Virus record (IMG/VR): IMGVR_UViG_3300020020_000040
Location: 1-52,690 of that record
DNA length: 52,690 nucleotides
Source of the DNA: a virus
Lineage: Duplodnaviria > Caudoviricetes
Reading direction: 5' to 3' (one strand)
A program made the translations under genes and the position numbers. Below are positions 1 through 52,690 of this stretch, piece after piece. Each line of letters begins with the position of its first letter. The first letter of the stretch is position 1. The notes beneath the pieces are model-generated. The model had not been told where the DNA came from and searched no databases. It was given only the letters and a program-made list of their open reading frames with translations.

Positions 1-182
1 ACCCATTATTAACTAGTTAGTTAATTGAGGCGATGAGAATGATTCTCAACAACTGCATGATGGGGGCTCATTTCACACTGCGGGGGGGTGGGGGGGCAAA
101 CTTTTGGGCTGGGCCTGGTGCCGAATCCCTCATGACTTGTACGATAAAATTTTGAAACTATGCCTGAGATTGTAAATAGTTC

Positions 183-211
183 TTGACATTTGGTTACGTT
201 TGTGGTATAAT
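183..211 (+). promoter_or_regulatory. Consensus sigma70 promoter driving the packaging/structural arm
   Basis: TTGACA (183-188), 17-bp spacer, TATAAT (206-211). Confidence 0.9.
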
Positions 212-220
212 ATATGGGTA

Positions 221-592
221 GGTGGAAATTGTCCACCAAAATCAACAGGAACTGGCTTTCCCACGCTGTCTGTGGGCCGGAAAGTAGTACCGGATAAGTT
301 TGTTAAGAGCATGCAAATCTAGGGGCGCCAGCCAGACGAAAGCTAGACAAGCGCTAGTAGTCTGGGAAGAATCGTTAATGTGATTATTTTGAACAGATGA
401 GGGCAGGCTAGCGGAAGCCTGGGTAGACGAACCCCCTACCGAACTACTGTAGGATAAGTACCTACAGGGCTGAGAGGATATGAAATTCTGTTGATACCAC
501 TTGTCTAGGACATTCTTTGTTCTACATTCTTTTCTGTGTTCTTGTTCCATTGAACTTGACACCGATGAAAGAGGGAATCACGAACCCCCTCT
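221..592 (+). ncRNA. Highly structured non-coding leader or ncRNA (unknown class)
   Basis: No credible ORF. Long-range helix ATCAACAGGA(241-250)/TTCTGTTGAT(486-495) encloses several hairpins, e.g. CCCAC/GTGGG, CCAGAC/GTCTGG, CAGGCT/AGCCTG, GGTAG/CTACC, CTGTAGG/CCTACAG. Confidence 0.55.
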
Positions 593-640
593 ATGATCTT
601 GTTACGTCCAAAATATGAAAAACTCGTAGGAGTCTACACA

Positions 641-886
641 ATGAATTTCCTTGCCTATCTCGTTATCTCGATGACCCAGCTTACCCCACTTGGGCCGGCT
701 ATCACTAACGTTGCTCTCCCGTTCCCTACCCTGGAAGCCTGTGAGTTTTACCGGCAGTCGGCTGAATCGGAAGTTCTTTCTGCTTCGCAGCTTAATCTGA
801 TCAACTCGTCTATTGAGTGTGTTGATTCGAAAGCCCTGCATGGTGAGCCGGAAGAGCCGAAAGCAGACCCCAAGAAGCAGATCTAA
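641..886 (+). CDS. Small hypothetical protein with hydrophobic N-terminus
   Basis: AGGAG RBS upstream of ATG 641; MNFLAYLVISM... FPTLEAC. Confidence 0.65.
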   Translation: MNFLAYLVISMTQLTPLGPAITNVALPFPTLEACEFYRQSAESEVLSASQLNLINSSIECVDSKALHGEPEEPKADPKKQI

Positions 887-887
887 T

Positions 888-1427
888 ATGGGTACGGAAG
901 TTGTTCAATATCAGCAACTTCCTCTAGAAGCAAAGAGAGAGATCAGGGAGAAGGCTCCTCGAATTTGGTTCGAGACTAAGTCCCTGGCAGAGACCGGCAG
1001 ACGGTTGAATGTTAAGTATGAGACTCTCAAAGAGTGGAAGAAGACACGTTGGTGGGCAGATTCCATTCAGGAGCTAGAGGAAGTAGAGAAGGCCAGGACT
1101 GCACGGCGGCTTGGCCAGCTTACGGAGAAGGGCATTGATATTGTCCTTGAAAGACTGGAAGAGGGAGACCACGCCTTTAACAAGGCAGGTGAACTGGTAC
1201 GTAGACCCGTGTCTGCACGGGACGCATCTCGGATTATGTCGGATGCTCTGGATCGCAAGATGAAGCTTGAAACCGCAAGCAAATCATCTCAAGAGGCTGT
1301 GGTAGCTTCACTTGTTGATCTGGCGCAACGATTTGCCGAGCTAGCTAATAAGAAGCCTAGGCTCATTATCGATGCAGATGTTACTGACGTAGAGGTTATA
1401 GATGCCGCAGATCCAACTGACGTCTGA
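888..1427 (+). CDS. terS: Terminase small subunit
   Basis: N-terminal HTH-like segment (SLAETGRRLNVKYETLKEWKK), helical body, overlaps the start of terL; ATG 888 follows the upstream stop. Confidence 0.7.
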   Translation: MGTEVVQYQQLPLEAKREIREKAPRIWFETKSLAETGRRLNVKYETLKEWKKTRWWADSIQELEEVEKARTARRLGQLTEKGIDIVLERLEEGDHAFNKAGELVRRPVSARDASRIMSDALDRKMKLETASKSSQEAVVASLVDLAQRFAELANKKPRLIIDADVTDVEVIDAADPTDV

Positions 1428-2931
1428 TGTTATTGAGGGATTTGTCGGTAGTGTACTAGCCAATCGTTATGACAGTGCTACAGCCATTCCCAAGTTCCAT
1501 AAGGAGCTTTGGGAGTTGGCGTGTAGTGACCAGAAGTTTGTTGCCATTGCTGCCCCTCGGGGGCATGCTAAGTCAACGGCTGGGACGATTGCGTACACAC
1601 TAGCCTCTATCCTATTCCGATCATCGAACTACGTAGTCCTGGTGTCTGATACAGAATCCCAGGCAGTCATGTTCCTACTAGCTATTAAACAAGAATTACA
1701 AGAGAACAAGGATATCAAGGATCTCTTCCACCTCACTGTCGATGAAAAGGGAGTGAAGTTTGAGAAGGATACCGAATCGGTAATCACTGGTTCTTTCAAA
1801 GATGGACACAAGTTCAGGATCATTGCCAAGGGTAGTGAGTCTAGTCTTCGTGGATTGCTGTGGAATGGTCAACGACCAGACCTGATTGTGATCGACGACT
1901 TCGAGAATGATGAGCTTGTGATGAGTAAGGACAGGAGGGAGAAGCTGAAGCGGTGGTTCTATGGAGCCTTGCTGCCTTCTCTGAAACCTTCTGGTAAGGT
2001 TAGGATGTGGGGAACTATCCTCCACAACAGTTCGCTGCTTGAATCCCTGATGCCGTCCCTCACTGCTAAGAATACAGTACAAGTGGGACTGCGGATGCAC
2101 TCTGCACCAGCACCATTCTTTAGGCCGATGTTCAAGTCCCTGCGGTATCGAGCACACTCAGATGATTACAAAGAGATCCTTTGGCCTGATCGATTCGACA
2201 AAGAGTTCTACAAGACTAAGAAAGCTGAGTTCGATAAGCAGGGTTTGAGTGATGTCTATGCTCAGGAGTACCTGAACATGCCGATTGATGCCTCCAAGGC
2301 GTACTATCGGAAGAGTGATATGCAGCCAATGCAGGCAGAGGACAAGAAAACTCGCAAGAAATACTATGTCACTGCTGACCTAGCCATCTCCCAGGACGAA
2401 CGGGCGGACTATACCGTCTTTGTTGTCACTGGTATGGACGAAAACCGTACAGTTCATGTGTTGAATGTCATCCGTGAGCGTATGGATAGCCTGGAAATCA
2501 TCGAAACAATCTTCCAACTCCACAAAATCTACAATCCCGAGGCTATCGGCATCGAAAAAATGCAGGTATCCCAGGCGATTGCCCCTATTTTGCGTGAGCA
2601 AATGGTCCAACGTGGGATTTTTCCTAACATTCTTGAGCTTTCGCACATGAATAAGGACAAACCAACACGTGGTAGGTCAATGCAAGCGCGATTGAGGGCA
2701 CAAACTGTGAGGTTTGACAAGGATGCTGACTGGTGGCCTGCTCTTGAAGAGGAACTTTCCCAGTTTCCTAGAGGAAAGAACGACGACCAAGCCGATGCCT
2801 TCGCTTATGCTGGGCTTTTACTCGATAAAATGACTGAGGCCCAGACGGATCGGGAGATTCGTGAAGAAGAAGATGAAGAAGCTCTGGCTGACACAGCCTT
2901 TACCTCCAGGAATCCGATCACTGGGTACTAA
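1402..2931 (+). CDS. terL: Terminase large subunit
   Basis: Walker A APRGHAKST, Walker B LIVIDDFEND, C-terminal RNase H-like nuclease (ADLAIS, GIEK, DDQADA). Confidence 0.93.
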   Translation: MPQIQLTSDVIEGFVGSVLANRYDSATAIPKFHKELWELACSDQKFVAIAAPRGHAKSTAGTIAYTLASILFRSSNYVVLVSDTESQAVMFLLAIKQELQENKDIKDLFHLTVDEKGVKFEKDTESVITGSFKDGHKFRIIAKGSESSLRGLLWNGQRPDLIVIDDFENDELVMSKDRREKLKRWFYGALLPSLKPSGKVRMWGTILHNSSLLESLMPSLTAKNTVQVGLRMHSAPAPFFRPMFKSLRYRAHSDDYKEILWPDRFDKEFYKTKKAEFDKQGLSDVYAQEYLNMPIDASKAYYRKSDMQPMQAEDKKTRKKYYVTADLAISQDERADYTVFVVTGMDENRTVHVLNVIRERMDSLEIIETIFQLHKIYNPEAIGIEKMQVSQAIAPILREQMVQRGIFPNILELSHMNKDKPTRGRSMQARLRAQTVRFDKDADWWPALEEELSQFPRGKNDDQADAFAYAGLLLDKMTEAQTDREIREEEDEEALADTAFTSRNPITGY

Positions 2932-2956
2932 CTCAACACACAAAGAGAGATAACTT

Positions 2957-5110
2957 ATGGCCTTTCCTCCTGATATGCCTCTACCCCAAGGTGATCCCTC
3001 TCAGGGGATGGGCATGCCTCCCCAACCTCCGGCTGCTGCACCTGACATTAACCCAATGCCCAGTGATTTCTTTGCAGAGGAGCCGGATTCCTATCAATCC
3101 AACGTTTCAGCGGAGACACAATATGAAACTAATCTCAAAGCTCAAAAGTTTGCTGCAGAAGCTAAAAAGAACATTGCAGAATCTCTTTCAGAAGAGCGCC
3201 TAAACGAGATCGGGTCCAACTGCAAGCGTTCCTTCGACATCGATGTGCAAACAACGAGGCAATGGAGGAATGAGGTTGACCAGTGGATTCAGTTAGCTAT
3301 TCAAGCACGGGATCCTAAGAACTTCCCGTGGAATAACGCTAGCAATATCAAGTTTCCGCTGGTCTCCATTGCTGCCATGCAGTTTGGAGCCCGTGCCTAC
3401 CCGACACTTGTACCATCTGGTGACAAGATTGTCAAGCCCGTTGTCTTTGGTACAGATGCTGATGGCTCCAAGCTCAAACGAGCACAACGAGTCAGCAAGT
3501 ATATGTCATGGCAACTGCTGTATGAGATGGATGGTTGGGAAGAGGACATGGATTTCCTGCTCCTCCAGCTGGCTATCATGGGTACGATGTTCAAGAAAAC
3601 CTTCTACGATCCCCATTGTGAGAAGGTTAAATCGGAGTTGGTTGACCCTAGGGAACTGACTATCAATTACTTCGCTAAGAGCATGAACGAGTTCCAGACA
3701 ATCTCTGAGCACTGGTTCCTGTACAAGCGTGAGGTTATCGAACGTCAGCGATCTGGTGTCTTCCTTGAAGACGTAGAACTTGGTGATCCCACCATGTCCG
3801 CATTTGAGGGGGTGAGTTATGTCCCTGCTGACACAGAAGATGTTCCGTATTTCCTGGTCGAACAGCACTGCTGGATCGATCTAGACGATGATGATCTCCA
3901 AGAGCCCTACGTCGTTACGTTTGAGAGGTCTACCGGAAAGGTACTCTCGATCTATCCCCGATACTTCCCGGAAGATATTAAGGTCCGAAAAGGGAAGATT
4001 GTCTCTATCAAACCCTGTTCTCAATACACAAGATTTTCTTTCATTCCAAATCCGGAGTCTAAGATCTACAGCTTGGGATTCGGACATCTCCTTGGACCAA
4101 TTAACGAAAGCGTTAACACCATTGTTAACCAGCTTGTCGATGCAGGAACCCTATCCAATCTACAAAGTGGTTTTATTGGAAAGGGGCTTCGTCTTGCGAA
4201 GGGTGAACAAATACTCCAGCCTGGGCAGTGGAAGCAAGTAAATGCTGTAGGCGATGACCTTCGTAAACAGATCGTCCCGCTTCCTGCCAACGAACCATCC
4301 AATGTGTTGTTTCAACTCCTTGGGTTCCTGGTTCAGTCTGGTAAGGAACTGGCGTCTGTTGCTGAGATCTTCGTTGGTAAGATGCCTGGTCAGAATACTC
4401 CTGCCACTACTACGATGGCAAGTATCGAGCAGGGCATGAAGGTGTTCACTGCAATTTATAAACGTACCTATCGAGCTCTTTCCGAAGAGTTCGATAAACT
4501 CTACTACCTGAACAGTAAGTACATGGACTTTGAAACCATGGTGTCTGTTCTTGATGAACCTGTCAATCCCCAGGACTTCAATACGAAGGACTACAACATT
4601 CTTCCGGGTGCTGATCCGACTGCCGTCTCTAGTACGGAACGTCTGATGAAAGCCCAGGGTCTGTTGGAACTTCTGCCCCTTGGTACCATCGATCCTCTCG
4701 AAGTTACTAAGCGGGTGCTTGAAGCCCAGGAACAACCGGACTGGGAAGCGCTCATTCCGGGTATGAAACAAACTGGTCAGCCACAGATTCCACCTCCTCC
4801 TCCTGATCCGAAGATGTTGGCTATGGAAGCTAAGGCTGCTAATGATCAGCAAAAAGCACAGATGGATGCTGAGAAACAGCAACGTCAAATGGCTATGGAA
4901 GAAACCAGTAACGAAGCTCAGCTTGCGATGAAGGCTCAAGAGAACACCCTCAATCAACAGCATGCAGCAGTTATGGGCAACATCGAAGCCGAAGGTGCTC
5001 GACGCAAACAAGAAATCTTTATGGCAGAAGCAAGGCAGAAAGCTCAGCTAAGGAACGAGGAGTCCAAAGCTAAACAGCAGGCTGCTAAGTCTACTCCCAA
5101 AAAGAAATAA
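2957..5110 (+). CDS. Portal protein (podoviral, long C-terminal coiled coil)
   Basis: 717 aa directly after terL; PWNNASN, LVDAGTLSN, TATTTMASIEQG motifs; Q/E/K-rich C-terminal helix. Confidence 0.85.
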   Translation: MAFPPDMPLPQGDPSQGMGMPPQPPAAAPDINPMPSDFFAEEPDSYQSNVSAETQYETNLKAQKFAAEAKKNIAESLSEERLNEIGSNCKRSFDIDVQTTRQWRNEVDQWIQLAIQARDPKNFPWNNASNIKFPLVSIAAMQFGARAYPTLVPSGDKIVKPVVFGTDADGSKLKRAQRVSKYMSWQLLYEMDGWEEDMDFLLLQLAIMGTMFKKTFYDPHCEKVKSELVDPRELTINYFAKSMNEFQTISEHWFLYKREVIERQRSGVFLEDVELGDPTMSAFEGVSYVPADTEDVPYFLVEQHCWIDLDDDDLQEPYVVTFERSTGKVLSIYPRYFPEDIKVRKGKIVSIKPCSQYTRFSFIPNPESKIYSLGFGHLLGPINESVNTIVNQLVDAGTLSNLQSGFIGKGLRLAKGEQILQPGQWKQVNAVGDDLRKQIVPLPANEPSNVLFQLLGFLVQSGKELASVAEIFVGKMPGQNTPATTTMASIEQGMKVFTAIYKRTYRALSEEFDKLYYLNSKYMDFETMVSVLDEPVNPQDFNTKDYNILPGADPTAVSSTERLMKAQGLLELLPLGTIDPLEVTKRVLEAQEQPDWEALIPGMKQTGQPQIPPPPPDPKMLAMEAKAANDQQKAQMDAEKQQRQMAMEETSNEAQLAMKAQENTLNQQHAAVMGNIEAEGARRKQEIFMAEARQKAQLRNEESKAKQQAAKSTPKKK

Positions 5111-5125
5111 CGCCAAAGAGGCTCT

Positions 5126-5329
5126 ATGAAAATTATCCCAGAGCAACTAGCTGCATGGAAAGATGATGAGGTTACACGAGAGTTGTACCAAATCCTCAAA
5201 GAAACGCAGGCTGGTTTAACGCAACAGTTAATTGCGCAAGCAGGTACGAATCCTTCTGATGATGCTCGCATCGCCGGAATGATCCAAGCCTACGAAGATG
5301 TTATGACAGTCGATCTCAAAGGAGATTAA
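5126..5329 (+). CDS. Hypothetical protein (head module)
   Basis: 67 aa ORF with GAGG RBS between portal and GroES. Confidence 0.7.
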   Translation: MKIIPEQLAAWKDDEVTRELYQILKETQAGLTQQLIAQAGTNPSDDARIAGMIQAYEDVMTVDLKGD

Positions 5330-5334
5330 ATACC

Positions 5335-5688
5335 ATGTCCATTAGTCCGATTGGCTACCGAGTGTTAGTCAAACCCGATAAACTTGAATCCGATAAAACC
5401 TTCAAGGCTGCCAAAGCGGCTGGCCTTGCACTGCCTGACAATCTGGAATCTATGCAGATTGCCGAGCGTAAGTTGGATTCGGGTGAAGTGATTGCAATTG
5501 GTGAAGCTGCCTTCCGAGTTTTCAAATCAGAAGCTGGCATCCCACAGACTACCCCTGCCTGGGTTAACGTTGGTGATCGTGTTGTGTTCGCACAATACGC
5601 TGGTAAGACCATCATCGATCCTCAAGACGGTGAACGATATCTTGTCCTCGCGGATGAAGATCTTGTCGCTGTGGTGAGAGGTGAATAA
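5335..5688 (+). CDS. groES: GroES/Cpn10 co-chaperonin
   Basis: PIGYRVLVKP, GEVIAIG, VGDRVVFAQYAG, YLVLADEDLVAV. Confidence 0.88.
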   Translation: MSISPIGYRVLVKPDKLESDKTFKAAKAAGLALPDNLESMQIAERKLDSGEVIAIGEAAFRVFKSEAGIPQTTPAWVNVGDRVVFAQYAGKTIIDPQDGERYLVLADEDLVAVVRGE

Positions 5689-6488
5689 TGGCTGATCCAA
5701 ACCAACCCGTCATCGATCCTGTCGTTGACGTTGCTCCCGATAATACGCCTGAACCTACCATCGACGATCGTGCGAAGGAAATGGGATGGCGTCCTCTCGA
5801 AGAGTATGAAGGTGACCCGGAGAAGTGGGTTAGTGCCCAATCGTTCGTGGACCGCAAACCGCTGTTCGATAAGATCGATTCGCAAAACAAGCGAGTCAAA
5901 GCTCTGGAGAAGAGTCTCCAAGAACACAACGCATCTATGGCTGCGTTGGCTGAACACCACAAGAAAGTAGCTGAGACCTCTTACAAGAAAGCCCTGGCTG
6001 ACTTGAAAGCTGAACGTCGGGCTGCTGTTCGTGCTGGTGATCACGAATTGATCGAACAAATTGAAGATCAAATTGATGAACTGAAACCGGATCCGGTGCC
6101 TGAGATTAAGACCCAGGAACCACAACCGTACACCCAGGAAGTCAATGAATGGATGGCCGAGAATTCTTGGTACAATTCCAACAAAGAAATGCAGCACATT
6201 GCCGATGGTTTTGGCAAGGCTGCTCAAGCTCGCGGACTCTCCACCCCGGAGATTCTGGCTGAGATGAAAACTCGTATGCGGGAAGTCTATCCTGACTTCT
6301 TCCGTAATCCGAATAAAGACAAAGCCCCACCTTCGAAGACGAAGGACCATACCGCTACTGCTCACAAGGCTTCAGCCTATAGACCCACCGCTCAACAGCA
6401 GAAGTTCGCTAAGACCTTCGTTGAATCTGGTGCGTTTAAGTCTGTGGACGAATACTACAAACAGTTGCGAGAACTAGGAGAACTGTGA
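5688..6488 (+). CDS. Capsid scaffolding protein
   Basis: Acidic/Pro N-terminus, AKEMGWRP motif, coiled coil, position upstream of the capsid gene. Confidence 0.7.
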   Translation: MADPNQPVIDPVVDVAPDNTPEPTIDDRAKEMGWRPLEEYEGDPEKWVSAQSFVDRKPLFDKIDSQNKRVKALEKSLQEHNASMAALAEHHKKVAETSYKKALADLKAERRAAVRAGDHELIEQIEDQIDELKPDPVPEIKTQEPQPYTQEVNEWMAENSWYNSNKEMQHIADGFGKAAQARGLSTPEILAEMKTRMREVYPDFFRNPNKDKAPPSKTKDHTATAHKASAYRPTAQQQKFAKTFVESGAFKSVDEYYKQLRELGEL

Positions 6489-6880
6489 TGACTGAAACCG
6501 TTCGCGCGCCGAGAGGGCGTCCTAATCGTAGGGAAGCTGCTGGATTTCGCAATCGTCTTGCGATCTCTGGACAAGACCCTAGTTTTGTATATCGTATTGT
6601 GAATGACAGTGATGGTCGGGTTGCTTACTTTGAGAACCTTGGTTATGAACTGTGCAAGCACGACGAAATTAAAGTTGTGGGAAAGCGTCAGACTCAACCA
6701 GATGCCAAGGAAGGACAGCTTGCTGTTATCTCCGTAGGTGGTGGGCAGAAAGCTTATGTCATGAAGATTCGGAAAGATTGGTACGATGAGGACCAAGCCG
6801 AGAAACGTGGCATGATTGATGAACAACGCAAAACCATTGGACAATTCGAAGGGAGTACAGGCAGAGTCAAAACTGGCTAA
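6488..6880 (+). CDS. Conserved head-module hypothetical protein
   Basis: TGATG overlap with scaffold; YRIVND...GRV...LGY. Confidence 0.7.
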   Translation: MTETVRAPRGRPNRREAAGFRNRLAISGQDPSFVYRIVNDSDGRVAYFENLGYELCKHDEIKVVGKRQTQPDAKEGQLAVISVGGGQKAYVMKIRKDWYDEDQAEKRGMIDEQRKTIGQFEGSTGRVKTG

Positions 6881-6906
6881 CCTGCTCCTATTAATGGAGA
6901 ATTTTT

Positions 6907-7500
6907 ATGGCTAACGTTAATCGCGTTGACGGGTTTGGTCCCGTTAAGTACAACAATGGCGCGCCGTGGAACGGTGCTTGCCATCTGTACTCGGTGCAGG
7001 CCTCTGATAACACTGCGCTGTTTATTGGTGATCTGGTCAAACTGGATGGTACTGCTGATGCTAATGGCATCCGTGGCGTCACCCAAGCTGCTGCTAGCAA
7101 TGCGGTGATTGGTGCTGTTGTTGGGTTCCTCGTGAACTACTCGAACATCAATGCTGCTCCGTATCGCCTGGCCTCGACGGCTCGGTATGCGCTGGTAGTT
7201 GACGATCCTGATGTTCTGTTTGAAGCTCAAGAAGATGGTGATACCGATCCCCTGGAAATGGTTGATGCCGGTCTGAATGTGAACTTTGTTGTTGGTTCTG
7301 GTAATACGACCACTGGTATGTCGGGTATGCAGATTGACTCGAATACTGAAGCTACGGGCGCCACGCTCCCGCTTAAGTTGATCCAGCCTGTGCAACGTTC
7401 GGGTAATGAACTGGTTGCTGCTGGCCAAGCGTATACGCGCTGGCTGGTTAAGATCAACAACCATCAGCTTGGTAGCCATACTGGCACGGCTGGCGTTTAA
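6907..7500 (+). CDS. Capsid decoration/auxiliary head protein
   Basis: Beta-rich G/A/V protein directly upstream of the MCP with highly expressed codon style; GGAG RBS. Confidence 0.6.
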   Translation: MANVNRVDGFGPVKYNNGAPWNGACHLYSVQASDNTALFIGDLVKLDGTADANGIRGVTQAAASNAVIGAVVGFLVNYSNINAAPYRLASTARYALVVDDPDVLFEAQEDGDTDPLEMVDAGLNVNFVVGSGNTTTGMSGMQIDSNTEATGATLPLKLIQPVQRSGNELVAAGQAYTRWLVKINNHQLGSHTGTAGV

Positions 7501-7512
7501 GGAGAATAAGAA

Positions 7513-8430
7513 ATGGCTGGTGGTATTATCACTTCTTCGTCCTTTGCTAAATCCCTGTGGCCTGGCGTAAATGCCTGGTACGGGAAAGCTTACGACGAGT
7601 TCCCTGTTGAGTACACGAAACTGTTTGATACGCACACCTCGAAGCGTGCGTTCGAAGAGGACGTCGGTACTTCTGGCTTCGGTTTGGCCTCGGTTAAGAC
7701 TGAAGGCGATTCGATCGTCTATGACGCTGAGCGGCAAGGTTTCGTTACCCGCTACTCGCACGTTGTGTACGGCATGGGCTTCATCATCACGCGCGAAGCG
7801 GTGGACGATGATCTGTATGATGTTGTTGGTTCGCGTAAGGCGCAAGCCCTTGCGTTTTCGATGCGTCAGACGAAAGAGATCGTTGCTGCTAACGTGTTCA
7901 ATACCGGTTTCACCGGCGGCCCGACCTATGGTGACGGTGTTAGCATGCTGAATGCTTCGCACCCGAACATGGCCGGTGGCACGTGGTCTAACCAACTGAG
8001 CACCGCTGCTGACCTGTCGGAAGCTTCGCTTGAGCAAGCTGCCATTGAGATCCAAGGACTCACGAATGACCGTGGCCTTAAGATCGCTGTTAAGCCCCGT
8101 ACCCTGGTGATCCCGTATCAACTGGAGTTCGAAGCTGCGCGTATTCTTAAGTCGGTTGGACGTGTTGGCACGGACCTGAATGACATCAATGCACTGAAAG
8201 AAGTTGGCATGTTCCCCGGTGGAATCGTAGTCTCGCACTACCTGACCGATCCGGATGCATGGTTCATTCGCACCAATGTTCAGCATGGTCTGAAGCACTG
8301 GCAGCGTCGTGCTGACGAGTTCGCGATGGATAATGATTTCGATACGGAAAACGCCAAGTACAAAGCTACTGGTCGTTACTCGTTCGGTATCACCGATCCG
8401 CGTGCGATCTTCGGTTCGGCTGGCGCCTAA
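7513..8430 (+). CDS. Major capsid protein (HK97 fold)
   Basis: 305 aa, AAGGAG RBS, followed by a terminator; motifs KTEG, ITREAVDDDLY, SHYLTDPDAWF, RYSFG. Confidence 0.85.
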   Translation: MAGGIITSSSFAKSLWPGVNAWYGKAYDEFPVEYTKLFDTHTSKRAFEEDVGTSGFGLASVKTEGDSIVYDAERQGFVTRYSHVVYGMGFIITREAVDDDLYDVVGSRKAQALAFSMRQTKEIVAANVFNTGFTGGPTYGDGVSMLNASHPNMAGGTWSNQLSTAADLSEASLEQAAIEIQGLTNDRGLKIAVKPRTLVIPYQLEFEAARILKSVGRVGTDLNDINALKEVGMFPGGIVVSHYLTDPDAWFIRTNVQHGLKHWQRRADEFAMDNDFDTENAKYKATGRYSFGITDPRAIFGSAGA

Positions 8431-8436
8431 TGCCCG

Positions 8437-8465
8437 AGGGCCGGGAGAAATCCTGGCCCTTTTTT
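8437..8465 (+). terminator. Intrinsic terminator after the capsid gene
   Basis: AGGGCCGGGA-GAAA-TCCTGGCCCT followed by TTTTT. Confidence 0.85.
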
Positions 8466-8478
8466 ATAGGAGATTAAG

Positions 8479-8892
8479 ATGCCTGTATTTAATGTGAATC
8501 TGAGCTATCCGAAACCTCGTGCTCTGCAAACCAAGTTTGGTCTGATCGCCCGTACCGATTCAGCTACCGCGAAACTGGTACTCCCGAAAGGTAGTATTCC
8601 CTGGAAGGTTGAATTCCTCCAGACCAGTGCCGCTGTTACTGATGTTGGTGGTGTTGATATTGGTTGGACTGGTGATGCGGATGCGTTGGTTGATGGCCAT
8701 GTGTTCGGTACTACGCTTACTGGTTCTGGTCCTGCTACGGGTGTTACCGCTGGTCTGTCGCTTGGGCAACCCCTTGCTGCTGACACGGTGATTACTGCTA
8801 CGTATGTGGTCGGGTCGTCTACCGCTGGTGGCGCTGCTATTTTTGCAATCCACTACTTCATGCCGGGTCCGGGTGAAGGGATCGATGCCTAA
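8479..8892 (+). CDS. Putative virion structural protein
   Basis: AGGAG RBS; small beta-rich protein. Confidence 0.65.
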   Translation: MPVFNVNLSYPKPRALQTKFGLIARTDSATAKLVLPKGSIPWKVEFLQTSAAVTDVGGVDIGWTGDADALVDGHVFGTTLTGSGPATGVTAGLSLGQPLAADTVITATYVVGSSTAGGAAIFAIHYFMPGPGEGIDA

Positions 8893-9209
8893 TGGAACCT
8901 ACCCTCGAATTGGGGGGTAGAGAACCTAGACCTATGGGCTGGCAACTTGACAAAAGGATTTCGATACAGCACCTATCCACGGTGATTGCAATGTTGCTAG
9001 CCGGCTTGGCTGCATTTAATTCAGTCTCCAAAGAAGTTGCTGTTAACGCTGTGCGGATTTCTTTAAGTGAAACACAATCCGTAGTGCTAAAGGCTGATAT
9101 TCAGTCTACCCTTAACGAAGTAAAAGCGGAGATACGAGACCTCCGAAATGAGGTCAAACTATTTCAACTTAGGACAGTCACACAAGCACAAGTTAACAAT
9201 AATAAATGA
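8892..9209 (+). CDS. Single-TM plus coiled-coil membrane protein (holin-like)
   Basis: WQLDKRIS then hydrophobic TVIAMLLAGLAAF, then heptad LNEVKAEIRDLRNEVK. Confidence 0.55.
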   Translation: MEPTLELGGREPRPMGWQLDKRISIQHLSTVIAMLLAGLAAFNSVSKEVAVNAVRISLSETQSVVLKADIQSTLNEVKAEIRDLRNEVKLFQLRTVTQAQVNNNK

Positions 9210-9317
9210 GGAAGTAGGATGACTCTTCAATAAGAGTTGTCCGAACCCTAGACCCAAGGCGTATCGGACTACGGTCCTAAGCATAGCCAAAATACTCAAT
9301 CAATGGGATAATACACG

Positions 9318-10274
9318 ATGATTACTCTTAGGCCATTCCAAGCGCACGGTGACACCTTTGTAACTACTGGTAGCAGCACTGCTGATGCTATTCTCGGTAC
9401 CCCAATGGGTACTAGCACTCTCAGAATTGTAAATAGTACCAGTGGCACTGCTAAAGTGGCCCTCGGAGACACGGCTGCCCTAGCAGTCAGTGGCCTCACT
9501 GATAAATATATTACTATCCCGGCAGGTACGACTGAGTACCTGATGGTAGATAATGATACTCGTTTTATTGCTTCTGATACTGCTGCTCTTCCTGTGGTTA
9601 TGGGAACTGGTGGTGGTATGGGTAGCGGTGGTGGCGGTGGTAGTGGTGGCGGTGGCGATGCCACGGCAGCCAACCAGACCACAGGGAATACCACCCTCTC
9701 GACGATCAGCGGCAAACTGCCCGCATCGCTCGGAGCAAAGACCAGCGCTGCATCTCTGTCTGTCACGTTTGCAAGTGACACTGAAGGATCAGGCACTGCG
9801 GCAAGTCCTGCCTACACGAAAGGTGTATTCAATCCTGTAGTCGTAACCTTCACATTAGATACGGCCATCTATGCGGCTGGAGAGGTCCTAGCGGCAACTC
9901 AGACTATTACTAATGCAGTGTCGGCTAATGGTGCGACGGCTGTTATTCTCTCATGCTCGCTTGTCGATCCTGACGATCAGAAGCCTAGCATTCGGTTGAT
10001 CTTCTTCCGCACTAACGTAGCGCTCGGTACTGAGAACTCGGCACCGAACATTAGTGATGCAGATGCTTTGAACTTCATTGGCTCGATTGATGTGCTTACT
10101 ACCGACTGGGCTGATCTGGGTGGTGTTAGTGTTGCATCACTGTCGCTTCCCCGACCGCTGGTCGTCAAGGCCGGTGCAGGAACACGTGATTTGTATGTTG
10201 CTATCCTGAACGTTACCGGTACGCCGACGTTTGCTGGTGGCTCACTTCAAGCTGAGATCGGATTCGCAGAATGA
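9318..10274 (+). CDS. Putative virion appendage/fibre protein
   Basis: Two beta-rich domains joined by a poly-Gly linker and DATAANQ..LPASLG segment. Confidence 0.6.
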   Translation: MITLRPFQAHGDTFVTTGSSTADAILGTPMGTSTLRIVNSTSGTAKVALGDTAALAVSGLTDKYITIPAGTTEYLMVDNDTRFIASDTAALPVVMGTGGGMGSGGGGGSGGGGDATAANQTTGNTTLSTISGKLPASLGAKTSAASLSVTFASDTEGSGTAASPAYTKGVFNPVVVTFTLDTAIYAAGEVLAATQTITNAVSANGATAVILSCSLVDPDDQKPSIRLIFFRTNVALGTENSAPNISDADALNFIGSIDVLTTDWADLGGVSVASLSLPRPLVVKAGAGTRDLYVAILNVTGTPTFAGGSLQAEIGFAE

Positions 10275-10687
10275 ACGCGGCAACCCTCGCGAGGTGGTTC
10301 GCGCCGCGTCAACTGGGTGATGATGTTCTCACGAACGGAGACTTCGAAAGCGGGTCTACGGGTTGGACTGTGTCCGGCAACGACGGTACGCACGTAGCCA
10401 CATTCAGTGGTGGCACTCTGCGGTTTCAGTCGGATACGACTAGTCCCCAGCTTCAGGTGTTTCAAAATTCGGTCGTCTCCGGCCAGCGTTATGAGGTGAT
10501 CGTCGAAGTGTCGTCTTGGACTAGTGGAACAGCAAAGATCGAGTATACAAACGGAACTCTGCTGCTCAACAGGGCCGGCATATTTCGAATGTTCCTAGTC
10601 GCCACAAACACGTCGTTCTCAATCACCCGCTCTACTACAAACGTCGATCTAACAATCAGTAGAGTTTCCTGTAGGCCGATACGATAA
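10271..10687 (+). CDS. Carbohydrate-binding-module-like (galactose-binding fold) protein
   Basis: LTNGDFESGSTGW start motif and GQRYEV strand typical of CBM4/9-like jelly rolls. Confidence 0.55.
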   Translation: MNAATLARWFAPRQLGDDVLTNGDFESGSTGWTVSGNDGTHVATFSGGTLRFQSDTTSPQLQVFQNSVVSGQRYEVIVEVSSWTSGTAKIEYTNGTLLLNRAGIFRMFLVATNTSFSITRSTTNVDLTISRVSCRPIR

Positions 10688-12147
10688 TGTTTACAATCCT
10701 GAAACGCAACCCGGCATTTAGCCCTCTGAGTTATGGTGCTGTTGGTGATGGTGTTACTAACGATCATACTGCAGTTAATGCTGCCATGCTAGCTGCTAGA
10801 GCGGCTGGTGGATACGTCATCATCCCATCCGGGTACACTTTCGGGATTGGGAGCTATCTATCCTTTCTGAACGGTGATAAAGGCATCATTGGTAAAGGCG
10901 GCACTATCAAGACGCTTGCCGCATCATCTGGTGTTCTGCTCTCCGGCAAGGCCCAAGGCCGAGCAGAGAATGTTGATGGCATGCTGGTTGAGGGGCTGAA
11001 CATCGACGCTAGTGGTGGACTGCTACAGGCGATCTACCTGTCTGGTTCGACCAATTGCCGGATCATCGGCAACCACATCACCAATCTGGACGAAGGTACT
11101 GGAATCCTGATTCGCTGCTTCAGTGTCGCCGACGGAGCGCCGACGGATAACCTCGTCGAGCACAATATCATTGAGGGCGATACTGGAGAAGATCCTCTGC
11201 ACAATGGTATCAATGTGAGTGGGTACCTGGACTACACGCCCTACGCTAGCGCGACTCTGATGTGGAAAGGTCTGTTCAGTATTGATACTGCGGCTGGTCT
11301 TCCGGCTCTGAGGAACACGATCCGGTATAACAGAATCACAGGTGGCTACTACGGCATCTCGATGGACTTTGCACAAGATAGCGAGATCGCCTACAACGTC
11401 ATCGCATCGAACATGCGAAACATCTCAGTGCAAAACCGCTCCGACAACAACCGTGTCCATCACAACAATCTTTCCGAGTCTATCAGTAGCGGTATTCATT
11501 TGGCATTCGGTTCGAGTGATAACGATATTATTGGTAATCGGATCGTCACAACTCGTGGCGTTGGTGAAGGTCTGCTACAGGCGTATGTCGGTTGCAATGA
11601 CAACGAGTTTGTAGGCAATTACACTAACTGCCCAGGTCCGTCAACTGGTAACAAGTACCACGCCTATATAGCAGTACAGTCTAACGGAAATCGGATGGAT
11701 CGCAATGTCCATTCCGGTCTTTGCCTAAAAGCCTACGTTGCTGTTGAAAGTGCATGGGATGGTGACGTCACCAATGACGCCCACCGGAACGACGGATTGG
11801 GTACGACTAATGACGGGTATACTGGTGGAGACATTACCGACAACGTTCTTGAATGTGTGACGATCTCCGGCTCAAGTGCTGTGCCTGCAATCTTCCTAAG
11901 CCAGATCAATCAAGATGGGACATGGGGTCAAACTGGAACGGTCCTGAACCGTAACCGGATTGTTGGCAACACCTATAGCAAACAACTCGAATTGTATGAG
12001 GCAACTAGCAGCGAACTGGTGTCGCTGGTAGCCACAAGCAATGTCTTTGACGCATCGGCAGATAGTTCCAAATTCACTCTGCCTCGTGATCGTGCAGGTC
12101 ATTTCTCAACTGATACCGGCAACAACTGGCCGGGTGGTGTGACATAA
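10687..12147 (+). CDS. Tailspike/depolymerase with pectate-lyase-like right-handed beta-helix
   Basis: YGAVGDGVTNDHTA N-terminal motif; repeated N-x-I-x-x-N Asn ladders. Confidence 0.82.
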   Translation: MFTILKRNPAFSPLSYGAVGDGVTNDHTAVNAAMLAARAAGGYVIIPSGYTFGIGSYLSFLNGDKGIIGKGGTIKTLAASSGVLLSGKAQGRAENVDGMLVEGLNIDASGGLLQAIYLSGSTNCRIIGNHITNLDEGTGILIRCFSVADGAPTDNLVEHNIIEGDTGEDPLHNGINVSGYLDYTPYASATLMWKGLFSIDTAAGLPALRNTIRYNRITGGYYGISMDFAQDSEIAYNVIASNMRNISVQNRSDNNRVHHNNLSESISSGIHLAFGSSDNDIIGNRIVTTRGVGEGLLQAYVGCNDNEFVGNYTNCPGPSTGNKYHAYIAVQSNGNRMDRNVHSGLCLKAYVAVESAWDGDVTNDAHRNDGLGTTNDGYTGGDITDNVLECVTISGSSAVPAIFLSQINQDGTWGQTGTVLNRNRIVGNTYSKQLELYEATSSELVSLVATSNVFDASADSSKFTLPRDRAGHFSTDTGNNWPGGVT

Positions 12148-12164
12148 CATAAAGGAATTCTCTA

Positions 12165-12653
12165 ATGGCTTTTACTACTAAAGACGCGAATACAGTCGAT
12201 AGAGTCTTCAAGACTACCGAAGCTTCTAGCGTACACACACCGCACGTTAATATCGATACGCTGCCGGCTCTTGTAGCTGGCACAGCTAACATCGGTGACG
12301 TTGATGTTCTGACCCTGCCATCTATTCCGGCAGGTCTTAACAACATCGGATACACTGGCGGTACTGATTATGAATCAGTTGCTGCTAGTCAGACTACCCA
12401 ATCGATGGGCTCTGCTGGTGCTCTGGGAGATTTCCTCTCCCATGTCACCATCACGCCTACGTCACTGTCCCCAGGGGCTGTGTCGATCAAGGATGGCAGC
12501 AACACCGCCATCGTTGTGTTTCCTGGTGGTACTGATTCTGTCCTAACCCTCCATCCCTTCACCGCTGTTATCGGTGCTAAGAGTGTTGTTGGTGCATGGC
12601 AGATTACTACCGGAGCTAACGTCACTGCTATCGGAGTTGGAGAGTTTACATAA
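12165..12653 (+). CDS. Putative fibre-associated structural protein
   Basis: Internal repeat LPALVAGTANIG / LPSIPAGLNNIG; beta-rich C-terminus. Confidence 0.6.
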   Translation: MAFTTKDANTVDRVFKTTEASSVHTPHVNIDTLPALVAGTANIGDVDVLTLPSIPAGLNNIGYTGGTDYESVAASQTTQSMGSAGALGDFLSHVTITPTSLSPGAVSIKDGSNTAIVVFPGGTDSVLTLHPFTAVIGAKSVVGAWQITTGANVTAIGVGEFT

Positions 12654-13348
12654 TGAACCGGGTGCTACTTCTTACTAGTTCCATTGCCGGCCTATTCGGC
12701 AGTGCAGAGGATACTCCTGTACAGGTTGCCTACATCACTGGCGGAGCAACTAGTCAGACTGGCACCTCTACTACTCTCACAGCTACTGGTCCTGATGTTC
12801 CTGCTGGTGGTGTTCAGATCTTTGATATCGCCATCAACTCAGACTCAGTTACTGCATCTCTTGATGGTGGTGGCTGGTCAGAACTTACGCAAAGTGATAG
12901 CTCAGGAGAGCCTAACAGACTTCGACGGTATGTCCGTGCTGGTCCTGTCAGTTCCGGTACGGTTACTGTAACCCTATCATCTGGTGTTGCTGCTCTTGGT
13001 TTCTGTTATGGTATGACTGGACCTGCCTTGAACTCTGCTGATTCTATTAGTGGTTATGTTGATAACCCCACTGCACCTAGTGTGGCGTCTGTTGCCCTAG
13101 CTGCCCAGGCGGTTGCCATTGGACCTAGTACGTACCCACGTTACGCCAATACACAGCCCTCCGGTGCCACGATTGCTAGTAACGTATGGAAGTACACTGG
13201 TACTGGTGGAATTGGATTATGTGTTGTGTATGAGAACTCTGGTGCAGGTAGCGTATCTATCGGTAGCTGGGTGATGTGGGATCCAGATGCTGATCTCGCA
13301 GGACAAGAATTGTACCGACAGATTGCTACTGTATTTGAACCAGCGTAA
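12653..13348 (+). CDS. Putative virion/fibre tip protein
   Basis: G/S/T/A-rich beta protein, TAATG-coupled to the upstream gene. Confidence 0.55.
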   Translation: MNRVLLLTSSIAGLFGSAEDTPVQVAYITGGATSQTGTSTTLTATGPDVPAGGVQIFDIAINSDSVTASLDGGGWSELTQSDSSGEPNRLRRYVRAGPVSSGTVTVTLSSGVAALGFCYGMTGPALNSADSISGYVDNPTAPSVASVALAAQAVAIGPSTYPRYANTQPSGATIASNVWKYTGTGGIGLCVVYENSGAGSVSIGSWVMWDPDADLAGQELYRQIATVFEPA

Positions 13349-13356
13349 GGATTATC

Positions 13357-13731
13357 ATGGCTAAAAAACCACTACCAACTACGGTCCCGGCTGCACAAGA
13401 AGAATTGATCACATCTAAAGAACGCATCCTTGAACTAAGGACCCAGTATCGAGATCGCCATCAACGTGTTCTTGATAAACAGACCAATCTTCGGGTTGTT
13501 CTTAACACACAATTCCAGAACCTTCTTAAAGCAACTAATGATCCTGAGATTGTCAATGCCGCTATCGGTGTTATCAATGCTGCATTCCTTGAGTGTACTA
13601 CGGAGATGCAAGCTCAAGAAGATTCCGAACCAGATAAACCTATTGATCTGTTTCCTGATAGGGATCTTCCCGAGCTTCCTGGAAGGCGTGTTCCAATTGA
13701 AGACCTAACCAATAGAGGAAACAATGGCTGA
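13357..13731 (+). CDS. Helical hypothetical protein (possible fibre chaperone)
   Basis: AAGGA RBS; charged helical composition. Confidence 0.55.
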   Translation: MAKKPLPTTVPAAQEELITSKERILELRTQYRDRHQRVLDKQTNLRVVLNTQFQNLLKATNDPEIVNAAIGVINAAFLECTTEMQAQEDSEPDKPIDLFPDRDLPELPGRRVPIEDLTNRGNNG

Positions 13732-15832
13732 AAATTTTGCCAACAATGCCAGATCGGTCCTTACTGGAAAGATTGTCCCTGGTCAAACCACGCTGACAGT
13801 ACGTAATGCGACTGCATTCCCAGTACCCAACTTCCGTATCGCTGTCGATAATGAATACATGTTGGTCACTGCAGTATCCGGTAAGACGCTCACAGTTGAA
13901 CGAGCGATCGAAGGTAGCCAGCAGGCAATGCATGCTGCTGGTGCAGATGTGGTGCATGTCATCACGGCGGGTGGTCTTAACCAGTATATTAACGACGCCA
14001 TTGCTGCTGGTGGTGCTGGTTCTGGTTCTAGTCTAACATCCCTTCAGGCAGAGATTGATGCTGCTGAAGTTAACATCGCGACTAACACTACCAACATTAC
14101 CGAACTGTATGCTCGGACAACTGTTGACGAAACGCGAATCAATGATCTTGAGACTGACATTCTTCGACTAGATATCGTTGATGACAATTTCAGAAACCAC
14201 ATCCCGATTGTTAACGACCAGAGCGTTTCTCTGCGTGGTAGTAACGCTACCAGTAAAGTCATTGAAGTACAGCCTGATAAGATTGGGTTCTTTGCTAAAG
14301 CCCCAATTACCATGCAGGAGATTGCAGCAGCAGGTACTGATGCAGCTACTACCATGGCGCTGGCTAACAACATCCGCACTCTTCTTCTTGGGTATGGACT
14401 AGTGAAAGTGGTTGGTGCTCCTAACCCTACACCGTCCCCACCCCCGAGTGCACCTCCGCCTGCGAGCGGTGGTTCGTGCTCAATCTCCATCACCAACGTT
14501 TCGTCTTCTGTACCTAGTAACCAAACCCTGACGTATACTGTCAGCGGTGGTAACAGTACGTCGTATCAAACCTGGTTGCTGTACTCAAGTGCCACCCCAG
14601 GCCCTACCGGTACGGGATCTGTCTCACCGCAGTTCGATGCTGTTGGTGGTGCCAGTGATGGCCCGTCCACTCTTCATTATAGTAAGAACATCTCCAATAT
14701 CCCGCCCGGTAACTATCTGTTGTGGGCTAAGGATAATAACGGTGCTGCTTGCCAAGACAGTTGGGTTGCTGTTCCTATTACCATTACTGCTGCTGCTGAT
14801 CCGCCTGCGCCTACTCCTGCTGGTACTGTGCCTGCTGCTATTCTGGCCATGGCACCTGCTCCTGCAGTCGGTAAGTACACTAACGGATCGTCCCAGAATC
14901 CTACCTGGATTCCTAACGGTGCTGGTGACTTCCCGCATCTGATCTTTAACGGGATGTACGATAGCGAGAACCAATCTGCGTTCGTCAGTCCCAGTATGTG
15001 GAACCTGTCGTTTGCTGGTTCGGACATTAACTCGTCCATCAGCGGAAACCAATACCGTAGTAGAACTGGACTTAGTGTTCAGACAGCTGAAGGTGGGATC
15101 TCTTTCCATCATCAAGCTCGACTGCCTACTGAATCTGCTATCCAAGCCTACCGTGTCAATCCTCCTAGTAGTGTGGTGTTGTATCCCAATACCTATGCCG
15201 GTCTCCGCCTTGGTGGTACTAGCACGTGGCCGTCGCAACAACCTGGTGTTCGTCAGTCTGGTCCTGCAATTCAATTCAAGAACATTCTAAGTCATTGGAT
15301 TGGAGCTAAGGCTTGGAACTTGACTTCCCTTGGTGGTGGGTCTCTTGGTACTGGGTGGATCGCACATGACATGCGAGTGTCTAGTGAAGGCAGAGCAACT
15401 ACTAGCTATAACGACGCACTGACTATTCTGCTTGGTGAAGTTCTAGTTACTAGGAAGCACTTGCCGATTGATCGTTACCTTGGTCCTAGTGATACCAGTG
15501 GTCATTATCGTGGTGAGTTTGAGATCTGGGGTTGCACGTTCCGACTGTACATTCAACAGGGTGCTACTAATACCTGCTTGATTCAGATGCGGACTGTTGG
15601 TGATTTGCCTAATCACTTCCCGATGCATGAGATCTGGAGGTTCCTGACCGAGACTACTTATGCGGAAGTTGGTCACACTACCGGGTATCGTATGCCTGGA
15701 CAGGGTATCAATGATCCAATGATTAATCCGAACAGTTGGTATCATCAGTGCGGTACTGGTATTGAGATGGAACATGATACGTACAACCTTAGCGTTGACA
15801 CGTACTATGACCGGATCAACCAAGATCTGTAA
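13724..15832 (+). CDS. Multi-domain tail fibre with C-terminal GH12-like glycosidase domain
   Basis: N-terminal FANNARS...LTVERAIEGS...HAAG anchor, coiled coil, Pro-rich linkers; C-terminal YPNTYAG, AHDM, GEVLV, GTGIE motifs. Confidence 0.6.
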   Translation: MAENFANNARSVLTGKIVPGQTTLTVRNATAFPVPNFRIAVDNEYMLVTAVSGKTLTVERAIEGSQQAMHAAGADVVHVITAGGLNQYINDAIAAGGAGSGSSLTSLQAEIDAAEVNIATNTTNITELYARTTVDETRINDLETDILRLDIVDDNFRNHIPIVNDQSVSLRGSNATSKVIEVQPDKIGFFAKAPITMQEIAAAGTDAATTMALANNIRTLLLGYGLVKVVGAPNPTPSPPPSAPPPASGGSCSISITNVSSSVPSNQTLTYTVSGGNSTSYQTWLLYSSATPGPTGTGSVSPQFDAVGGASDGPSTLHYSKNISNIPPGNYLLWAKDNNGAACQDSWVAVPITITAAADPPAPTPAGTVPAAILAMAPAPAVGKYTNGSSQNPTWIPNGAGDFPHLIFNGMYDSENQSAFVSPSMWNLSFAGSDINSSISGNQYRSRTGLSVQTAEGGISFHHQARLPTESAIQAYRVNPPSSVVLYPNTYAGLRLGGTSTWPSQQPGVRQSGPAIQFKNILSHWIGAKAWNLTSLGGGSLGTGWIAHDMRVSSEGRATTSYNDALTILLGEVLVTRKHLPIDRYLGPSDTSGHYRGEFEIWGCTFRLYIQQGATNTCLIQMRTVGDLPNHFPMHEIWRFLTETTYAEVGHTTGYRMPGQGINDPMINPNSWYHQCGTGIEMEHDTYNLSVDTYYDRINQDL

Positions 15833-15840
15833 TTGAAGCT

Positions 15841-15867
15841 GGGGGCTGCAGCAATGCAGCCTCCTCT
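15841..15867 (+). terminator. GNRA hairpin, possible weak terminator or processing site
   Basis: GGGGGCTGCA-GCAA-TGCAGCCTCC with only a poor U-tract (TCT). Confidence 0.5.
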
Positions 15868-15878
15868 ATGGAGGTAGT

Positions 15879-16085
15879 ATGGCTTGGACTGGACAACTAG
15901 GTGTTCCTTATGTGAGTGTCCTCGGTGATCTGGTACTTGGTTATATTCTAGGTGTAGATGAGGATCCTGATAGTCCTACTCTGTACCCTGCGTCCTGTGG
16001 TCCTGGTTCTAGCGGTGGTGCCATCACAGGTTCCAACGTTACGTACAAGCACCGAGAAGGAAATCAGAAATGGCCGACGAGGTAA
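15879..16085 (+). CDS. Small hypothetical protein
   Basis: GGAGG RBS; overlaps the endolysin start. Confidence 0.55.
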   Translation: MAWTGQLGVPYVSVLGDLVLGYILGVDEDPDSPTLYPASCGPGSSGGAITGSNVTYKHREGNQKWPTR

Positions 16086-16531
16086 AGAACAATAACGTCC
16101 GTGCCTTCTTGCAGATGATTCGTTACTGCGAGGGCACTGATGGAGTATATGGATACGCCACTCTGTTTGGTGGTCGTGTCTTTGAATCGTTTGCAGATCA
16201 TCCGCGTAAGCTGGTGGACTTCAAACTAGGTGGCAAGCCGTACAAATCTAGTGCGGCTGGTGCCTATCAATTTCTACAGAAGACTTGGGATGCCCTAGTC
16301 AAACAACATGGCTTCAAGGACTTCGGTCCAGAGAACCAGGATCGCGCTGCTGTCGAATTGATTCGTGGCAGGCGTGCTCTGCAAGATGTGATCAATGGTG
16401 ACCTTAAGGCTGCTGTTGACAAGTGCAATAAAGAATGGGCATCACTGCCGGGCAGTCCTTATGGACAACCGGTTAAATCATTTGAACAGTGTAAAGCTGT
16501 CTACCTTAAGAATGGTGGAGTATTGAAATGA
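16070..16531 (+). CDS. Endolysin, lambda R-like lytic transglycosylase (GH104)
   Basis: AFLQMIRYCEGT, SSAAGAYQFL, FGPENQD, EWASLPGSPYGQ. Confidence 0.92.
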   Translation: MADEVKNNNVRAFLQMIRYCEGTDGVYGYATLFGGRVFESFADHPRKLVDFKLGGKPYKSSAAGAYQFLQKTWDALVKQHGFKDFGPENQDRAAVELIRGRRALQDVINGDLKAAVDKCNKEWASLPGSPYGQPVKSFEQCKAVYLKNGGVLK

Positions 16532-16935
16532 CACCCGCTATCGCAGCCATCCTCAGCGTTCTTCCTAACATCCTTGACCGTGTTCTGCCTAATCAGTCAG
16601 AGCGTCAGCGGGCACAAGAGGAGCTAGCGAAGATTGCCGTCAATGGAGAAATCCAGCAGATGGTCTCGCAGATGGAAGTCAACAAAGTAGAAGCTGCCAG
16701 TGAGAGTATGTTCGTTGCTGGTTGGCGGCCGTTTGTTGGATGGATGTGTGGTATTGGTTTTGCTTATGCAACTATCGGACATGTGATGTTGAGTTGGTTG
16801 TCTGGTGCTATGGGTTGGGGAATGCCCCCGTCCATTGATGCCGATGTGCTGACTACTACACTGTGGGGTATGCTTGGTCTTGGCAGTCTTCGTACTGTTG
16901 AGAAGATTAAGGGCGCTACTCAAGGGAGTAAGTAA
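16528..16935 (+). CDS. Holin, GTA-type 3TM family
   Basis: NKVEAAS..FVAGWRPFVGW and MLGLGSLRTVEKIKG; adjacent to the endolysin. Confidence 0.8.
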   Translation: MTPAIAAILSVLPNILDRVLPNQSERQRAQEELAKIAVNGEIQQMVSQMEVNKVEAASESMFVAGWRPFVGWMCGIGFAYATIGHVMLSWLSGAMGWGMPPSIDADVLTTTLWGMLGLGSLRTVEKIKGATQGSK

Positions 16936-17666
16936 TGCTTAAAGGAAGAGACCACGATCAGAACACCTACGTCCATGGTACGTACAATGCTATCTGTGAT
17001 GTATGTGGATTCAAGAAGAAAGCAGTTGACATGCTGTCGCGGTGGGACGGTCTCTTCGTTTGCAAGGATGATTGGGAACCGAGACACATACTGGACTTTG
17101 GTAGAGCACCTCATGAGAGGAACGGAGTACCGATCGCTCGGCCTGATCCGTTGCCTAGGTTCAAAGATATTCCATACATCATGGATATCGAAGAGCCGGA
17201 AGTTACCTGGACTACTATCTACCTAAACGAGATCACTGCTGAGTATTCGGGTGGTCCTGTGTATGGTGTGACTGTACTGACTGACACATACAACATCCAT
17301 CAAAACTTTGGTGGTGGTATCTGGTCTGTGTACAAGAGTGGTGGATTGCCGGGCATTGCTAGATTCACAGCAACCGTCGTCTCAGCAACTCCTAGTACCA
17401 CGGCAATGAACTTTGTGATCAATGATATTCCAGTCCCGGTATCTAGTCTAGTGACACTGGCCAACAATGAGGTTGTCTTTGAGGTTGAAGAGGACACCAC
17501 ATTCAGTGCGTATGTGTTGCCTCAGTATGCGCCTAGCTCTGGAGCAACGACGATGGTCCCGACTACTATGGCGTCTATGGTACTGGGATTAGTTCCAATA
17601 CTGCAAGCTGTCGTTGGTGATCCAACCAACATCGTAGCTCAGTTGAAGGTTGAAATACAATCCTAA
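16935..17666 (+). CDS. Virion protein with N-terminal Cys/His cluster and beta-rich extension
   Basis: AICDVCGF...WDGLFVC..DWEPRH. Confidence 0.6.
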   Translation: MLKGRDHDQNTYVHGTYNAICDVCGFKKKAVDMLSRWDGLFVCKDDWEPRHILDFGRAPHERNGVPIARPDPLPRFKDIPYIMDIEEPEVTWTTIYLNEITAEYSGGPVYGVTVLTDTYNIHQNFGGGIWSVYKSGGLPGIARFTATVVSATPSTTAMNFVINDIPVPVSSLVTLANNEVVFEVEEDTTFSAYVLPQYAPSSGATTMVPTTMASMVLGLVPILQAVVGDPTNIVAQLKVEIQS

Positions 17667-17681
17667 TGATAGGAATCTATA

Positions 17682-18404
17682 ATGGCAATTTCGAATAGTT
17701 ACGATTGGAATCTAACCAGAACTGAAATCATCTCTGATGCTCTTCGTATTGCTGGTGCCCTTGGTGAGTGGGAGACTGCGTCTGCTACTCGCCTATCTAG
17801 GCTGACCTCGATCCTTAACGGGATCATCAAGATGAAGCAGCAGATCGGTATGCCTCTGTGGAAGATCTCTTCCCTTGGTCTTCCGATCCTTTCGTTCGGT
17901 GGCAACATCATCACTGTTGGACAAGGCAGTGCTACTATCGTTGCTGCCAAACCCTTGAAACTCCAGAGTGCCTGGCTTGCTAACTTTAACACAGTCCAGC
18001 CCCGAAGGGAGTTGGAGATTGTTGGACGTAGGGAATTCCTAGGTCAAGCTACTACCTACTCTACTGGTAGTCCGAACACCATCTACATGAGTCCTCTTCG
18101 TGAGTACAGTGAGATCTGGGTTCATCCGTACCCGAGTGAATACTCAATCGCCAATGAGTACATCGAGATTCATTACCAAGCTACCATCAGTGATGTAGAT
18201 AGTTCTACTGATAACGTCGACTTCCCTACTGAGTGGCTGCTTCTGATTACGTATGAACTAGCAGATGTAGTTGCTGCCATGTATGGCACACCTGCTGCTG
18301 AACGGTCAATGATTATCTCTAAACTGAAAGACCTTCGACAGATGGCAGAGCAGTTTGATGTAGAGGAGGGGAGCCTGTTCATTAGGCCCAACTATAATGG
18401 CTAA
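17682..18404 (+). CDS. Head-tail adaptor / tail tubular protein A-like
   Basis: IISDALRIAG, WVHPYP, DFPTEW..LITYELA; position before the nozzle gene. Confidence 0.65.
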   Translation: MAISNSYDWNLTRTEIISDALRIAGALGEWETASATRLSRLTSILNGIIKMKQQIGMPLWKISSLGLPILSFGGNIITVGQGSATIVAAKPLKLQSAWLANFNTVQPRRELEIVGRREFLGQATTYSTGSPNTIYMSPLREYSEIWVHPYPSEYSIANEYIEIHYQATISDVDSSTDNVDFPTEWLLLITYELADVVAAMYGTPAAERSMIISKLKDLRQMAEQFDVEEGSLFIRPNYNG

Positions 18405-19980
18405 CAGTAATAATCCACGGCAGAGTACACAGGCACAGGCGTTTATTCCTGCGTTTGGTGACGACACTCTTGCTCTTGGACAACTGTCTGACCGTACTCT
18501 CTCCAAGTTCTCTCTCGTTGATTGTGTCCCTACCTTCATCAAGAATGTGGGACAGGATCCAGTCTTCAGTGTGCTGCCACGTCCACCGATCATCTTCCGT
18601 ACTAGCCAAGCTGTAGGCGAGATGATTGTTGCTGTTGCTAAGGGTGAAGACGTACAGCCCAACTACGCTATGAACTCAGACGGTGAGATCTATGAGACCA
18701 ACCCGTCACAAGGACTGTACACTCTATTCGCTACCATCTCTACTACTGGTCCGTACATCTACACATCAGGGATTCAATTCGTAATTGCTGGTGTTAGATA
18801 CATGGCGTTCATGGCATGTAACGGTACTGGTGATGCAGACCTGCATGTGTATAACTTGACTGTTGGTGGTGCTCCCACTGTAGTTGATCTAGCTGCACAA
18901 GGGGTGTTGCTTCCTAGGGATCTTAGATTCCTGGATGGTTACCTGTTCATTCATGACGGTAACTATATCTACAACTCCAACGTTGGCCAACCTACTACGT
19001 GGCTCATCTCCACGAACTTCACAGCGGCGGAGATGGTTGGTGATAACATCACTGGCCTTGCTGTCCACAGGAACCATCTGGTTGTGTTTGGAACTACCTC
19101 TATCGAGTTCTTCTATAACGCGTCGATTGAGATTGGTTCTCCGATGAAGAGGCAAGCAGCTTATGCTACTACCTCCATTGGAAAGATTGAGAAGCCAAAC
19201 ATCCCTGACACTGGTCAGATTGAGGATAGACTTTACTTCGCTGCATTGGTTGATGGTGTTGAGGTTATGGCTGTCATTGACAACTTCAAGATCAAGTTGA
19301 TCAACGACAACGTAGTTCACAAACAAACGACCGCTACTATTGCTCTGGGTTATGAGATCCCACTGCCGGACTCGGCTTCCTCCATCAACGTAGTTAGGTT
19401 GTATGGTAACGCCGCAGTTGTTTGGTCTGGCCCTGGACAGCACTACGTCTACTTCCCTGATTCTAATTCATGGGCTTTGTTTAACATCAAAGATGCGACT
19501 AATGGTCTTCGATTGATTAGGTGGTTCTACACAGTAGCTGGAAAGACTAACGCCCTATTCCTAGACGCTGCCCCTGGGCAGGTTAACTATGGAATCATGG
19601 CACACAACGTCATTGTTGAAACAGCCACCACCCAAATCAACCCCGCTCCTGAATGGTACAGTCAAGTCCTAGAGTTTGGCAACTACAATAAGAAGCTGCT
19701 TAAGTGGGTGGATGTGATTGGTACGTTTGGTGCCTGGGGAATCTCCATGTCTCTGTCGTTGGATGAAGGTAGGAAGAACTACTGGATTACTACAGCAGAG
19801 ACTAAGAACCAGAACGATGCTGCATTCAATAACGAGATCTTTCCTGTCAGGTTTAGGATTAACCAACCAGTACGCAGGTTTGTGATCAAGGTTGTGTTTA
19901 CCCCAACTGGGAATATAGCAACAGACTCTCCATTCAACTTTGAAAAGTTGTCCCTAGAATTCAACCAGTATACATTATAA
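18397..19980 (+). CDS. Tail nozzle / P22 gp10-like stabilization protein
   Basis: Beta-propeller-like composition; FLDGYLF, AEMVGDNITGL, LVVFGTTSIEFF. Confidence 0.7.
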   Translation: MANSNNPRQSTQAQAFIPAFGDDTLALGQLSDRTLSKFSLVDCVPTFIKNVGQDPVFSVLPRPPIIFRTSQAVGEMIVAVAKGEDVQPNYAMNSDGEIYETNPSQGLYTLFATISTTGPYIYTSGIQFVIAGVRYMAFMACNGTGDADLHVYNLTVGGAPTVVDLAAQGVLLPRDLRFLDGYLFIHDGNYIYNSNVGQPTTWLISTNFTAAEMVGDNITGLAVHRNHLVVFGTTSIEFFYNASIEIGSPMKRQAAYATTSIGKIEKPNIPDTGQIEDRLYFAALVDGVEVMAVIDNFKIKLINDNVVHKQTTATIALGYEIPLPDSASSINVVRLYGNAAVVWSGPGQHYVYFPDSNSWALFNIKDATNGLRLIRWFYTVAGKTNALFLDAAPGQVNYGIMAHNVIVETATTQINPAPEWYSQVLEFGNYNKKLLKWVDVIGTFGAWGISMSLSLDEGRKNYWITTAETKNQNDAAFNNEIFPVRFRINQPVRRFVIKVVFTPTGNIATDSPFNFEKLSLEFNQYTL

Positions 19981-20390
19981 TGGGCATCAACTCACAACTA
20001 AGACCGACAATCAATAACGAGACCACCGATGGTGCTGGCAGTATTTCGTTTGGTAGTGAAAAGTTCGCTCCCTCGTTTACTGCTGGCATCACAGGTACTG
20101 GTAATGCTATTGGGTCATACCAACTGCTAAGTCGGATTGTATTCTTCAAGGTGATTATCCAAGGCTCGTTCACTGTTGGTGGTAGTGTGGTCATGGCAGA
20201 TCCAATATCACCTGCTCGATTCCCTGCAGGTCATGCATTAGCTGGTGATGTGTTGACTAGGGGAATGGGAAACATTGAGTCTTCAACTACAGGACCAGCC
20301 GTTACGTTTCAATTAGAACCAGGTGGATGGGCCATTACAGCCGGCACCTACACTTGGCTTAAACTAACCGGTTGGTACTGGGCCGAATAA
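19980..20390 (+). CDS. Putative tail protein
   Basis: TAATG-coupled; beta-rich, ends LTGWYWAE. Confidence 0.55.
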   Translation: MGINSQLRPTINNETTDGAGSISFGSEKFAPSFTAGITGTGNAIGSYQLLSRIVFFKVIIQGSFTVGGSVVMADPISPARFPAGHALAGDVLTRGMGNIESSTTGPAVTFQLEPGGWAITAGTYTWLKLTGWYWAE

Positions 20391-20402
20391 CAGAGGAAAA
20401 TT

Positions 20403-21500
20403 ATGGACGATTTTTATAGTCAATTTGCGCAGTCCTATGCAGGTGTTGGTGGCAGTCCTCAGATGCAGGCCATGATGAAGACCACTGCTGCTAATCCGGG
20501 ACAACCCTGGCAATGGTCACAGTATGACTCCATCGCTGGTATGACGATGGATCAGGCTCTTGCTACCGGTAAGATAGATGAGATCCCATCGTTCAGTCCT
20601 GGTATGTTTGAGCCTGGTGGTCAACAGCCTAGCAGGATGTACAACCAGTTCGGATCCCGTGATTTGTTTGGTGCTAATCATGAGCTTGGTGGTGATACCC
20701 GCGGTCGTATGTGGACTGTTGGTGCTGATGGCCGACTGCAAGATGCCGGTCTCCAAGAGACTTCCCAATGGGGTGCACTCAACTCATTCCTTGGTGCTAG
20801 CTTGCTTGGTGGTTTTGGTGCTGCTGCCTTGGGTGGTGGTGCTGGTGCTACTGTCGCTGCTCCCGGTGGACTGGAGATGGCTACTGCTGGTGCTGGCATG
20901 GGTGGAGTTGGATCGGTAGGTGCTTCGGCTGCTGCCACTGGTGCTGCCGCAGGCAGTGGTCCTATCTCTGTTGGTGGTGCAGGTGGATTGCCTTCCCAGG
21001 CAGCAGGTGCAGCAGGTGGTCTTGGTAGCCTCTTTGGTGGTGATACTGCAAGCCTTCTGCGTAACCTGATTGGTGGTGCTGGCGCAGCATACGATGCATA
21101 CCAAGGATACAAAGACGCTGGTGAAATGCGTGACTGGCTGACTGGCCAGACTCCTAACTTTGAATACTATCAAGACAAACTCAAGACGTCGTATGACGAT
21201 CCGGGTTCGTACTTCAAGGGAGCGGACTTCAATGCTGGGTTCGATGTGCTTCACAATAAACTTCAGAGGAACGATGCTGCTGGTGGACGCTTGGCTGCTG
21301 ACGCTGGCCGTCAATCTGAGCTTCAGAAGTATACCCTTGATAGTTTGAATGGATACCGTACTGGACTTGAGGGTGTGGTTAACAACCAGACTCGTGCCCG
21401 TCTAGGTGGTAACGAAGCGTTCATGGCTAACCAAGCTAATCGCAGGGATGCTATCTCTCCGATCACTACCTTCCTCGGCAACATTCTTGCTGGTCAATAA
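20403..21500 (+). CDS. Internal virion / DNA ejection protein
   Basis: Long Gly/Ala-rich hydrophobic central segment; position after the tail genes. Confidence 0.6.
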   Translation: MDDFYSQFAQSYAGVGGSPQMQAMMKTTAANPGQPWQWSQYDSIAGMTMDQALATGKIDEIPSFSPGMFEPGGQQPSRMYNQFGSRDLFGANHELGGDTRGRMWTVGADGRLQDAGLQETSQWGALNSFLGASLLGGFGAAALGGGAGATVAAPGGLEMATAGAGMGGVGSVGASAAATGAAAGSGPISVGGAGGLPSQAAGAAGGLGSLFGGDTASLLRNLIGGAGAAYDAYQGYKDAGEMRDWLTGQTPNFEYYQDKLKTSYDDPGSYFKGADFNAGFDVLHNKLQRNDAAGGRLAADAGRQSELQKYTLDSLNGYRTGLEGVVNNQTRARLGGNEAFMANQANRRDAISPITTFLGNILAGQ

Positions 21501-21509
21501 AGGATAATC

Positions 21510-22646
21510 ATGGCTGGATATGATGGTACTAAACTGAGTGGTGCCCTTGGGGGTCTCTTCAAGGGAGAGGCCATTCATCGCAGCATGCTGCAGGACATGG
21601 CTAACCTTGAACAGACTAGGGCTAGCACTGGCCAACTAAATCAGAAGATGCAGTTCGATCAGGAACTGCAACCTCTGCTGAAGAGAGAACAGGAACTGAA
21701 GAACACCACTTCGGAACTTGGTCACACGACTACTGAGATCGGGCACGACACTGCCCGTCTTGGACAGATCACTACTAAGCAGGCTCAAGAGAAAGAGGAC
21801 ATGGCTCAGTTCGCCGATAGGCAGAGGCAACTGTCTATTGAACTATCCGAGCTACCTCCTGGTATGCAGTGGGATTATGCGAAGGAAGCACTCAGCGAGA
21901 ACCCGAAGAGCAAGCACTTCTATGACAGCCTTCAAGCTGCTCAGATGAACAACATGATTCCCAAGAACAAGGATGGTAGCACTCCTACCTTGTCACAGGT
22001 TCTTAGTCGTATGTCAGATGCAACTATGCAAACCAGTCTTGCCATGCGTAAGATGCAGATTGAGGCAACTCAAGCTGGTATGATTGAAGGCATGAAGGGT
22101 GATAGGGCATTGCAGCTTGAGATGCTTAAAGGCAAGAACGACATGGCTGTTGCCCAGATGAAGGCAGGTGTTGATCGTCAGATCGCTGCTGCTAGACTCG
22201 CTGCTCAGAAGTCTGGTGTTGATACTGCTAAGACCTTCCAACAGAACGCCAACAAATATTTTGATATGGCGATGCAGGAAAAAGATCCTGAGAAACGGGC
22301 GATGATGCTTCAAGCTGCTAACCAGTTTAAGGAAGCTGCCATCTCTGTTGGTCCTGTTAGTGATCCTCAGCAGGCAGTGCTTGGTGAAGATGGTATTCAG
22401 TATGTGGATCGTAGGCCACCGCGTCAAGCGTTCGTCATGCCTGGTACGCAACCTGGTGCACCTGGTCAAATGCCACAAGCTCCGGCTGCTACTGTTAACA
22501 CTGCTCCTCAAGGGGCACAACCAGCACAGCAGGGACAAGGCAAGCGATACGAACCCAAGTCTAAAGCAGAAGCTCAGTCAATGATGAAGGCAGCCAAGAG
22601 TGGCGACACTATCATCTACAATGGAAAGGCATTCACTAAACCGTAA
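21510..22646 (+). CDS. Internal virion / DNA ejection protein
   Basis: Q/M/A-rich helical protein. Confidence 0.6.
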   Translation: MAGYDGTKLSGALGGLFKGEAIHRSMLQDMANLEQTRASTGQLNQKMQFDQELQPLLKREQELKNTTSELGHTTTEIGHDTARLGQITTKQAQEKEDMAQFADRQRQLSIELSELPPGMQWDYAKEALSENPKSKHFYDSLQAAQMNNMIPKNKDGSTPTLSQVLSRMSDATMQTSLAMRKMQIEATQAGMIEGMKGDRALQLEMLKGKNDMAVAQMKAGVDRQIAAARLAAQKSGVDTAKTFQQNANKYFDMAMQEKDPEKRAMMLQAANQFKEAAISVGPVSDPQQAVLGEDGIQYVDRRPPRQAFVMPGTQPGAPGQMPQAPAATVNTAPQGAQPAQQGQGKRYEPKSKAEAQSMMKAAKSGDTIIYNGKAFTKP

Positions 22647-22663
22647 TTCTTTACGAGGCATAA

Positions 22664-25600
22664 ATGGAAAAGGGTAATTGGGGTGATCTCGAAAAAGAGG
22701 TCACTGGTAGTTGGGGTGATCTAGAGCAAGAACTGGGCGGAAGTTCAGGTAAGTCGTCAGCAGATCTTCGCAAAGAATACGAAGCGATGCCTGATCGTGA
22801 TCTGACTACCATGGCATCTGACTTTGCTGGTCGTGCTACTAAGGCAGTCATGAGTATCCCCGGTTCTATTACCGGATTGGTTGCACCTAGCTCCCAGTTG
22901 GCCAAGGACTTCAAAGATGCCAACGAGATTATCGACAAGACATGGCTGTCTAGCCAAGCACAAGCACTGGATAAAGCTAATCAAGCTGGGATGAAAGAAG
23001 CCTCGGCTAAGGGTGAGTTGGGTGTCAGTGAGTGGCTTGGTCAGATGGCCAAGAACCCCACTGAACTACTCGGTAGTGAGGTGGTTGGTCAGGGTGGTCC
23101 TCTCATTGGTCTGGGTAAAGTCCTTGCCACTAAGAGCACTGCCCTTGCCCTTGGTGTTATGGGTACTATCAACAGTGCCTCTAGCATGGGTGAAGTCCGT
23201 CAGACATTCTATCAGAATGTACAGAAGGCTTCGGATGAAGATCTCCAAGCTACCACTCCATTGTATGCATCTCTCCGTAAGCAGATGGATGAAACCTCTG
23301 CTAAGAAGATTCTAGGAGAACAAATTGATGGCAAGCTTGTCGGCGGTATGGCCGCTGCTGGCGTTATTTCTTGGCTTGCTGGTAGGACTGGTGCTGAGAA
23401 AGCTATTGCGGGCGGGGCGGGTACGGGAGTATCTGGACTAATCAAGACTACCGGCAAGGAAGTTGTCGGTGGAATGGCGGAGGGTGGTACTACCAGCATC
23501 GGCGGTAACCTAGCTACGCAGTCCGTGGACCCCTTCCAAGACCTACTTGAAGGTGCAGCCCTTGGCGCTACACAAGAAGCGACTGTAGGCGTTGCTATGA
23601 GTGCTGGCGGGCATTTGCTCAGCAAGCAGGATGGCACACAGAAGGTCGTCGATAAGAAATCCAAGGAAGTTTTAGACGCTGTTGACAAACAAGTTCAGAA
23701 CAAGATTGTAGATACTGTAGTTCCTGATGCCAAGGGTGAGAAGGTTATGATGCCCAGTCCCCATGATCCTAATGTCATGTGGGAAGTGGACAAGAACAGC
23801 ACGGCCTATCGTAACTTCATGGCTAAGGCTACTGCTGCAGAGACGGGTAGTACGTATGGTGTGGATGTCGGTGATCCCGATAGCACTGATACTAACTTCC
23901 CGATGGCTAACAAGCAGCCAGTCCAAGTTGAAGCTGTTGTACAGCCCAAACAAGATTTCGGATTCACTAACATCGAAGATGATGGTATTAGTACAGTTGA
24001 TGTAGAACCTGTTGAAGTTACCCCGCCTCTTACCAAATCTGTAGATGTTGGCACTGCCTACAACTACCAGACGTTCCCTGAAGGAATGCTCCCTACGCCT
24101 ACGCCTATTCAAGTTCCTCGTGCTGACATGACGATGAATGAAGTGGTTCAGGAGCAGACACAAGATATGAACATGGGTGAGACCCTTGATTGGATCACTA
24201 CCCATGCTAAGAACCCTCAGTACCAGTGGATCTCCAATAGGCTGACTGGATTCGTCCGTGCCTATGAAGCCATTGGTGGTGAGTTCTCATTCAAGTCACA
24301 GAATGATCTGTTGAATATCCCAGGTGGTAAGGCTCAGGGTAGGTTGATCCCTAACCAGCCCAATCCACTGCGTGATCCCAATGAGATGCAGCCAGGTAGG
24401 ATGACTGCTGTTGTTGGGCAGCGTGGTCGTAGCTTCGAGACTATTCTCCATGAAGCTATCCATGGTATCACCAGCAACATGATCGCTCGGTCACAGTACG
24501 ATCCTAACTTTGCACTGGATCATCCTGCTATGAACCGTGCAGTCATGGATATGCAAGCTCTATTTGAACACGTTAGAGGTAAGTCGGATATCCCGAACCT
24601 GTCTAAGACTAATCAACGGATGTTTGATAACCTCCATGAGTTCATGTCCTATGGTCTGACTAATCCCCAGTCTGTCCAACACCTGAAGAACATTCCCTAT
24701 CAGAAGAGCAATGCCTTCGTTGAGTTCGTCCGGAAGATCGGTGATCTCCTTGGACTCACACAGAATCCTAATGCTCACGCTGAGATGCTGCGGATCTTTG
24801 ACGAGATCAGTCAGGATCCTATGCAAGCTGCCAAGACTGTACCTGTTAGTACCGTACTGGCTAAGGAGATGATCAACTACCGTAGACAGGGGTTCGATTT
24901 ACTAAATAAAACGGATCTGGAATCTGGGACGGAGGCTGCTGCCAATCTGGAAACCGACATTGCTGGCGTAGCCATGCTGTCTAAAGTTTCTGGAACGCAG
25001 AAAGCTGTATCTAAACAGTCCATGGCTGAAGCACAACAAGCATACAACTCTGCTTGGAAGTTTGAGAATGGTAAGGTAGTCATGAACCTTAAGGATACTG
25101 ACCCACATCCAGAAGCTACTGCTGCTGTGAACCAGGTCAGTGCTACCATGGACAAGTTCGTTGCTGCACTGAACAATCCTCTGTGGGTTCAACAGAACCC
25201 GAAGCTTGCGGAGAAGGTTCGTGCTATGCAGTCTCTGACTAACCAAGTAGTATCTCGACTGGGCAAGCGTGCTAGTACATCTGAACGTATGACTGCAATG
25301 CTTGACCTTGTTGGTAATGATCCTGCTAAGATTCTTCGTCTTGCACTGACAGATCCAGAGTTCTCTGGTCTGATGGCTGCTCGTACTAAGAACACTACCT
25401 ACATGAAAGCCTACCTCTCTGGTGTTCAGAACTTGTTTGATCTGAACAATATTGAGATGGGTGCTCTGATTACTAAGCTTGAGAACGCTGCTCCTGTTGC
25501 CCATGCACTGATCCCTGTATCCTCAGATGCATCCACTATCGGTACTCCTAACAGGACGGACAATCGTCTGTCTGGTTTGCTTGGTAACTTCCAATCCATC

Positions 25601-28144
25601 GGCACTCTTGATGAACTCAACATTGCTATGGCGGATCAACCGGGTGATATTAGCAGGAGTCCGATGGGACAACTACTGCGTCCTGGCATTCGACACCTGT
25701 CTGTTGACACTGGTCATCCGTTGATCAGCTTCGTCAACTACAGGATTGACCGTGCTCTATCCAAGGCCAAGTTCAAGATGAAGTCTGTTCTTGATACCAA
25801 GGATAAGCGATCGATGGTTAGTGCCATGCACAAGATGTCAGTGGAAGATAAGATCCTTGTGTCTAAGATCCTTCAGCGTGGTGATAAACTATCTGTGCAA
25901 GTGGATCCGTACCAGATTCCTGGGCTTACTAACGCCCAGATCAATGCCATCAATGCCCACTACCGAGTGGACGGAGATGTACTAGCAGAGCAACAAGCCG
26001 CTGCTAAAGCAACTGGTAACCCACCGATCAGGGCTCGGCATGGCCACACTCCTGCCTCTTTCCGTGGTACGTTTCGTGCACTGGTTAGGGATAAGGATGG
26101 TAACCCTATCGGGTTCATTGGTGAAGATAACAAGTATACCTTCGCTAAGGCTGAAGAGTGGGTGAAGAAGAATCATCCTGATGCTCACGTTACCCGTCTA
26201 CCGGATCGTGCTGCAGACAATGGATATAAGAACGCGGTTGATCTTCGTGAGTATCAGAAACTGTTTGCTGATATTCCTGATGCCTCGGAGGCTGTGATTG
26301 AAATCGCTAAGGCGATGGACAACAGCATCTACGGTATGGACAAGAGGATCAAGGAGAAGCTTGGTATCTGGGGTAGTGAAGGCAACAAGCCATGGCGTGA
26401 TGACAAGGACAATGCTAATGCATTCTTTGAGAATCTCCTGTCGTACTATGATGAGGCATACACTCACCATGCACTGCAGAGTCCTCTGAAAGATATCCAT
26501 AAAGCTACTACCGACTACGCGATGGATGCTCCCAACGCTGTTGAAGAAGTCAACCAGTATCTTCGTACCATGGTTTACCATGAGATGAATGATGTGGGTG
26601 CTGGAATCAACAAGCTAGTGGATGGTATCCTGAAAGGATTTGGCGGAAGTCTTCGTGGTACTAACAAGGCAATGTCCCCGATCAGGGAGTGGATGACTAC
26701 CTCTGCTCTTGGATTCTACAACATGCAATACCTAATGGCACAGCTTGTTCAAGTTGTAGCTACTGGTGGTCCTGTTGCTAGTGTCATCAAGAATGATCTG
26801 AAGCTCGGTACCTTTGATCAGGCTAAGGCGTATCGTGATAACCTCACGATGATGGCTGGCTTGGTTCTGGGTAAGGCTGGACCTCCGCTATCACCGGATC
26901 AGAAAGCTGCTCTTGCCTATATCAATGAGGAGACCATCGCTGGTCAATCCCACATTGAGCATAGGACTGCAGCCCACGCTGGACCTGCTGTGAGGATTGC
27001 CCGTAAGATTGGTCAGCAAACCATGAACCTTGGTGAAGCTATGACTCGTAGTCCTGTGTTCATCTCGTACTATAATCTGATTCGTAACAGCCCTGTCGGT
27101 AGAGCTATGCCTCTTGCTGACGTTCTGGATACTGCCAAGAATCTGACACAGTACGCGATGATCGACTACAACGCATGGCAGAGGCCACAGGTCTATGCTC
27201 GACTCGGTACTGCTGGTAGTCTTATCGGCACGTTCAGCACCTATAAACATGGTGTCATTGGTCTGAGTAAGACACTGGCTAAGGATGGTCTCAATGGTAA
27301 CATTGGTCCGTTCGTTCAGCTAGTGGCGTTCATGCTTGCGACTGCAGGTGCTATTGGTATGCCTGGTATCGAAGAGACTGACGAACTGATGAAGTGGTCT
27401 AACGAGAACCTTGGTACTAACATGCCTACACCGAAGGACTGGCTGCTGAAGAATGGACACCCGTGGCTTACCATGGGTCCGCTGTCTGGTATCACTGGTC
27501 TGGATCTCCATGCCAAGTATGCCATGAATAAGCTGGTCAATCTGAGCAGTGATATCATGCCCTCGTTGTCTATGTTCTACGATCCTCTGTCTGCTGTTGG
27601 TAAGCTTGCCGCTGAGTCGGTTAAGAATGGAGAGCCAAGGACTGCTACGGTTAAAGCTGCTGTTAAAGCAGCACTGCCTGCATCCCTGCGCAATCAGTTC
27701 GATACCCACTTCAATGTGAAAGAGACGCTATCAGGTAAAGGAAAGCTACTCAACAAGGAAGGTGAAGTCAAACAGTTGCTTACACAGGATGAAGTTGCTA
27801 CTCGTAAGAGTGTGCAAGGTGAGATCCTGGGTGCTAAGTCACTGACTGAATCCATTACATCCCAACGTTACTGGGAAGCTTCTAGTAAGATTAGGACGAA
27901 CGAAGATCGTATGTCTTCCATCTCCAACACATTCAAGAAATATGCATTGGATCAGTCTCTGTCTGCTGCACTGGCTAAGGAACTAATGGTTGACTATGTT
28001 GCTGCTGGTGGTAACCCTGACACCCTGATCAAGTCTGCTGGGGAGTATGTCAAGGACAGTCAACTGCCTGCCATCATGCGTGGTCTACTGAAAGGTAAAG
28101 CTACAGTGAATAAACAGATCGCCGCAGAAGCAATCAAAAAATAA
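22664..28144 (+). CDS. Large internal virion (ejection) protein with zincin-like HExxH domain
   Basis: 1826 aa, last gene of the arm; ILHEAIH and LHEFMSYGLTNP motifs. Confidence 0.7.
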   Translation: MEKGNWGDLEKEVTGSWGDLEQELGGSSGKSSADLRKEYEAMPDRDLTTMASDFAGRATKAVMSIPGSITGLVAPSSQLAKDFKDANEIIDKTWLSSQAQALDKANQAGMKEASAKGELGVSEWLGQMAKNPTELLGSEVVGQGGPLIGLGKVLATKSTALALGVMGTINSASSMGEVRQTFYQNVQKASDEDLQATTPLYASLRKQMDETSAKKILGEQIDGKLVGGMAAAGVISWLAGRTGAEKAIAGGAGTGVSGLIKTTGKEVVGGMAEGGTTSIGGNLATQSVDPFQDLLEGAALGATQEATVGVAMSAGGHLLSKQDGTQKVVDKKSKEVLDAVDKQVQNKIVDTVVPDAKGEKVMMPSPHDPNVMWEVDKNSTAYRNFMAKATAAETGSTYGVDVGDPDSTDTNFPMANKQPVQVEAVVQPKQDFGFTNIEDDGISTVDVEPVEVTPPLTKSVDVGTAYNYQTFPEGMLPTPTPIQVPRADMTMNEVVQEQTQDMNMGETLDWITTHAKNPQYQWISNRLTGFVRAYEAIGGEFSFKSQNDLLNIPGGKAQGRLIPNQPNPLRDPNEMQPGRMTAVVGQRGRSFETILHEAIHGITSNMIARSQYDPNFALDHPAMNRAVMDMQALFEHVRGKSDIPNLSKTNQRMFDNLHEFMSYGLTNPQSVQHLKNIPYQKSNAFVEFVRKIGDLLGLTQNPNAHAEMLRIFDEISQDPMQAAKTVPVSTVLAKEMINYRRQGFDLLNKTDLESGTEAAANLETDIAGVAMLSKVSGTQKAVSKQSMAEAQQAYNSAWKFENGKVVMNLKDTDPHPEATAAVNQVSATMDKFVAALNNPLWVQQNPKLAEKVRAMQSLTNQVVSRLGKRASTSERMTAMLDLVGNDPAKILRLALTDPEFSGLMAARTKNTTYMKAYLSGVQNLFDLNNIEMGALITKLENAAPVAHALIPVSSDASTIGTPNRTDNRLSGLLGNFQSIGTLDELNIAMADQPGDISRSPMGQLLRPGIRHLSVDTGHPLISFVNYRIDRALSKAKFKMKSVLDTKDKRSMVSAMHKMSVEDKILVSKILQRGDKLSVQVDPYQIPGLTNAQINAINAHYRVDGDVLAEQQAAAKATGNPPIRARHGHTPASFRGTFRALVRDKDGNPIGFIGEDNKYTFAKAEEWVKKNHPDAHVTRLPDRAADNGYKNAVDLREYQKLFADIPDASEAVIEIAKAMDNSIYGMDKRIKEKLGIWGSEGNKPWRDDKDNANAFFENLLSYYDEAYTHHALQSPLKDIHKATTDYAMDAPNAVEEVNQYLRTMVYHEMNDVGAGINKLVDGILKGFGGSLRGTNKAMSPIREWMTTSALGFYNMQYLMAQLVQVVATGGPVASVIKNDLKLGTFDQAKAYRDNLTMMAGLVLGKAGPPLSPDQKAALAYINEETIAGQSHIEHRTAAHAGPAVRIARKIGQQTMNLGEAMTRSPVFISYYNLIRNSPVGRAMPLADVLDTAKNLTQYAMIDYNAWQRPQVYARLGTAGSLIGTFSTYKHGVIGLSKTLAKDGLNGNIGPFVQLVAFMLATAGAIGMPGIEETDELMKWSNENLGTNMPTPKDWLLKNGHPWLTMGPLSGITGLDLHAKYAMNKLVNLSSDIMPSLSMFYDPLSAVGKLAAESVKNGEPRTATVKAAVKAALPASLRNQFDTHFNVKETLSGKGKLLNKEGEVKQLLTQDEVATRKSVQGEILGAKSLTESITSQRYWEASSKIRTNEDRMSSISNTFKKYALDQSLSAALAKELMVDYVAAGGNPDTLIKSAGEYVKDSQLPAIMRGLLKGKATVNKQIAAEAIKK

Positions 28145-28156
28145 CAAGCTGAAATG

Positions 28157-28201
28157 AAAAAAGCCCCTATAGTCGTGAGACCGTAGGGGCTTTCTTTTTT
28201 T
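28157..28201. terminator. Bidirectional intrinsic terminator between the convergent arms
   Basis: AAAAAAGCCCCTATAGTC-GTGA-GACCGTAGGGGCTTTCTTTTTTT. Confidence 0.9.
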
Positions 28202-28205
28202 CTAC

Positions 28206-28622
28206 TCAGTTTTTATCAGCACGTTCAATGGCTTGTTGATTACTATAGCTACCAGCAGCATAGCGAGTATTCAATTTGCGCATGTTACCAGCCTCAATAT
28301 GATCCATACCGAACCCAACAACATTGACTAGGGCTTGGAGGTAGAACCGGATATCACCAAGCTCTTCGAACAGATGCTTGCCATCCAGATCTTTACCATA
28401 GACTGTATGCTTCTTGATAATATCAACAACCTCACCAACTTCACCGGCAAGACCGAGAGCACAATGATTCAGTTGTGCTTTGAAGTCCTCATCTTTGAAC
28501 AGGCGACGAACAAAGACTTCATACTCTTCCGGAGGATCAGCGTCATGCAGTCCGGCAATCCTATATGTAGGTGTCATAGGCATCCTCGGATCAGACTCCG
28601 GCTGGAATCCGAAGAGGTTCAT
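28206..28622 (-). CDS. mazG: MazG-like nucleotide pyrophosphohydrolase
   Basis: LGLAGEVGEVVDIIKK, EELGDIRFY, NMRKLNTRY; start uncertain (28694/28622/28583). Confidence 0.85.
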   Translation of the reverse strand: MNLFGFQPESDPRMPMTPTYRIAGLHDADPPEEYEVFVRRLFKDEDFKAQLNHCALGLAGEVGEVVDIIKKHTVYGKDLDGKHLFEELGDIRFYLQALVNVVGFGMDHIEAGNMRKLNTRYAAGSYSNQQAIERADKN

Positions 28623-29079
28623 CTGCCCCTCGTTTGGCACGCTTCCACCACTGGATGAGCGGTTGTTTGTACTCATACTCTTTGTATTCTCCATTGCGAT
28701 TTAGGAATCCCCAAACTTTGACACGCTTCTCTCGGTGGATGAAGATTGTCCAGACTGTCTTCCAGTCATCCGGTAGAATGACTCGATGAAAGTCCGTACC
28801 CCTGAGTGTATTGAACCACCTAACTTTATGCAGATGTCCACCACGGTCCTCAATATACGAACCGGCAATGATAAGAGAAGCAGCGTAAGGCCAAGGATGA
28901 TCGTGCAGGCCGCGATCAGGATCGCTACCAACAAAACGATGCAGGTAACAAGTAAATCCCAGAACTGAGAATAGGAAGTATCTCTCCAGATATGGACGGA
29001 AGCTCCCGTCTTCATTGGTCTCTCCGATAATCCGCAGTGGCAGGTGTGAGGAAATGTGATATAGAAGATTACGTAGCAT
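28591..29079 (-). CDS. Cupin-fold protein
   Basis: YLHRF..SDPDRGLHDHPW...GSYIE and FHRV metal-binding pattern. Confidence 0.7.
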   Translation of the reverse strand: MLRNLLYHISSHLPLRIIGETNEDGSFRPYLERYFLFSVLGFTCYLHRFVGSDPDRGLHDHPWPYAASLIIAGSYIEDRGGHLHKVRWFNTLRGTDFHRVILPDDWKTVWTIFIHREKRVKVWGFLNRNGEYKEYEYKQPLIQWWKRAKRGADEPLRIPAGV

Positions 29080-29288
29080 TAGAACAACACCATCTTAATA
29101 GGTCCAATATGCACAATCAATCCCGACCGCTGTGTGATCTGAACATCATCACGCTGCAGCATGTCCTCGATTGTCCAATCGGGGTCGAGTTCCGTATCAT
29201 CGGGAAGTACCAATGAAGGATACTCAAACAATTCAAAGCCAAGTACCAGGCCGTGAACAAAGGCAAACTTAATCCTTCTTGGGAACAT
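29079..29288 (-). CDS. Hypothetical protein
   Basis: Tightly coupled ORF in the operon. Confidence 0.6.
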   Translation of the reverse strand: MFPRRIKFAFVHGLVLGFELFEYPSLVLPDDTELDPDWTIEDMLQRDDVQITQRSGLIVHIGPIKMVLF

Positions 29289-29523
29289 TGAATTCCTTTA
29301 CGTCCTTGATCATACCAAGTGGAATCAGGATGCGTGCGTTACTGTCAGTACCGGCAGTACCAACAGTAGATGCAATAATGATTCCCTCATCCGACTCAGC
29401 AACCAGGAATCCAATGGTATAAATCAAGGGGGGTTTAGCCTCAAGGGTGTCGTTCTGTTCCCATCCAAGATGCGTCTCGGCATCATACCACTGGACAAAT
29501 ACCAACTTAGGGAAGTCGCTCAT
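29269..29523 (-). CDS. Conserved phage hypothetical protein
   Basis: VQWYDA..GW...TIGFLV...IPLGMI pattern; ATGA overlap with nrdB. Confidence 0.65.
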   Translation of the reverse strand: MSDFPKLVFVQWYDAETHLGWEQNDTLEAKPPLIYTIGFLVAESDEGIIIASTVGTAGTDSNARILIPLGMIKDVKEFNVPKKD

Positions 29524-30449
29524 GCTTTCCATACCTCATTCCAATTTCCTGTGAGAGTTCCTTTGCCATAATCAACAGCACGGTTCTCAAAGAAGTTAGT
29601 GTGGCCTACGGCATTGACCAACTCCTCAACCCAAGGCAACGGGTTCTTCTTAACTTTGAAGATTCCCTTCAGCCCCATACTAATCAGTCGCCGATCCGCG
29701 ATGTACCGGATGTACCCTTTGACTTCTTCTTTGGTGAGTCCTTCCATTTCGGTGATTCCGAAGGCAAGGTCAATGAAGGCGTCTTCGTGTTTGACCATCG
29801 TTTCAGCAGCCGAGTAAATAGATTCTTTACGCTCATCATTCATGTACCCCTTAGCTTGTAGTCTGAACAGTTTAATCATTGCTTCGGTATGCAGAGATTC
29901 ATCCGCGATACTCCATTGAATGATCTGTCCCATACCGCGTAGCTTACCAAAGCGAGTGAAGTTCAACAGCATGGCGAAGCTACTGAACAGTTGCATACCT
30001 TCAATGAATCCAGAGAACACCGCCATCGTAAGCAGTGGTTCTTCTAGTTCAAGGATGTAATCAGCGAAGGCATGCTTCTCCTTCATCTCAGCATACTTGG
30101 AGAACTCGTTATAGATTGTCTCCGGCATCCCCAGGCTTTCGATCAGATGGGAGTAGGCAGCTACATGCAGTGCCTCTCGCGCACCAAAAGAAAGTAACAT
30201 CATGCGGATCTCTGGGTCCACCGATTCCGGTATGTAGGTTCTGGCATACGCGCTTGCCACGTCTAGGTCCCCCTGAGTGAAGAACCGGAAGAGGTGCGTC
30301 AAAAAAGTCGTCTCTCCAGGTGACAGTCTTAAGTTCCAATCTTTTATGTCCTCGTTTAGAGGCACTTCGTATGGTAGCCAATGCATCTGCTCCGATTGTT
30401 TCCAGTAGTCAAAGAACTCAGGATGTTTGAATGGTTTGAATATACTCAT
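29520..30449 (-). CDS. nrdB: Ribonucleotide reductase class Ia beta subunit
   Basis: FFTQGD, REALHVAAYS (radical Tyr), EGMQLFSSF, DESLH, NFFE. Confidence 0.93.
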   Translation of the reverse strand: MSIFKPFKHPEFFDYWKQSEQMHWLPYEVPLNEDIKDWNLRLSPGETTFLTHLFRFFTQGDLDVASAYARTYIPESVDPEIRMMLLSFGAREALHVAAYSHLIESLGMPETIYNEFSKYAEMKEKHAFADYILELEEPLLTMAVFSGFIEGMQLFSSFAMLLNFTRFGKLRGMGQIIQWSIADESLHTEAMIKLFRLQAKGYMNDERKESIYSAAETMVKHEDAFIDLAFGITEMEGLTKEEVKGYIRYIADRRLISMGLKGIFKVKKNPLPWVEELVNAVGHTNFFENRAVDYGKGTLTGNWNEVWKA

Positions 30450-30658
30450 GTTTTGTATGCCCAATGAATAGAGATGAACTCCATAAGGCAGTCTTCATCT
30501 GAGTGGTTAAGGAACCTATCATCTACTCGTTTAACATACTCAACAATGTGCTCAACGGTAGCGCAATGTTTGATGTTAAGAGTCTTTCCATCTCTAACGA
30601 AACCCCAAGGTTCATCCCAACAATACACATCCTTTGGATTTACTGGCAAGCTAAACAT
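30446..30658 (-). CDS. Hypothetical protein between nrdA and nrdB
   Basis: 70 aa ORF overlapping both neighbours. Confidence 0.5.
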   Translation of the reverse strand: MFSLPVNPKDVYCWDEPWGFVRDGKTLNIKHCATVEHIVEYVKRVDDRFLNHSDEDCLMEFISIHWAYKT

Positions 30659-32400
30659 TCGTCATCTCCCTTAGCCAGTGCAGTCATATCAATCTTGATC
30701 CTTTCGATCTGTTGGCCAATCTTATCAGCCTTCCTCAGCTTGTCAGATCGACAGTAGTACAGTGCTTTGACACCGTGCTTCCATGCTTGGAAGTGACAGG
30801 CGTGTAGATATGCAACGTCAACTGAGGGCGGGAAGAACAAGTTAACCGATTGCCCTTGATCGATATACTCGGCTCGGTCTGCTGCAAACTCAACGACCCA
30901 CCGTTGATCGATCTCCATCGCAGTCTTGAAGACATCTCGTACACCCTCATCAATGTGGTCTAGATGTTGAATGCTACCGTCATGCTGCAAGCACGACTGC
31001 CAATCCTTCTCACTCAGAAGGGCAAGAGATTCGAGTACCGGGTTCCGATGGATATGGCTTCCTGAAAGAGTGTCTTGCCGATAGACGTTTGCACGAATAG
31101 GCTCAACGCTAGGGCTGATGTTCCCAAGAACAATACTAGTAGAAGCAGTGGGTGCGATCGCCATGACGTGGCTGAATCGTTTTCCATTGGCGTACTTAGT
31201 TGCACCTAGTTTCTCCGCGAGAGTTGTGTTAGCCCAGTCAAGTTTACTACGGATGTTGCTGAAGATCTTGAGGTTCAATCCTTTCGCCATCGGGCTTTCC
31301 CATGGGATGCCTTTGCTTTGGAGTAGTGAATGGAATCCCAGAGTACCCACACCAACAGAGCGATATTCACGCACAAAACGAAGGGCTCTCCATAGAGCAT
31401 CAGGAGCGTCACGTTCGAACACCTTGCATACATTCTCCAGCATCAAGAGGATATCGTAATAGAACCAGTGATCGTACTTCCAATCTTCCCAGTACATCAG
31501 GTTCACACTACTAAGACAGCAGACAGCAGTAAGGTCAGGACCAGTGGGCAGTTCAATCTCAGCACACAGGTTACTACCGTACAACTTGTCTGGTCCTACC
31601 TCGGCATCCTTCCTAGCAGTGTCGATGAAGTGGAGGTATGGTTCTCCAGTCTGCATGCGAGTAGCTAGGATCTTTTGCCACAGTTCCTTGGCACTGACCG
31701 TCTTACGGACTACGCCGGTGGGATCAACGAGGTTCCACGAGTCGTCTGCGTTGGCGTCGAGCATGGCACGCTCGATGATCTGCATAAAGTCTTCCGTAAT
31801 GTTGATACCGTGGTGTAGGTTTTCACAACGAAGACGAGGATCACCAGTAGGCTTACGCATATCAAGAAAAAGCTCAATGTCAGGATGACAAATATCGAGA
31901 TAGGCAGCGTAACTACCACGTCGTGTAGTCCCTTGTCGGTATGCTTCAACAGAAGCGTCATAGATTTTCATGTGTGGCATGACACCAACTGACTTGTCGT
32001 CAGCTGATCTGATCTGCACATGAACACCTACCCCACCACCTGCCATACTCAGAGTGTTAGTCTCGCTGAGGTTTTCAATCAAACCTTCAGACGAGTCCTC
32101 CATGTAGTTCAGGTAGCAGGAGATAGGCAAGCCACGTTTGGTTCTGCCGTAGCTCAGGATGGGAGTGGAGAACGAGAGCCATTGCTTAGAGGCGTAGTCA
32201 TACAGTCGTTGTGCATGCTCATCATCAGAAGCAAAGGCTCGTGCTACAAAAGCAAAACGTTCTTGAGGACTGGTCTCATCAGGCTTAAGGTAGGAGTCCT
32301 TCATCCTCAGCAACCCCAGGGGGGTGAACAGGTTGTCCCTGCTCAGGTCGATCGTGATTCCGTAGATAGTCTTGGAGTTCTTGGTCACACTCTCGCTCAT
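30640..32400 (-). CDS. nrdA: Ribonucleotide reductase class Ia alpha subunit (no ATP cone)
   Basis: PISCYL, GGGVG, SNLCAE, AIAPTAS, DQGQS, LYY, C-terminal CLACQ. Confidence 0.95.
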   Translation of the reverse strand: MSESVTKNSKTIYGITIDLSRDNLFTPLGLLRMKDSYLKPDETSPQERFAFVARAFASDDEHAQRLYDYASKQWLSFSTPILSYGRTKRGLPISCYLNYMEDSSEGLIENLSETNTLSMAGGGVGVHVQIRSADDKSVGVMPHMKIYDASVEAYRQGTTRRGSYAAYLDICHPDIELFLDMRKPTGDPRLRCENLHHGINITEDFMQIIERAMLDANADDSWNLVDPTGVVRKTVSAKELWQKILATRMQTGEPYLHFIDTARKDAEVGPDKLYGSNLCAEIELPTGPDLTAVCCLSSVNLMYWEDWKYDHWFYYDILLMLENVCKVFERDAPDALWRALRFVREYRSVGVGTLGFHSLLQSKGIPWESPMAKGLNLKIFSNIRSKLDWANTTLAEKLGATKYANGKRFSHVMAIAPTASTSIVLGNISPSVEPIRANVYRQDTLSGSHIHRNPVLESLALLSEKDWQSCLQHDGSIQHLDHIDEGVRDVFKTAMEIDQRWVVEFAADRAEYIDQGQSVNLFFPPSVDVAYLHACHFQAWKHGVKALYYCRSDKLRKADKIGQQIERIKIDMTALAKGDDECLACQ

Positions 32401-32591
32401 TGATCCGGTTCCTCTTGATCTTCCGAGTCGGATCTCGCGTCGGTTCGATCGGCAATGGTTTTTTCAATGTAGGTAATCCGTTCATTAATCCTGTCTGCGA
32501 ATCGTCGAACGAGATCCTCGGTACTGATGTCGAGGAGTTCGAGGATGTCGACCTCATCATACTGGAGTAGTTCGGTCAGGATCGTTGGCAC
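32397..32591 (-). CDS. Small acidic hypothetical protein
   Basis: DEVDILELLDISTEDLVRRFADRI. Confidence 0.65.
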   Translation of the reverse strand: MPTILTELLQYDEVDILELLDISTEDLVRRFADRINERITYIEKTIADRTDARSDSEDQEEPDQ

Positions 32592-32949
32592 GGCTCTCTT
32601 GCTCCATCAAAAATAGTTCAAGCTTAGCCAGAGAATTCCATGCCTCATGAGCCAAGTGATAACAATTGAAATCAGGATCCACTCTTTCACCCCGATCGTG
32701 GTAGTTCTGGTGTCGTTCTTGTGCATCGGCATACCTCTCATATCCACCAGGTACATGCTTCCAACCACCCGGTGTGTATTTCTTGGCACCATGAGTGGTG
32801 ATCTCCGCCACTGCATAGAGAGCACGAGCGAAGCCAGCCTTCATCAATGCCATGCGGACCTTACCTGCATCCGCCTTGGCACCTGGAATGTGATTGGCTA
32901 GGCCATTAGGATCTTCCTCCACCTTTGGCTTAACAAATTGTCGAAGCAT
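32557..32949 (-). CDS. dATP/dGTP diphosphohydrolase-like protein (DUF5664)
   Basis: GAKADAGK, GAKKY..GW, RH, DPD...HLAH.AWN. Confidence 0.8.
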   Translation of the reverse strand: MLRQFVKPKVEEDPNGLANHIPGAKADAGKVRMALMKAGFARALYAVAEITTHGAKKYTPGGWKHVPGGYERYADAQERHQNYHDRGERVDPDFNCYHLAHEAWNSLAKLELFLMEQESRANDPDRTTPV

Positions 32950-32950
32950 A

Positions 32951-33706
32951 TTAAAATCCGACGACATTTCGGAACTCCGTTTTCTTTTCAGATTTGATTG
33001 CGTCCTTACCACGAAACCATTTGCCACAACTCATGCATGTGTATCGCTGATACTTCAGAGTATTGGCAACCACACTACCACGACGTTGATGGTGATCGCT
33101 ACCACAAGCAGGACAGACAGAAGCATCTGTATACACTCCGACGTTAGGATGATTAGAAATCCAAGGAAGCAACCGCGTGTACAATTTACCAAGTACAAGT
33201 ACATCATTCATGTTGTACTCTTCCATGGTCTTCCATGCATTCTTATCCTTTTGCATACACTGTGCCCATACAGTAAACGGAACCTTACCCTTGAGAGCAA
33301 GACCCAACTGCTTCAGCACATGTTCAAGTTTGTTGCTAGTGAATCGGAACTTACGCTTCACCGTTTCATACAGATCAATCTGTTTGTACGGCGAGGGCGG
33401 TGGCATGTTGGCACGAAGGAACTCAGTGTTCATCACAGGGATATCGAATCGTTTCCCGTTGTAGTGAACCACGAAGTCAGCTTCACTGAGGAAGTTAGAC
33501 AGTCCAACCAGGAGTTCTTTCTTACTCGACTGATTGACACTATCAAAGTAGATCTCGTCACCACCATACCACATGGCCGAGTAGCATAGCAACTCACTGG
33601 TCTCGATCAATCGATCCAGTGGAATGTTCTCTCCCCACAATCCCCACACATAGGCGGTGTTAGGACTGGTCTCGATGTCGATCAGTAGGATCCGAGGTTG
33701 GGTCAT
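32951..33706 (-). CDS. RNase H-like (DEDD) exonuclease with C-terminal Zn ribbon
   Basis: LIDIETSP, HYNGKRFD, YNMNDV, CPACGS...CMSCG. Confidence 0.85.
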   Translation of the reverse strand: MTQPRILLIDIETSPNTAYVWGLWGENIPLDRLIETSELLCYSAMWYGGDEIYFDSVNQSSKKELLVGLSNFLSEADFVVHYNGKRFDIPVMNTEFLRANMPPPSPYKQIDLYETVKRKFRFTSNKLEHVLKQLGLALKGKVPFTVWAQCMQKDKNAWKTMEEYNMNDVLVLGKLYTRLLPWISNHPNVGVYTDASVCPACGSDHHQRRGSVVANTLKYQRYTCMSCGKWFRGKDAIKSEKKTEFRNVVGF

Positions 33707-34040
33707 GTTCAAAGACCTCCATGAAATCATCGAGGTACATGAGTACCATCGGCTGCTTGTGATTTGCTTTAACAACTGCAATGGGGATCATGTGTTTATC
33801 CTTACCATCATCAGCTTGTTTAAGAAATTTATAACCAGAGAACGTGGCAATGTTCTTGCACTCAATTCCGAAAGGGAATTTCTTTTGGGCAGCGGGGGAC
33901 AGTTGAATGTCATTACCTGACTGGCCCATCCCTGTGCTACGTACATCACCAGGTTCTAGATCTGGATACTTAACAAGGATTGAATCTCTAACACGTTGCT
34001 GGAGATTACGTCCCTTCGCCTTAGCTGATGCAGGTTTCAT
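33660..34040 (-). CDS. PD-(D/E)XK endonuclease / Holliday junction resolvase
   Basis: MKPASAKAKGRNLQQ, GNDI, IECKN. Confidence 0.75.
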   Translation of the reverse strand: MKPASAKAKGRNLQQRVRDSILVKYPDLEPGDVRSTGMGQSGNDIQLSPAAQKKFPFGIECKNIATFSGYKFLKQADDGKDKHMIPIAVVKANHKQPMVLMYLDDFMEVFEHDPTSDPTDRHRDQS

Positions 34041-34779
34041 TATGGAATGCAGTAGGTCCATCCAAACAACTTGCACCTGACGCTATCGATTGGAGAACGT
34101 AAGCCCTCTCGGCTTCTGTCCTCATGATTGTCAGCAATCTTTTATTCAGTAAAAACTGATCGAGCATATCATGGAAGTCATACAGATCACGGACATGATC
34201 CGCCATCTCATTCACATACAACTTGTTCAGGATCTTTGCTGACTTAGCAGGACCGATACCCGGTAGACCAGGGATGTCATCACTGTTATCACCCATCAAC
34301 ATCTGTTGCCAGAAGTTGAAGTGTGCATCTGGATCTGATACATTCGTCACCTCACCCTTAACAAAGTTATAGTGAATACCTGGAATCTGTAGCAGATCCT
34401 TGTCGATGGATACGATTACATCCCCATCAGCATAAGCAATACCAAGTTCGTCATCAGTCTCGATATCCTGTGCCAGTTCGAAGTGCCACTTCTCTAGCAG
34501 GTATTCCCTGCATAGCTCAAGGTGGGTAGGCACTGGCACATCACGACGAGAGTGCTTATAGTCTGCATAGATGGAGTGGCGAAAGTTATTCCCTCCCCCG
34601 ATCCAGCCCCTATAATCCTGAGTGTTCATGTTATAGAAGATCTGTTCAATGCATTGATTGATCCGACCCTTAGCTACGTAACCCTCTTCAGGGACAGCAC
34701 CTGCTTCCCTCTCTGCTTTGCGTGGTTCACAACTAGCAGCACATCGATAGGCGATGATGTCGCCATCAAGTAGCAGCAT
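34021..34779 (-). CDS. 5'-3' exonuclease (T7 gp6 / FEN-like)
   Basis: LLDGDIIAY, NFR..YK, ETDD, SIDKDL, GDNSDDIPGLPGIGP. Confidence 0.9.
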   Translation of the reverse strand: MLLLDGDIIAYRCAASCEPRKAEREAGAVPEEGYVAKGRINQCIEQIFYNMNTQDYRGWIGGGNNFRHSIYADYKHSRRDVPVPTHLELCREYLLEKWHFELAQDIETDDELGIAYADGDVIVSIDKDLLQIPGIHYNFVKGEVTNVSDPDAHFNFWQQMLMGDNSDDIPGLPGIGPAKSAKILNKLYVNEMADHVRDLYDFHDMLDQFLLNKRLLTIMRTEAERAYVLQSIASGASCLDGPTAFHNETCIS

Positions 34780-34970
34780 TAATTCTCCGTGAATGGATTC
34801 TCAATAGCTTGCATCACGAAGTATTGAAAGGCGCCTTCAGGCAAGCACTCACGGTAGTAATACTTCCGGATAGTGCTCTGCTGTAGGACATTCCCCGTGA
34901 AGGGGAACGTACCTACATCAACCCAGTCAATACTTTCAGGTGCCTTAAGTAGAGCAGGCACCTGTTTCAT
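34779..34970 (-). CDS. Hypothetical protein
   Basis: TAATG-coupled on both sides. Confidence 0.6.
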   Translation of the reverse strand: MKQVPALLKAPESIDWVDVGTFPFTGNVLQQSTIRKYYYRECLPEGAFQYFVMQAIENPFTEN

Positions 34971-35143
34971 TAGACAACCCGCACGATTGCATAACCCTCG
35001 TCGAGCATCGACACCTGGGGCTGGCGTGCGTTACGCTCAATGACACGAGGACGCATCAGCTTACGGACATGTTGACGAGCACGTTCATAGGTGGCGAAGA
35101 CAGCTTTGACGGTACGCTTGTTGTTACGCTTGATGATGTACAT
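34970..35143 (-). CDS. Small basic hypothetical protein
   Basis: GGAG RBS, MYIIKRNNKR..FATYERARQHVRK. Confidence 0.6.
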   Translation of the reverse strand: MYIIKRNNKRTVKAVFATYERARQHVRKLMRPRVIERNARQPQVSMLDEGYAIVRVV

Positions 35144-35147
35144 ATGA

Positions 35148-35663
35148 TTACTCCGACTTGTTAATGAATGCGACGAACTGTTCTGCGACTTCGAGAACAT
35201 CGTCAATGGTGACGTCGTTGCCCTTGGTGTAGGCAACAGCTTGAGCAAGGCACGACTGACGAACGATATTGTTCTGAGTCTTGGCACGTTCCTCAGCAGT
35301 GGGGTAGTTGTTACTCACAGTACCGCGGCCAGTAGCAGTAGCAGGACTGCTAGTACGGGCGGCCCCATCAGTGTTAGCAGTGGGCACCACCGCATCGGCA
35401 GCCAGTGCCACCACGTCCCAATAACCGCGGTCATTTTTTTCCATGCGGAGTCCAATATCATCACCTTTCTTAGCAGCTGCGATAGCAGCATAAACATCAG
35501 GATTTGCATACACCTTATACAAAGATTTACTACCAGTCGAGACACGGCCATCTCGGCCAGTGCTCTTATACGTTACTGCAAGGAACTCCAGATCATCGCC
35601 CTTGCCACTCTTATTTGGCTGGGTCTTGGCTTCAACATCAACGATCGTCCAAACGATATTCAT
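35148..35663 (-). CDS. Putative ssDNA-binding protein
   Basis: Beta-rich N-domain, low-complexity linker, IVRQSCLAQAV helix; follows the polymerase; highly expressed codon style. Confidence 0.45.
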   Translation of the reverse strand: MNIVWTIVDVEAKTQPNKSGKGDDLEFLAVTYKSTGRDGRVSTGSKSLYKVYANPDVYAAIAAAKKGDDIGLRMEKNDRGYWDVVALAADAVVPTANTDGAARTSSPATATGRGTVSNNYPTAEERAKTQNNIVRQSCLAQAVAYTKGNDVTIDDVLEVAEQFVAFINKSE

Positions 35664-36382
35664 TTATTCAATGACTCCATTTCTAAAAGATTACGTCCGA
35701 CCTTTACCTCACCGGGGAAAGGGATAGACATTGTGTACCCGAAGAGTCTCTCTGCTTCGGAAGGGATGCGGTCAAACTCTTCAAGCATAATCTGACCAAC
35801 TGCTTGCGGATCTTTCGAATCAACAACGATTGAATCGTGAACAGTGATAACCATTTTACCATGAATTTTCTCACGTGTCAAGCGTTTTCGTATGTTGACC
35901 CTAGCGATCGCCATTAGATCATTGCCGGTTCCTTGTATTGGTTTGTTAGTAATCTGTTTGAGATCCCACTTCTCTACGTTCTGTCCCTTCCAGTTCTGGT
36001 AGACATTCTTTTTGAATGGCCACTCCCTACCGGTGAAGACAGTCAGCTTACCGTACCTCTCACAATCCTCCACCCACTGCTGATGTGTCTTATCCAGTCC
36101 GTAATACTTCCGATAGAACTTCTCGATAACATCGTTCCAGAAGTCCTGGTCAGTAGACACATGAGAGAAGTCAGGATCATTAGCGAACCCCCATCCAGTA
36201 CCACGAAAGATCACACGGAAGAGAAAGAACTTAGCAACCCTACGGGTAGGCAGATCGAAAGCTACTCGGTTGAGTTCGTGCGTGTCGTCGCCGTTGAGAA
36301 TCTCTTTGATCCCAACAGGATCCTTAGAAAGTTCAACAGCAAGACGCCACTCCAAACCAGCTGCATCAACGTTGACTAGCAT
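35660..36382 (-). CDS. DNA polymerase family A, C-terminal (palm/fingers) half
   Basis: Motif A VDAAGLEWR, DTH, motif B RRVAKFFLFRVIFRG, NKPIQGTG, motif C TVHDSIV. Confidence 0.9.
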   Translation of the reverse strand: MLVNVDAAGLEWRLAVELSKDPVGIKEILNGDDTHELNRVAFDLPTRRVAKFFLFRVIFRGTGWGFANDPDFSHVSTDQDFWNDVIEKFYRKYYGLDKTHQQWVEDCERYGKLTVFTGREWPFKKNVYQNWKGQNVEKWDLKQITNKPIQGTGNDLMAIARVNIRKRLTREKIHGKMVITVHDSIVVDSKDPQAVGQIMLEEFDRIPSEAERLFGYTMSIPFPGEVKVGRNLLEMESLNK

Positions 36383-36587
36383 CGTAGCGGGCGAGAGCCG
36401 CGGTTGCAGCGGGAAAGACACCAGGCATGTTCTTTACGATCCAGCGCAACTCTTCCACGCACCCCAGCATTTCCGTCACGCCGGCTGCGCCAAGTGTCAC
36501 TAAGACGTCGTCTTCGAATATCTCCCTTGATCTCACGGCATGTGCCATGAGGGCCGCGTCGATCATCGCCTGTGGTATCTCACTCAT
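36366..36587 (-). CDS. Small hypothetical protein inside the split polymerase locus
   Basis: ORF overlapping both neighbours; higher GC. Confidence 0.5.
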   Translation of the reverse strand: MSEIPQAMIDAALMAHAVRSREIFEDDVLVTLGAAGVTEMLGCVEELRWIVKNMPGVFPAATAALARYDASQR

Positions 36588-36819
36588 CATCACCACCCTT
36601 CCATCGTTTCATTGATTCCTTGCGCAGATTTTTATTCAGTAAAATCTTTTCAGCCGCGACCTTAAGTGCTGCATCAGGGAAGTTCTTCAGTGCCTTGATC
36701 TCTTTATCCCGATCAGCTACTTCTACTGTCAGTCGATTGATCAGGTACCTCTGATCCTTGATAGTCTGTTGCAACTTCTCAAAGGTATCTCGCCTGATTG
36801 TGGTTAGCTCATCACTCAT
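36580..36819 (-). CDS. Small coiled-coil protein inside the split polymerase locus
   Basis: ATGAGTGA overlap with the polymerase N-half stop. Confidence 0.55.
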   Translation of the reverse strand: MSDELTTIRRDTFEKLQQTIKDQRYLINRLTVEVADRDKEIKALKNFPDAALKVAAEKILLNKNLRKESMKRWKGGDDE

Positions 36820-37927
36820 ACCTGCTTATGCAGCATAGCTGTGCTGTCTCCGATAGGTTCTGACAGTTAGGTCCATTGGAACTCAGCCTGCCTGTGTCAG
36901 TGACACACAGGTTGAAGTTCGTATAGATATACTCATGGCCATAGCCACCAACATCTTGCTTGTTAGGTAGCCCTTCTAGGTAAGTGTTGATCTCTTTCTG
37001 TAGAGCACGGATCTGTTTAAGATCAGCGATGAGTTCATCACCACCCAGCTTAGATAGAGTGTCGTCGTCAGTAGACCATCTACCTCCAGGAGTCCTGGCA
37101 ATAGGCTCATATCTTCGAGGAAACTGTACATCATACTCCTCCCACTGGAACTTAACCTGTCCTGCCTTAGCACCAGTCTTGTAGTGACCTATCGGTACCT
37201 GTCGCTTCCGCTTAATCGATCCACCAAAGAGTAAAGCAGCAAGCTGATCCGGAGAACCCCAATTGAAATCAGGTATCCCGTGCACAGCAAAATGCTTATC
37301 AAATAATCCTTGAACCTTGGTCTTTGCTTCCGCAGCGAGAGCCAGGCTTTTCGCACGATCATATCGAATCCCATTACGTTCCATTTCAAACAGAACGAGT
37401 ATGTCCTCGCATCCCAATTCGAACAGAGGCATCTGTCGTTCAGGTACGATGTCCATATCGAAGAGCTTCCTGGTAAGGACCACGTCTTGATGCAGATATT
37501 CCATCAGCTTATCAAGCGGTACCTCACTGGTCAGCTTACCCTTGTTCCAGTATTCTTCCTTCACGAAATCCAGCTTACGTTCGCTGAGATATCGGAAGGC
37601 CATGTCATCTAGGCTAGGGTAGGGATTGGTCATCCCGTTAACAAGGAAGTCTGCGTACTGCAGGTCATAGATCTTGACCCCGGAAATGTCAATGCCTATG
37701 TTGACTAGCCAGTGCATGTCGAACTTAGCATTGAACAAGACCATCAGGTCACAGGCATACACACACTCCTGAAGGATCCGTAGTTCATCAGCAGATGGGG
37801 TGACTGTGAAGATAGGACCATCACCGATCTGATAACCGACCGCAATAACAAAGTTGCGTGGGTCTGTCCACGCCCCTCTGTTATGCGACTCAGTCTCTAT
37901 GTCAAGGGTTAGGACCGTTCTGTCCAT
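36812..37927 (-). CDS. DNA polymerase family A, N-terminal (3'-5' exonuclease plus thumb) half
   Basis: ExoI LDIET, ExoII FNAKFD, ExoIII YLHQDV, NWGSPDQ, TGRLSS..PNCQN, then stop. Confidence 0.9.
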   Translation of the reverse strand: MDRTVLTLDIETESHNRGAWTDPRNFVIAVGYQIGDGPIFTVTPSADELRILQECVYACDLMVLFNAKFDMHWLVNIGIDISGVKIYDLQYADFLVNGMTNPYPSLDDMAFRYLSERKLDFVKEEYWNKGKLTSEVPLDKLMEYLHQDVVLTRKLFDMDIVPERQMPLFELGCEDILVLFEMERNGIRYDRAKSLALAAEAKTKVQGLFDKHFAVHGIPDFNWGSPDQLAALLFGGSIKRKRQVPIGHYKTGAKAGQVKFQWEEYDVQFPRRYEPIARTPGGRWSTDDDTLSKLGGDELIADLKQIRALQKEINTYLEGLPNKQDVGGYGHEYIYTNFNLCVTDTGRLSSNGPNCQNLSETAQLCCISRYE

Positions 37928-38093
37928 CGTAATACTGGTTGCTTTTTAGAATAGCTAGTGCCATCTCAAGCTTCTCTTTTACTTCATTGAATCGACCAGC
38001 AGTTCTCCAGAACAAGGGTCCAGTATTCTTAATATAGATATCCAAATAGTCCACTGCCTCAGTGTAACCATTGACTTGCTTTTCATCAGGCAA
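37902..38093 (-). CDS. Hypothetical protein
   Basis: GGAGG RBS with TTG start. Confidence 0.55.
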   Translation of the reverse strand: MPDEKQVNGYTEAVDYLDIYIKNTGPLFWRTAGRFNEVKEKLEMALAILKSNQYYDGQNGPNP

Positions 38094-38105
38094 AATAACC
38101 TCCGG

Positions 38106-39320
38106 TCAAATGTCTTCGAACTGTTGCTTGGCAGCACGGATGAGTACATCACCCTTGAAGTGTCGATAGTTCTCTTCACTTTGATCATCGCCAATCAACT
38201 TGTTCTTAAGGATAGCTAGACCGCGCAGGTTCTGCTGCCCGAATCCACCATCAGATCCAATACCAACAATGAAGTCAGCCTCTGCTGTCTTACCTGTCTT
38301 GCTGTTCGCCACGTTAGCCATGGAAAGGTACCGCTGACCTTCTCCAGTAGCATCCGCTTGACATACACCAATGACAGGACAGAACCTCTTTGCCAACTCA
38401 CGTGCCCAGATGTAGATTTTACCGAGTCGAATGTCCTCACGGTCTGAATAGAACCCGTCGATTTTATCAAGCTGATCGAACACAATGAGTGATGGCTTGA
38501 ACTTCTCGCACATCGCCTCAACCAAGTAGCGGCTGATTACAGCCGAGTCCTTGATCTTGATCTTATCTTGGGTCAGGTTAATGTACTGCTGTTCACTGGC
38601 ACCTAGATTCTTTTCCAGTTCCTGAACAGTCTTGCCAAGTACGGATTGGTACATCCGTAGCTGCATCTTACCACCCTGCTCTTCGTTGTTGAAGTAGATG
38701 ATAGGACCAGCGTCTGGCTTCAGTTGAGTACCCATGAATCCAACCTCACTCGCCAGCATGCAGGACTTGCCTACCTCTGGACGAGCGAAGAAGAATCCGA
38801 AGTCACCCACTCGCAGAGAACCCAGTGCTTTGTTGAGAACCTTCAGTCTCCAACGCAAGCCAGGTGTTTGCTTCTGCTCAAGCAGGATCTTTTGCAGCGA
38901 GGAATTTACAAACTCAAATTCAGAATTGGGTAGTGGTGATTCAAGCTTTGCCGCAAGGGATACTATGTCGGCGATGTTCTTCTTACCGAGTGATGCTTCG
39001 TATGCAGTGACTGAGAGTTCCTCTAGCAGCTTGGTAGTCTTGAACTTCTCAAGCAATGCCTTGACATTCTCATCCACCTGCACCGACTGCATCGATGCAA
39101 ACGTTAGTTGTAGTACGCCCTTGGGATCAGACATGGACGCCAATGCAGAGGCGGCCAAAGAAGAGAGTGGAACATCATCGACACTATCCTTATGGATCTT
39201 GTCGAGATGCTTAAGGATTCCCTTACCTTCGTCGGTAAACTCGTCAGGCTTGAGGTAGTTACGGTACGAGTTATAGGAGTCCTTTGATAGCAGAGCCTTC
39301 AGTACAATTGTTTCAAGCAC
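38106..39320 (-). CDS. DnaB-like (SF4) replicative helicase
   Basis: Walker A ARPEVGKS, NNEE, IVFDQLDK, CQA, AEAD, KNK. Confidence 0.9.
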   Translation of the reverse strand: MLETIVLKALLSKDSYNSYRNYLKPDEFTDEGKGILKHLDKIHKDSVDDVPLSSLAASALASMSDPKGVLQLTFASMQSVQVDENVKALLEKFKTTKLLEELSVTAYEASLGKKNIADIVSLAAKLESPLPNSEFEFVNSSLQKILLEQKQTPGLRWRLKVLNKALGSLRVGDFGFFFARPEVGKSCMLASEVGFMGTQLKPDAGPIIYFNNEEQGGKMQLRMYQSVLGKTVQELEKNLGASEQQYINLTQDKIKIKDSAVISRYLVEAMCEKFKPSLIVFDQLDKIDGFYSDREDIRLGKIYIWARELAKRFCPVIGVCQADATGEGQRYLSMANVANSKTGKTAEADFIVGIGSDGGFGQQNLRGLAILKNKLIGDDQSEENYRHFKGDVLIRAAKQQFEDI

Positions 39321-39987
39321 TTAGTTCATTAAGGTTATCTTTGAAGTGGAACACAGAGTACGGAGCCAGCGGCTCGATGAGCGCAAGCATTTGTTCTGCT
39401 ACCTCACGGATCTCCTTCTGTGCGTGAGCATGCAGACGTAGGCGCAGGAAGTGGAACAGGTTATGGAGATCCACAGTACAGTAGAACCGTGTCATGATAG
39501 ACACAGGCAGCACGGTACGTGCGTACTCCCTTGACACACCAGCATCAAGCAATTCTGAATACAAACTATACGCAGAATCTTGGTGTTGTTTAATAACAAC
39601 CAACCAATCTTGATCTACAACACCATCACCAGACATCTGCTTGTTGCCCTTAGCTTGAGTAGGCAACACATCTGGTGTAAAGAAATCACTGGGCAATTGT
39701 GTATAGCGCGCACTGACTTCGTTGTAGCTGAAGGTACGATGACGCATGAACTGGCGCGCAATGAAGATGGGACATTGCACATGGAATGTGAACACCGCCG
39801 CCTCGAAAGGCGACGTATGTTTATTCACCATAAGATACTTGATAAGCTTACTATCTTTCTCTTCCGATTGTACTGTGCTATCGTTAGCATAGCTAACTCT
39901 AGCTGCTCTTACAATCTCTTTATCCAATGTCCAATCAACCGGTTTGTTTACCGGTTGTATGTAACTAATCAATTCTACACTACTCAT
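39313..39987 (-). CDS. thyX: Flavin-dependent thymidylate synthase
   Basis: AARVSY, HTSPFE, RHRTFSYNEVSARY, HAQKEIR. Confidence 0.95.
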   Translation of the reverse strand: MSSVELISYIQPVNKPVDWTLDKEIVRAARVSYANDSTVQSEEKDSKLIKYLMVNKHTSPFEAAVFTFHVQCPIFIARQFMRHRTFSYNEVSARYTQLPSDFFTPDVLPTQAKGNKQMSGDGVVDQDWLVVIKQHQDSAYSLYSELLDAGVSREYARTVLPVSIMTRFYCTVDLHNLFHFLRLRLHAHAQKEIREVAEQMLALIEPLAPYSVFHFKDNLNELSA

Positions 39988-40019
39988 ATTTATCCTATAA
40001 CAATTCTTTCTATACAACT

Positions 40020-40048
40020 ATTATAGCAGTACAGTGAAAAGATGTCAA
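40020..40048 (-). promoter_or_regulatory. Consensus sigma70 promoter for the thyX/replication genes
   Basis: Minus strand TTGACA (40048-40043), 17 bp, TATAAT (40025-40020). Confidence 0.9.
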
Positions 40049-40054
40049 GCATCT

Positions 40055-40621
40055 TTACATAACTTTACAGTGAACCTTGTCTGTGAACGTACAGACTGTG
40101 TCATTGACGTGGTTCCATGTCATACAGTAGTCATACATTGTAGGATTTACACGGTGTAATCCTCTCGGCTGGTTGCGCATGTCCAGACGCATCTGTACCT
40201 GGGTTCCACCGAACCAGTCCAGGTTAACAGTACCTTCCTCTATGAACCCATACACCGCGAACAGCCGGTCTAATGGGGGCACAGTCGTTATCATCACACT
40301 CTCTTGGTGTGTGTACAGGGCAGTCAAGAAAGCCGCCTTAAACAGTGCCTGACGGGCTGCAAACGCCTCTCTCCTGTTGCCAGTGACAGCCAACCGTTCA
40401 AACATACACTCATCACCCAGTACCACACGGATAGATGCACCTACCCTACCGTAATCGTCCTTCGTGTAGTATAGTGCAGTATTCTCAGCCTCATCTATAT
40501 CCTCTAATTCTATGACCATTGGTCTGTTGTGGTGAGAATAAGCCTTCTTGCGTAGTTCAACGACCCGACTGCGGTCCTCGCTGGTTACTGCAAGATGGAC
40601 TTTGTTCACCAGAAACGCCAC
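40055..40621 (-). CDS. GNAT-fold N-acyltransferase, LuxI / FeeM / OlsB-like
   Basis: ELRKKAY, ELEDIDE, GRVGASIRVV, ERLAV, ..RLFAVYGF match the acyl-ACP-dependent synthase pattern. Confidence 0.6.
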   Translation of the reverse strand: MAFLVNKVHLAVTSEDRSRVVELRKKAYSHHNRPMVIELEDIDEAENTALYYTKDDYGRVGASIRVVLGDECMFERLAVTGNRREAFAARQALFKAAFLTALYTHQESVMITTVPPLDRLFAVYGFIEEGTVNLDWFGGTQVQMRLDMRNQPRGLHRVNPTMYDYCMTWNHVNDTVCTFTDKVHCKVM

Positions 40622-41112
40622 CTAAGTTGCACTGCCACCATCGGATCGTTACCACCGACCTTGATTGGTTGAGCAAGCAACACCAGTTCAGCACGCCACA
40701 TATTGACAATGAACTCCGGTGCCACGATGGGCATCACAATACTCTTGTAACCTGTAGCGCCGCCAACCGCCAGCCCGAGTTGGAATGGTCCTACGCGACC
40801 GGTCTTCCACTCTTTCGCAATGTACAGGCTCTGCTTGTCATGACTGTTCCGATAGGTACCGAACATCATACCATACAACGGACCCTCATCCACCCGGATA
40901 CCAAACCCGACGTTGTTCTGTACGTATGGTTTGCCAGTGGTCGAACTGATATCACTGCCGTAGTGCTGTGACAGGAAGCCACTCATGAAGGTGATGTTGG
41001 CACCTGCTGCCTTCGACTCACCGCACCATGCGATTGCATAGACAGCAAGGAAGATAATCAGGACATACATAAAGATCTTACCAGGCCGAGGATTAACATC
41101 ACGCTTGTTCAT
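40606..41112 (-). CDS. PagP-like outer-membrane beta-barrel (putative lipid acyltransferase)
   Basis: Signal peptide, SQH, QNNVGFG, YRNS, GGATGY, amphipathic strands, C-terminal VQLRWRFW. Confidence 0.6.
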   Translation of the reverse strand: MNKRDVNPRPGKIFMYVLIIFLAVYAIAWCGESKAAGANITFMSGFLSQHYGSDISSTTGKPYVQNNVGFGIRVDEGPLYGMMFGTYRNSHDKQSLYIAKEWKTGRVGPFQLGLAVGGATGYKSIVMPIVAPEFIVNMWRAELVLLAQPIKVGGNDPMVAVQLRWRFW

Positions 41113-41807
41113 AATACCAGAAACTCCTTGATTTGTTCGTCGTTGTAATCCTTTGGATCCTTCAACGAATATATAACGTCACAACTAGGTAGGAATAGTG
41201 ACAAGGTACACGACAGGTCAATGGCATCGAGATACTTGTCAGCATCTAGCCAAATCGTGACGCTATTAAAGCCACTAACAAACTTTGTACCGACAGCAGA
41301 GAGGACAGAGCCAAACAAGCACAGACAGGGAAGATGCCGAGCGACTTTAATACCAGACACAATGTCTTCAACCAACACAAGGCTAGAACTACTGTTGCCA
41401 GCATATTCATTGAGAGTAGGAACCAGACTATCATGTGGCTTACTCCCGTAGCTGCGTGTCTTGGGCTTACGTCCATCCACTGCCCTGAATTCCATGAACC
41501 CTTTTACTGAGTAAAAATGTTTGCCAGTAACCCTGTCCATCTTGAAGTGGGTGTTAATCTCTTGGTCTGTTAGACCGTAAGACTTGAGCCACTCATAGTT
41601 CTGTGTCCCCCTGATTGGGACTTCAATGGTGTTAGGAAATACTACCTCATCATCATCTTCCAATACTTTAGGAGTGAAGATCCGCCCACTCTTATGATAT
41701 CCACAAGAGAAGCAGTGATACCCACCATCAGGATAGGTGACTAGGTTATCACCAGACCTATCCTTACCGTGGTCTCTACATCTCGGACATGGACTCTTAA
41801 CTTTCTT
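41109..41807 (-). CDS. DNA primase (Zn-binding plus TOPRIM); start codon unresolved
   Basis: In-frame CPRC..DNL.YPDG..HCFSC upstream of the annotated TTG; LVLVEDIVS, LFGS, WLDAD, KDPK. Confidence 0.85.
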   Translation of the reverse strand, partial: KKVKSPCPRCRDHGKDRSGDNLVTYPDGGYHCFSCGYHKSGRIFTPKVLEDDDEVVFPNTIEVPIRGTQNYEWLKSYGLTDQEINTHFKMDRVTGKHFYSVKGFMEFRAVDGRKPKTRSYGSKPHDSLVPTLNEYAGNSSSSLVLVEDIVSGIKVARHLPCLCLFGSVLSAVGTKFVSGFNSVTIWLDADKYLDAIDLSCTLSLFLPSCDVIYSLKDPKDYNDEQIKEFLVL

Positions 41808-42621
41808 TCACTCCTACAAAGAACCCCTGGTGTTCAGCAACGAGGCATTGGGTTGATTTTTTAATATGAACAGAAAGGTCACTGATTTCTTCAGGCTCTT
41901 CGTAATCACCATAGACTACATTCGTGTTGACTGGTTTGTTTGCAGTGAACACAGGCACACCGGACAGCCACTTCCCTGTGGTCCCGCCGATAGACAACAG
42001 TACCCCGCGACGTGGTCCCTTGGTAACAAAGAACATTGTGTTGCTGGACTTGGCATACGGAACGATCGTAAAGTCGTAATCCTTCTTCGTGATCAGACCT
42101 TGGAAATCCTCCAGACTTTTGTTCAGCTTGACGGGCTGGACAGGCTGACTTACAAGTATATCAATCTCATGAGAGGGAATACTCCAATCATAGGCCAACT
42201 CACTGAACACCTCAGTAAGAGTACGACTAGAGTCCAAGTAGTTAATAGCATCATGTAGATTAATGCCATTGGGATAGAACTGGCACAACCTGTTAGGACT
42301 CAGGAGTGAGTACATAACAGACGATTGCTTAACTACAGTTCCAAACGCATGGATGAACGAGCTAGTTCCAATGTAGTTGTTATACGCCTTGGACAACACA
42401 ACCATATTGGTTTCTTTGGATACTAGGAACGTGAATCCCGCCGACGTAGTGACCCGAACATACCTAAAGAAGTCGATATCCTCAGAGTACTCATCCTTCC
42501 ACATCTCCATCTTGGCTTTGCCGATGAGGAATGGGGAGTACGAACTGACTTTGCGATAGCCCTCATCATCACGCCAGAGATTGGACTCAGCCAGGAGTTC
42601 TGCTTTAAGCAACGGACTCAT
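41797..42621 (-). CDS. Hypothetical protein
   Basis: 274 aa ORF abutting its neighbours. Confidence 0.65.
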   Translation of the reverse strand: MSPLLKAELLAESNLWRDDEGYRKVSSYSPFLIGKAKMEMWKDEYSEDIDFFRYVRVTTSAGFTFLVSKETNMVVLSKAYNNYIGTSSFIHAFGTVVKQSSVMYSLLSPNRLCQFYPNGINLHDAINYLDSSRTLTEVFSELAYDWSIPSHEIDILVSQPVQPVKLNKSLEDFQGLITKKDYDFTIVPYAKSSNTMFFVTKGPRRGVLLSIGGTTGKWLSGVPVFTANKPVNTNVVYGDYEEPEEISDLSVHIKKSTQCLVAEHQGFFVGVKES

Positions 42622-43680
42622 TTACTTCACCACCGAATACGTAATTGGGATCGTTTGGCACTTAGCCACTTTGATTGTATCAGGAACAAAGGTGTCTGTC
42701 ATATCTTCCAATGGGTCATGTTCACAATCACCAAGAAGAACTAGTTCTCGTCTAGCATTGATTCGATCAAATATATCAATCTCCAACCACGTACCCAAAT
42801 CCCTTTTCAAGATGCCTACTGTACCACGGTGAAGACCAGCTACCACAAAGAACAATTTGTAGGTATTACTCTTAAGAGAGAACGAATTTAGTGAAGATAG
42901 GAACGTTAGGACAACAGAATGTAGCGTCGAGCCAGACACCACATCAGAGATTTTACTCGGTAAAACAAAATCAATCTTTAGCTCAGTGGTTGATTCTGGT
43001 TCTTTATAGTCAAAGGCATCAAACGAAACATCAGCCTGAGGAGCAGTGTTAAATTGACTCTGACCAATGGTAAACATTGGCTGACTACCACCATACCAAG
43101 CACTCTCAATCGTCTTGACCTCCGTCGTCTTTACTGCTGGCTTGGTGGCCGGAGAGACTATGTAGTTAAGCTGCTCCTCAAAGAATCCCTTGACATGCGT
43201 CTTTTTACCGGCACTCTGTAGTTTACCATACAGACTGTAGATCGCATCCCCGGCAGCACTACTCAATCTACGGGTACTACCATCAGAGTACACAACTACT
43301 AGATCTACCCCAGGACTGCCGATCGGTACGTGATTCTTCCTTGCACGAAGACGTGTAATATCAAGCAGGCTGTAAACCTTCAGGATACTACCTGGAACAA
43401 CCATCCCCAGTTCATGAGTCAGACTGTTAGGACCAGTTCCATAACTATCAATGGATTGTTCCGGATTGAAGATGCACGAACCGTTAGGTCTTACCAGTCT
43501 CCTGCTTCCATTGGTGAACGTGACAAGATGGTACACATACAGCTGACTATAGCTTCCGAGAATGTCGCCTAGAAGAAACGCCTGATCGTCAGAAAGGAAG
43601 ATATGCCTGTGATGTGGATGAGCACCTTGGCTCGTAGGAAAGAGACCATTGATATGTACATCAACAACAGTCGGGTCCAT
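42622..43680 (-). CDS. Hypothetical protein
   Basis: 352 aa ORF, GAGG RBS. Confidence 0.65.
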   Translation of the reverse strand: MDPTVVDVHINGLFPTSQGAHPHHRHIFLSDDQAFLLGDILGSYSQLYVYHLVTFTNGSRRLVRPNGSCIFNPEQSIDSYGTGPNSLTHELGMVVPGSILKVYSLLDITRLRARKNHVPIGSPGVDLVVVYSDGSTRRLSSAAGDAIYSLYGKLQSAGKKTHVKGFFEEQLNYIVSPATKPAVKTTEVKTIESAWYGGSQPMFTIGQSQFNTAPQADVSFDAFDYKEPESTTELKIDFVLPSKISDVVSGSTLHSVVLTFLSSLNSFSLKSNTYKLFFVVAGLHRGTVGILKRDLGTWLEIDIFDRINARRELVLLGDCEHDPLEDMTDTFVPDTIKVAKCQTIPITYSVVK

Positions 43681-43682
43681 AC

Positions 43683-43856
43683 TTATTCCTCATCGCCTAG
43701 CTGATACCGCAGGTCATCACGTTCTTGTACACTGACCTCCTCCTGAATAGGCTTGAAGTCAGCTTCACACAATTGGACATAGCCCAACTTAGGGTCGGCA
43801 TAGCGACGGGTATTCTCGAAGTCGTTAAGCCTCTTATTGCAAGCGAGACAGCGCAT
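43683..43856 (-). CDS. Small Cys-containing protein
   Basis: MRCLACNKRLNDFE...LC. Confidence 0.6.
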   Translation of the reverse strand: MRCLACNKRLNDFENTRRYADPKLGYVQLCEADFKPIQEEVSVQERDDLRYQLGDEE

Positions 43857-43860
43857 CTGA

Positions 43861-44550
43861 TTAAGCAAATTCCTTTAGGGCGATAACCAGCTTCGACTTG
43901 CTGGATTTCTTGAATTGAGACACGAAGCCGGTGTAGTTATGCATCGTGCTAATGTCCAGTGCTTGAAGTACAGGACTGCCGATCAGCATGTCCGGATCCT
44001 CAATCTTGGACCAATGGTTCAGCAATTGATCGATCACATTCTTACCAACACTCAGGATGTAGGTATCCTCAGGGGAATAGCTGTCACCATTCTCCATGAG
44101 TTTCTCAAACGAGGTAGCCTTCTTCACACAGCACAGCTTGAGCATGAACGTGAAGAAACTGATCTTCCACGGGGCGTCCATTGCTTCATCGTCCCACTTT
44201 ACAATGGCTTGACTGCCATCGTTACCGACGAACTCAATACCGGTAATGTAGTTCTCAATGTTGTACTTAAGGGCATCAATCGATCCCATGTCCAGCTTAA
44301 GAGCCATGTATGGGCTCTTGACATGATGGGATTGGTGCTTATACCCATAGATGCCTTGGTTTGTGTCGGTCTTGCCCTTGCTGTTGTTATAGATCATCCA
44401 CAGGAAATCAGGCAGAAAGTCACGGCACTTGACATACGAGTGCTGCAACTGGAAGCCATCTTCCGTCTTGACTGCCCATGCAAACAGGACGTTCAGTGAT
44501 TGGCCGATCTCAGCGTAAGAGGCGGGGACTTTGGGGGCGGCGATATTCAT
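43861..44550 (-). CDS. Hypothetical protein associated with the amidoligase cluster
   Basis: AAGGA RBS; VKCRDFLPD. Confidence 0.65.
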   Translation of the reverse strand: MNIAAPKVPASYAEIGQSLNVLFAWAVKTEDGFQLQHSYVKCRDFLPDFLWMIYNNSKGKTDTNQGIYGYKHQSHHVKSPYMALKLDMGSIDALKYNIENYITGIEFVGNDGSQAIVKWDDEAMDAPWKISFFTFMLKLCCVKKATSFEKLMENGDSYSPEDTYILSVGKNVIDQLLNHWSKIEDPDMLIGSPVLQALDISTMHNYTGFVSQFKKSSKSKLVIALKEFA

Positions 44551-44559
44551 GTGTATTCC

Positions 44560-45303
44560 TTACTTAACAATAACAGATTTAAAGGTGTTCACGAAGTAGT
44601 CAGCAGTGGAATCCACCATACCAGGCGCACTGTTGATTTCCAGTACATACGCCTTATTGTAGTGCTTATTCCACACAATGTCAATAGCACCGAAGTCCAT
44701 ATCAAACGCTTGTGCTACCTTGGCAGCAGTCTCAACAACGACAGGACTCAACTCATGGTTGACACTACCGTACACATACCCATTGTCCAGATTCTGAATT
44801 TTTGAGTGCGACTCTCCAGTTTTCTTCAGTTTCTGTTTAATCAGACTGCTGGAAGCACCTTTTACCCAGTAAACTCGATATTCACGGGCTTTCTTGATGT
44901 ACTGAGTATACAACGGAACGTTGTGCAAGTCAACAGCATTATTTGCAAGGATAATACCCTTGCCGCTGTGACTATTCAGCAATGCCCTACCGACTACCAG
45001 ATACCCTTCCGAGAGCCATTCGAGGGCGACATTCTTGTCCGTTGTCCAAGGAGGAACGCAGTCCCCGAGACCTGCCTTGGTGATTTGCTGGAAGAACTCC
45101 AATTTGTTGCCGATCGGATTGGCATTGAGGATCTTTGCCACGGGGAATTCTGGAATAGACGCACTGCCCCAATTGATAATGACATCAGTTGCCTTTGGTT
45201 TGTATTTGGAATTGGTGTGTTTAATCAGCTTCCCGCCAATCTTCGTGGCAAGCAGCTTAGCCGACTCACTTGACGGCTTATATGGATAAACAAAGATCCT
45301 CAC
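44560..45303 (-). CDS. ATP-grasp (RimK/glutathione synthetase-like) ligase
   Basis: INWG, NK, HSGKGI, YIKK.REYRV, DFGAIDI, LEINSAPG; GTG 45303 overlaps the upstream stop. Confidence 0.88.
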   Translation of the reverse strand: MRIFVYPYKPSSESAKLLATKIGGKLIKHTNSKYKPKATDVIINWGSASIPEFPVAKILNANPIGNKLEFFQQITKAGLGDCVPPWTTDKNVALEWLSEGYLVVGRALLNSHSGKGIILANNAVDLHNVPLYTQYIKKAREYRVYWVKGASSSLIKQKLKKTGESHSKIQNLDNGYVYGSVNHELSPVVVETAAKVAQAFDMDFGAIDIVWNKHYNKAYVLEINSAPGMVDSTADYFVNTFKSVIVK

Positions 45304-46613
45304 GCATCCTCCGTAACAGTACCAACAAATTCTTCCTGACATGCCTGACAGATCAGGCCATGGACTGTCTTGTTGATACCAGTCCGAATAGCCAGATACT
45401 CACCATGAAAATCTTGATGCATCATGGAATCACAAACAGCACAGTTATCCAGAACAAGGCTAACCAGTTCTGACTTCGTGACTTCCGATCCACATCCCAG
45501 ATACAACTTCTTATCCGGCTCTTTGAGATCAGTTACATCAACGGGTTCTAATTTCCAATAAGAGTTTTTCTCGATTTGGTACTCAACAAACTGCTTTCCA
45601 TCCCTCATGATGGTCTGGGGTGGTGACTGCAACATGCCCTCAAACGCATCAGTATCCCAATTCGGAATTTTCCAATCTGTAACGATTGACATGAGTTCGT
45701 GGCGATCTGTTATTCCTGAATACTTGTACCTTCCTCCCGGAAACGTCGTCTCCTCGATAAGAGAGAAAACGCAAAACATGTCGTCATTGGCTTGCCCTCC
45801 TTTCTTATTCTTCCCCCTGATCTTCGGAAGATGCTTGACCTTCCTTCCGTAAGGACCATCACTATCCTTAGTACCCTTCGTATAATGATAGTAGGTAGTG
45901 GTCTTGGGCTTTGGGTTTTTGATAACCGTTTCCCCCTCCATCAAAACAGAGGATTTGCCATCAAGAATGTAATGCGTATCTTCCTTCAACTCGTACAGCG
46001 TGTATCGCTTCGGATCGAACGTCTTGAACTGTCGAGGTAGGATCCAATCCATCATCGCAATTTCACTGGCCCAGAAGAACGTCTTGTCATACTCGACAAT
46101 AGAAAACGGGCGTTCTTTGTTGGCGAAGAAGTTCAGACTCTTTTCGTTGTCATCCCACCACACACAAGCATATGCACCATGGATGTCTGCAAACGCCTTG
46201 ACTCCCTTCGCAGCAACCTCACTGGTCAGCCAGTCACTGTCCACACTGAATTCAAGCGGGAAGTTATTGGTCAACGTGCCGTTATGGGCCATGGTAATGT
46301 GCCCACGAGTAAACGGATGGGCATTAGCACCCGTAACTCCACCCTTGGTAGCAGCACGATGATGGCCGATGATGGTGGCAGCATCCTTGTCCATGCTTGT
46401 TTTGAACGTCTGCCAGATACCACTACCAAACAGTTGCCACGGGGCACCCGCGGTCTTGATTGCCCTTAGATTAGCACCATCCTTGTCAACCGCTACGATA
46501 CCAGTGCCATCCATACCACGGACAACTCCAGCGAGCATCATGTTGTACATGACATTAAGCTCGGTAAAGGTCAGTGCCGCCGTAGGTCGATGAAGCCCAA
46601 AATGTCCACACAT
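45300..46613 (-). CDS. Class II (Ntn) glutamine amidotransferase with C-terminal Zn ribbon
   Basis: N-terminal MCG, RGMDGTG, GHHRAAT, NAHPF, HNGTL, VDSD, FWASE; CAVC...CQAC. Confidence 0.9.
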   Translation of the reverse strand: MCGHFGLHRPTAALTFTELNVMYNMMLAGVVRGMDGTGIVAVDKDGANLRAIKTAGAPWQLFGSGIWQTFKTSMDKDAATIIGHHRAATKGGVTGANAHPFTRGHITMAHNGTLTNNFPLEFSVDSDWLTSEVAAKGVKAFADIHGAYACVWWDDNEKSLNFFANKERPFSIVEYDKTFFWASEIAMMDWILPRQFKTFDPKRYTLYELKEDTHYILDGKSSVLMEGETVIKNPKPKTTTYYHYTKGTKDSDGPYGRKVKHLPKIRGKNKKGGQANDDMFCVFSLIEETTFPGGRYKYSGITDRHELMSIVTDWKIPNWDTDAFEGMLQSPPQTIMRDGKQFVEYQIEKNSYWKLEPVDVTDLKEPDKKLYLGCGSEVTKSELVSLVLDNCAVCDSMMHQDFHGEYLAIRTGINKTVHGLICQACQEEFVGTVTEDA

Positions 46614-46626
46614 TCGGTTTTATTCC

Positions 46627-47502
46627 TTAAAACAGGTCAGAAATGAAGTGCTTTGCAGCCAGAATCATCAAACGAGTTTCCGACCTTGTAAGTTCATCGG
46701 CTCCAGGAAGGGCAGTACCAAAAGCATCCGAGATAAATCCCGAATAGTTCTTGGTCATCGATACATCTTCCAGATTCCGAATGTGTTGACGCAAGGGCGT
46801 CTTTTCCGCATACGTATGCAATGCAGCAATGGCATTCATCCACGCACGGAGATCATCAATACTCTTGGTCCCAGGATGATGCCTGAATTCAAGCGTACCA
46901 TAATCCCGCAGATGGTAGAAATTCAACCCGCAGTATTTGAACTTCTTAAGCGAGTCACCACTGCAAATCGTCTTCTTGTCCAGCAAGTGGATGTTCGCTC
47001 CACTGCCAACAATAGGGAAACAATATGCATTGTTATGCCGCTTCCCTTCACCGACGAAGTTAAAATACAACTTCTCCGATGCGATATAGGCCGAGATCAG
47101 GACGATCAATTGCTCGATCGACAGATCATTGACACCCATATGCACATGGATACTGCACCGATGAGAAAAGACAGAGTTGGCGTTGACAGTAAAGATATAC
47201 TCCAATTCTTCGAACGCTTTCCCAAACTGCGTTCCACGAATCGGCCTGCTGATATACTCCATCCCTGAATCTTTCAGCGATCCATCACCCTCAGCATTCC
47301 ACAAAGGCATTTGGACATCACTCACCTGACACTTTTCCAATTCCACTTCCACACCGAAGCTGGTCGTAGAATCAACACCTGCGGGTGCTCCGGCGGGCGG
47401 AAATAGTTTGTTGTGTGAGATGAAGTCCGTGACGATTGGGGCCTCACTCAGCCCGTAGTACCCTAGAACCGTGTGATCGAGATATTGCAAGACGCCAGAC
47501 AT
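46627..47502 (-). CDS. Amidoligase (glutamine synthetase-fold COOH-NH2 ligase)
   Basis: FGVEVELE, GDGSL, MEYIS, CSIHVH, GTLEFR. Confidence 0.85.
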   Translation of the reverse strand: MSGVLQYLDHTVLGYYGLSEAPIVTDFISHNKLFPPAGAPAGVDSTTSFGVEVELEKCQVSDVQMPLWNAEGDGSLKDSGMEYISRPIRGTQFGKAFEELEYIFTVNANSVFSHRCSIHVHMGVNDLSIEQLIVLISAYIASEKLYFNFVGEGKRHNNAYCFPIVGSGANIHLLDKKTICSGDSLKKFKYCGLNFYHLRDYGTLEFRHHPGTKSIDDLRAWMNAIAALHTYAEKTPLRQHIRNLEDVSMTKNYSGFISDAFGTALPGADELTRSETRLMILAAKHFISDLF

Positions 47503-48107
47503 TCGGCAACCTCATGGACGTAATTGGGAAGAACCGTTACCTTGGTCATGGACTTGTTGAACAGCCCAATCACAGAATCAAGAAAGTACAGACGGCCACG
47601 CCAAAAACACATCTCCGGAGAGATCGGGCCGAATGATCCCAAAGCCTTGTCAGTATCATAGACAAGGGAATCAGGAGAGATAAGCTCCCCATCCTCTACA
47701 AACTTCGGGACCACTTTCTGAGCATCCGAAACCTTGATTTGCGGATTCCAGATTTTATACGTCGAATGGCTGACCCCTTGCTGATAAGACTTTATCATTC
47801 GCTTGATGGTAAGTACAGCCTGAATCTGGTCATCCTGAAACTTGAACTTTTCATGAGTCAGGAGAGGCCAGTATACGGGCGGCAGTTGGATATAGACAGG
47901 ATGAAGATCGTCATAGGAAACGACGTCACCATCAATCCATCCATTAGGCCCCTGACCAGTAACCCTCATCGAATCCTCACCAACCTTGGTGATATAGAGT
48001 TGATAGTGTTTCCCGGTCTTTGTATCAACGCACGGAACCCAGGATTGATGGAACCGGAGTTGATATGCCTCCGAGTTCCATTCCTTCTGATATAGTAGTT
48101 TCTTCAT
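47463..48107 (-). CDS. Hypothetical protein within the amidoligase cluster
   Basis: ATGA overlap with the ligase gene. Confidence 0.6.
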   Translation of the reverse strand: MKKLLYQKEWNSEAYQLRFHQSWVPCVDTKTGKHYQLYITKVGEDSMRVTGQGPNGWIDGDVVSYDDLHPVYIQLPPVYWPLLTHEKFKFQDDQIQAVLTIKRMIKSYQQGVSHSTYKIWNPQIKVSDAQKVVPKFVEDGELISPDSLVYDTDKALGSFGPISPEMCFWRGRLYFLDSVIGLFNKSMTKVTVLPNYVHEVAECLASCNISITRF

Positions 48108-48922
48108 ACTTTCTCAAGAACAGCCGAATACACAGAGTCATACTGATTCGTCATGTTGTCACGAATCAAAGTCAGAATATCGATATTCTCGATAGTTGCC
48201 ATGGCACCAGTCGGCATGGCTTCGAAGAAACTGGCGGTTTGTTCCAGAATCTCGTCATAGGCACTGAGATTGTCCACGACATCGGTGACAACGCCATAGA
48301 CTTCCCGCATCAGTTGCTCGCTGGTCAGCCAGATGTTGCTTGGCACACGATACTCGACGCCATAAGGCTTCAAGCGACATGCACCAGCATTCCCATACAA
48401 CTCATTCCGACGGTCAGTCGGGTTGAGCATGGCCAAGGGAACACCAAGCATCAGATCCAGCACCCGAACCAGCTGCATCTTCTTCGCCAGATTCATCTGT
48501 ACGCCGATGTGGATATGACCACCAGCAGTGCGAAGATTGGTAGATGTGGCCGACGGGGCAGGATTCGGTTCCAACAGCCAAGCATTGAAGTCAGGATTGC
48601 AGCCAAACGTCTGCGCACCTTCCGTCTTCAACTCGCTGTCCGGGAACTCCAGAGCACTGACAATCCCAACATGCAGACCGTTCGGATTGGCGATCTTGTT
48701 GCGAACAAAATCCAACGCCTTGGTGTGGTTCGCAATCCACGCCTCGACATTGCTAGCCGGTGGGATGTTGAACTCCACCGTCACATTATCTTCGAGGTAG
48801 GCATAGTTGCCCTGCTTCAAGGGATTTTCTTTCGTCCCACCCACCAGTCCGACAGCCGATACAGGCTGGTCTGACGAATTGAGTAGGAACACTTCAGGGT
48901 CCGAACCAAGCAGAATCTTCAT
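48104..48922 (-). CDS. phiEco32-like COOH.NH2 ligase type 2
   Basis: GSDPEVF, EDNVTVEFN, FGCNPD, LRTAGGHIHIG, YGVEYR. Confidence 0.9.
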   Translation of the reverse strand: MKILLGSDPEVFLLNSSDQPVSAVGLVGGTKENPLKQGNYAYLEDNVTVEFNIPPASNVEAWIANHTKALDFVRNKIANPNGLHVGIVSALEFPDSELKTEGAQTFGCNPDFNAWLLEPNPAPSATSTNLRTAGGHIHIGVQMNLAKKMQLVRVLDLMLGVPLAMLNPTDRRNELYGNAGACRLKPYGVEYRVPSNIWLTSEQLMREVYGVVTDVVDNLSAYDEILEQTASFFEAMPTGAMATIENIDILTLIRDNMTNQYDSVYSAVLEKV

Positions 48923-48945
48923 ACTGTTTTATCCAGTAAAACGGT

Positions 48946-49581
48946 TTAGAGAATGAAACGATCGACGAGACTTTTGGTCAACTGACCCATGGGTGACGCC
49001 GGATTGCCGTACTCAGGATGATATTGCATCATCAGAGCACGAACGCGATCCTGCTCAAGAAAAGCAACTTCGACTTCAGGACGCTTGGTCTTTTCCTCGC
49101 CTTCAGCCGTCACATAGATATTGCTCAACGGCTCTTTCGATACCGCAATCACTTCCATCTTGTCCGATGGTTTCATCATTTGATGATGCGACGATGAAAC
49201 GCTGACAACGGAACCCTCTGCATATTCTTTGCAGATGTCCCGTGTCAGTACGATCGGATGATTGCCGTGACCATGCCCAGAGATATGCTGATACAGCGTA
49301 CCTCCAAGCATTGCACACAACAATTGCGCACCACGACAGACTCCAATCATGGGAATCTTCTTCGTGATGCATTCTTCGATCAGGGCACATTCGAAAATGT
49401 CCCTTGCTCGGTCTTGCTCTTGGCAAGCGACATTCTCATGTCCGTAGATTCCCGGATTGATGTCACTACCGCCCCAGAATACCAGGGCTTCGGGCTTGGT
49501 GTCCCTCAAATCCCTGATAGACCGGATGGTGGCCGAGTTCAGACCGAAATACTTGATTTGATAGAGTACCGATCCAATCAC
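48946..49581 (-). CDS. Class I glutamine amidotransferase / peptidase C26-like
   Basis: GGSDINP..YG, GVCRGAQ, SSHHQ, QYHPE catalytic triad. Confidence 0.9.
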   Translation of the reverse strand: MIGSVLYQIKYFGLNSATIRSIRDLRDTKPEALVFWGGSDINPGIYGHENVACQEQDRARDIFECALIEECITKKIPMIGVCRGAQLLCAMLGGTLYQHISGHGHGNHPIVLTRDICKEYAEGSVVSVSSSHHQMMKPSDKMEVIAVSKEPLSNIYVTAEGEEKTKRPEVEVAFLEQDRVRALMMQYHPEYGNPASPMGQLTKSLVDRFIL

Positions 49582-49790
49582 GAGATGTCCTTCGGCGTGT
49601 GAAACAGTTGCTTGATGTGGCCTTTGACGGTTTGGAACTCGTCACCAGTCATGAAGCGACCGATCTTGTAGGCCACATACTTCGGGCCATGCTCGAATCG
49701 CGTGTGGTTGTCGTATCCATCACCAACGAACACATCAACCGTTTTCCGATCGACCGTGCAGAAGTGGAACTCACCGATTTGATATTTCAT
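49578..49790 (-). CDS. Early hypothetical protein
   Basis: AAGG RBS; DVFVGDGYDNHTRF. Confidence 0.65.
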   Translation of the reverse strand: MKYQIGEFHFCTVDRKTVDVFVGDGYDNHTRFEHGPKYVAYKIGRFMTGDEFQTVKGHIKQLFHTPKDIS

Positions 49791-49799
49791 TGTTTAACC

Positions 49800-49952
49800 T
49801 TAGCAGGTAGGAGTATCACCAGCGGGTGCTGACGATGGGGCGGGAGTGGGCGCTGCCGGAAGTTCATCCTCTTGTTGCTTGGTCAAGAGCATGTAGAACT
49901 TCCTGCCCGTGGACTTGTCTACAACTTCCACGAATTTGGGGCTATCTGACAC
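49800..49952 (-). CDS. Small early protein (50 aa, below the ORF-track cutoff)
   Basis: AGGA RBS, GTG start, MSDSPKFVEVVDKSTGRKFYMLL...PAAPTPAP. Confidence 0.5.
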   Translation of the reverse strand: MSDSPKFVEVVDKSTGRKFYMLLTKQQEDELPAAPTPAPSSAPAGDTPTC

Positions 49953-50034
49953 GTTTTATCCTGTAAAATCCTCTAACACGCTTCATCGGGTGATAAAGCA
50001 CTATTGGAGCCTATGTTTCAAAGCCCCAATAATA

Positions 50035-50277
50035 CTACACTAGATGAATATTCGACTGCTCACCAGCCTTGAAGATGATGGAGCCATACGGCTTGCCAGC
50101 ATCTGCACGCGGAGGCAATTTGCCATGCGTACTCTTGGTCTTGAGCACATGGAAGATAACACCAGGACTGGCAGTTGTCAAGTCCTTTGCATAGGCATTT
50201 GCTGCAGCCTCTGCACTGACATCACCATCTGTCCAGACTTTCCGGACCGTGCCGGTCTCTTCAATTACTGCGAACAT
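50035..50277 (-). CDS. Early hypothetical protein
   Basis: AGGA RBS, 80 aa. Confidence 0.6.
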   Translation of the reverse strand: MFAVIEETGTVRKVWTDGDVSAEAAANAYAKDLTTASPGVIFHVLKTKSTHGKLPPRADAGKPYGSIIFKAGEQSNIHLV

Positions 50278-50429
50278 TGCTATTCATCCTGTCACAAATT
50301 TCTCGGGCCACATCCTGACATCTATTGTAGCAGCAACAGCGATTGCCGTTCTGGTCTACCAGATGCCACAGAACGTGTGGATCATATGCCACTTTGTATT
50401 GTAGCGATTGAAAATACAACGCACCAACA

Positions 50430-50705
50430 TCAGGAATCACTAGATTTCCCCAATTTAGCTGCTACTTCCTGCAGGTATTCTATTCGTGCTTGTGCTCTAA
50501 GAGATCGTAGATGGTCAAGCATTCTCTGCATCACATCCACACCATCCATGGTTTGTGTGTCCGGATCGTTGGCGATACCAATGCAGATATCGATCGCCCG
50601 TTCTAGCACCAAATCTCTGTCGGAGACTGGCCGACCCACTGCCAAAGCTTCAATTTCTTGGATCCACATCTGATTCGGCGCATCCATCGGTGTTGCTGGT
50701 CTCAT
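50430..50705 (-). CDS. Early hypothetical protein
   Basis: ATGA overlap with the upstream mini-gene. Confidence 0.55.
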   Translation of the reverse strand: MRPATPMDAPNQMWIQEIEALAVGRPVSDRDLVLERAIDICIGIANDPDTQTMDGVDVMQRMLDHLRSLRAQARIEYLQEVAAKLGKSSDS

Positions 50706-50830
50706 TTCATACATTCCTCAGCATGTTCTTCACCATCATCATACCCATCATAGTAGCCAGCCGACTGCCTGGGGTCCGTAGAAGTGCACGCACACAACAA
50801 CAGGTGGATAACTACTATGATGGTTCTCAT
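50702..50830 (-). CDS. Putative 42-aa lipoprotein
   Basis: GGAG RBS; MRTIIVVIHLLLCAC lipobox-like start followed by an acidic tail. Confidence 0.45.
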   Translation of the reverse strand: MRTIIVVIHLLLCACTSTDPRQSAGYYDGYDDGEEHAEECMK

Positions 50831-50923
50831 TCTGTACTCCGTTTTATCGGATAAAATACGCGGAGATGAGGACTGCAACAGACATCAACACGCTCACACG
50901 AAACACACAACGCTGTAGTACAG

Positions 50924-51055
50924 TCACCAGATTTCCACGTTTTTGTATCCTTGGGCGAGGAGCCTGGCTTTTGCTTCGGCTTTGTCCCACGCACGGACGG
51001 AGGTGTTGAACGTAACATTTTCTTGTGTGGTCACTGTTGCGGCGAAATCAGACAT
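50924..51055 (-). CDS. Small early protein (43 aa)
   Basis: GGAG RBS; MSDFAATVTTQENVTFNTSVRAWDKAEAKARLLAQGYKNVEIW. Confidence 0.5.
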   Translation of the reverse strand: MSDFAATVTTQENVTFNTSVRAWDKAEAKARLLAQGYKNVEIW

Positions 51056-51254
51056 CATCGTACTCCGTCAGAATCACGGCCGACTCAGGCTGCTCTTGAG
51101 CGTTCAGTGTCCAGATCAGAAACGAATCAACCAGCAAGCAGCCCAGCACGACAGCAGTGCCGGCACTCATCACGATCGACACTGCTCCGAGCATTGCCAT
51201 GATTGCGCCACATGCAACGCCAATCTCACGCGCGGGGTTTGTTTCAGTGAACAT
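51048..51254 (-). CDS. Small membrane protein (2 TM)
   Basis: AAGGA RBS; hydrophobic hairpin. Confidence 0.55.
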   Translation of the reverse strand: MFTETNPAREIGVACGAIMAMLGAVSIVMSAGTAVVLGCLLVDSFLIWTLNAQEQPESAVILTEYDDV

Positions 51255-51278
51255 GATATTTAAATCCTTGGGGTTGTT

Positions 51279-51449
51279 TTATCGAGTAAAACGGTCCGGC
51301 TCGCACCGATACACAGACTCGGCAATACGGAACTGGCCATTGCCATCACAACCAGCAATAACATGCTTCGCAACAGTGAAAACACCGGCGACGAACATAG
51401 TTCCGCCGACAATCACTGCAACAATGAACATAACAGCCGAGGTATTCAT
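51279..51449 (-). CDS. Small membrane protein (1 TM, two Cys)
   Basis: MNTSAVMFIVAVIVGGTMF...GC..GQF....YRC. Confidence 0.55.
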   Translation of the reverse strand: MNTSAVMFIVAVIVGGTMFVAGVFTVAKHVIAGCDGNGQFRIAESVYRCEPDRFTR

Positions 51450-51478
51450 TTTATCCAATAAAACTGTTTGAGAAACTT

Positions 51479-51534
51479 GCCAGACCCGGCATTGCACCGG
51501 GTTTCGACTGCGCGTTGGCAGTCTCGTCAGTGGC
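51479..51534 (-). ncRNA. Hammerhead ribozyme, type I
   Basis: Minus strand GCCA CUGACGA GACUGC-CAACGC-GCAGUC GAAA CCCGGU-GCAAU-GCCGGG UC^UGGC; complete core; GUC cleavage between 51483 and 51482. Confidence 0.9.
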
Positions 51535-51536
51535 TG

Positions 51537-52091
51537 TTAGGCTGCAGCAGTGGCAGGCTTGTCAATCTGCGCGGTAAGCGCTGCGATCAACTCGATAACA
51601 TAGTCCGGGCCCTTGGTCGCCAACAGATGCGCCGCATGTTTCTCGACAGTTTCGAGTGCAGCAGTAACATCAGTCAGATCAACAGCCACAGCAGCAGCTG
51701 TTACCTCGTCCTCGGCCGATTTCTGGGCTTTCGGCTCGACAGCTTCACCCTTCCAATTCACGGACAGGGATTTCAGGTACTTCGCAGCGTCCGAATAGAT
51801 CCCGGCACAGTTCCGACCCTCGACAGGCACGAAACCCTGGACCATCGCACCGAAGATCGCTTTCGCACGGCTGCTGTAGTTGTAGGCAGTCCCGAGAGCC
51901 GGCGAATCCTTGCGGACCTTGCTGAGCGTAGCTTGCGCTTCACCGAGAATCGCTTGCTTGCTCTCGACTGGCAGATCAGCAGCGATCAGTTCAGAAACCA
52001 TCCCTACCATCTGCTCGGCGACTGAGTCTTGTTCGGCCATCGACTTGTACAGTGCAACCAGCGCAGTGCTGTCATTGAAATTCATGCTCAC
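51537..52091 (-). CDS. Ala-rich helical early protein flanked by two ribozymes
   Basis: AAGGA RBS, GTG start, 184 aa. Confidence 0.75.
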   Translation of the reverse strand: MSMNFNDSTALVALYKSMAEQDSVAEQMVGMVSELIAADLPVESKQAILGEAQATLSKVRKDSPALGTAYNYSSRAKAIFGAMVQGFVPVEGRNCAGIYSDAAKYLKSLSVNWKGEAVEPKAQKSAEDEVTAAAVAVDLTDVTAALETVEKHAAHLLATKGPDYVIELIAALTAQIDKPATAAA

Positions 52092-52243
52092 TTTACGTTC
52101 CTTTCAGTTTTACCGGATAAAACCGGCGGAGTTTGTGTGGTACGATGCAAGACGCATCTTTCCCACGAGCCCTATCTTACCATGCCCATGTTGCTGCAAT
52201 GTGTCAAACAGGTAAGACTTTGTAACTAGAGTAACAGTTTGTA

Positions 52244-52300
52244 ACAGTGGTCTCATCGGCGTGGACACTATCCACGGACCCTCTCGCGAGGGTTTCGACC
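52244..52300 (-). ncRNA. Hammerhead ribozyme, type II (U4C core variant, pseudoknot)
   Basis: Minus strand GGUC GAAA CCCUC-GCGA-GAGGG UC^CGUGGA-UAGUG-UCCACG CCGAUGA GACC ACUG; loop I UAGU can pair with the 3' ACUG; cleavage between 52277 and 52276. Confidence 0.82.
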
Positions 52301-52302
52301 TC

Positions 52303-52542
52303 TTACTGCATAAAACTCAGACCAAACCTACGTTCAAGGTAGTCATGATAGGCTTGGACACCCGCATTGAAAGCCTGCAATTCTGCTTCGGGAATGTCCA
52401 GACCACGCATGATCGCTTGCCTCCGGCACTCGCTGTCGCGTTCGTTGATCTTGGCAATCTCTGACTTGATCGCGGGGCTGATGTCTTGGATGCGCACTTT
52501 GTACTCCTTGGACGGTTCCTGGGGGAGATCAGATAATCTCAT
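52303..52542 (-). CDS. First early gene, hypothetical protein
   Basis: 79 aa ORF ending 2 nt before the type II hammerhead. Confidence 0.55.
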   Translation of the reverse strand: MRLSDLPQEPSKEYKVRIQDISPAIKSEIAKINERDSECRRQAIMRGLDIPEAELQAFNAGVQAYHDYLERRFGLSFMQ

Positions 52543-52690
52543 AAATCGGGGGCAGAATCCAATGATATTACACTATGGACACTGCAAGGAGGATAGTATT
52601 GTAAGTTTTACTGGATAAAATAGGGGGCTAGAGCATGGGGCTATATACAAATGGGGGCTGTGTTAGTGTGTACTAACTTGTTGATAGCCC

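Follow-up and report, generated by a model that had tools for sequence, protein, structure and literature searches.

The window, by which we mean the whole stretch of DNA that was analysed, is the complete 52,690-base record of a soil phage. Its genes are arranged in two arms, packaging and structural genes occupying the plus strand from 641 to 28144 and genes of replication and nucleotide metabolism the minus strand from 28206 to about 52500. The region considered here, 183-640, stands at the head of the first of these arms. The features recognised in it and in the genes that follow are given below, where H1 to H10 are hairpins, P1 is a long-range closing helix, and L018 is a metagenome contig of 2765 bases which encodes a large terminase subunit (TerL) 91% identical to that of the window and carries the sole full homologue of the leader.

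183..211, plus strand: sigma70-type promoter, TTGACA (183-188), 17-nt spacer and TATAAT (206-211), with TG before the -10 element; score 12/12
221..237, plus strand: H1, 5'-end stem-loop GGTGGA/TCCACC; -7.9 kcal/mol, shuffle p 0.0015
241..250, plus strand: 5' strand of P1, pairing with 486-495 in 10 pairs that include G249.U487
252..331, plus strand: sub-domain with an invariant candidate stem, CUGGC (252-256)/GCCAG (327-331), enclosing H2 (260-276), H3 (277-293) and the weak H4 (298-318)
332..365, plus strand: H5, stem CCAGAC/GUCUGG, which is CACAGC/GCUGUG in L018
366..403, plus strand: conserved joining region, from the alignment with L018
404..421, plus strand: H6, invariant stem CAGGCU/AGCCUG with 6/6 pairs unchanged; 3/6 loop bases differ
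422..440, plus strand: H7, stem GGUAG/CUACC, which is GGAUAC/GUAUCC in L018 with a one-base shift; the loop keeps AACCCC; first copy of an 11-mer
447..467, plus strand: H8, a hairpin of 7 bp in the window and 5 bp in L018
486..508, plus strand: 3' strand of P1 (486-495), followed by the invariant tail ACUUGUCUAG
509..543, plus strand: U-rich spacer, variable in sequence and length, with indels in L018 and in contigs from runs X7 and X8
544..614, plus strand: the most conserved block, with H9, H10 and a 22-nt tail; homology to L018 stops at 614
641..886, plus strand: first open reading frame (ORF), 81 aa, hydrophobic N-terminus, no family matches
888..1427, plus strand: likely small terminase subunit (terS), 179 aa, from its position and its homology to the promoter-adjacent gene of relatives
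1402..2931, plus strand: TerL, matching Terminase_6C with E 7e-8

The promoter at 183-211 is the only sigma70 site in positions 1-9000 to score 12/12, and L018 keeps it as TTGACA-17-TATACT; transcription would be expected to run on the plus strand from a start at about 217-219. The 81-aa ORF that comes first after the leader has a homologue of 80 aa in L018 (L018 1006-1248). The product of 888-1427 resembles the 197-211-aa ORFs of three relatives, L002, L003 and L009 (E 1e-14 to 1e-15), it has no match in Pfam or among the PHROGs, and its position together with this homology makes it likely to be the small terminase subunit. Window position 1 is an end shared by the record, by L018 and by 151-base contigs in two other runs, and this common terminus suggests a fixed physical genome end, probably with terS adjoining it.

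A preliminary description of this DNA had placed a terminator near 8437 and had taken the phage to be without an RNA polymerase of its own. The terminator is indeed there, downstream of the capsid gene, as 11 pairs followed by a T run at 8436-8461, and it is one of nine terminator-like sites in 1-9000, none of which falls inside 212-640. No RNA polymerase was recognised among 52 ORFs compared with PHROGs or among 12 compared with Pfam, but the 1826-aa ORF at 22664-28144 matches no family, and so the absence of a polymerase is not proven. The same description had proposed a non-coding, structured RNA between the promoter and the packaging genes, and its promoter, its hairpins, its helix 241-250/486-495 and its duplicated 11-mer were all recovered where it had put them, as, to within a base, were its stems, at 260-276, 277-293, 332-365, 404-421, 422-440 and 447-467.

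The non-coding character of the stretch is borne out by comparison with L018, with which it shares no ORF. Within the conserved leader the two sequences are separated by indels of 2, 21, 1, 11 and 1 nt, and since these are not all multiples of three every reading frame is broken; a 1-nt indel lies inside the 544-614 block itself and shifts the frame between the window and L018. On the minus strand an ORF of 106 aa is broken in L018 and has no match in Pfam. A protein-coding gene or pseudogene was rejected on the grounds that no frame is shared with L018 and that none of 16 upstream proteins taken from viral-contig relatives matches 183-640. Among RNA families, a search of the whole window with Rfam 15 (4227 models) gave no match at the gathering score, in agreement with the earlier view that the RNA is an undescribed one, and a permissive search of 1-1000 (E up to 10) returned four hits to small, unrelated families, scoring 14.7-19.1 bits where 37-80 would be required. 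ARAGORN predicted no tRNA or tmRNA gene in the window, blastn of 1-1400 against 50,697 phage records found no match, and no described RNA of this kind was found in the literature. The element belongs to no described family.

Folded alone, the region behaves much like shuffled sequence: its minimum free energy (MFE; 212-640) is -121.6 kcal/mol, where shuffles average -115.5 (z -1.32, with 9/100 shuffles as good), the minus strand gives z -1.34 and the L018 leader z -2.07. The preliminary description had held that a folding energy no better than that of shuffles would count against a structured RNA, and by this measure the single sequence does speak against one. The evidence for structure, as far as it can be read from the sequences, derives solely from the comparison with L018.

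Window 33-615 aligns with L018 30-668 at 68.6% identity, against 76.8% for the terS DNA, and the mean column identity over 393-510 is 81%. Conservation is patchy, with segments 238-256, 321-331, 365-384, 395-421, 496-508 and 544-614 invariant or nearly so and the hairpin arms between them different, a pattern which indicates that the leader is probably under selection. The conserved blocks run on upstream into 33-160, and past 614 L018 has an extra ORF of 100 aa ahead of its copy of the small ORF.

Columns of the MAFFT alignment within the diverged hairpins are unreliable. Hairpin retention was measured on ten window intervals mapped onto L018, each L018 interval being set against 2000 of its own shuffles. 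Six intervals have diverged (17-65% identical); their p values in L018 are 0.004, 0.0015, 0.16, 0.016, 0.006 and 0.12, with a Fisher combined p of 1.1e-6. For 12 control sets, whose intervals had matching lengths but were placed arbitrarily in the coding DNA of L018, the combined p ranges from 0.0098 to 1. H2, H3 and H7 are rebuilt from different letters in L018 and are still hairpins there, H2 with p 0.004 at 32% identity and H3 with p 0.0015 at 17% identity; H4 is weak in both sequences (p 0.22 in the window, 0.16 in L018). Four pairs of H5 are altered on both sides with pairing kept, its energy being -11.1 in the window (p 0.0075) and -11.5 in L018 (p 0.016), and the loop segments CGAAAG and GACAAGC are the same in both. 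For H7 the energies are -6.3 in L018 (p 0.006) and -5.6 in the window (p 0.097), and three of its five pairs seem broken in fixed columns because the stem has shifted by one base. H8 retains three pairs altered on both sides and two unchanged and has lost two (p 0.0015 in the window, 0.12 in L018). H1 is not conserved in L018 (-0.7 kcal/mol, p 0.09).

The long-range helix P1 is found in both sequences, with a duplex energy of -12.4 kcal/mol in the window (p 0.001) and -10.3 in L018 (p 0.004). Its pair A244:U492 is replaced by U:A in L018, a compensatory change, and G249.U487 becomes G-C there and also in the contigs from X7 and X8. Inside P1, the candidate stem 252-256/327-331 is equalled by shuffles and is not significant. 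The joining region matches L018 at 19/20 bases of 365-384 and is invariant at 395-403; between these lies a variable point, 385-394, at which the L018 MFE structure bears an extra GGUG/CACC hairpin formed by its 21-nt insertion, and a candidate pairing of 385-394 with 606-615 is one that shuffles form as well. Beyond P1, the tail 500-508 is complementary to the invariant H5 loop at 343-351, the two forming an inverted repeat whose pairing would constitute a pseudoknot across P1; this duplex has an energy of -13.6 in the window (p 0.001) and -7.9 in L018 (p 0.017). A second pairing, 395-403/497-506, is marginal (p 0.05 in the window, 0.09 in L018), so that the tail 497-508 has two possible partners, a choice that is not linked to the real start at 641.

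After the core comes the tract which had earlier been called T/C-rich. Its richness in T (U) holds, whereas there is little enrichment in C, the composition of 496-568 being T 31, C 17, A 14 and G 11 of 73. The block 544-614 that follows contains H9 (GUUC/GAAC, 544-555; interval identity to L018 0.87) and H10 (AGAGGG/CCCUCU, 570-592; identity 0.92, p 0.001 in both sequences). H10 pairs an SD-like AAGAGGG that lies 17 nt before AUG593 and is unlinked to the real start at 641. It also holds the second copy of the 11-mer ACGAACCCCCT, of which there are two exact copies, at 427-437 and 580-590, each spanning loop bases and the beginning of the 3' arm; if one mismatch is allowed, the window contains three matches against 0.64 expected, a number reached by 4/100 shuffles.

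Evidence for the fold as a whole is weaker than that for its individual hairpins. The two-sequence comparison of covariation yields three pairs altered on both sides, 72/500 shuffles being as good and slid controls giving 0-1, and with a single full homologue covariation is not statistically established. When the window MFE structure is mapped onto L018, pairs changed on both sides are kept in 9/18 cases against 5-10 of 13-18 in slid controls, and pairs changed on one side in 12/48 against 20-25 of 45-56; the transfer is no better than the controls, and the overall multibranch topology is thus unproven. An alifold column-shuffle z of -5.3 was discarded as evidence, four of five coding controls having given -5.9, -5.3, -4.2 and -3.0; two other alifold controls gave -0.3 and -0.4. 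Summed hairpin energies of one strand versus the other are -65.3 and -69.1 in the window and -59.5 and -62.2 in L018, about equal, and hence do not distinguish the strands. The plus strand is favoured by indirect points only: it has the conserved promoter, its core contains more G than C, and its long-range helices include G.U pairs.

Closer relatives were found in sequencing runs, part of 1-1500 being present in seven RNA libraries and in several DNA runs. Contigs from two of the RNA libraries (X7, X8) belong to a relative that is 90-95% alike and cover 401-615 and 392-603, plus 1162-1499. Their variants are located at 428 in the loop of H7, at 468 and 470 in the junction that follows H8, at 509-527 and 542-543 in the spacer, and at 487; over 392-615 every variant place is thus in a loop, a junction or the spacer, except for 487, where the change from U to C improves a pair. 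Divergence amounts to about 4-6% of positions in the 3' half of the leader and about 6-9% at the terS/TerL junction, and these comparisons show that selection acts on the leader. Since DNA can occur in RNA libraries, the presence of such contigs is a weak argument for a leader RNA and does not show transcription. The contigs break off at 385-394 and 614, variable points at which an assembly graph would branch, and so tell nothing about where an RNA ends. The uncovered parts of 1-1500 in X3, X5, X7 and X8 are evidence neither way, and the same is true of the small word shares of 0.05-0.07 in five RNA runs (X9, X12-X15).

More distant relatives were collected by TerL searches, which produced 16 viral-contig loci, with TerL identity of at most 50%, and 21 metagenome loci. 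A TTGAC-N-TATAAT promoter is present upstream in 10/15 of the viral-contig loci examined and a looser promoter pattern upstream of TerL in 5/11 metagenome relatives, the promoter of the viral-contig relatives being followed within about 50 nt or less (coordinates read by eye) by a terS homologue of 197-211 aa. Because the promoter abuts terS in most relatives, the leader and the 641-886 ORF are a lineage-specific insertion, and the leader is an accessory module restricted to one lineage. It also follows from the adjacency of promoter and terS in these phages that neither packaging nor basic late transcription requires the leader. In two intermediate relatives, L019 and L027, both a small ORF and a leader, the latter about 150-165 nt long, are present; the leader is strongly folded in L019 (z -3.6) and not in L027 (z +0.35), and neither has similarity to the window core according to a model, R1, built for 393-510.

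Applied to 38 sources totalling 286,480 bases, model R1 found only the window and L018, and pattern scans of IMG/VR with six conserved motifs returned no second copy of the leader. Three loci that did match IMG/VR patterns (L161-L163) were rejected as chance, having one shared 20-mer, no extended similarity and no model match. A 17-base pattern searched in genome contigs was rejected too, as its matches, at least 120 in bacteria of many phyla, are about the estimated chance number; none of the 80 loci fetched with it matches model R1.

The best explanation for these results, to which we would assign a probability of roughly 0.45, is that about 218-614 forms the 5' leader of the packaging and structural operon, a new structured element confined to one lineage and acting in cis. 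According to this explanation, transcription would begin at the 183-211 promoter and the leader would adopt a defined RNA fold maintained by selection. At the centre of that fold would be a domain of about 255 nt closed by 241-250/486-495, with at least six hairpins and nearly invariant joining segments, from which the invariant tail 500-508 may reach back to the H5 loop; a variable U-rich spacer would then separate this core from a highly conserved two-hairpin block reaching almost to the first ribosome-binding site. The leader would have been inserted between promoter and terS in one lineage. Acting in cis, it may set the stability of the transcript or the passage of polymerase or ribosomes into the first ORF, and the conserved junctions may provide a binding surface for a putative protein or small molecule. 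No conserved terminator/antiterminator pair and no conserved pair masking a start codon was found that would point to a mechanism.

The main rival, which we consider unlikely and yet closer to the evidence than the others, is a stand-alone or processed non-coding RNA acting in trans, for example on host or defence functions, either released by cleavage from the 5' end of the late transcript or transcribed as a short RNA of its own. The size, the many helices and the invariant single-stranded segments do resemble complex-fold non-coding RNAs more than simple leaders; the element travels as a module, being absent from relatives and followed by a different first ORF in L018; and a strong promoter would simply ensure abundance. 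In two RNA libraries, moreover, contigs cover only about 380/401 to 609/622, although, as noted above, they break off at 385-394 and 614, where the sequence varies. Against a separate RNA, a possibility already raised in the preliminary description, stands the finding that no terminator-like site between 212 and 640 would end it, and no target or partner protein was identified. A broader proposal, which we hold to be less probable again, combines elements of both readings: the leader would represent a new class of large, pseudoknotted phage RNA, with a 255-nt sensor domain, invariant junctions and a 3' hairpin block, that gates the operon on a phage or host signal or is released in trans, and that was acquired as a mobile module between promoter and terS.

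The preliminary description had reasoned that a long late arm behind a constitutive-looking promoter needs temporal control, and had suggested an attenuator or an antiterminator similar to put of phage HK022. The put RNAs are cis-acting antiterminator leaders made up of two stem-loops in about 70 nt. Here, too, a structured RNA would lie directly behind a constitutive-looking promoter of the host-polymerase type in a phage in which no RNA polymerase was recognised, and a strong terminator-like site follows the capsid gene, so that processive antitermination or attenuation could allow read-through of terminators such as 8436-8461 and thereby time the late arm. This is nevertheless improbable. 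At least ten relatives have the same promoter before terS and no long leader, which leaves without support the argument that the late arm needs the leader for its timing, and in the two leaderless relatives examined, G001 and G002, strong terminator-like sites, of 15 and 16 pairs, follow the capsid gene; read-through at such late-arm sites in those phages cannot depend on this RNA, and the comparison lends a put-like antiterminator no support. Attenuation within the leader is likewise unsupported, no terminator-like site lying inside it, and Rho loading is a weak proposition for a spacer in which U predominates and C barely outnumbers G (17 against 11 of 73). The architecture also differs, about 255-400 nt with many helices (a 255-nt multi-helix domain and a 3' extension) against the two stem-loops of put as generally described, and the only promoter-proximal hairpin, H1, is not conserved in L018. 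Late timing might instead follow from position alone, as one could suppose that the opposite end of the genome, with its small minus-strand genes, enters first and that the promoter, 183 bp from the end that enters last, is late for this reason.

At about the same low level of probability we place an element that works as DNA, whose conserved blocks, close to the fixed left end, would be bound by terminase (as at a cosB-like site), by a replication protein or by a regulator, the hairpins being incidental. Such a role would suit a region that lies 183-640 bp from the apparent physical end and adjoins terS, whose conserved blocks extend into 33-160 and whose hairpin energies are equal on both strands. 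It does not explain why hairpins altered on both arms are nonetheless retained, nor why the strands of a helix 235 nt apart have been kept complementary by a two-sided change, and the relatives, in which terS follows the promoter directly, package their genomes in the absence of this DNA; this last point also argues against the packaging-linked RNA that had been considered earlier. That the region has no function, being a decayed gene or spacer with chance hairpins, is the least probable reading, for although the single-sequence fold equals shuffles, the mapping of the MFE structure onto L018 is no better than slid controls and leaders vary widely among relatives (L019, L027), the conserved blocks have diverged less than the coding DNA beside them, hairpin retention has a p of 1e-6 against 0.0098 or more in controls, and of the upstream proteins of relatives 0/16 match 183-640.

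Several known systems can be compared with a cis-acting leader of the proposed kind. In phage lambda, the '6S' transcript of the PR' leader ends at tR', a strong intrinsic terminator, and is released by Q; both phages have a constitutive late promoter and a leader of a few hundred nucleotides before packaging and structural genes, but in the window there is no terminator-like site in 212-640, and no Q-like protein was identified. Like riboswitch-type leaders, the element would lie in a 5' UTR and has invariant junctions between stems that can covary, an insertion of variable length at one junction and an SD-like AAGAGGG paired in H10; unlike them, it matches no Rfam riboswitch, and the terminase and portal genes downstream suggest no ligand. 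The pRNA of phi29 is likewise encoded beside packaging genes and close to a fixed genome end, but no Rfam match links it to the present element, the terminase is of the terS/TerL type and the relatives package without the element. GOLLD, ROOL and HEARO RNAs share a length of hundreds of nucleotides, many helices, a phage context and the lack of an assigned function, whereas the present element matches no Rfam family and has just two known full copies.

Phage RNA candidates obtained by computation are mostly shorter than 150 nt, and structured 5' leaders controlling phage late operons are, to our knowledge, known from a few model phages only. A survey of structured RNAs in IMG/VR has reported intergenic phage candidates obtained by comparative analysis, each 29-151 nt long and present in at least three distinct IMG/VR regions (PMC10690425). 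The leader is larger than these, and the pattern scans gave it no second copy in IMG/VR; one of its sub-motifs could still be listed among the models of that survey.

If the structure is real, a 400-nt leader heading a 28-kb late operon read by the host polymerase would offer a new handle on how late expression is tuned in polymerase-less phages, and the leader would be a candidate for a new complex-fold RNA. As the element is accessory and absent from relatives, comparisons of its gain and loss and clean reporter tests are possible. The case rests on one full homologue, and its main value at present is as a defined target for the collection of homologues from soil metagenomes and metatranscriptomes. 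Finally, at the position of H1, a near-identical DNA contig from run X5 ends loosely, in bases that by eye would form a different hairpin of 6 bp.

The palindrome TTTTAY-N4-RTAAAA occurs at 13 sites in the window, where none would be expected by chance (100 shuffles), and 12 of these 13 lie in the minus-strand arm, which carries the replication and nucleotide-metabolism genes. The sites are as follows:

2816, 34140, 36630, 41502, 42951, 46618 and 48927, the first seven copies
49954, 50842, 51277, 51449, 52108 and 52606, the other six copies

Several copies occupy short gaps immediately upstream of minus-strand gene starts, and the motif resembles an operator, promoter or RNA element that is specific to the phage and belongs to its early and replication genes. 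One copy, that at 36630, falls in the 390-base gap between the two ORFs (36812-37927 and 35660-36421) into which the DNA polymerase gene (35660-37927) is seemingly split. The same arm also contains a cluster at 44560-49581 comprising amidoligase, COOH-NH2 ligase and glutamine amidotransferase genes, together with aminotransferase-like and S6-glutaminyl-transferase-like genes.

At the opposite extremity, position 1 of the window is an end common to the virus record, to the metagenome contig L018 (the single full homologue of the leader) and to 151-base contigs in the sequencing runs X3 and X5 (positions 1-5 in both the window and L018), which suggests that the genome has a fixed physical end on its left. 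This putative end adjoins terS and lies 183 bp ahead of the promoter preceding the leader. Repeats of the GGGGGCT type at both ends of the window showed no excess over chance, with 3 found and 1.25 expected. Upstream of the promoter, alignment with L018 revealed conserved blocks within positions 33-160, among them:

35-47, palindrome GAGAATGATTCTC
84-96, G run
146-160, AAAATTTTGAAACTA

These blocks could be sites of terminase recognition or of leftward promoters.

On the other side of the leader, L018 carries an additional ORF of 100 aa (689-991), for which Pfam returned no match; this ORF separates the leader from L018's counterpart of the small ORF that comes first in the window's packaging arm. 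Genes are therefore gained or lost at the position directly 3' of the leader. In several relatives recovered by TerL searches (L004-L009 and L023-L025) the matched part of TerL, about 478 residues, is spread over about 2060 bases, approximately 600 bases beyond what the protein needs, and this surplus suggests an insertion within TerL, e.g., an intein, an intron or a homing-endonuclease gene. Another relative, L019, whose TerL is 56% identical, has three tRNA genes (Phe, Pro and Asn) at 1456-1695, between terS and TerL.

The structural arm of the window ends with one large ORF:

22664-28144, plus strand, ORF of 1826 aa

PHROG and Pfam scans of this ORF returned no match; it possibly encodes an internal virion protein or an ejection protein, and could also be a cryptic polymerase.

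Follow-up and report, generated by a model that had tools for sequence, protein, structure and literature searches.

The window, a complete virus record of 52.7 kb, contains a repeated palindromic site, TTTTA-N5-TAAAA, in 13 exact copies. This 15-mer is a real and two-fold symmetric site that is selected for and placed at gene junctions. We tentatively propose that it is a double-stranded DNA site for a phage-encoded dimer acting after transcription initiation on early-gene expression; the binding of a protein, the phage origin of that protein and its effect on elongation or early shut-off are what we infer from the sequence and placement of the copies.

A symmetric 15-mer far above chance expectation

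The pattern count returned exactly the 13 coordinates and spacers listed in the original prediction, together with its three one-mismatch copies (Table 1). The chance expectation of about 0.05 copies given there is of the right order of magnitude and slightly high in value. The mean was 0.01 copies (maximum 1) in 100 dinucleotide shuffles and 0.025, 0, 0.01 and 0.01 (maximum 1) in Markov simulations of order 1, 3, 4 and 5 (200 each), so that the 13 copies stand against at most 0.025 expected. With one mismatch or fewer, 16 matches were observed and 0.93 expected, and the one-mismatch copy at 24897 may thus be a chance match. Among arm spacings from N0 to N20, N5 alone is present (13 copies), and the window holds no everted or direct arrangement of the arms and no match to the pattern read backwards. 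The window contains TTTTA at 32 places and TAAAA at 24, and 13 of each belong to the motif.

The two-fold symmetry extends through the whole 15-mer, TTTTAYY-S-RRTAAAA, with TTTTAYY as the half-site. The spacer rules proposed earlier hold on recount: spacers begin with YY and have a central C/G in 13/13 copies and end with RR in 11/13 (exceptions at 46618 and 49954). Across the 26 half-sites of the exact copies, position 6 is Y in 25 and position 7 in 24. The site probably extends to a 17-mer, gTTTTAYY-S-RRTAAAAc.

Table 1 Copies of the 15-mer and the early gene bracketed by them, from the right end of the window inwards
Feature	Position	Strand	Context
Exact copy TTTTACTGGATAAAA	52606..52620	.	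Outermost, right end 70 bp away; 15/15 bases non-coding; candidate starts of the first minus-strand gene 63 nt (ATG 52542) and 108 nt (GTG 52497) downstream
One-mismatch copy TCTTACTGCATAAAA	52301..52315	.	Contains TAA stop of first early gene
Exact copy	52108..52122	.	GTG 52091, start of the 184-aa early gene, 16 nt downstream
184-aa early protein gene	51537..52091	-	All-alpha, no recognised fold; bracketed by sites
Exact copy	51449..51463	.	Adjoins or overlaps ATG 51449, or 17 nt before ATG 51431, of a small membrane-protein gene
Exact copy	51277..51291	.	Right arm contains TAA stop of the membrane-protein gene; next ATG (51254) 22 nt downstream
Exact copy	50842..50856	.	11 nt upstream of ATG 50830, with GGAG ribosome-binding sequence between
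Exact copy	49954..49968	.	1 nt upstream of GTG 49952
Exact copy	48927..48941	.	4 nt upstream of ATG 48922 of a COOH-NH2 ligase gene; GGA in spacer
Exact copy	46618..46632	.	Contains TAA stop of an amidoligase gene and AAGGA ribosome-binding sequence of the next gene, whose ATG 46613 is 4 nt away
One-mismatch copy TTTTACCCAGTAAAC	44860..44874	.	Within ATP-grasp gene
Exact copy	42951..42965	.	Within 352-aa ORF; next start codon ~330 nt away
Exact copy	41502..41516	.	Within primase-like ORF, encoding HFYSVK; MW202796 homology spans site
Exact copy	36630..36644	.	3' part of 79-aa ORF between two DNA polymerase A genes; next candidate start codon ~35-40 nt downstream
Exact copy	34140..34154	.	Within exonuclease gene
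One-mismatch copy ATTTACTAAATAAAA	24897..24911	.	Within 1826-aa plus-strand gene
Exact copy	2816..2830	.	Within plus-strand large terminase gene, codons LLLDKM

Copies concentrate at the junctions of the early arm

Eight exact copies lie at gene junctions, all of them in the minus-strand early arm and within its last 6.1 kb, and the sites cluster on the ribosome-binding region of almost all immediate-early genes. Junction zones make up 5.8% of the genome and hold the centres of 8/13 copies (binomial P 1.2e-7). The minus-strand arm holds 12/13 copies (P 7.6e-4) and its last 6.1 kb holds 8/13 (P 2.4e-5), with distances from the right end of 70, 568, 1227, 1399, 1834, 2722, 3749 and 6058 bp for the outermost ones. 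The original prediction had placed seven copies in the last 3.8 kb, none at 2.9-34.1 kb and five within coding sequence, and the recount bears this out: seven copies fall in 48927-52620, none between 2831 and 34139, and the intragenic ones are those at 2816, 34140, 36630, 41502 and 42951. These five precede the next start codon by ~35 to ~390 nt (>120 nt in four), and one of them is on the other arm, in the plus-strand terminase gene. Homologous genes of relatives, terminase homologues among them, encode similar residues but lack the motif, which suggests selection on the DNA sequence itself.

It is highly improbable that the motif is a promoter element, be it one used by the sigma-70 RNA polymerase of the host or by a polymerase under phage direction. 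The motif is AT-rich, its TAAAAY arm resembles a -10 hexamer, and it precedes many early genes. However, none of the sigma-70-like sites predicted in the window overlaps a copy, the motif has no polarity, and no RNA polymerase gene was recognised. In addition, start codons follow within 0-4 nt at 48927, 49954, 46618 and 51449, so that a transcript begun there would have no ribosome-binding site. Since the sites are not at recognisable promoters, classical operators are unlikely as well, and control of elongation or of post-promoter expression fits better. Action after initiation is suggested by the location of the sites, which are inside transcription units and not at promoters, and which concentrate on immediate-early ribosome-binding regions.

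A two-fold symmetric dimeric protein would read the double-stranded site, each subunit taking one TTTTAYY half-site. Once made, the bound dimer would block or gate RNA polymerase at gene junctions, and this roadblock may shut off or time the early operon in a stoperator-like but orientation-independent manner. The near-invariance of the arms (13 exact versus 3 one-mismatch copies), which is unusually strict for a transcription-factor site, counts against such a DNA roadblock.

The site reads as DNA better than as an RNA hairpin

The tie to start codons counts against the roadblock as well, as it is not required by a roadblock and is predicted for an RNA-level element. An alternative is an operator in the mRNA, in which UUUUA-N5-UAAAA would form a 5-bp stem with a 5-nt loop that is held by a protein. 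Lying on or beside the ribosome-binding site, it would set the translation, processing or stability of early cistrons; coat-protein and boxB-type hairpins of phages, or the start-associated sequences found in Cluster K mycobacteriophages, would be comparable. Such an operator seems unlikely on balance, even though it accounts for several features. The start codon follows 0-22 nt after the site in 7/8 junction copies. This holds even where the gap at the junction is long (82-211 nt, four junctions), and the site there is 0-17 nt from the start codon (P ~1e-3, a rough estimate from gap length). A likely Shine-Dalgarno GGA is found inside the spacer at 46618, 48927, 49954 (where the mRNA-strand spacer reads CAGGA) and 51449. 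Stop codons of upstream genes lie within the TAAAA arm at 46618, 51277 and 52301, as well as at L031:797 and L032:246 in two relatives described below. The arm with 12/13 copies is also the one transcribed from the early end.

The folding itself speaks against the mRNA operator. Folded as RNA, the 15-mer reaches 0 to -0.4 kcal/mol, and only 3/13 sites show the hairpin when their ±25-nt context is folded to minimum energy. None of five variants (the one-mismatch copies of the window and L032) is compensated, and the would-be loop occurs on the mRNA strand in both readings (CTGGA as well as TCCAG, for instance). Such symmetry is not required of a hairpin loop, so the symmetry that reaches into it and across all 15 positions, with S at the centre of 13/13 copies, counts for a DNA site. 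The five intragenic copies, most of them far from start codons and one on the other arm, point the same way. A dimeric double-stranded DNA binder, which the original prediction had preferred to an RNA hairpin, is thus favoured, since the hairpin is unstable and the variant copies are uncompensated.

Related phages keep the site or carry another palindrome

Two metagenomic relatives, L031 and L032, in which the 184-aa protein is 66% and 60% identical, respectively, keep the site at the same junctions. Of the two exact copies in L031, one precedes the homologue of the 184-aa gene by 11 nt, and the other, at the junction equivalent to that of the 51277 copy, spans a stop/start junction whose flanks have no BLAST-detectable homology to the window. 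L032 has two one-mismatch copies, one of them at the position of the 52108 copy.

Alcaligenes phage QDWS535, the closest cultured relative, is syntenic with the window (terminase 47.5% identical) and contains no copy of TTTTA-N5-TAAAA. In its place is another palindrome, TCCTAAYRTTAGGA, which is distributed in the same way and has 10 exact copies, 5 with one mismatch and 4 with two; its core, CCTAA-N2-TTAGG, is present 11 times (expected 0.03). All ten exact copies fall within 25-48 kb, in the minus arm or the control region, and seven of them are intergenic or at junctions. At four sites the right arm, TTAGGA, provides an AGGA that precedes the start codon by 6-9 nt, as an mRNA operator might; the left arm is its complement. 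Against the mRNA operator, this palindrome of 14 bp has no space for a loop and cannot fully pair as a hairpin, and its variants are compensated in 0/9 cases. Because a different palindrome occupies the same places in this relative, the binder is most likely phage-encoded. No comparable palindrome was found in the more distant relatives (MW202796, L001-L016 and L022-L029), which counts against the DNA roadblock.

Early-region gene content differs among the window, L031 and L032, as would be expected if the copies were recombination linkers, that is, short shared sequences at cassette boundaries through which small early genes are shuffled between related phages. The PeSL (promoter-early stem-loop) elements of T4-type phages have been proposed as such linkers. 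The L031 copy with flanking genes not detectably homologous to the window would also fit. We consider linkers improbable, however, as the fixed sequence is merely 10 bp, five copies lie within conserved replication and packaging genes, and recombination needs neither strict palindromy nor strict spacing. For the repeats of Cluster O phages, the authors saw few or none at indel boundaries (PMC4351075).

Candidates for the binder

The protein encoded at 51537-52091, which the original prediction had named as an example of early proteins for binding assays, is the only early protein found to share the conservation of the motif. This acidic protein (pI 4.8) shows no recognisable DNA-binding fold, with Foldseek searches against PDB and BFVD giving E 0.39 or worse and VIA-align giving Z 6.9 or less. 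We regard it as a weak candidate. Pfam and PHROG matches revealed no DNA-binding regulator among the ORFs tested, a set that excludes four plus-strand ORFs (18397-22646), and the only DNA-binding-type match was the small-terminase-like ORF 813-1427. The lack of a recognised binder, including a fold match for the 184-aa candidate, counts against a DNA roadblock with a phage-encoded dimer.

It is also what would be expected if a host nucleoid-associated protein or global regulator, or a virion protein, bound the sites and organised, protected or drew in the first-entering end instead of regulating genes. Site density climbs steeply toward one genome end, the AT-rich arms contain TpA steps, and related phages, presumably with other hosts, have other motifs. 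This explanation is doubtful, as DNA organisation or entry leaves the bias to junctions and start codons unexplained, and we know of no host factor with a TTTTA-N5-TAAAA site.

No repressor, integrase or ParB-family protein was recognised among the ORFs scanned. The KorB operators (OB) of IncP plasmids resemble the window sites in number and form, being 13-bp palindromes with arms of the TTTA/TAAA type that are present roughly a dozen times. The dimer of KorB, a ParB-family protein, binds these sites, which are scattered over a mobile genome, and affects many operons at a distance. The system depends on a ParB-family protein and its sites are not tied to start codons, whereas the scanned ORFs of the window yielded no such protein and its junction copies are start-linked.

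Comparison with repeats of other phages

Repeats of this type are already known from other phages, where they are without explanation. The closest known parallel is the unexplained 17-bp dyad repeat of the Cluster O mycobacteriophages (Corndog and its relatives), TGTTCGG-N3-CCGAACA, for which the authors predict a dimeric DNA binder with a role other than initiation (PMC4351075). Both repeats have invariant inverted arms with a short variable spacer and no meaningful orientation, and in both, copies with one mismatch are rare (Corndog has 34 exact copies and 3 variants, the window 13 and 3). Both become denser toward the right end, with its leftwards operon, and have many intergenic copies, about one third within genes and most off promoters, and neither phage is obviously temperate (PMC4351075). 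The window phage differs in belonging to an unrelated lineage with an unrelated repeat sequence and a cultured relative whose host is Gram-negative. It has 5-bp arms and a symmetric 5-bp spacer where Cluster O has 7+3+7, about a third of the copy number, and junction copies tied tightly to start codons, which the Cluster O authors deny of theirs (PMC4351075).

The stoperators of mycobacteriophage L5 and Cluster A are likewise many copies of one short site in short intergenic spaces genome-wide, and the phage protein that binds them halts transcription elongation, which is the mechanism proposed here (PMC9283540). The window site is palindromic, whereas a stoperator is an asymmetric 13-mer to which the immunity repressor of a temperate phage binds as a monomer and which works in one orientation only (PMC9283540). 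The SAS/ESAS motifs of Cluster K mycobacteriophages also stand directly in front of the start codon in a subset of genes, are kept at the same genes in relatives with a consensus that differs by subcluster, and have no known function (PMC3203893). SAS is a 13-bp asymmetric motif in a single orientation and ESAS an imperfect 17-bp inverted repeat with variable spacer, whereas the window site has fixed spacing and 5/13 intragenic copies (PMC3203893). The lytic coliphage T1 and Citrobacter phage Stevie have 22-bp repeats in 16-20 mostly intergenic copies, which their authors liken to stoperators and leave unexplained; unlike the window motif, these are asymmetric and follow the direction of transcription (PMC4319613).

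Two other elements were observed near copies in the early arm: a hammerhead-like element directly after the 52301 copy, and a GC-rich hairpin 3' of the stop of the 184-aa gene, just upstream of the 51449 copy.

A palindrome with near-invariant arms recurs in the genome

The genome contains 13 exact copies of the 15-bp palindrome TTTTA-N5-TAAAA, at exactly the positions claimed in the original prediction. Dinucleotide shuffles of the window hold 0.01 copies on average, and Markov models of order 1-5 give 0-0.025 copies with a maximum of 1, against 13 observed. The comparison with a shuffled genome had been proposed as a check of the claim, and the enrichment holds under both the shuffles and the Markov background; these counts rule out chance or base composition as the source of the motif. 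The arm pentamers are rare in the window (TTTTA, n = 32; TAAAA, n = 24), and 13 of each belong to the motif. When spacings from N0 to N20 were scanned, N5 was the only one present, and the window holds 0 direct or everted arrangements of the arms and 0 copies of the backwards pattern. Allowing one mismatch yields only three extra copies (24897, 44860, and 52301), and the motif arms are therefore near-invariant.

For the anatomy of the palindrome, each site was taken as two half-sites read from outside to inside, giving 26 half-sites. A pyrimidine occupies position 6 in 25 half-sites and position 7 in 24, and the central pair is G:C in all 13 sites. Constraint at these positions and at the centre means that it spans all 15 bp and is two-fold symmetric. 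A G directly precedes 13 of the 26 half-sites, and the constrained site perhaps extends to 17 bp, gTTTTAYY-S-RRTAAAAc. The direction of the spacer on the mRNA strand is mixed, as seen from CTGGA at 48927 and TCCAG at 52606.

The copies concentrate at gene junctions of the minus-strand arm

At 52,690 bp, the window represents a complete virus record (CheckV 100%) in which end repeats are absent, and its genes form two convergent arms. tRNA genes were sought in the window and none was found. Among cultured phages, the closest relative is vB_Af_QDWS535 (QDWS535, OK172329.1), a syntenic Alcaligenes phage with a terminase identity of 47.5%.

Positions of the exact motif copies (start coordinates) and layout of the gene arms in the window
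Feature	Position	Strand	Content
Junction copies (n = 8)	46618, 48927, 49954, 50842, 51277, 51449, 52108, 52606		
Intragenic copies (n = 5)	2816, 34140, 36630, 41502, 42951		within terminase, exonuclease, 79-aa ORF, primase-like ORF, 352-aa ORF
Plus-strand arm	~593 to 28144	+	small-terminase-like ORF, large terminase, portal, GroES, capsid, tail spike/fibre, holin, orphan 1826-aa protein
Large terminase gene	1402-2931	+	plus arm
Minus-strand arm	52542 down to 28206	-	small orphan early genes lead
Minus arm, after early genes		-	GATase / COOH-NH2 ligase / amidoligase / ATP-grasp cluster
Minus arm, after amidoligase cluster		-	primase-like ORF, ThyX, DnaB, split DNA polymerase A, exonuclease, ribonucleotide reductase, MazG

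On a gene map that leaves 4.8% of the window non-coding, the centres of 8 of the 13 sites fall in junction zones, which make up 5.8% of the genome (P = 1.2e-7). The minus arm holds 12 of 13 sites (P = 7.6e-4), and the last 6.1 kb alone holds eight (P = 2.4e-5). At seven of the eight junction copies, the start codon lies 0-22 nt past the end of the site, and even in junction gaps of 82-211 nt the site is still close against the start codon. A likely Shine-Dalgarno GGA is found within the spacer at 46618, 48927, 49954, and 51449, and the stop codon of the upstream gene falls within a motif arm at 46618, 51277, and the one-mismatch copy 52301. A reading of the motif as a sigma-70 promoter was rejected, as no predicted promoter overlaps any copy and the start codon lies 0-4 nt past the site at four copies. 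At the intragenic sites, homologous proteins of relatives have similar residues without the motif, and selection thus appears to act on the DNA sequence itself.

Some relatives share the placement of the sites

Metagenomic homologues of the 184-aa early protein (51537-52091, minus strand) show 61-69% identity to it. A metagenome scan for loci of this family returned only two short contigs, L031 and L032, and no further loci were found in the viral contig collection or in the phage collection. On L031, an exact motif copy lies 11 nt 5' of the homologue gene and a second exact copy spans a stop/start junction, in flanks without BLAST-detectable homology to the window. In L032, both corresponding places carry a one-mismatch copy.

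QDWS535 contains 0 copies of the window motif and has a dispersed palindrome of its own, TCCTAAYRTTAGGA, in 10 exact, five one-mismatch, and four two-mismatch copies. The core of this palindrome occurs 11 times, against 0.03 expected. All 10 exact copies lie at 25-48 kb (25208-48105), toward the early end of QDWS535, and seven of them are at junctions or intergenic; at four sites the palindrome supplies AGGA 6-9 nt ahead of the start codon. We note that a one-mismatch copy at 28227 contains the TAATG stop/start overlap of the two DNA polymerase A genes. A literature search for QDWS535 found no paper.

Among 16 terminase-anchored IMG/VR loci, the window motif is absent from 15 and present as one copy in L013. 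When L001-L016, L022-L029, and the more distant relative MW202796 were scanned for dyads and k-mers, no comparable palindrome emerged; the apparent repeats in distant relatives turned out to be a pentapeptide-repeat tandem array (L027), a heptamer tandem (L028), and incoherent 8-mers. The array in L027 (3372-3790) is long, with a 15-nt unit (GGGGCCAACCTGTAC/GCGC-like), and resembles pentapeptide-repeat coding sequence.

The site is better explained at the DNA level than at the RNA level

The original prediction had preferred a dimeric binder of double-stranded DNA over an RNA hairpin, and five results support this preference. As RNA, the 15-mer has a folding energy of 0 to -0.4 kcal/mol and does not fold by itself, and a hairpin appears in the minimum-energy fold of the surrounding context at 3 of 13 sites. 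Compensated variants were not observed in the window and L032 (0 of 5) or in QDWS535 (0 of 9). The two-fold symmetry continues through the would-be loop, the QDWS535 palindrome has no room for a loop, and five motif copies are remote from any ribosome-binding site. The close tie of the motif to start codons points instead to the RNA level, and an operator acting there stays the main rival, although we consider it unlikely. An autonomous hairpin of the boxB or coat-protein type was not supported, given the unstable stem, the few context folds, and the uncompensated variants of the window and L032. Taken together, the five results favour the site as the target of a predicted two-fold symmetric protein on double-stranded DNA.

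Rfam covariance models over the window gave 0 matches at the gathering score. At E values up to 5 there were four unrelated weak matches, none of them on exact copies, with isrG (51353-51439) nearby.

A candidate for the binder

Among the scanned ORFs, which comprise all but the four at 18397-22646, no family of DNA-binding regulators was recognised, and Pfam and PHROG gave no match to repressor or integrase families and none to a ParB-type family, the kind that accompanies palindromic sites in ParB/KorB operator systems. Searches of the early ORFs of the window against QDWS535 and MW202796 by tblastn found no detectable homologue. Sites flank the gene of the 184-aa protein on both sides in the window, L031, and L032, and gp60, the first large early gene of QDWS535, is likewise bracketed by the sites of that phage. 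BLASTP between the 184-aa protein and gp60 gives an E value of 2.4. By hhalign, the 184-aa family matches gp60 with an E value of 0.04 (6 sequences) or 9.4e-4 at a probability of 22% (13 sequences). In a local hmmsearch of 4629 ORFs with the 184-aa profile, gp60 ranked first, but with high bias (E 0.0094); a distant-only profile placed it third (E 2.8). The statistics of these sequence comparisons are weak, and they are no more than suggestive of a relationship between the two proteins.

AF2 gives a confident, all-alpha model for the 184-aa protein (pLDDT 83.9). Foldseek matched this model to nothing in PDB or BFVD, VIA-align gave only generic helical matches (Z at most 6.9), and a sequence profile search of PDB returned nothing meaningful. 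The protein is acidic (pI 4.8), and we regard it as a weak candidate for the binder. The 64-aa product of gene 1 was considered as a ribbon-helix-helix protein, a guess that found no support: it has no homologues besides itself, no Atlas match, and no fold match, and its single-sequence model contains two long helices.

Comparison with known phage repeats

The closest parallel to the window motif is the Cluster O repeat, a 17-bp dyad repeat of Corndog-type mycobacteriophages. In the passages of the Cluster O account cited here, the arms of this repeat are invariant, variant copies are few, and an orientation is lacking. The repeat is denser toward the right end, one-third of its copies are intragenic, and the copies are mostly away from promoters; its authors state that the repeats are not closely linked to translation starts (PMC4351075). 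The same passages give its function as unknown and predict a dimeric DNA binder (PMC4351075). The window motif is similar in its invariant inverted arms held at a fixed distance by a short variable spacer, its many copies, its greater density at one end in the operon starting there, its occurrence both at junctions and within genes, and its lack of orientation. Its lineage, sequence, and geometry are different, and it is tied to starts, with seven of eight junction copies 0-22 nt ahead of one.

A link to start codons is shared with the start-associated sequences of Cluster K, which sit a few bases 5' of start codons in a single orientation in the cited part of their description, whereas 5 of the 13 window copies are intragenic and no single orientation is seen (PMC3203893). 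L5 stoperators, according to the cited excerpt, are bound by the immunity repressor of a temperate phage; they act after initiation, as we propose here for the window site. They are asymmetric and oriented with transcription, whereas the window site has palindromic arms and a symmetric spacer and would act without orientation dependence (PMC9283540). The T1 and Stevie repeats are asymmetric in the section cited, unlike the symmetric window motif (PMC4319613). Searches for follow-up literature on the Corndog repeats found none, and those on palindromic early-gene motifs in general found nothing specific.

Dispersed near-invariant palindromes in lytic phages have been described before, without a function or binder in the cited accounts. 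New here are a second, unrelated lineage that shares the Cluster O anatomy, evidence of a wholesale sequence swap between relatives with conserved placement, and a cultured model, QDWS535 on Alcaligenes faecalis, where routine experiments could reveal both a binder and its effect.

Proposed action of the sites

A conserved extended -10-like element, TGnTAAGAT (52179-52174, minus strand), and a conserved block, TCGTGGGA, precede copy 52108 by ~45-60 bp. In this position, downstream of both, the copy lies inside the transcript. We infer that the sites may act after initiation. A putative dimer would be made early and then bind the gene junctions, where it would block or gate RNA polymerase, and the early operon would be shut off or timed. 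This post-initiation gating by a predicted dimer is the mechanism we commit to, although we put its chances slightly below even. The functions offered in the original prediction, shut-off operators of early genes or DNA-loading sites, are plausible.

A broader proposal, which we hold to be quite improbable, is that this lytic lineage, whose cultured member has a Gram-negative host, uses an immediate-early genome-wide switch. An invariant, phage-specific palindrome over the ribosome-binding regions of almost all early genes, with a few copies in later genes, would be read by a fast-evolving early protein of undescribed fold, from the 184-aa family, to which QDWS535 gp60 perhaps belongs, and binder and site would change together (TTTTAYYSRRTAAAA vs TCCTAAYRTTAGGA). 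If such a switch by the 184-aa family exists, the same logic would probably explain the Cluster O dyad repeats. If they act as gates of early transcription or translation, the sites constitute a compact, portable regulatory part. They also flag immediate-early genes in an otherwise unannotated phage group.

A conserved non-coding block (52123-52252, minus strand) lies between a hammerhead-like element and copy 52108, with counterparts at 577-694 of L032 and 1-36 of L031. It contains TGTTAC repeats, TTGACA, the extended -10-like TGnTAAGAT, and TCGTGGGA, and probably serves the 184-aa gene as its promoter and 5' leader. The hammerhead type II-like element (52253-52297, minus strand) is located just past the first early gene and the one-mismatch copy 52301. 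Its score of 18.2 bits (E 0.74) is below the gathering score of 37, and it has the core CCGAUGA instead of CUGAUGA. The two hammerhead-like copies in L032 (265-324 and 532-576) are better, at 28.0 and 27.6 bits (E 0.006-0.008), yet they too fall short of the gathering score; the first comes directly after a motif-like site.

Other features of the genome

The 1826-aa orphan protein encoded last in the structural arm (22664-28144, plus strand) has no Pfam or PHROG match. The minus-strand cluster at 44560-49581, which is common to QDWS535, encodes Peptidase_C26/GATase, a phiEco32-like COOH-NH2 ligase, amidoligase_2, a glutamine amidotransferase class II, and a RimK-like ATP-grasp protein, and encloses the junction copies 46618 and 48927. 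The DNA polymerase A of the window is split into two minus-strand genes (36812-37927 and 35660-36421), and the ~390 nt between them contain two small ORFs and motif copy 36630; the two halves in QDWS535 adjoin. The primase-like frame is open 5' of its first ATG/GTG/TTG (41663), and this stretch (41664-41798, minus strand) codes for a CxxC...CxxC zinc ribbon; a canonical start is lacking after the preceding stop. This could reflect a non-canonical start, a frameshift with ORF 41797-42621, or an assembly error.

Ahead of the packaging genes, at 183-211 (plus strand), a perfect sigma-70 promoter, TTGACA-17-TATAAT, faces ~380 nt (220-590) without a convincing ORF. This region could be a leader or a non-coding RNA that controls late genes in the manner of lambda PR'; Rfam gave nothing over 220-590. 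Both ends of the record carry an exact copy of AGCCCCCAT (60-68 and 52651-52659, minus strand), with looser GGGGCT-type copies close by. As a genome-wide 9-mer it is not enriched, with 12 matches against 10.5 expected at up to one mismatch. In QDWS535, TGTCCCCAT-like repeats are present in the control region, and AT-rich (TA)n blocks are located at ~31.86 and 48.5 kb.

What the first reader, a model, noticed from the sequence alone, without database searches (positions are those of the whole stretch)
51479..52300. An early gene bracketed by two hammerhead ribozymes: self-excising and possibly circular phage mRNA
Seen: a type II hammerhead (52300-52244) and a type I hammerhead (51534-51479), both on the coding strand, each starting 2 nt after a stop codon and each with a GUC cleavage triplet. 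Double cleavage releases 52276-51483 (794 nt) containing a structured 5' UTR, the RBS and the whole 184-aa ORF. Known: hammerheads leave 5'-OH and 2',3'-cyclic phosphate ends, which are RtcB substrates, and 5'-OH RNA is a poor substrate for 5'-end-dependent RNase E. Also seen: joining the ends gives GUC GAAA [stem III] UC-[stem I] CCGAUGA GAC, a chimeric hammerhead with a 3-bp stem II that might self-ligate or re-open. Inference: a protein-free system producing a stabilised or circular mRNA for one highly expressed early protein. The conservative alternative is ribozyme-based polycistron processing.
Basis: partly seen in the sequence, partly recalled or inferred. Interest (0 to 1): 0.92.

Follow-up and report, generated by a model that had tools for sequence, protein, structure and literature searches.

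The report
Phage gene flanked by two hammerheads
Two self-cleaving hammerhead RNA motifs really do bracket one small gene of unknown function at the end of a soil phage genome, but this arrangement has been known in phages since 2011 and nothing here supports the idea that the cut-out RNA becomes a circle.

Summary
A descriptor scan of both strands finds two hammerhead motifs in the 52.7-kb phage genome, at the reported coordinates; dinucleotide shuffles give 0.02 per genome. Each begins 2 nt after a stop codon. The predicted cuts (52277|52276 and 51483|51482) release 794 nt.

The upstream type II motif belongs to a compact 52-nt phage subfamily. A covariance model built from 72 other phage copies scores it 62.8 bits, E=3e-20. 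A metagenomic relative keeps it with compensatory stem changes. It carries the rare U4C core change (2 of 122 copies), reported to reduce activity.

Hammerheads flanking single genes are common: 50 of 118 phage loci surveyed have two or more on one strand. Perreault et al. 2011 described this, proposed processing into single-gene mRNAs, and looked for circles without finding any.

Here the chimeric junction ribozyme costs +10.7 kcal/mol. The phage encodes no detectable RtcB. A spacer more conserved than the coding sequence, with a promoter-like block, separates the upstream ribozyme from the gene. A relative has hairpins where the downstream ribozyme sits.

Verdict: intercistronic mRNA punctuation; a new member of a known kind.

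The parts
52303..52542 (-). ORF79, a small upstream gene. Its stop codon TAA is at 52305-52303, 2 nt before the type II hammerhead.
   Evidence: ORF list. No Pfam or PHROG match. Its C-terminal 21 aa are 52% identical to the small ORF that precedes the homologous hammerhead in L002.
52249..52300 (-). Type II hammerhead motif with open stem II. Predicted cleavage is after C17, between 52277 and 52276. The core carries U4C (CCGAUGA).
   Evidence: Model R1 scores it 62.8 bits, E=3e-20. Across the window copy and two L002 copies, 48 of 48 cells pair and 7 of 16 pairs show compensatory changes. U4C occurs in 2 of 122 subfamily copies.
52212..52248 (-). Three TTAC(A)-type direct repeats about 10-11 nt apart, directly 3' of the hammerhead. 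Function unknown.
   Evidence: 31 of 37 positions are identical to L002. Similar repeats follow both L002 hammerheads. The motif is not repeated elsewhere in the genome.
52174..52207 (-). Promoter-like conserved block: TTGACA, a 22-nt spacer, then TGgTAAGAT (extended -10-like).
   Evidence: 32 of 41 positions of the surrounding block are identical to L002. It does not meet the tool's sigma-70 criteria, which require a 16-18-nt spacer.
52092..52170 (-). Leader of ORF184: a 5' hairpin, an AU-rich palindromic hairpin (52122-52108) and a Shine-Dalgarno-like AAAGGAAC.
   Evidence: Fold of -23.1 kcal/mol, z=-2.5. The palindrome motif is counted. Conserved in L001 and L002.
51537..52091 (-). ORF184, a predicted all-helical protein of unknown function.
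   Evidence: No Pfam or PHROG match. Five relatives at 61-69% identity. Nine proteins at E<=0.001 among 1.84 billion representatives. AlphaFold2 mean pLDDT 80.3. No fold match at E<=0.001 in PDB or BFVD.
51479..51534 (-). Type I hammerhead motif with open stem I and a canonical core. Predicted cleavage is between 51483 and 51482.
   Evidence: Rfam RAGATH-1-hammerhead 21.3 bits, below the gathering score. This is a single sequence with no comparative support. Relative L001 has stable hairpins at this position instead.
51279..51463 (-). The next cistron, a 58-aa hydrophobic ORF starting at ATG 51455. The AU-rich palindrome at 51463-51449 overlaps its start codon. It starts 23 nt after the hammerhead's end.

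Best explanation
Two hammerhead self-cleaving ribozymes act as intercistronic punctuation in the leftward transcript that starts at the right end of this phage genome.

Shown:
- Both motifs are genuine members of the hammerhead family by sequence and fold.
- The type II motif belongs to a compact 52-nt subfamily that is widespread in phage contigs.
- Members of that subfamily typically sit directly after a stop codon (median 2 nt) and about 24 nt before the next start codon, often in arrays that bracket single small genes.

Inferred:
- Co-transcriptional cleavage leaves each upstream cistron (ORF79, then ORF184) with its stop codon intact and a hairpin-closed 3' end (stem III) carrying a 2',3'-cyclic phosphate.
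- Each downstream RNA gets a 5'-hydroxyl end. For the type II cut this end is closed by the stem I hairpin.
- The cistrons are thereby uncoupled in stability and translation.

Specific to ORF184:
- The ribozyme-to-start distance is 157 nt instead of about 24 nt.
- The intervening spacer is more conserved than the coding sequence and contains a promoter-like block.
- I therefore think ORF184 is made from two RNA species. One is read-through RNA trimmed at 52276. The other is a primary transcript starting near 52167 that receives only the 3' cut at 51483.
- The U4C core probably makes the upstream cut slow or partial.
- The products stay linear.
For: Motifs:
- Only 2 hammerhead motifs in the genome against 0.02 expected.
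- Minimum-free-energy folds reproduce the junctions.
- Model R1, built without the window, gives 62.8 bits, E=3e-20.

Conservation:
- The homologous position in L002 (after a related small ORF, before the ORF184 homologue) holds a canonical type II hammerhead scoring 74.1 bits.
- Stems I, II and III show compensatory changes: 7 of 16 pairs, 48 of 48 cells paired, and 0 of 500 shuffles reach the covariation score.

Class behaviour:
- 131 pattern matches that fixed only the core and stem III; 122 also have a 6-bp stem I and a stem II of at least 3 bp.
- 50 of 118 IMG/VR loci have two or more hammerheads on one strand. There are 81 consecutive pairs with a median spacing of 482 nt.
- Stop-to-hammerhead distance: median 2 nt, with 121 of 189 within -10..+4.
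- Hammerhead-to-next-start distance: median 24 nt, with 97 of 175 at 20-39 nt and only 7 of 175 at 80 nt or more, the window included.

Literature:
- Hammerheads flanking genes in prophages cleave in vitro, and in E. coli for the A. tumefaciens triple array. Processing into single-gene mRNAs was proposed (PMC3088659, passages).
- Three type II hammerheads in phage-like regions of D. vulgaris, two of them about 250 nt apart, cleave in vivo (PMC8782182, passages).

Internal promoter:
- The spacer is 78-84% identical to L002, against 65.6% for the coding sequence and 48% for the ORF79 3' end.
- The TGnTANNAT element is conserved.

Exchangeable 3' element:
- L001 has two stable hairpins (-39.1 kcal/mol, z=-3.0) where the window has the type I hammerhead.
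Against: - No cleavage assay and no RNA data exist for this phage.
- The type I motif is a single sequence without comparative support. Its open stem I is only 4 bp, and I found no obvious tertiary contact.
- The type II motif has U4C, reported to lower activity considerably.
- Loop I / 3'-tail pairing of this subfamily is no better than in permuted controls, so a known activity-boosting pseudoknot is not evident.
- Rfam gathering scores are not reached.
- The promoter-like block has a 22-nt spacer between TTGACA and the -10-like hexamer, and fails the tool's sigma-70 criteria. The host is unknown.
- My descriptor set contains some false positives: 24 of 192 hits lie inside long ORFs.
Confidence: 0.7

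Rival explanations
1. Circular mRNA. After both cuts, the 794-nt RNA is ligated end to end, either by host RtcB or by a chimeric hammerhead formed at the junction. This would give a circular, exonuclease-resistant, translatable mRNA.
For: - The end chemistry of hammerhead products (5'-OH and 2',3'-cyclic phosphate) is what RtcB joins. This is established knowledge, recalled.
- Hammerhead-bounded RNAs are circularised in viroids and retrozymes (PMC6765202 passages; PMC7229834 abstract in the search listing).
- The junction can be drawn as a type II-like hammerhead with a 3-bp stem II (one search confirms the pairing positions).
- Perreault et al. raised the same possibility.
Against: - Enforcing the chimeric hammerhead costs +10.7 kcal/mol relative to the circular minimum-free-energy fold (-268.7 against -279.4). 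Its 11.x strand is already paired in the type I motif's own 6-bp stem II.
- That chimera would also carry the U4C core.
- In the linear fold, the terminal hairpins of the two ends are not held together by a helix. Only a 4-bp contact, 47 nt from the 3' end, appears.
- The phage encodes no RtcB or Rnl2-type ligase.
- Perreault et al. could not detect spliced or circular products from comparable arrays (data not shown in that paper).
- A likely internal promoter would give RNAs that lack the 5' cut.
- In relative L001 the 3' ribozyme is absent.
Confidence: 0.05
2. The upstream type II hammerhead is a decaying or inactive copy because of U4C. Only the downstream type I ribozyme works, so ORF184 is expressed from its own promoter and merely 3'-trimmed.
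For: - U4C occurs in only 2 of 122 subfamily copies.
- It is reported to decrease activity considerably in vitro.
- A conserved promoter-like block lies between the ribozyme and the gene.
- The window copy scores 11 bits below the homologous L002 copy.
Against: - All 16 base pairs and every other core position are intact.
- The same paper notes that the U4C viroid variant keeps enough activity in vivo for infectivity.
- A second U4C copy (L043) also sits in a two-hammerhead array with intact helices, scoring 58.7 bits.
Confidence: 0.2
3. One or both motifs are chance matches with no ribozyme function.
For: - Rfam gathering thresholds are not reached.
- The type I motif has no homologue to test covariation on.
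Against: - 0.02 motifs are expected per shuffled genome against 2 observed. They are on the same strand, and each sits 2 nt after a stop codon, the modal position of the class.
- The type II motif scores E=3e-20 with an independent model, and covariation is seen in a relative.
Confidence: 0.03

Closest known systems
Multiple hammerhead ribozymes flanking single genes or short gene blocks in prophages (Perreault et al. 2011, PLoS Comput Biol, PMC3088659). Examples: the A. tumefaciens triple array around ardA, C. scindens, A. caulinodans.
   Same: - Same-strand hammerheads, mostly type II, sit in short intergenic gaps of phage DNA and bracket one gene.
- Processing into single-gene mRNAs was proposed there, and circular or spliced products were considered.
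- My survey reproduces the pattern in 50 of 118 IMG/VR loci.
   Different: - This is a type II + type I pair. Only 2 of 190 descriptor hits in my type II-ascertained set were type I, and I checked neither further.
- The upstream copy carries U4C.
- A long, conserved 157-nt spacer with a promoter-like block lies between ribozyme and gene.
- The flanked gene is an uncharacterised 184-aa protein.
- I read passages, not the figures or supplements, so I cannot say whether mixed-type pairs are shown there.
Type II hammerheads loc 2 and loc 3 of Desulfovibrio vulgaris (Olzog et al. 2021, cyPhyRNA-seq, PMC8782182).
   Same: Two type II hammerheads a few hundred nt apart, next to phage-like genes. Both were shown to cleave in vivo and in vitro (passages).
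   Different: They lie in a bacterial chromosome (a phage-like region) rather than a free phage genome. Both are type II. No function was assigned.
Hammerhead-bounded circular RNAs: viroids (Avsunviroidae), satellite RNAs and retrozymes.
   Same: Two hammerhead cuts define a unit-length RNA with 5'-OH and 2',3'-cyclic phosphate ends, which a host ligase can close.
   Different: - There the two cuts are made by copies of the same ribozyme in a repeat, so ligation rebuilds it. The RNA is a rod-like non-coding or retroelement RNA.
- Here the two ribozymes differ in type.
- The junction chimera is disfavoured by 10.7 kcal/mol.
- The unit is an mRNA.
- No ligase is encoded.
Synthetic ribozyme insulators between promoters or cistrons, such as RiboJ
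   Same: A self-cleaving ribozyme placed 5' of a gene removes upstream RNA context and leaves a hairpin-closed 5'-OH leader.
   Different: These are engineered parts, whereas the phage elements are natural. The phage elements sit directly after the preceding stop codon, so they also define the upstream 3' end.

Membership tests
Hammerhead ribozyme (upstream motif, type II) | Conserved core: C3 U4 G5 A6 N7 G8 A9, G12 A13 A14, and a U-H cleavage site. | tested here: inconclusive
   Every core position matches except U4, which is C (CCGAUGA). U4C is a documented natural variant with reduced activity. It occurs in 2 of 122 copies of this subfamily.
Hammerhead ribozyme (upstream motif, type II) | Three helices around the core, with G10.1-C11.1 and A15.1-U16.1 closing pairs, supported by covariation. 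| tested here: met
   4-, 6- and 6-bp helices are present and the minimum-free-energy fold reproduces them. With the two L002 copies, 48 of 48 cells pair and 7 of 16 pairs show changes on both sides. Model R1 gives 62.8 bits, E=3e-20.
Hammerhead ribozyme (upstream motif, type II) | Rfam Hammerhead_II (RF02276) gathering score. | tested here: not met
   18.2 bits against 37. The threshold also misses 28 of 28 descriptor-defined copies in ten other phage loci. The canonical L002 copies score 27.6-28 bits. The failure therefore reflects the model, not only this sequence.
Hammerhead ribozyme (upstream motif, type II) | Tertiary contact: a pseudoknot between loop I and the tail 3' of stem II, common in type II hammerheads. 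| tested here: inconclusive
   A 4-5-bp pairing can be drawn in the window. Across the 122 subfamily copies, this complementarity equals that of the permuted control.
Hammerhead ribozyme (downstream motif, type I) | Conserved core plus three helices. | tested here: met
   CUGACGA, GAAA and GUC are present with helices of 4, 6 and 7 bp. The motif is one of only two in the genome, against 0.02 expected.
Hammerhead ribozyme (downstream motif, type I) | Covariation in homologues, or an Rfam gathering score. | tested here: not met
   No homologous copy was found. L001 has hairpins at this position instead. The best Rfam hit is RAGATH-1-hammerhead at 21.3 bits against 56.3.
Hammerhead ribozyme (both motifs) | Site-specific self-cleavage giving 5'-OH and 2',3'-cyclic phosphate ends. 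| not testable with these tools
   No RNA run holds the sequence. A cleavage assay is needed.
Phage intercistronic hammerhead arrays | Two or more same-strand hammerheads in short intergenic gaps, each just after a stop codon, bracketing one or a few small genes. | tested here: met
   Both motifs start 2 nt after a stop, equal to the class median of 2 nt. The spacing between them is 714 nt against a class median of 482. The type I motif ends 23 nt before the next start, against a class median of 24.
Hammerhead-derived circular RNAs (viroid or retrozyme type) | Ligation of the two cut ends rebuilds a complete, stable hammerhead, or the ends are held together by a helix. | tested here: not met
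   The two ribozymes are of different types. The chimeric junction hammerhead has a 3-bp stem II and costs +10.7 kcal/mol.
Hammerhead-derived circular RNAs (viroid or retrozyme type) | Detected circular junction or RNase R-resistant species. | not testable with these tools
   There are no RNA data.

The most novel reading that the evidence does not exclude
The 794-nt RNA released by the two cuts is closed by a host RtcB-type ligase into a circular, translatable phage mRNA. This would make it a natural bacterial counterpart of engineered ribozyme-plus-RtcB circular RNAs. My evidence makes ribozyme-catalysed self-ligation very unlikely, but it cannot exclude protein-mediated ligation in an unknown host.
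Probability: 0.05. Interest if true: 0.85.

Novelty: new member of a known kind. Interest (0 to 1): 0.3.

Why it matters
The biological purpose of the thousands of hammerheads in phage DNA is still open. A 2019 review says processing of polycistronic RNAs has been suggested, but more work is needed (PMC6765202, passages).

This locus is a clean, small test case:
- A complete 52.7-kb phage genome contains exactly two ribozymes.
- One is canonical and one is a natural U4C variant.
- They bracket one conserved orphan gene that probably also has its own promoter.
- In a relative, the 3' ribozyme position is occupied by plain hairpins.

That exchange fits the view that these ribozymes are RNA-end-forming punctuation. 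So does the strict placement of the class directly after stop codons (median 2 nt) and about 24 nt before the next start. On this view the ribozymes are interchangeable with other 3'-end elements. The finding does not open a new category.

Tried and rejected
Searches for relatives:
- Close relatives of ORF184 in IMG/VR: none with a single-protein query or with the 6-sequence alignment. None in GenBank phages by DNA or tblastn.
- The metagenome scan gave two short contigs, L001 and L002. They might show whether the type I ribozyme is conserved.
- A GATase neighbour gave no IMG/VR relatives.
- An exact 19-nt stretch spanning the core and tail gave 0 IMG/VR hits.
- Distant relatives by terminase (Alcaligenes phage vB_Af_QDWS535 at 47.5% and MW202796 at 44.4%) share the genome layout. 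They have no hammerhead by descriptor or by model R1.

Expression:
- No RNA holder was listed for the sequence. The two DNA runs are from the sample the record may come from.
- Their contigs match with 0 differences and end at about 52642-52659.

Function of ORF184:
- No Pfam or PHROG match.
- The remote relatives P0008-P0014 have no Pfam family over cut-off.
- Foldseek against PDB and BFVD gave nothing at E<=0.001.
- The ESM Atlas gave only viral hypothetical clusters; the best named lead was DUF3102 at 0.80, below the level to trust.

Structural and regulatory ideas:
- Pseudoknot between loop I and the 3' tail: rejected as unsupported.
- The promoter scan tool found no minus-strand sigma-70 site in 50900-52690. 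The promoter-like block is therefore argued from conservation only.
- L001's downstream hairpins do not meet the tool's terminator criteria, so I call them hairpins, not a terminator.
- No hammerhead spans the record's ends, and there is no terminal repeat of 10 nt or more.
- An N4-like hairpin-promoter idea for the AU-rich palindrome was considered and dropped. Its distance to start codons varies from 0 to 22 nt, and the 1826-aa protein has no Pfam or PHROG match.
- PF09511 (T4 Rnl1) search: the control rang nowhere, so the result is uninformative.

Circularity caveat: the 100% pairing is circular, because I had selected those 72 sequences for paired stems. I do not use it as evidence.
Full report
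WHAT THE WINDOW IS

The window is a whole IMG/VR virus record of 52,690 bp, classed 'linear', with a CheckV completeness of 100%.
- The plus strand from about 0.8 to 28 kb carries terminase, portal and tail genes.
- The minus strand from about 28.6 to 52.5 kb carries ribonucleotide reductase, thymidylate synthase, a split family-A DNA polymerase, DnaB helicase, and a glutamine-amidotransferase / amidoligase cluster.
- The layout is shared with Alcaligenes phage vB_Af_QDWS535, whose terminase is 47.5% identical.
- The finding lies within 1.2 kb of the right end, at the start of the leftward arm. 'Early' is therefore an inference from position; there are no expression data.
- Two Logan assemblies from the same sample reproduce 51300-52640 with 0 differences. 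Both stop at about 52642-52659.

THE OBSERVATION

Type II motif, 52300-52249:
- Open 4-bp stem II.
- GAAA, then a 6-bp stem III capped by GCGA.
- GUC, with C17 at 52277.
- A 6-7-bp stem I.
- The core strand reads CCGAUGA.

Type I motif, 51534-51479:
- Open 4-bp stem I.
- CUGACGA, then a 6-bp stem II.
- GAAA, then a 7-bp stem III.
- GUC, with C17 at 51483.

Each motif starts 2 nt after a TAA stop. The fragment between the two cuts is 794 nt.

Chance:
- A descriptor that I wrote for all three hammerhead topologies finds only these two sites on both strands of the genome.
- In 100 dinucleotide-preserving shuffles it found a mean of 0.02 sites. None had as many base pairs.
- ViennaRNA's minimum-free-energy fold reproduces both three-way junctions, alone and in context.

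RFAM AND A BETTER-SUITED MODEL

- Rfam reports nothing at gathering score.
- With E-value reporting, Hammerhead_II scores 18.2 bits (gathering score 37) and RAGATH-1-hammerhead 21.3 bits (gathering score 56.3).
- I tested whether that threshold is informative for this kind of hammerhead. It is not. At gathering score Rfam found 0 matches in ten phage loci that hold 28 descriptor-defined hammerheads. The two canonical copies in relative L002 reach only 27.6-28 bits.
- I therefore built a covariance model (R1) from 72 distinct IMG/VR copies of the same 52-nt geometry. The window, L002 and the other U4C copy were excluded.
- With filters off, R1 scores the window's type II motif 62.8 bits, E=3e-20. 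The next hit in the genome scores 17.1 bits.
- L002's copies score 74.1 and 59.0 bits.

RELATIVES OF THE LOCUS

ORF184 has no Pfam or PHROG family. It has five relatives at 61-69% identity. Two are on short metagenome contigs that I could read.

L002:
- The order is: small ORF; type II hammerhead; small ORF whose C-terminus resembles ORF79's (52% over 21 aa); type II hammerhead with a canonical CUGAUGA core; a 158-nt spacer; the ORF184 homologue.
- Across the window's copy and the two L002 copies, all 48 pair cells are standard pairs.
- 7 of 16 pairs changed on both sides, and 0 of 500 shuffles reach the covariation score.
- This is direct comparative support for the upstream ribozyme.

L001:
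- This contig shows the downstream side, and there is no hammerhead there.
- The same gap holds two stable hairpins (-39.1 kcal/mol, z=-3.0).
- They do not meet the tool's terminator criteria.
- The type I motif therefore stands on its own sequence, its improbability by chance, and its class-typical position.

HOW COMMON THE ARRANGEMENT IS

- A pattern that fixed only GAAA, most of stem III, GUC, a 17-nt gap and CYGANGA hit 118 stretches of IMG/VR.
- Of 131 matches (window and L002 included), 122 also have a 6-bp stem I and a stem II of at least 3 bp, which the pattern did not demand.
- Scanning the loci with the full descriptor gave 190 hammerheads: 184 type II, 4 type III and 2 type I.
- 50 of the 118 IMG/VR loci carry two or more on one strand, up to five in a row.
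- For 81 consecutive pairs the median gap is 482 nt.
- The distance from the preceding stop codon to the hammerhead has a median of 2 nt, with 121 of 189 within -10..+4.
- The distance from the hammerhead to the next start codon has a median of 24 nt, with 97 of 175 at 20-39 nt.
- Caveats: the loci were ascertained by a type II pattern. The descriptor has false positives (24 of 192 hits lie inside long ORFs). I did not inspect each hit.

WHAT IS ALREADY PUBLISHED

- Perreault et al. [quoted passage not shown] Three such arrays cleave in vitro, and one cleaves in E. coli.
- The same paper proposes that long phage transcripts may be processed into single-gene mRNAs. [quoted passage not shown]
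- It also notes that the U4C variant 'considerably decreases activity in vitro' yet permits viroid infectivity.
- Olzog et al. 2021 (PMC8782182, passages) showed in vivo cleavage of three type II hammerheads next to phage-like genes. Two of them lie about 250 nt apart.
- A 2019 review (PMC6765202, passages) says the purpose is still undefined.
- My four literature searches turned up no demonstration of a circular phage mRNA made this way. I cannot exclude one in journals outside the library.

WHAT IS PARTICULAR HERE

1. U4C. Only 2 of 122 subfamily copies have it: the window and L043. Both are second members of a pair and both have intact helices.

2. The spacer.
   - The upstream ribozyme is 157 nt from the ORF184 start. 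Only 7 of 175 cases are at 80 nt or more.
   - Between the window and L002 the spacer is 84% identical over the TTAC-type repeats, 78% over the TTGACA...TGnTANNAT block, and 79% over the leader.
   - By comparison, the ORF184 coding DNA is 65.6% identical and the ORF79 3' end 48%.
   - The block is unique in the genome. It fails the sigma-70 scan because its spacer is 22 nt.
- I read it as a promoter/operator region with moderate confidence.

3. The 3' ribozyme is replaced by hairpins in a relative.

MECHANISM I COMMIT TO

The ribozymes punctuate the leftward transcript.
- A cut 24-52 nt past each stop leaves the upstream cistron complete and ending in the stem III hairpin with a cyclic phosphate.
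- The downstream RNA starts with a 5'-OH. After the type II cut it starts inside the stem I hairpin.
- These end structures are expected to slow 3' exonucleases and 5'-end-dependent RNase E. This is established knowledge, recalled, not tested here.
- Because the ribozyme starts 2 nt after the stop, a terminating ribosome would cover its 5' strand. Cleavage must therefore occur before or between ribosome passages. This is inference only.
- ORF184 is probably fed both by trimmed read-through RNA and by its own promoter.

CIRCULARISATION

- Joining 51483 to 52276 gives a type II-like chimera. Its stem II is 3 bp, and its 5' strand belongs to the type I motif's own 6-bp stem II.
- In a circular fold of the 794-nt RNA, the minimum free energy is -279.4 kcal/mol. 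With the chimera enforced it is -268.7, a penalty of 10.7 kcal/mol.
- No RtcB or Rnl2-type ligase is encoded (controls rang in 10 and 6 of 14 genomes).
- Host RtcB cannot be examined because the host is unknown.
- I put the circular reading at about 5%.

ORF184 ITSELF

- The AlphaFold2 model is all-helical, with mean pLDDT 80.3 from a 6-sequence alignment.
- No fold match reaches E<=0.001 in PDB or BFVD.
- Nine proteins reach E<=0.001 among 1.84 billion representatives, none with a Pfam family over cut-off.
- Atlas neighbours are viral hypothetical proteins.
- Its function remains unknown. 'Highly expressed' is unsupported.

VERDICT

- The self-excision reading is plausible by analogy with tested arrays, but it is weakened by U4C and by a likely internal promoter.
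- The circular-mRNA reading is unsupported.
- The arrangement is a new member of a kind described in 2011.

Noticed in passing
window 52606-52620, 52108-52122, 51449-51463, 51277-51291, 50842-50856, 49954-49968, 48927-48941, 46618-46632, 44860-44874, 42951-42965, 41502-41516, 36630-36644, 34140-34154 (plus 2816-2830, 24897-24911, 52301-52315); L001 37-51 and 797-811: A 15-nt AU-rich palindrome, TTTTAY-NNN-RTAAAA, occurs 16 times with at most 1 mismatch (12 exact), against 0.28 expected. 14 of the 16 lie in the minus-strand arm, and many sit 0-22 nt upstream of start codons, several without an obvious Shine-Dalgarno sequence. It is conserved before the ORF184 homologues in L001 and L002, but is essentially absent from the other hammerhead-bearing phage loci: 1 site outside L001 in 1.18 Mb. 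As RNA it would be a 6-7-bp hairpin with a triloop; as DNA, an operator-like inverted repeat. It may be the target of a phage translational or transcriptional regulator. Unexplained.
   Followed up: partly
window 52212-52248 (-); L002 318-350 and 581-612: Each type II hammerhead of this lineage is followed directly by three TTAC(A)-type direct repeats about 10-11 nt apart. They are 84% identical between the window and L002, more conserved than the ribozyme stems. The one-helical-turn spacing suggests a protein-binding site on DNA upstream of the promoter-like block. An RNA role is not excluded.
   Followed up: partly
L043 12669-12720 and 13406-13457 (+): A second natural U4C (CCGAUGA) copy of the same 52-nt type II hammerhead. 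It too is the second member of a two-hammerhead pair, 686 nt after a canonical copy. The two score 58.7 and 62.6 bits with R1.
   Followed up: partly
IMG/VR loci L005, L064, L081, L088, L089, L107 and others: Arrays of four or five same-strand type II hammerheads spaced a few hundred nt apart, each typically abutting a stop codon. Rfam's Hammerhead_II gathering score missed all 28 descriptor hits in the ten loci tested. This compact subfamily is therefore probably under-annotated.
   Followed up: partly
window 22664-28144 (+): An 1826-aa ORF at the end of the structural module has no Pfam or PHROG match.
   Followed up: no
window 44560-49581 (-): A cluster of glutamine amidotransferase (Peptidase_C26/GATase), amidoligase, Gn_AT_II-type aminotransferase and an RimK-like 'S6 glutaminyl transferase' homologue. 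It is shared with Alcaligenes phage vB_Af_QDWS535. It may be a small-molecule or nucleotide/peptide modification module.
   Followed up: no
window 1-250 and 52640-52690: The record's ends are non-coding, with a C-rich tract near the left end and no terminal repeat of 10 nt or more. Two independent assemblies of the same sample stop within about 50 nt of the right end. This is consistent with physical genome termini rather than an arbitrary cut.
   Followed up: partly
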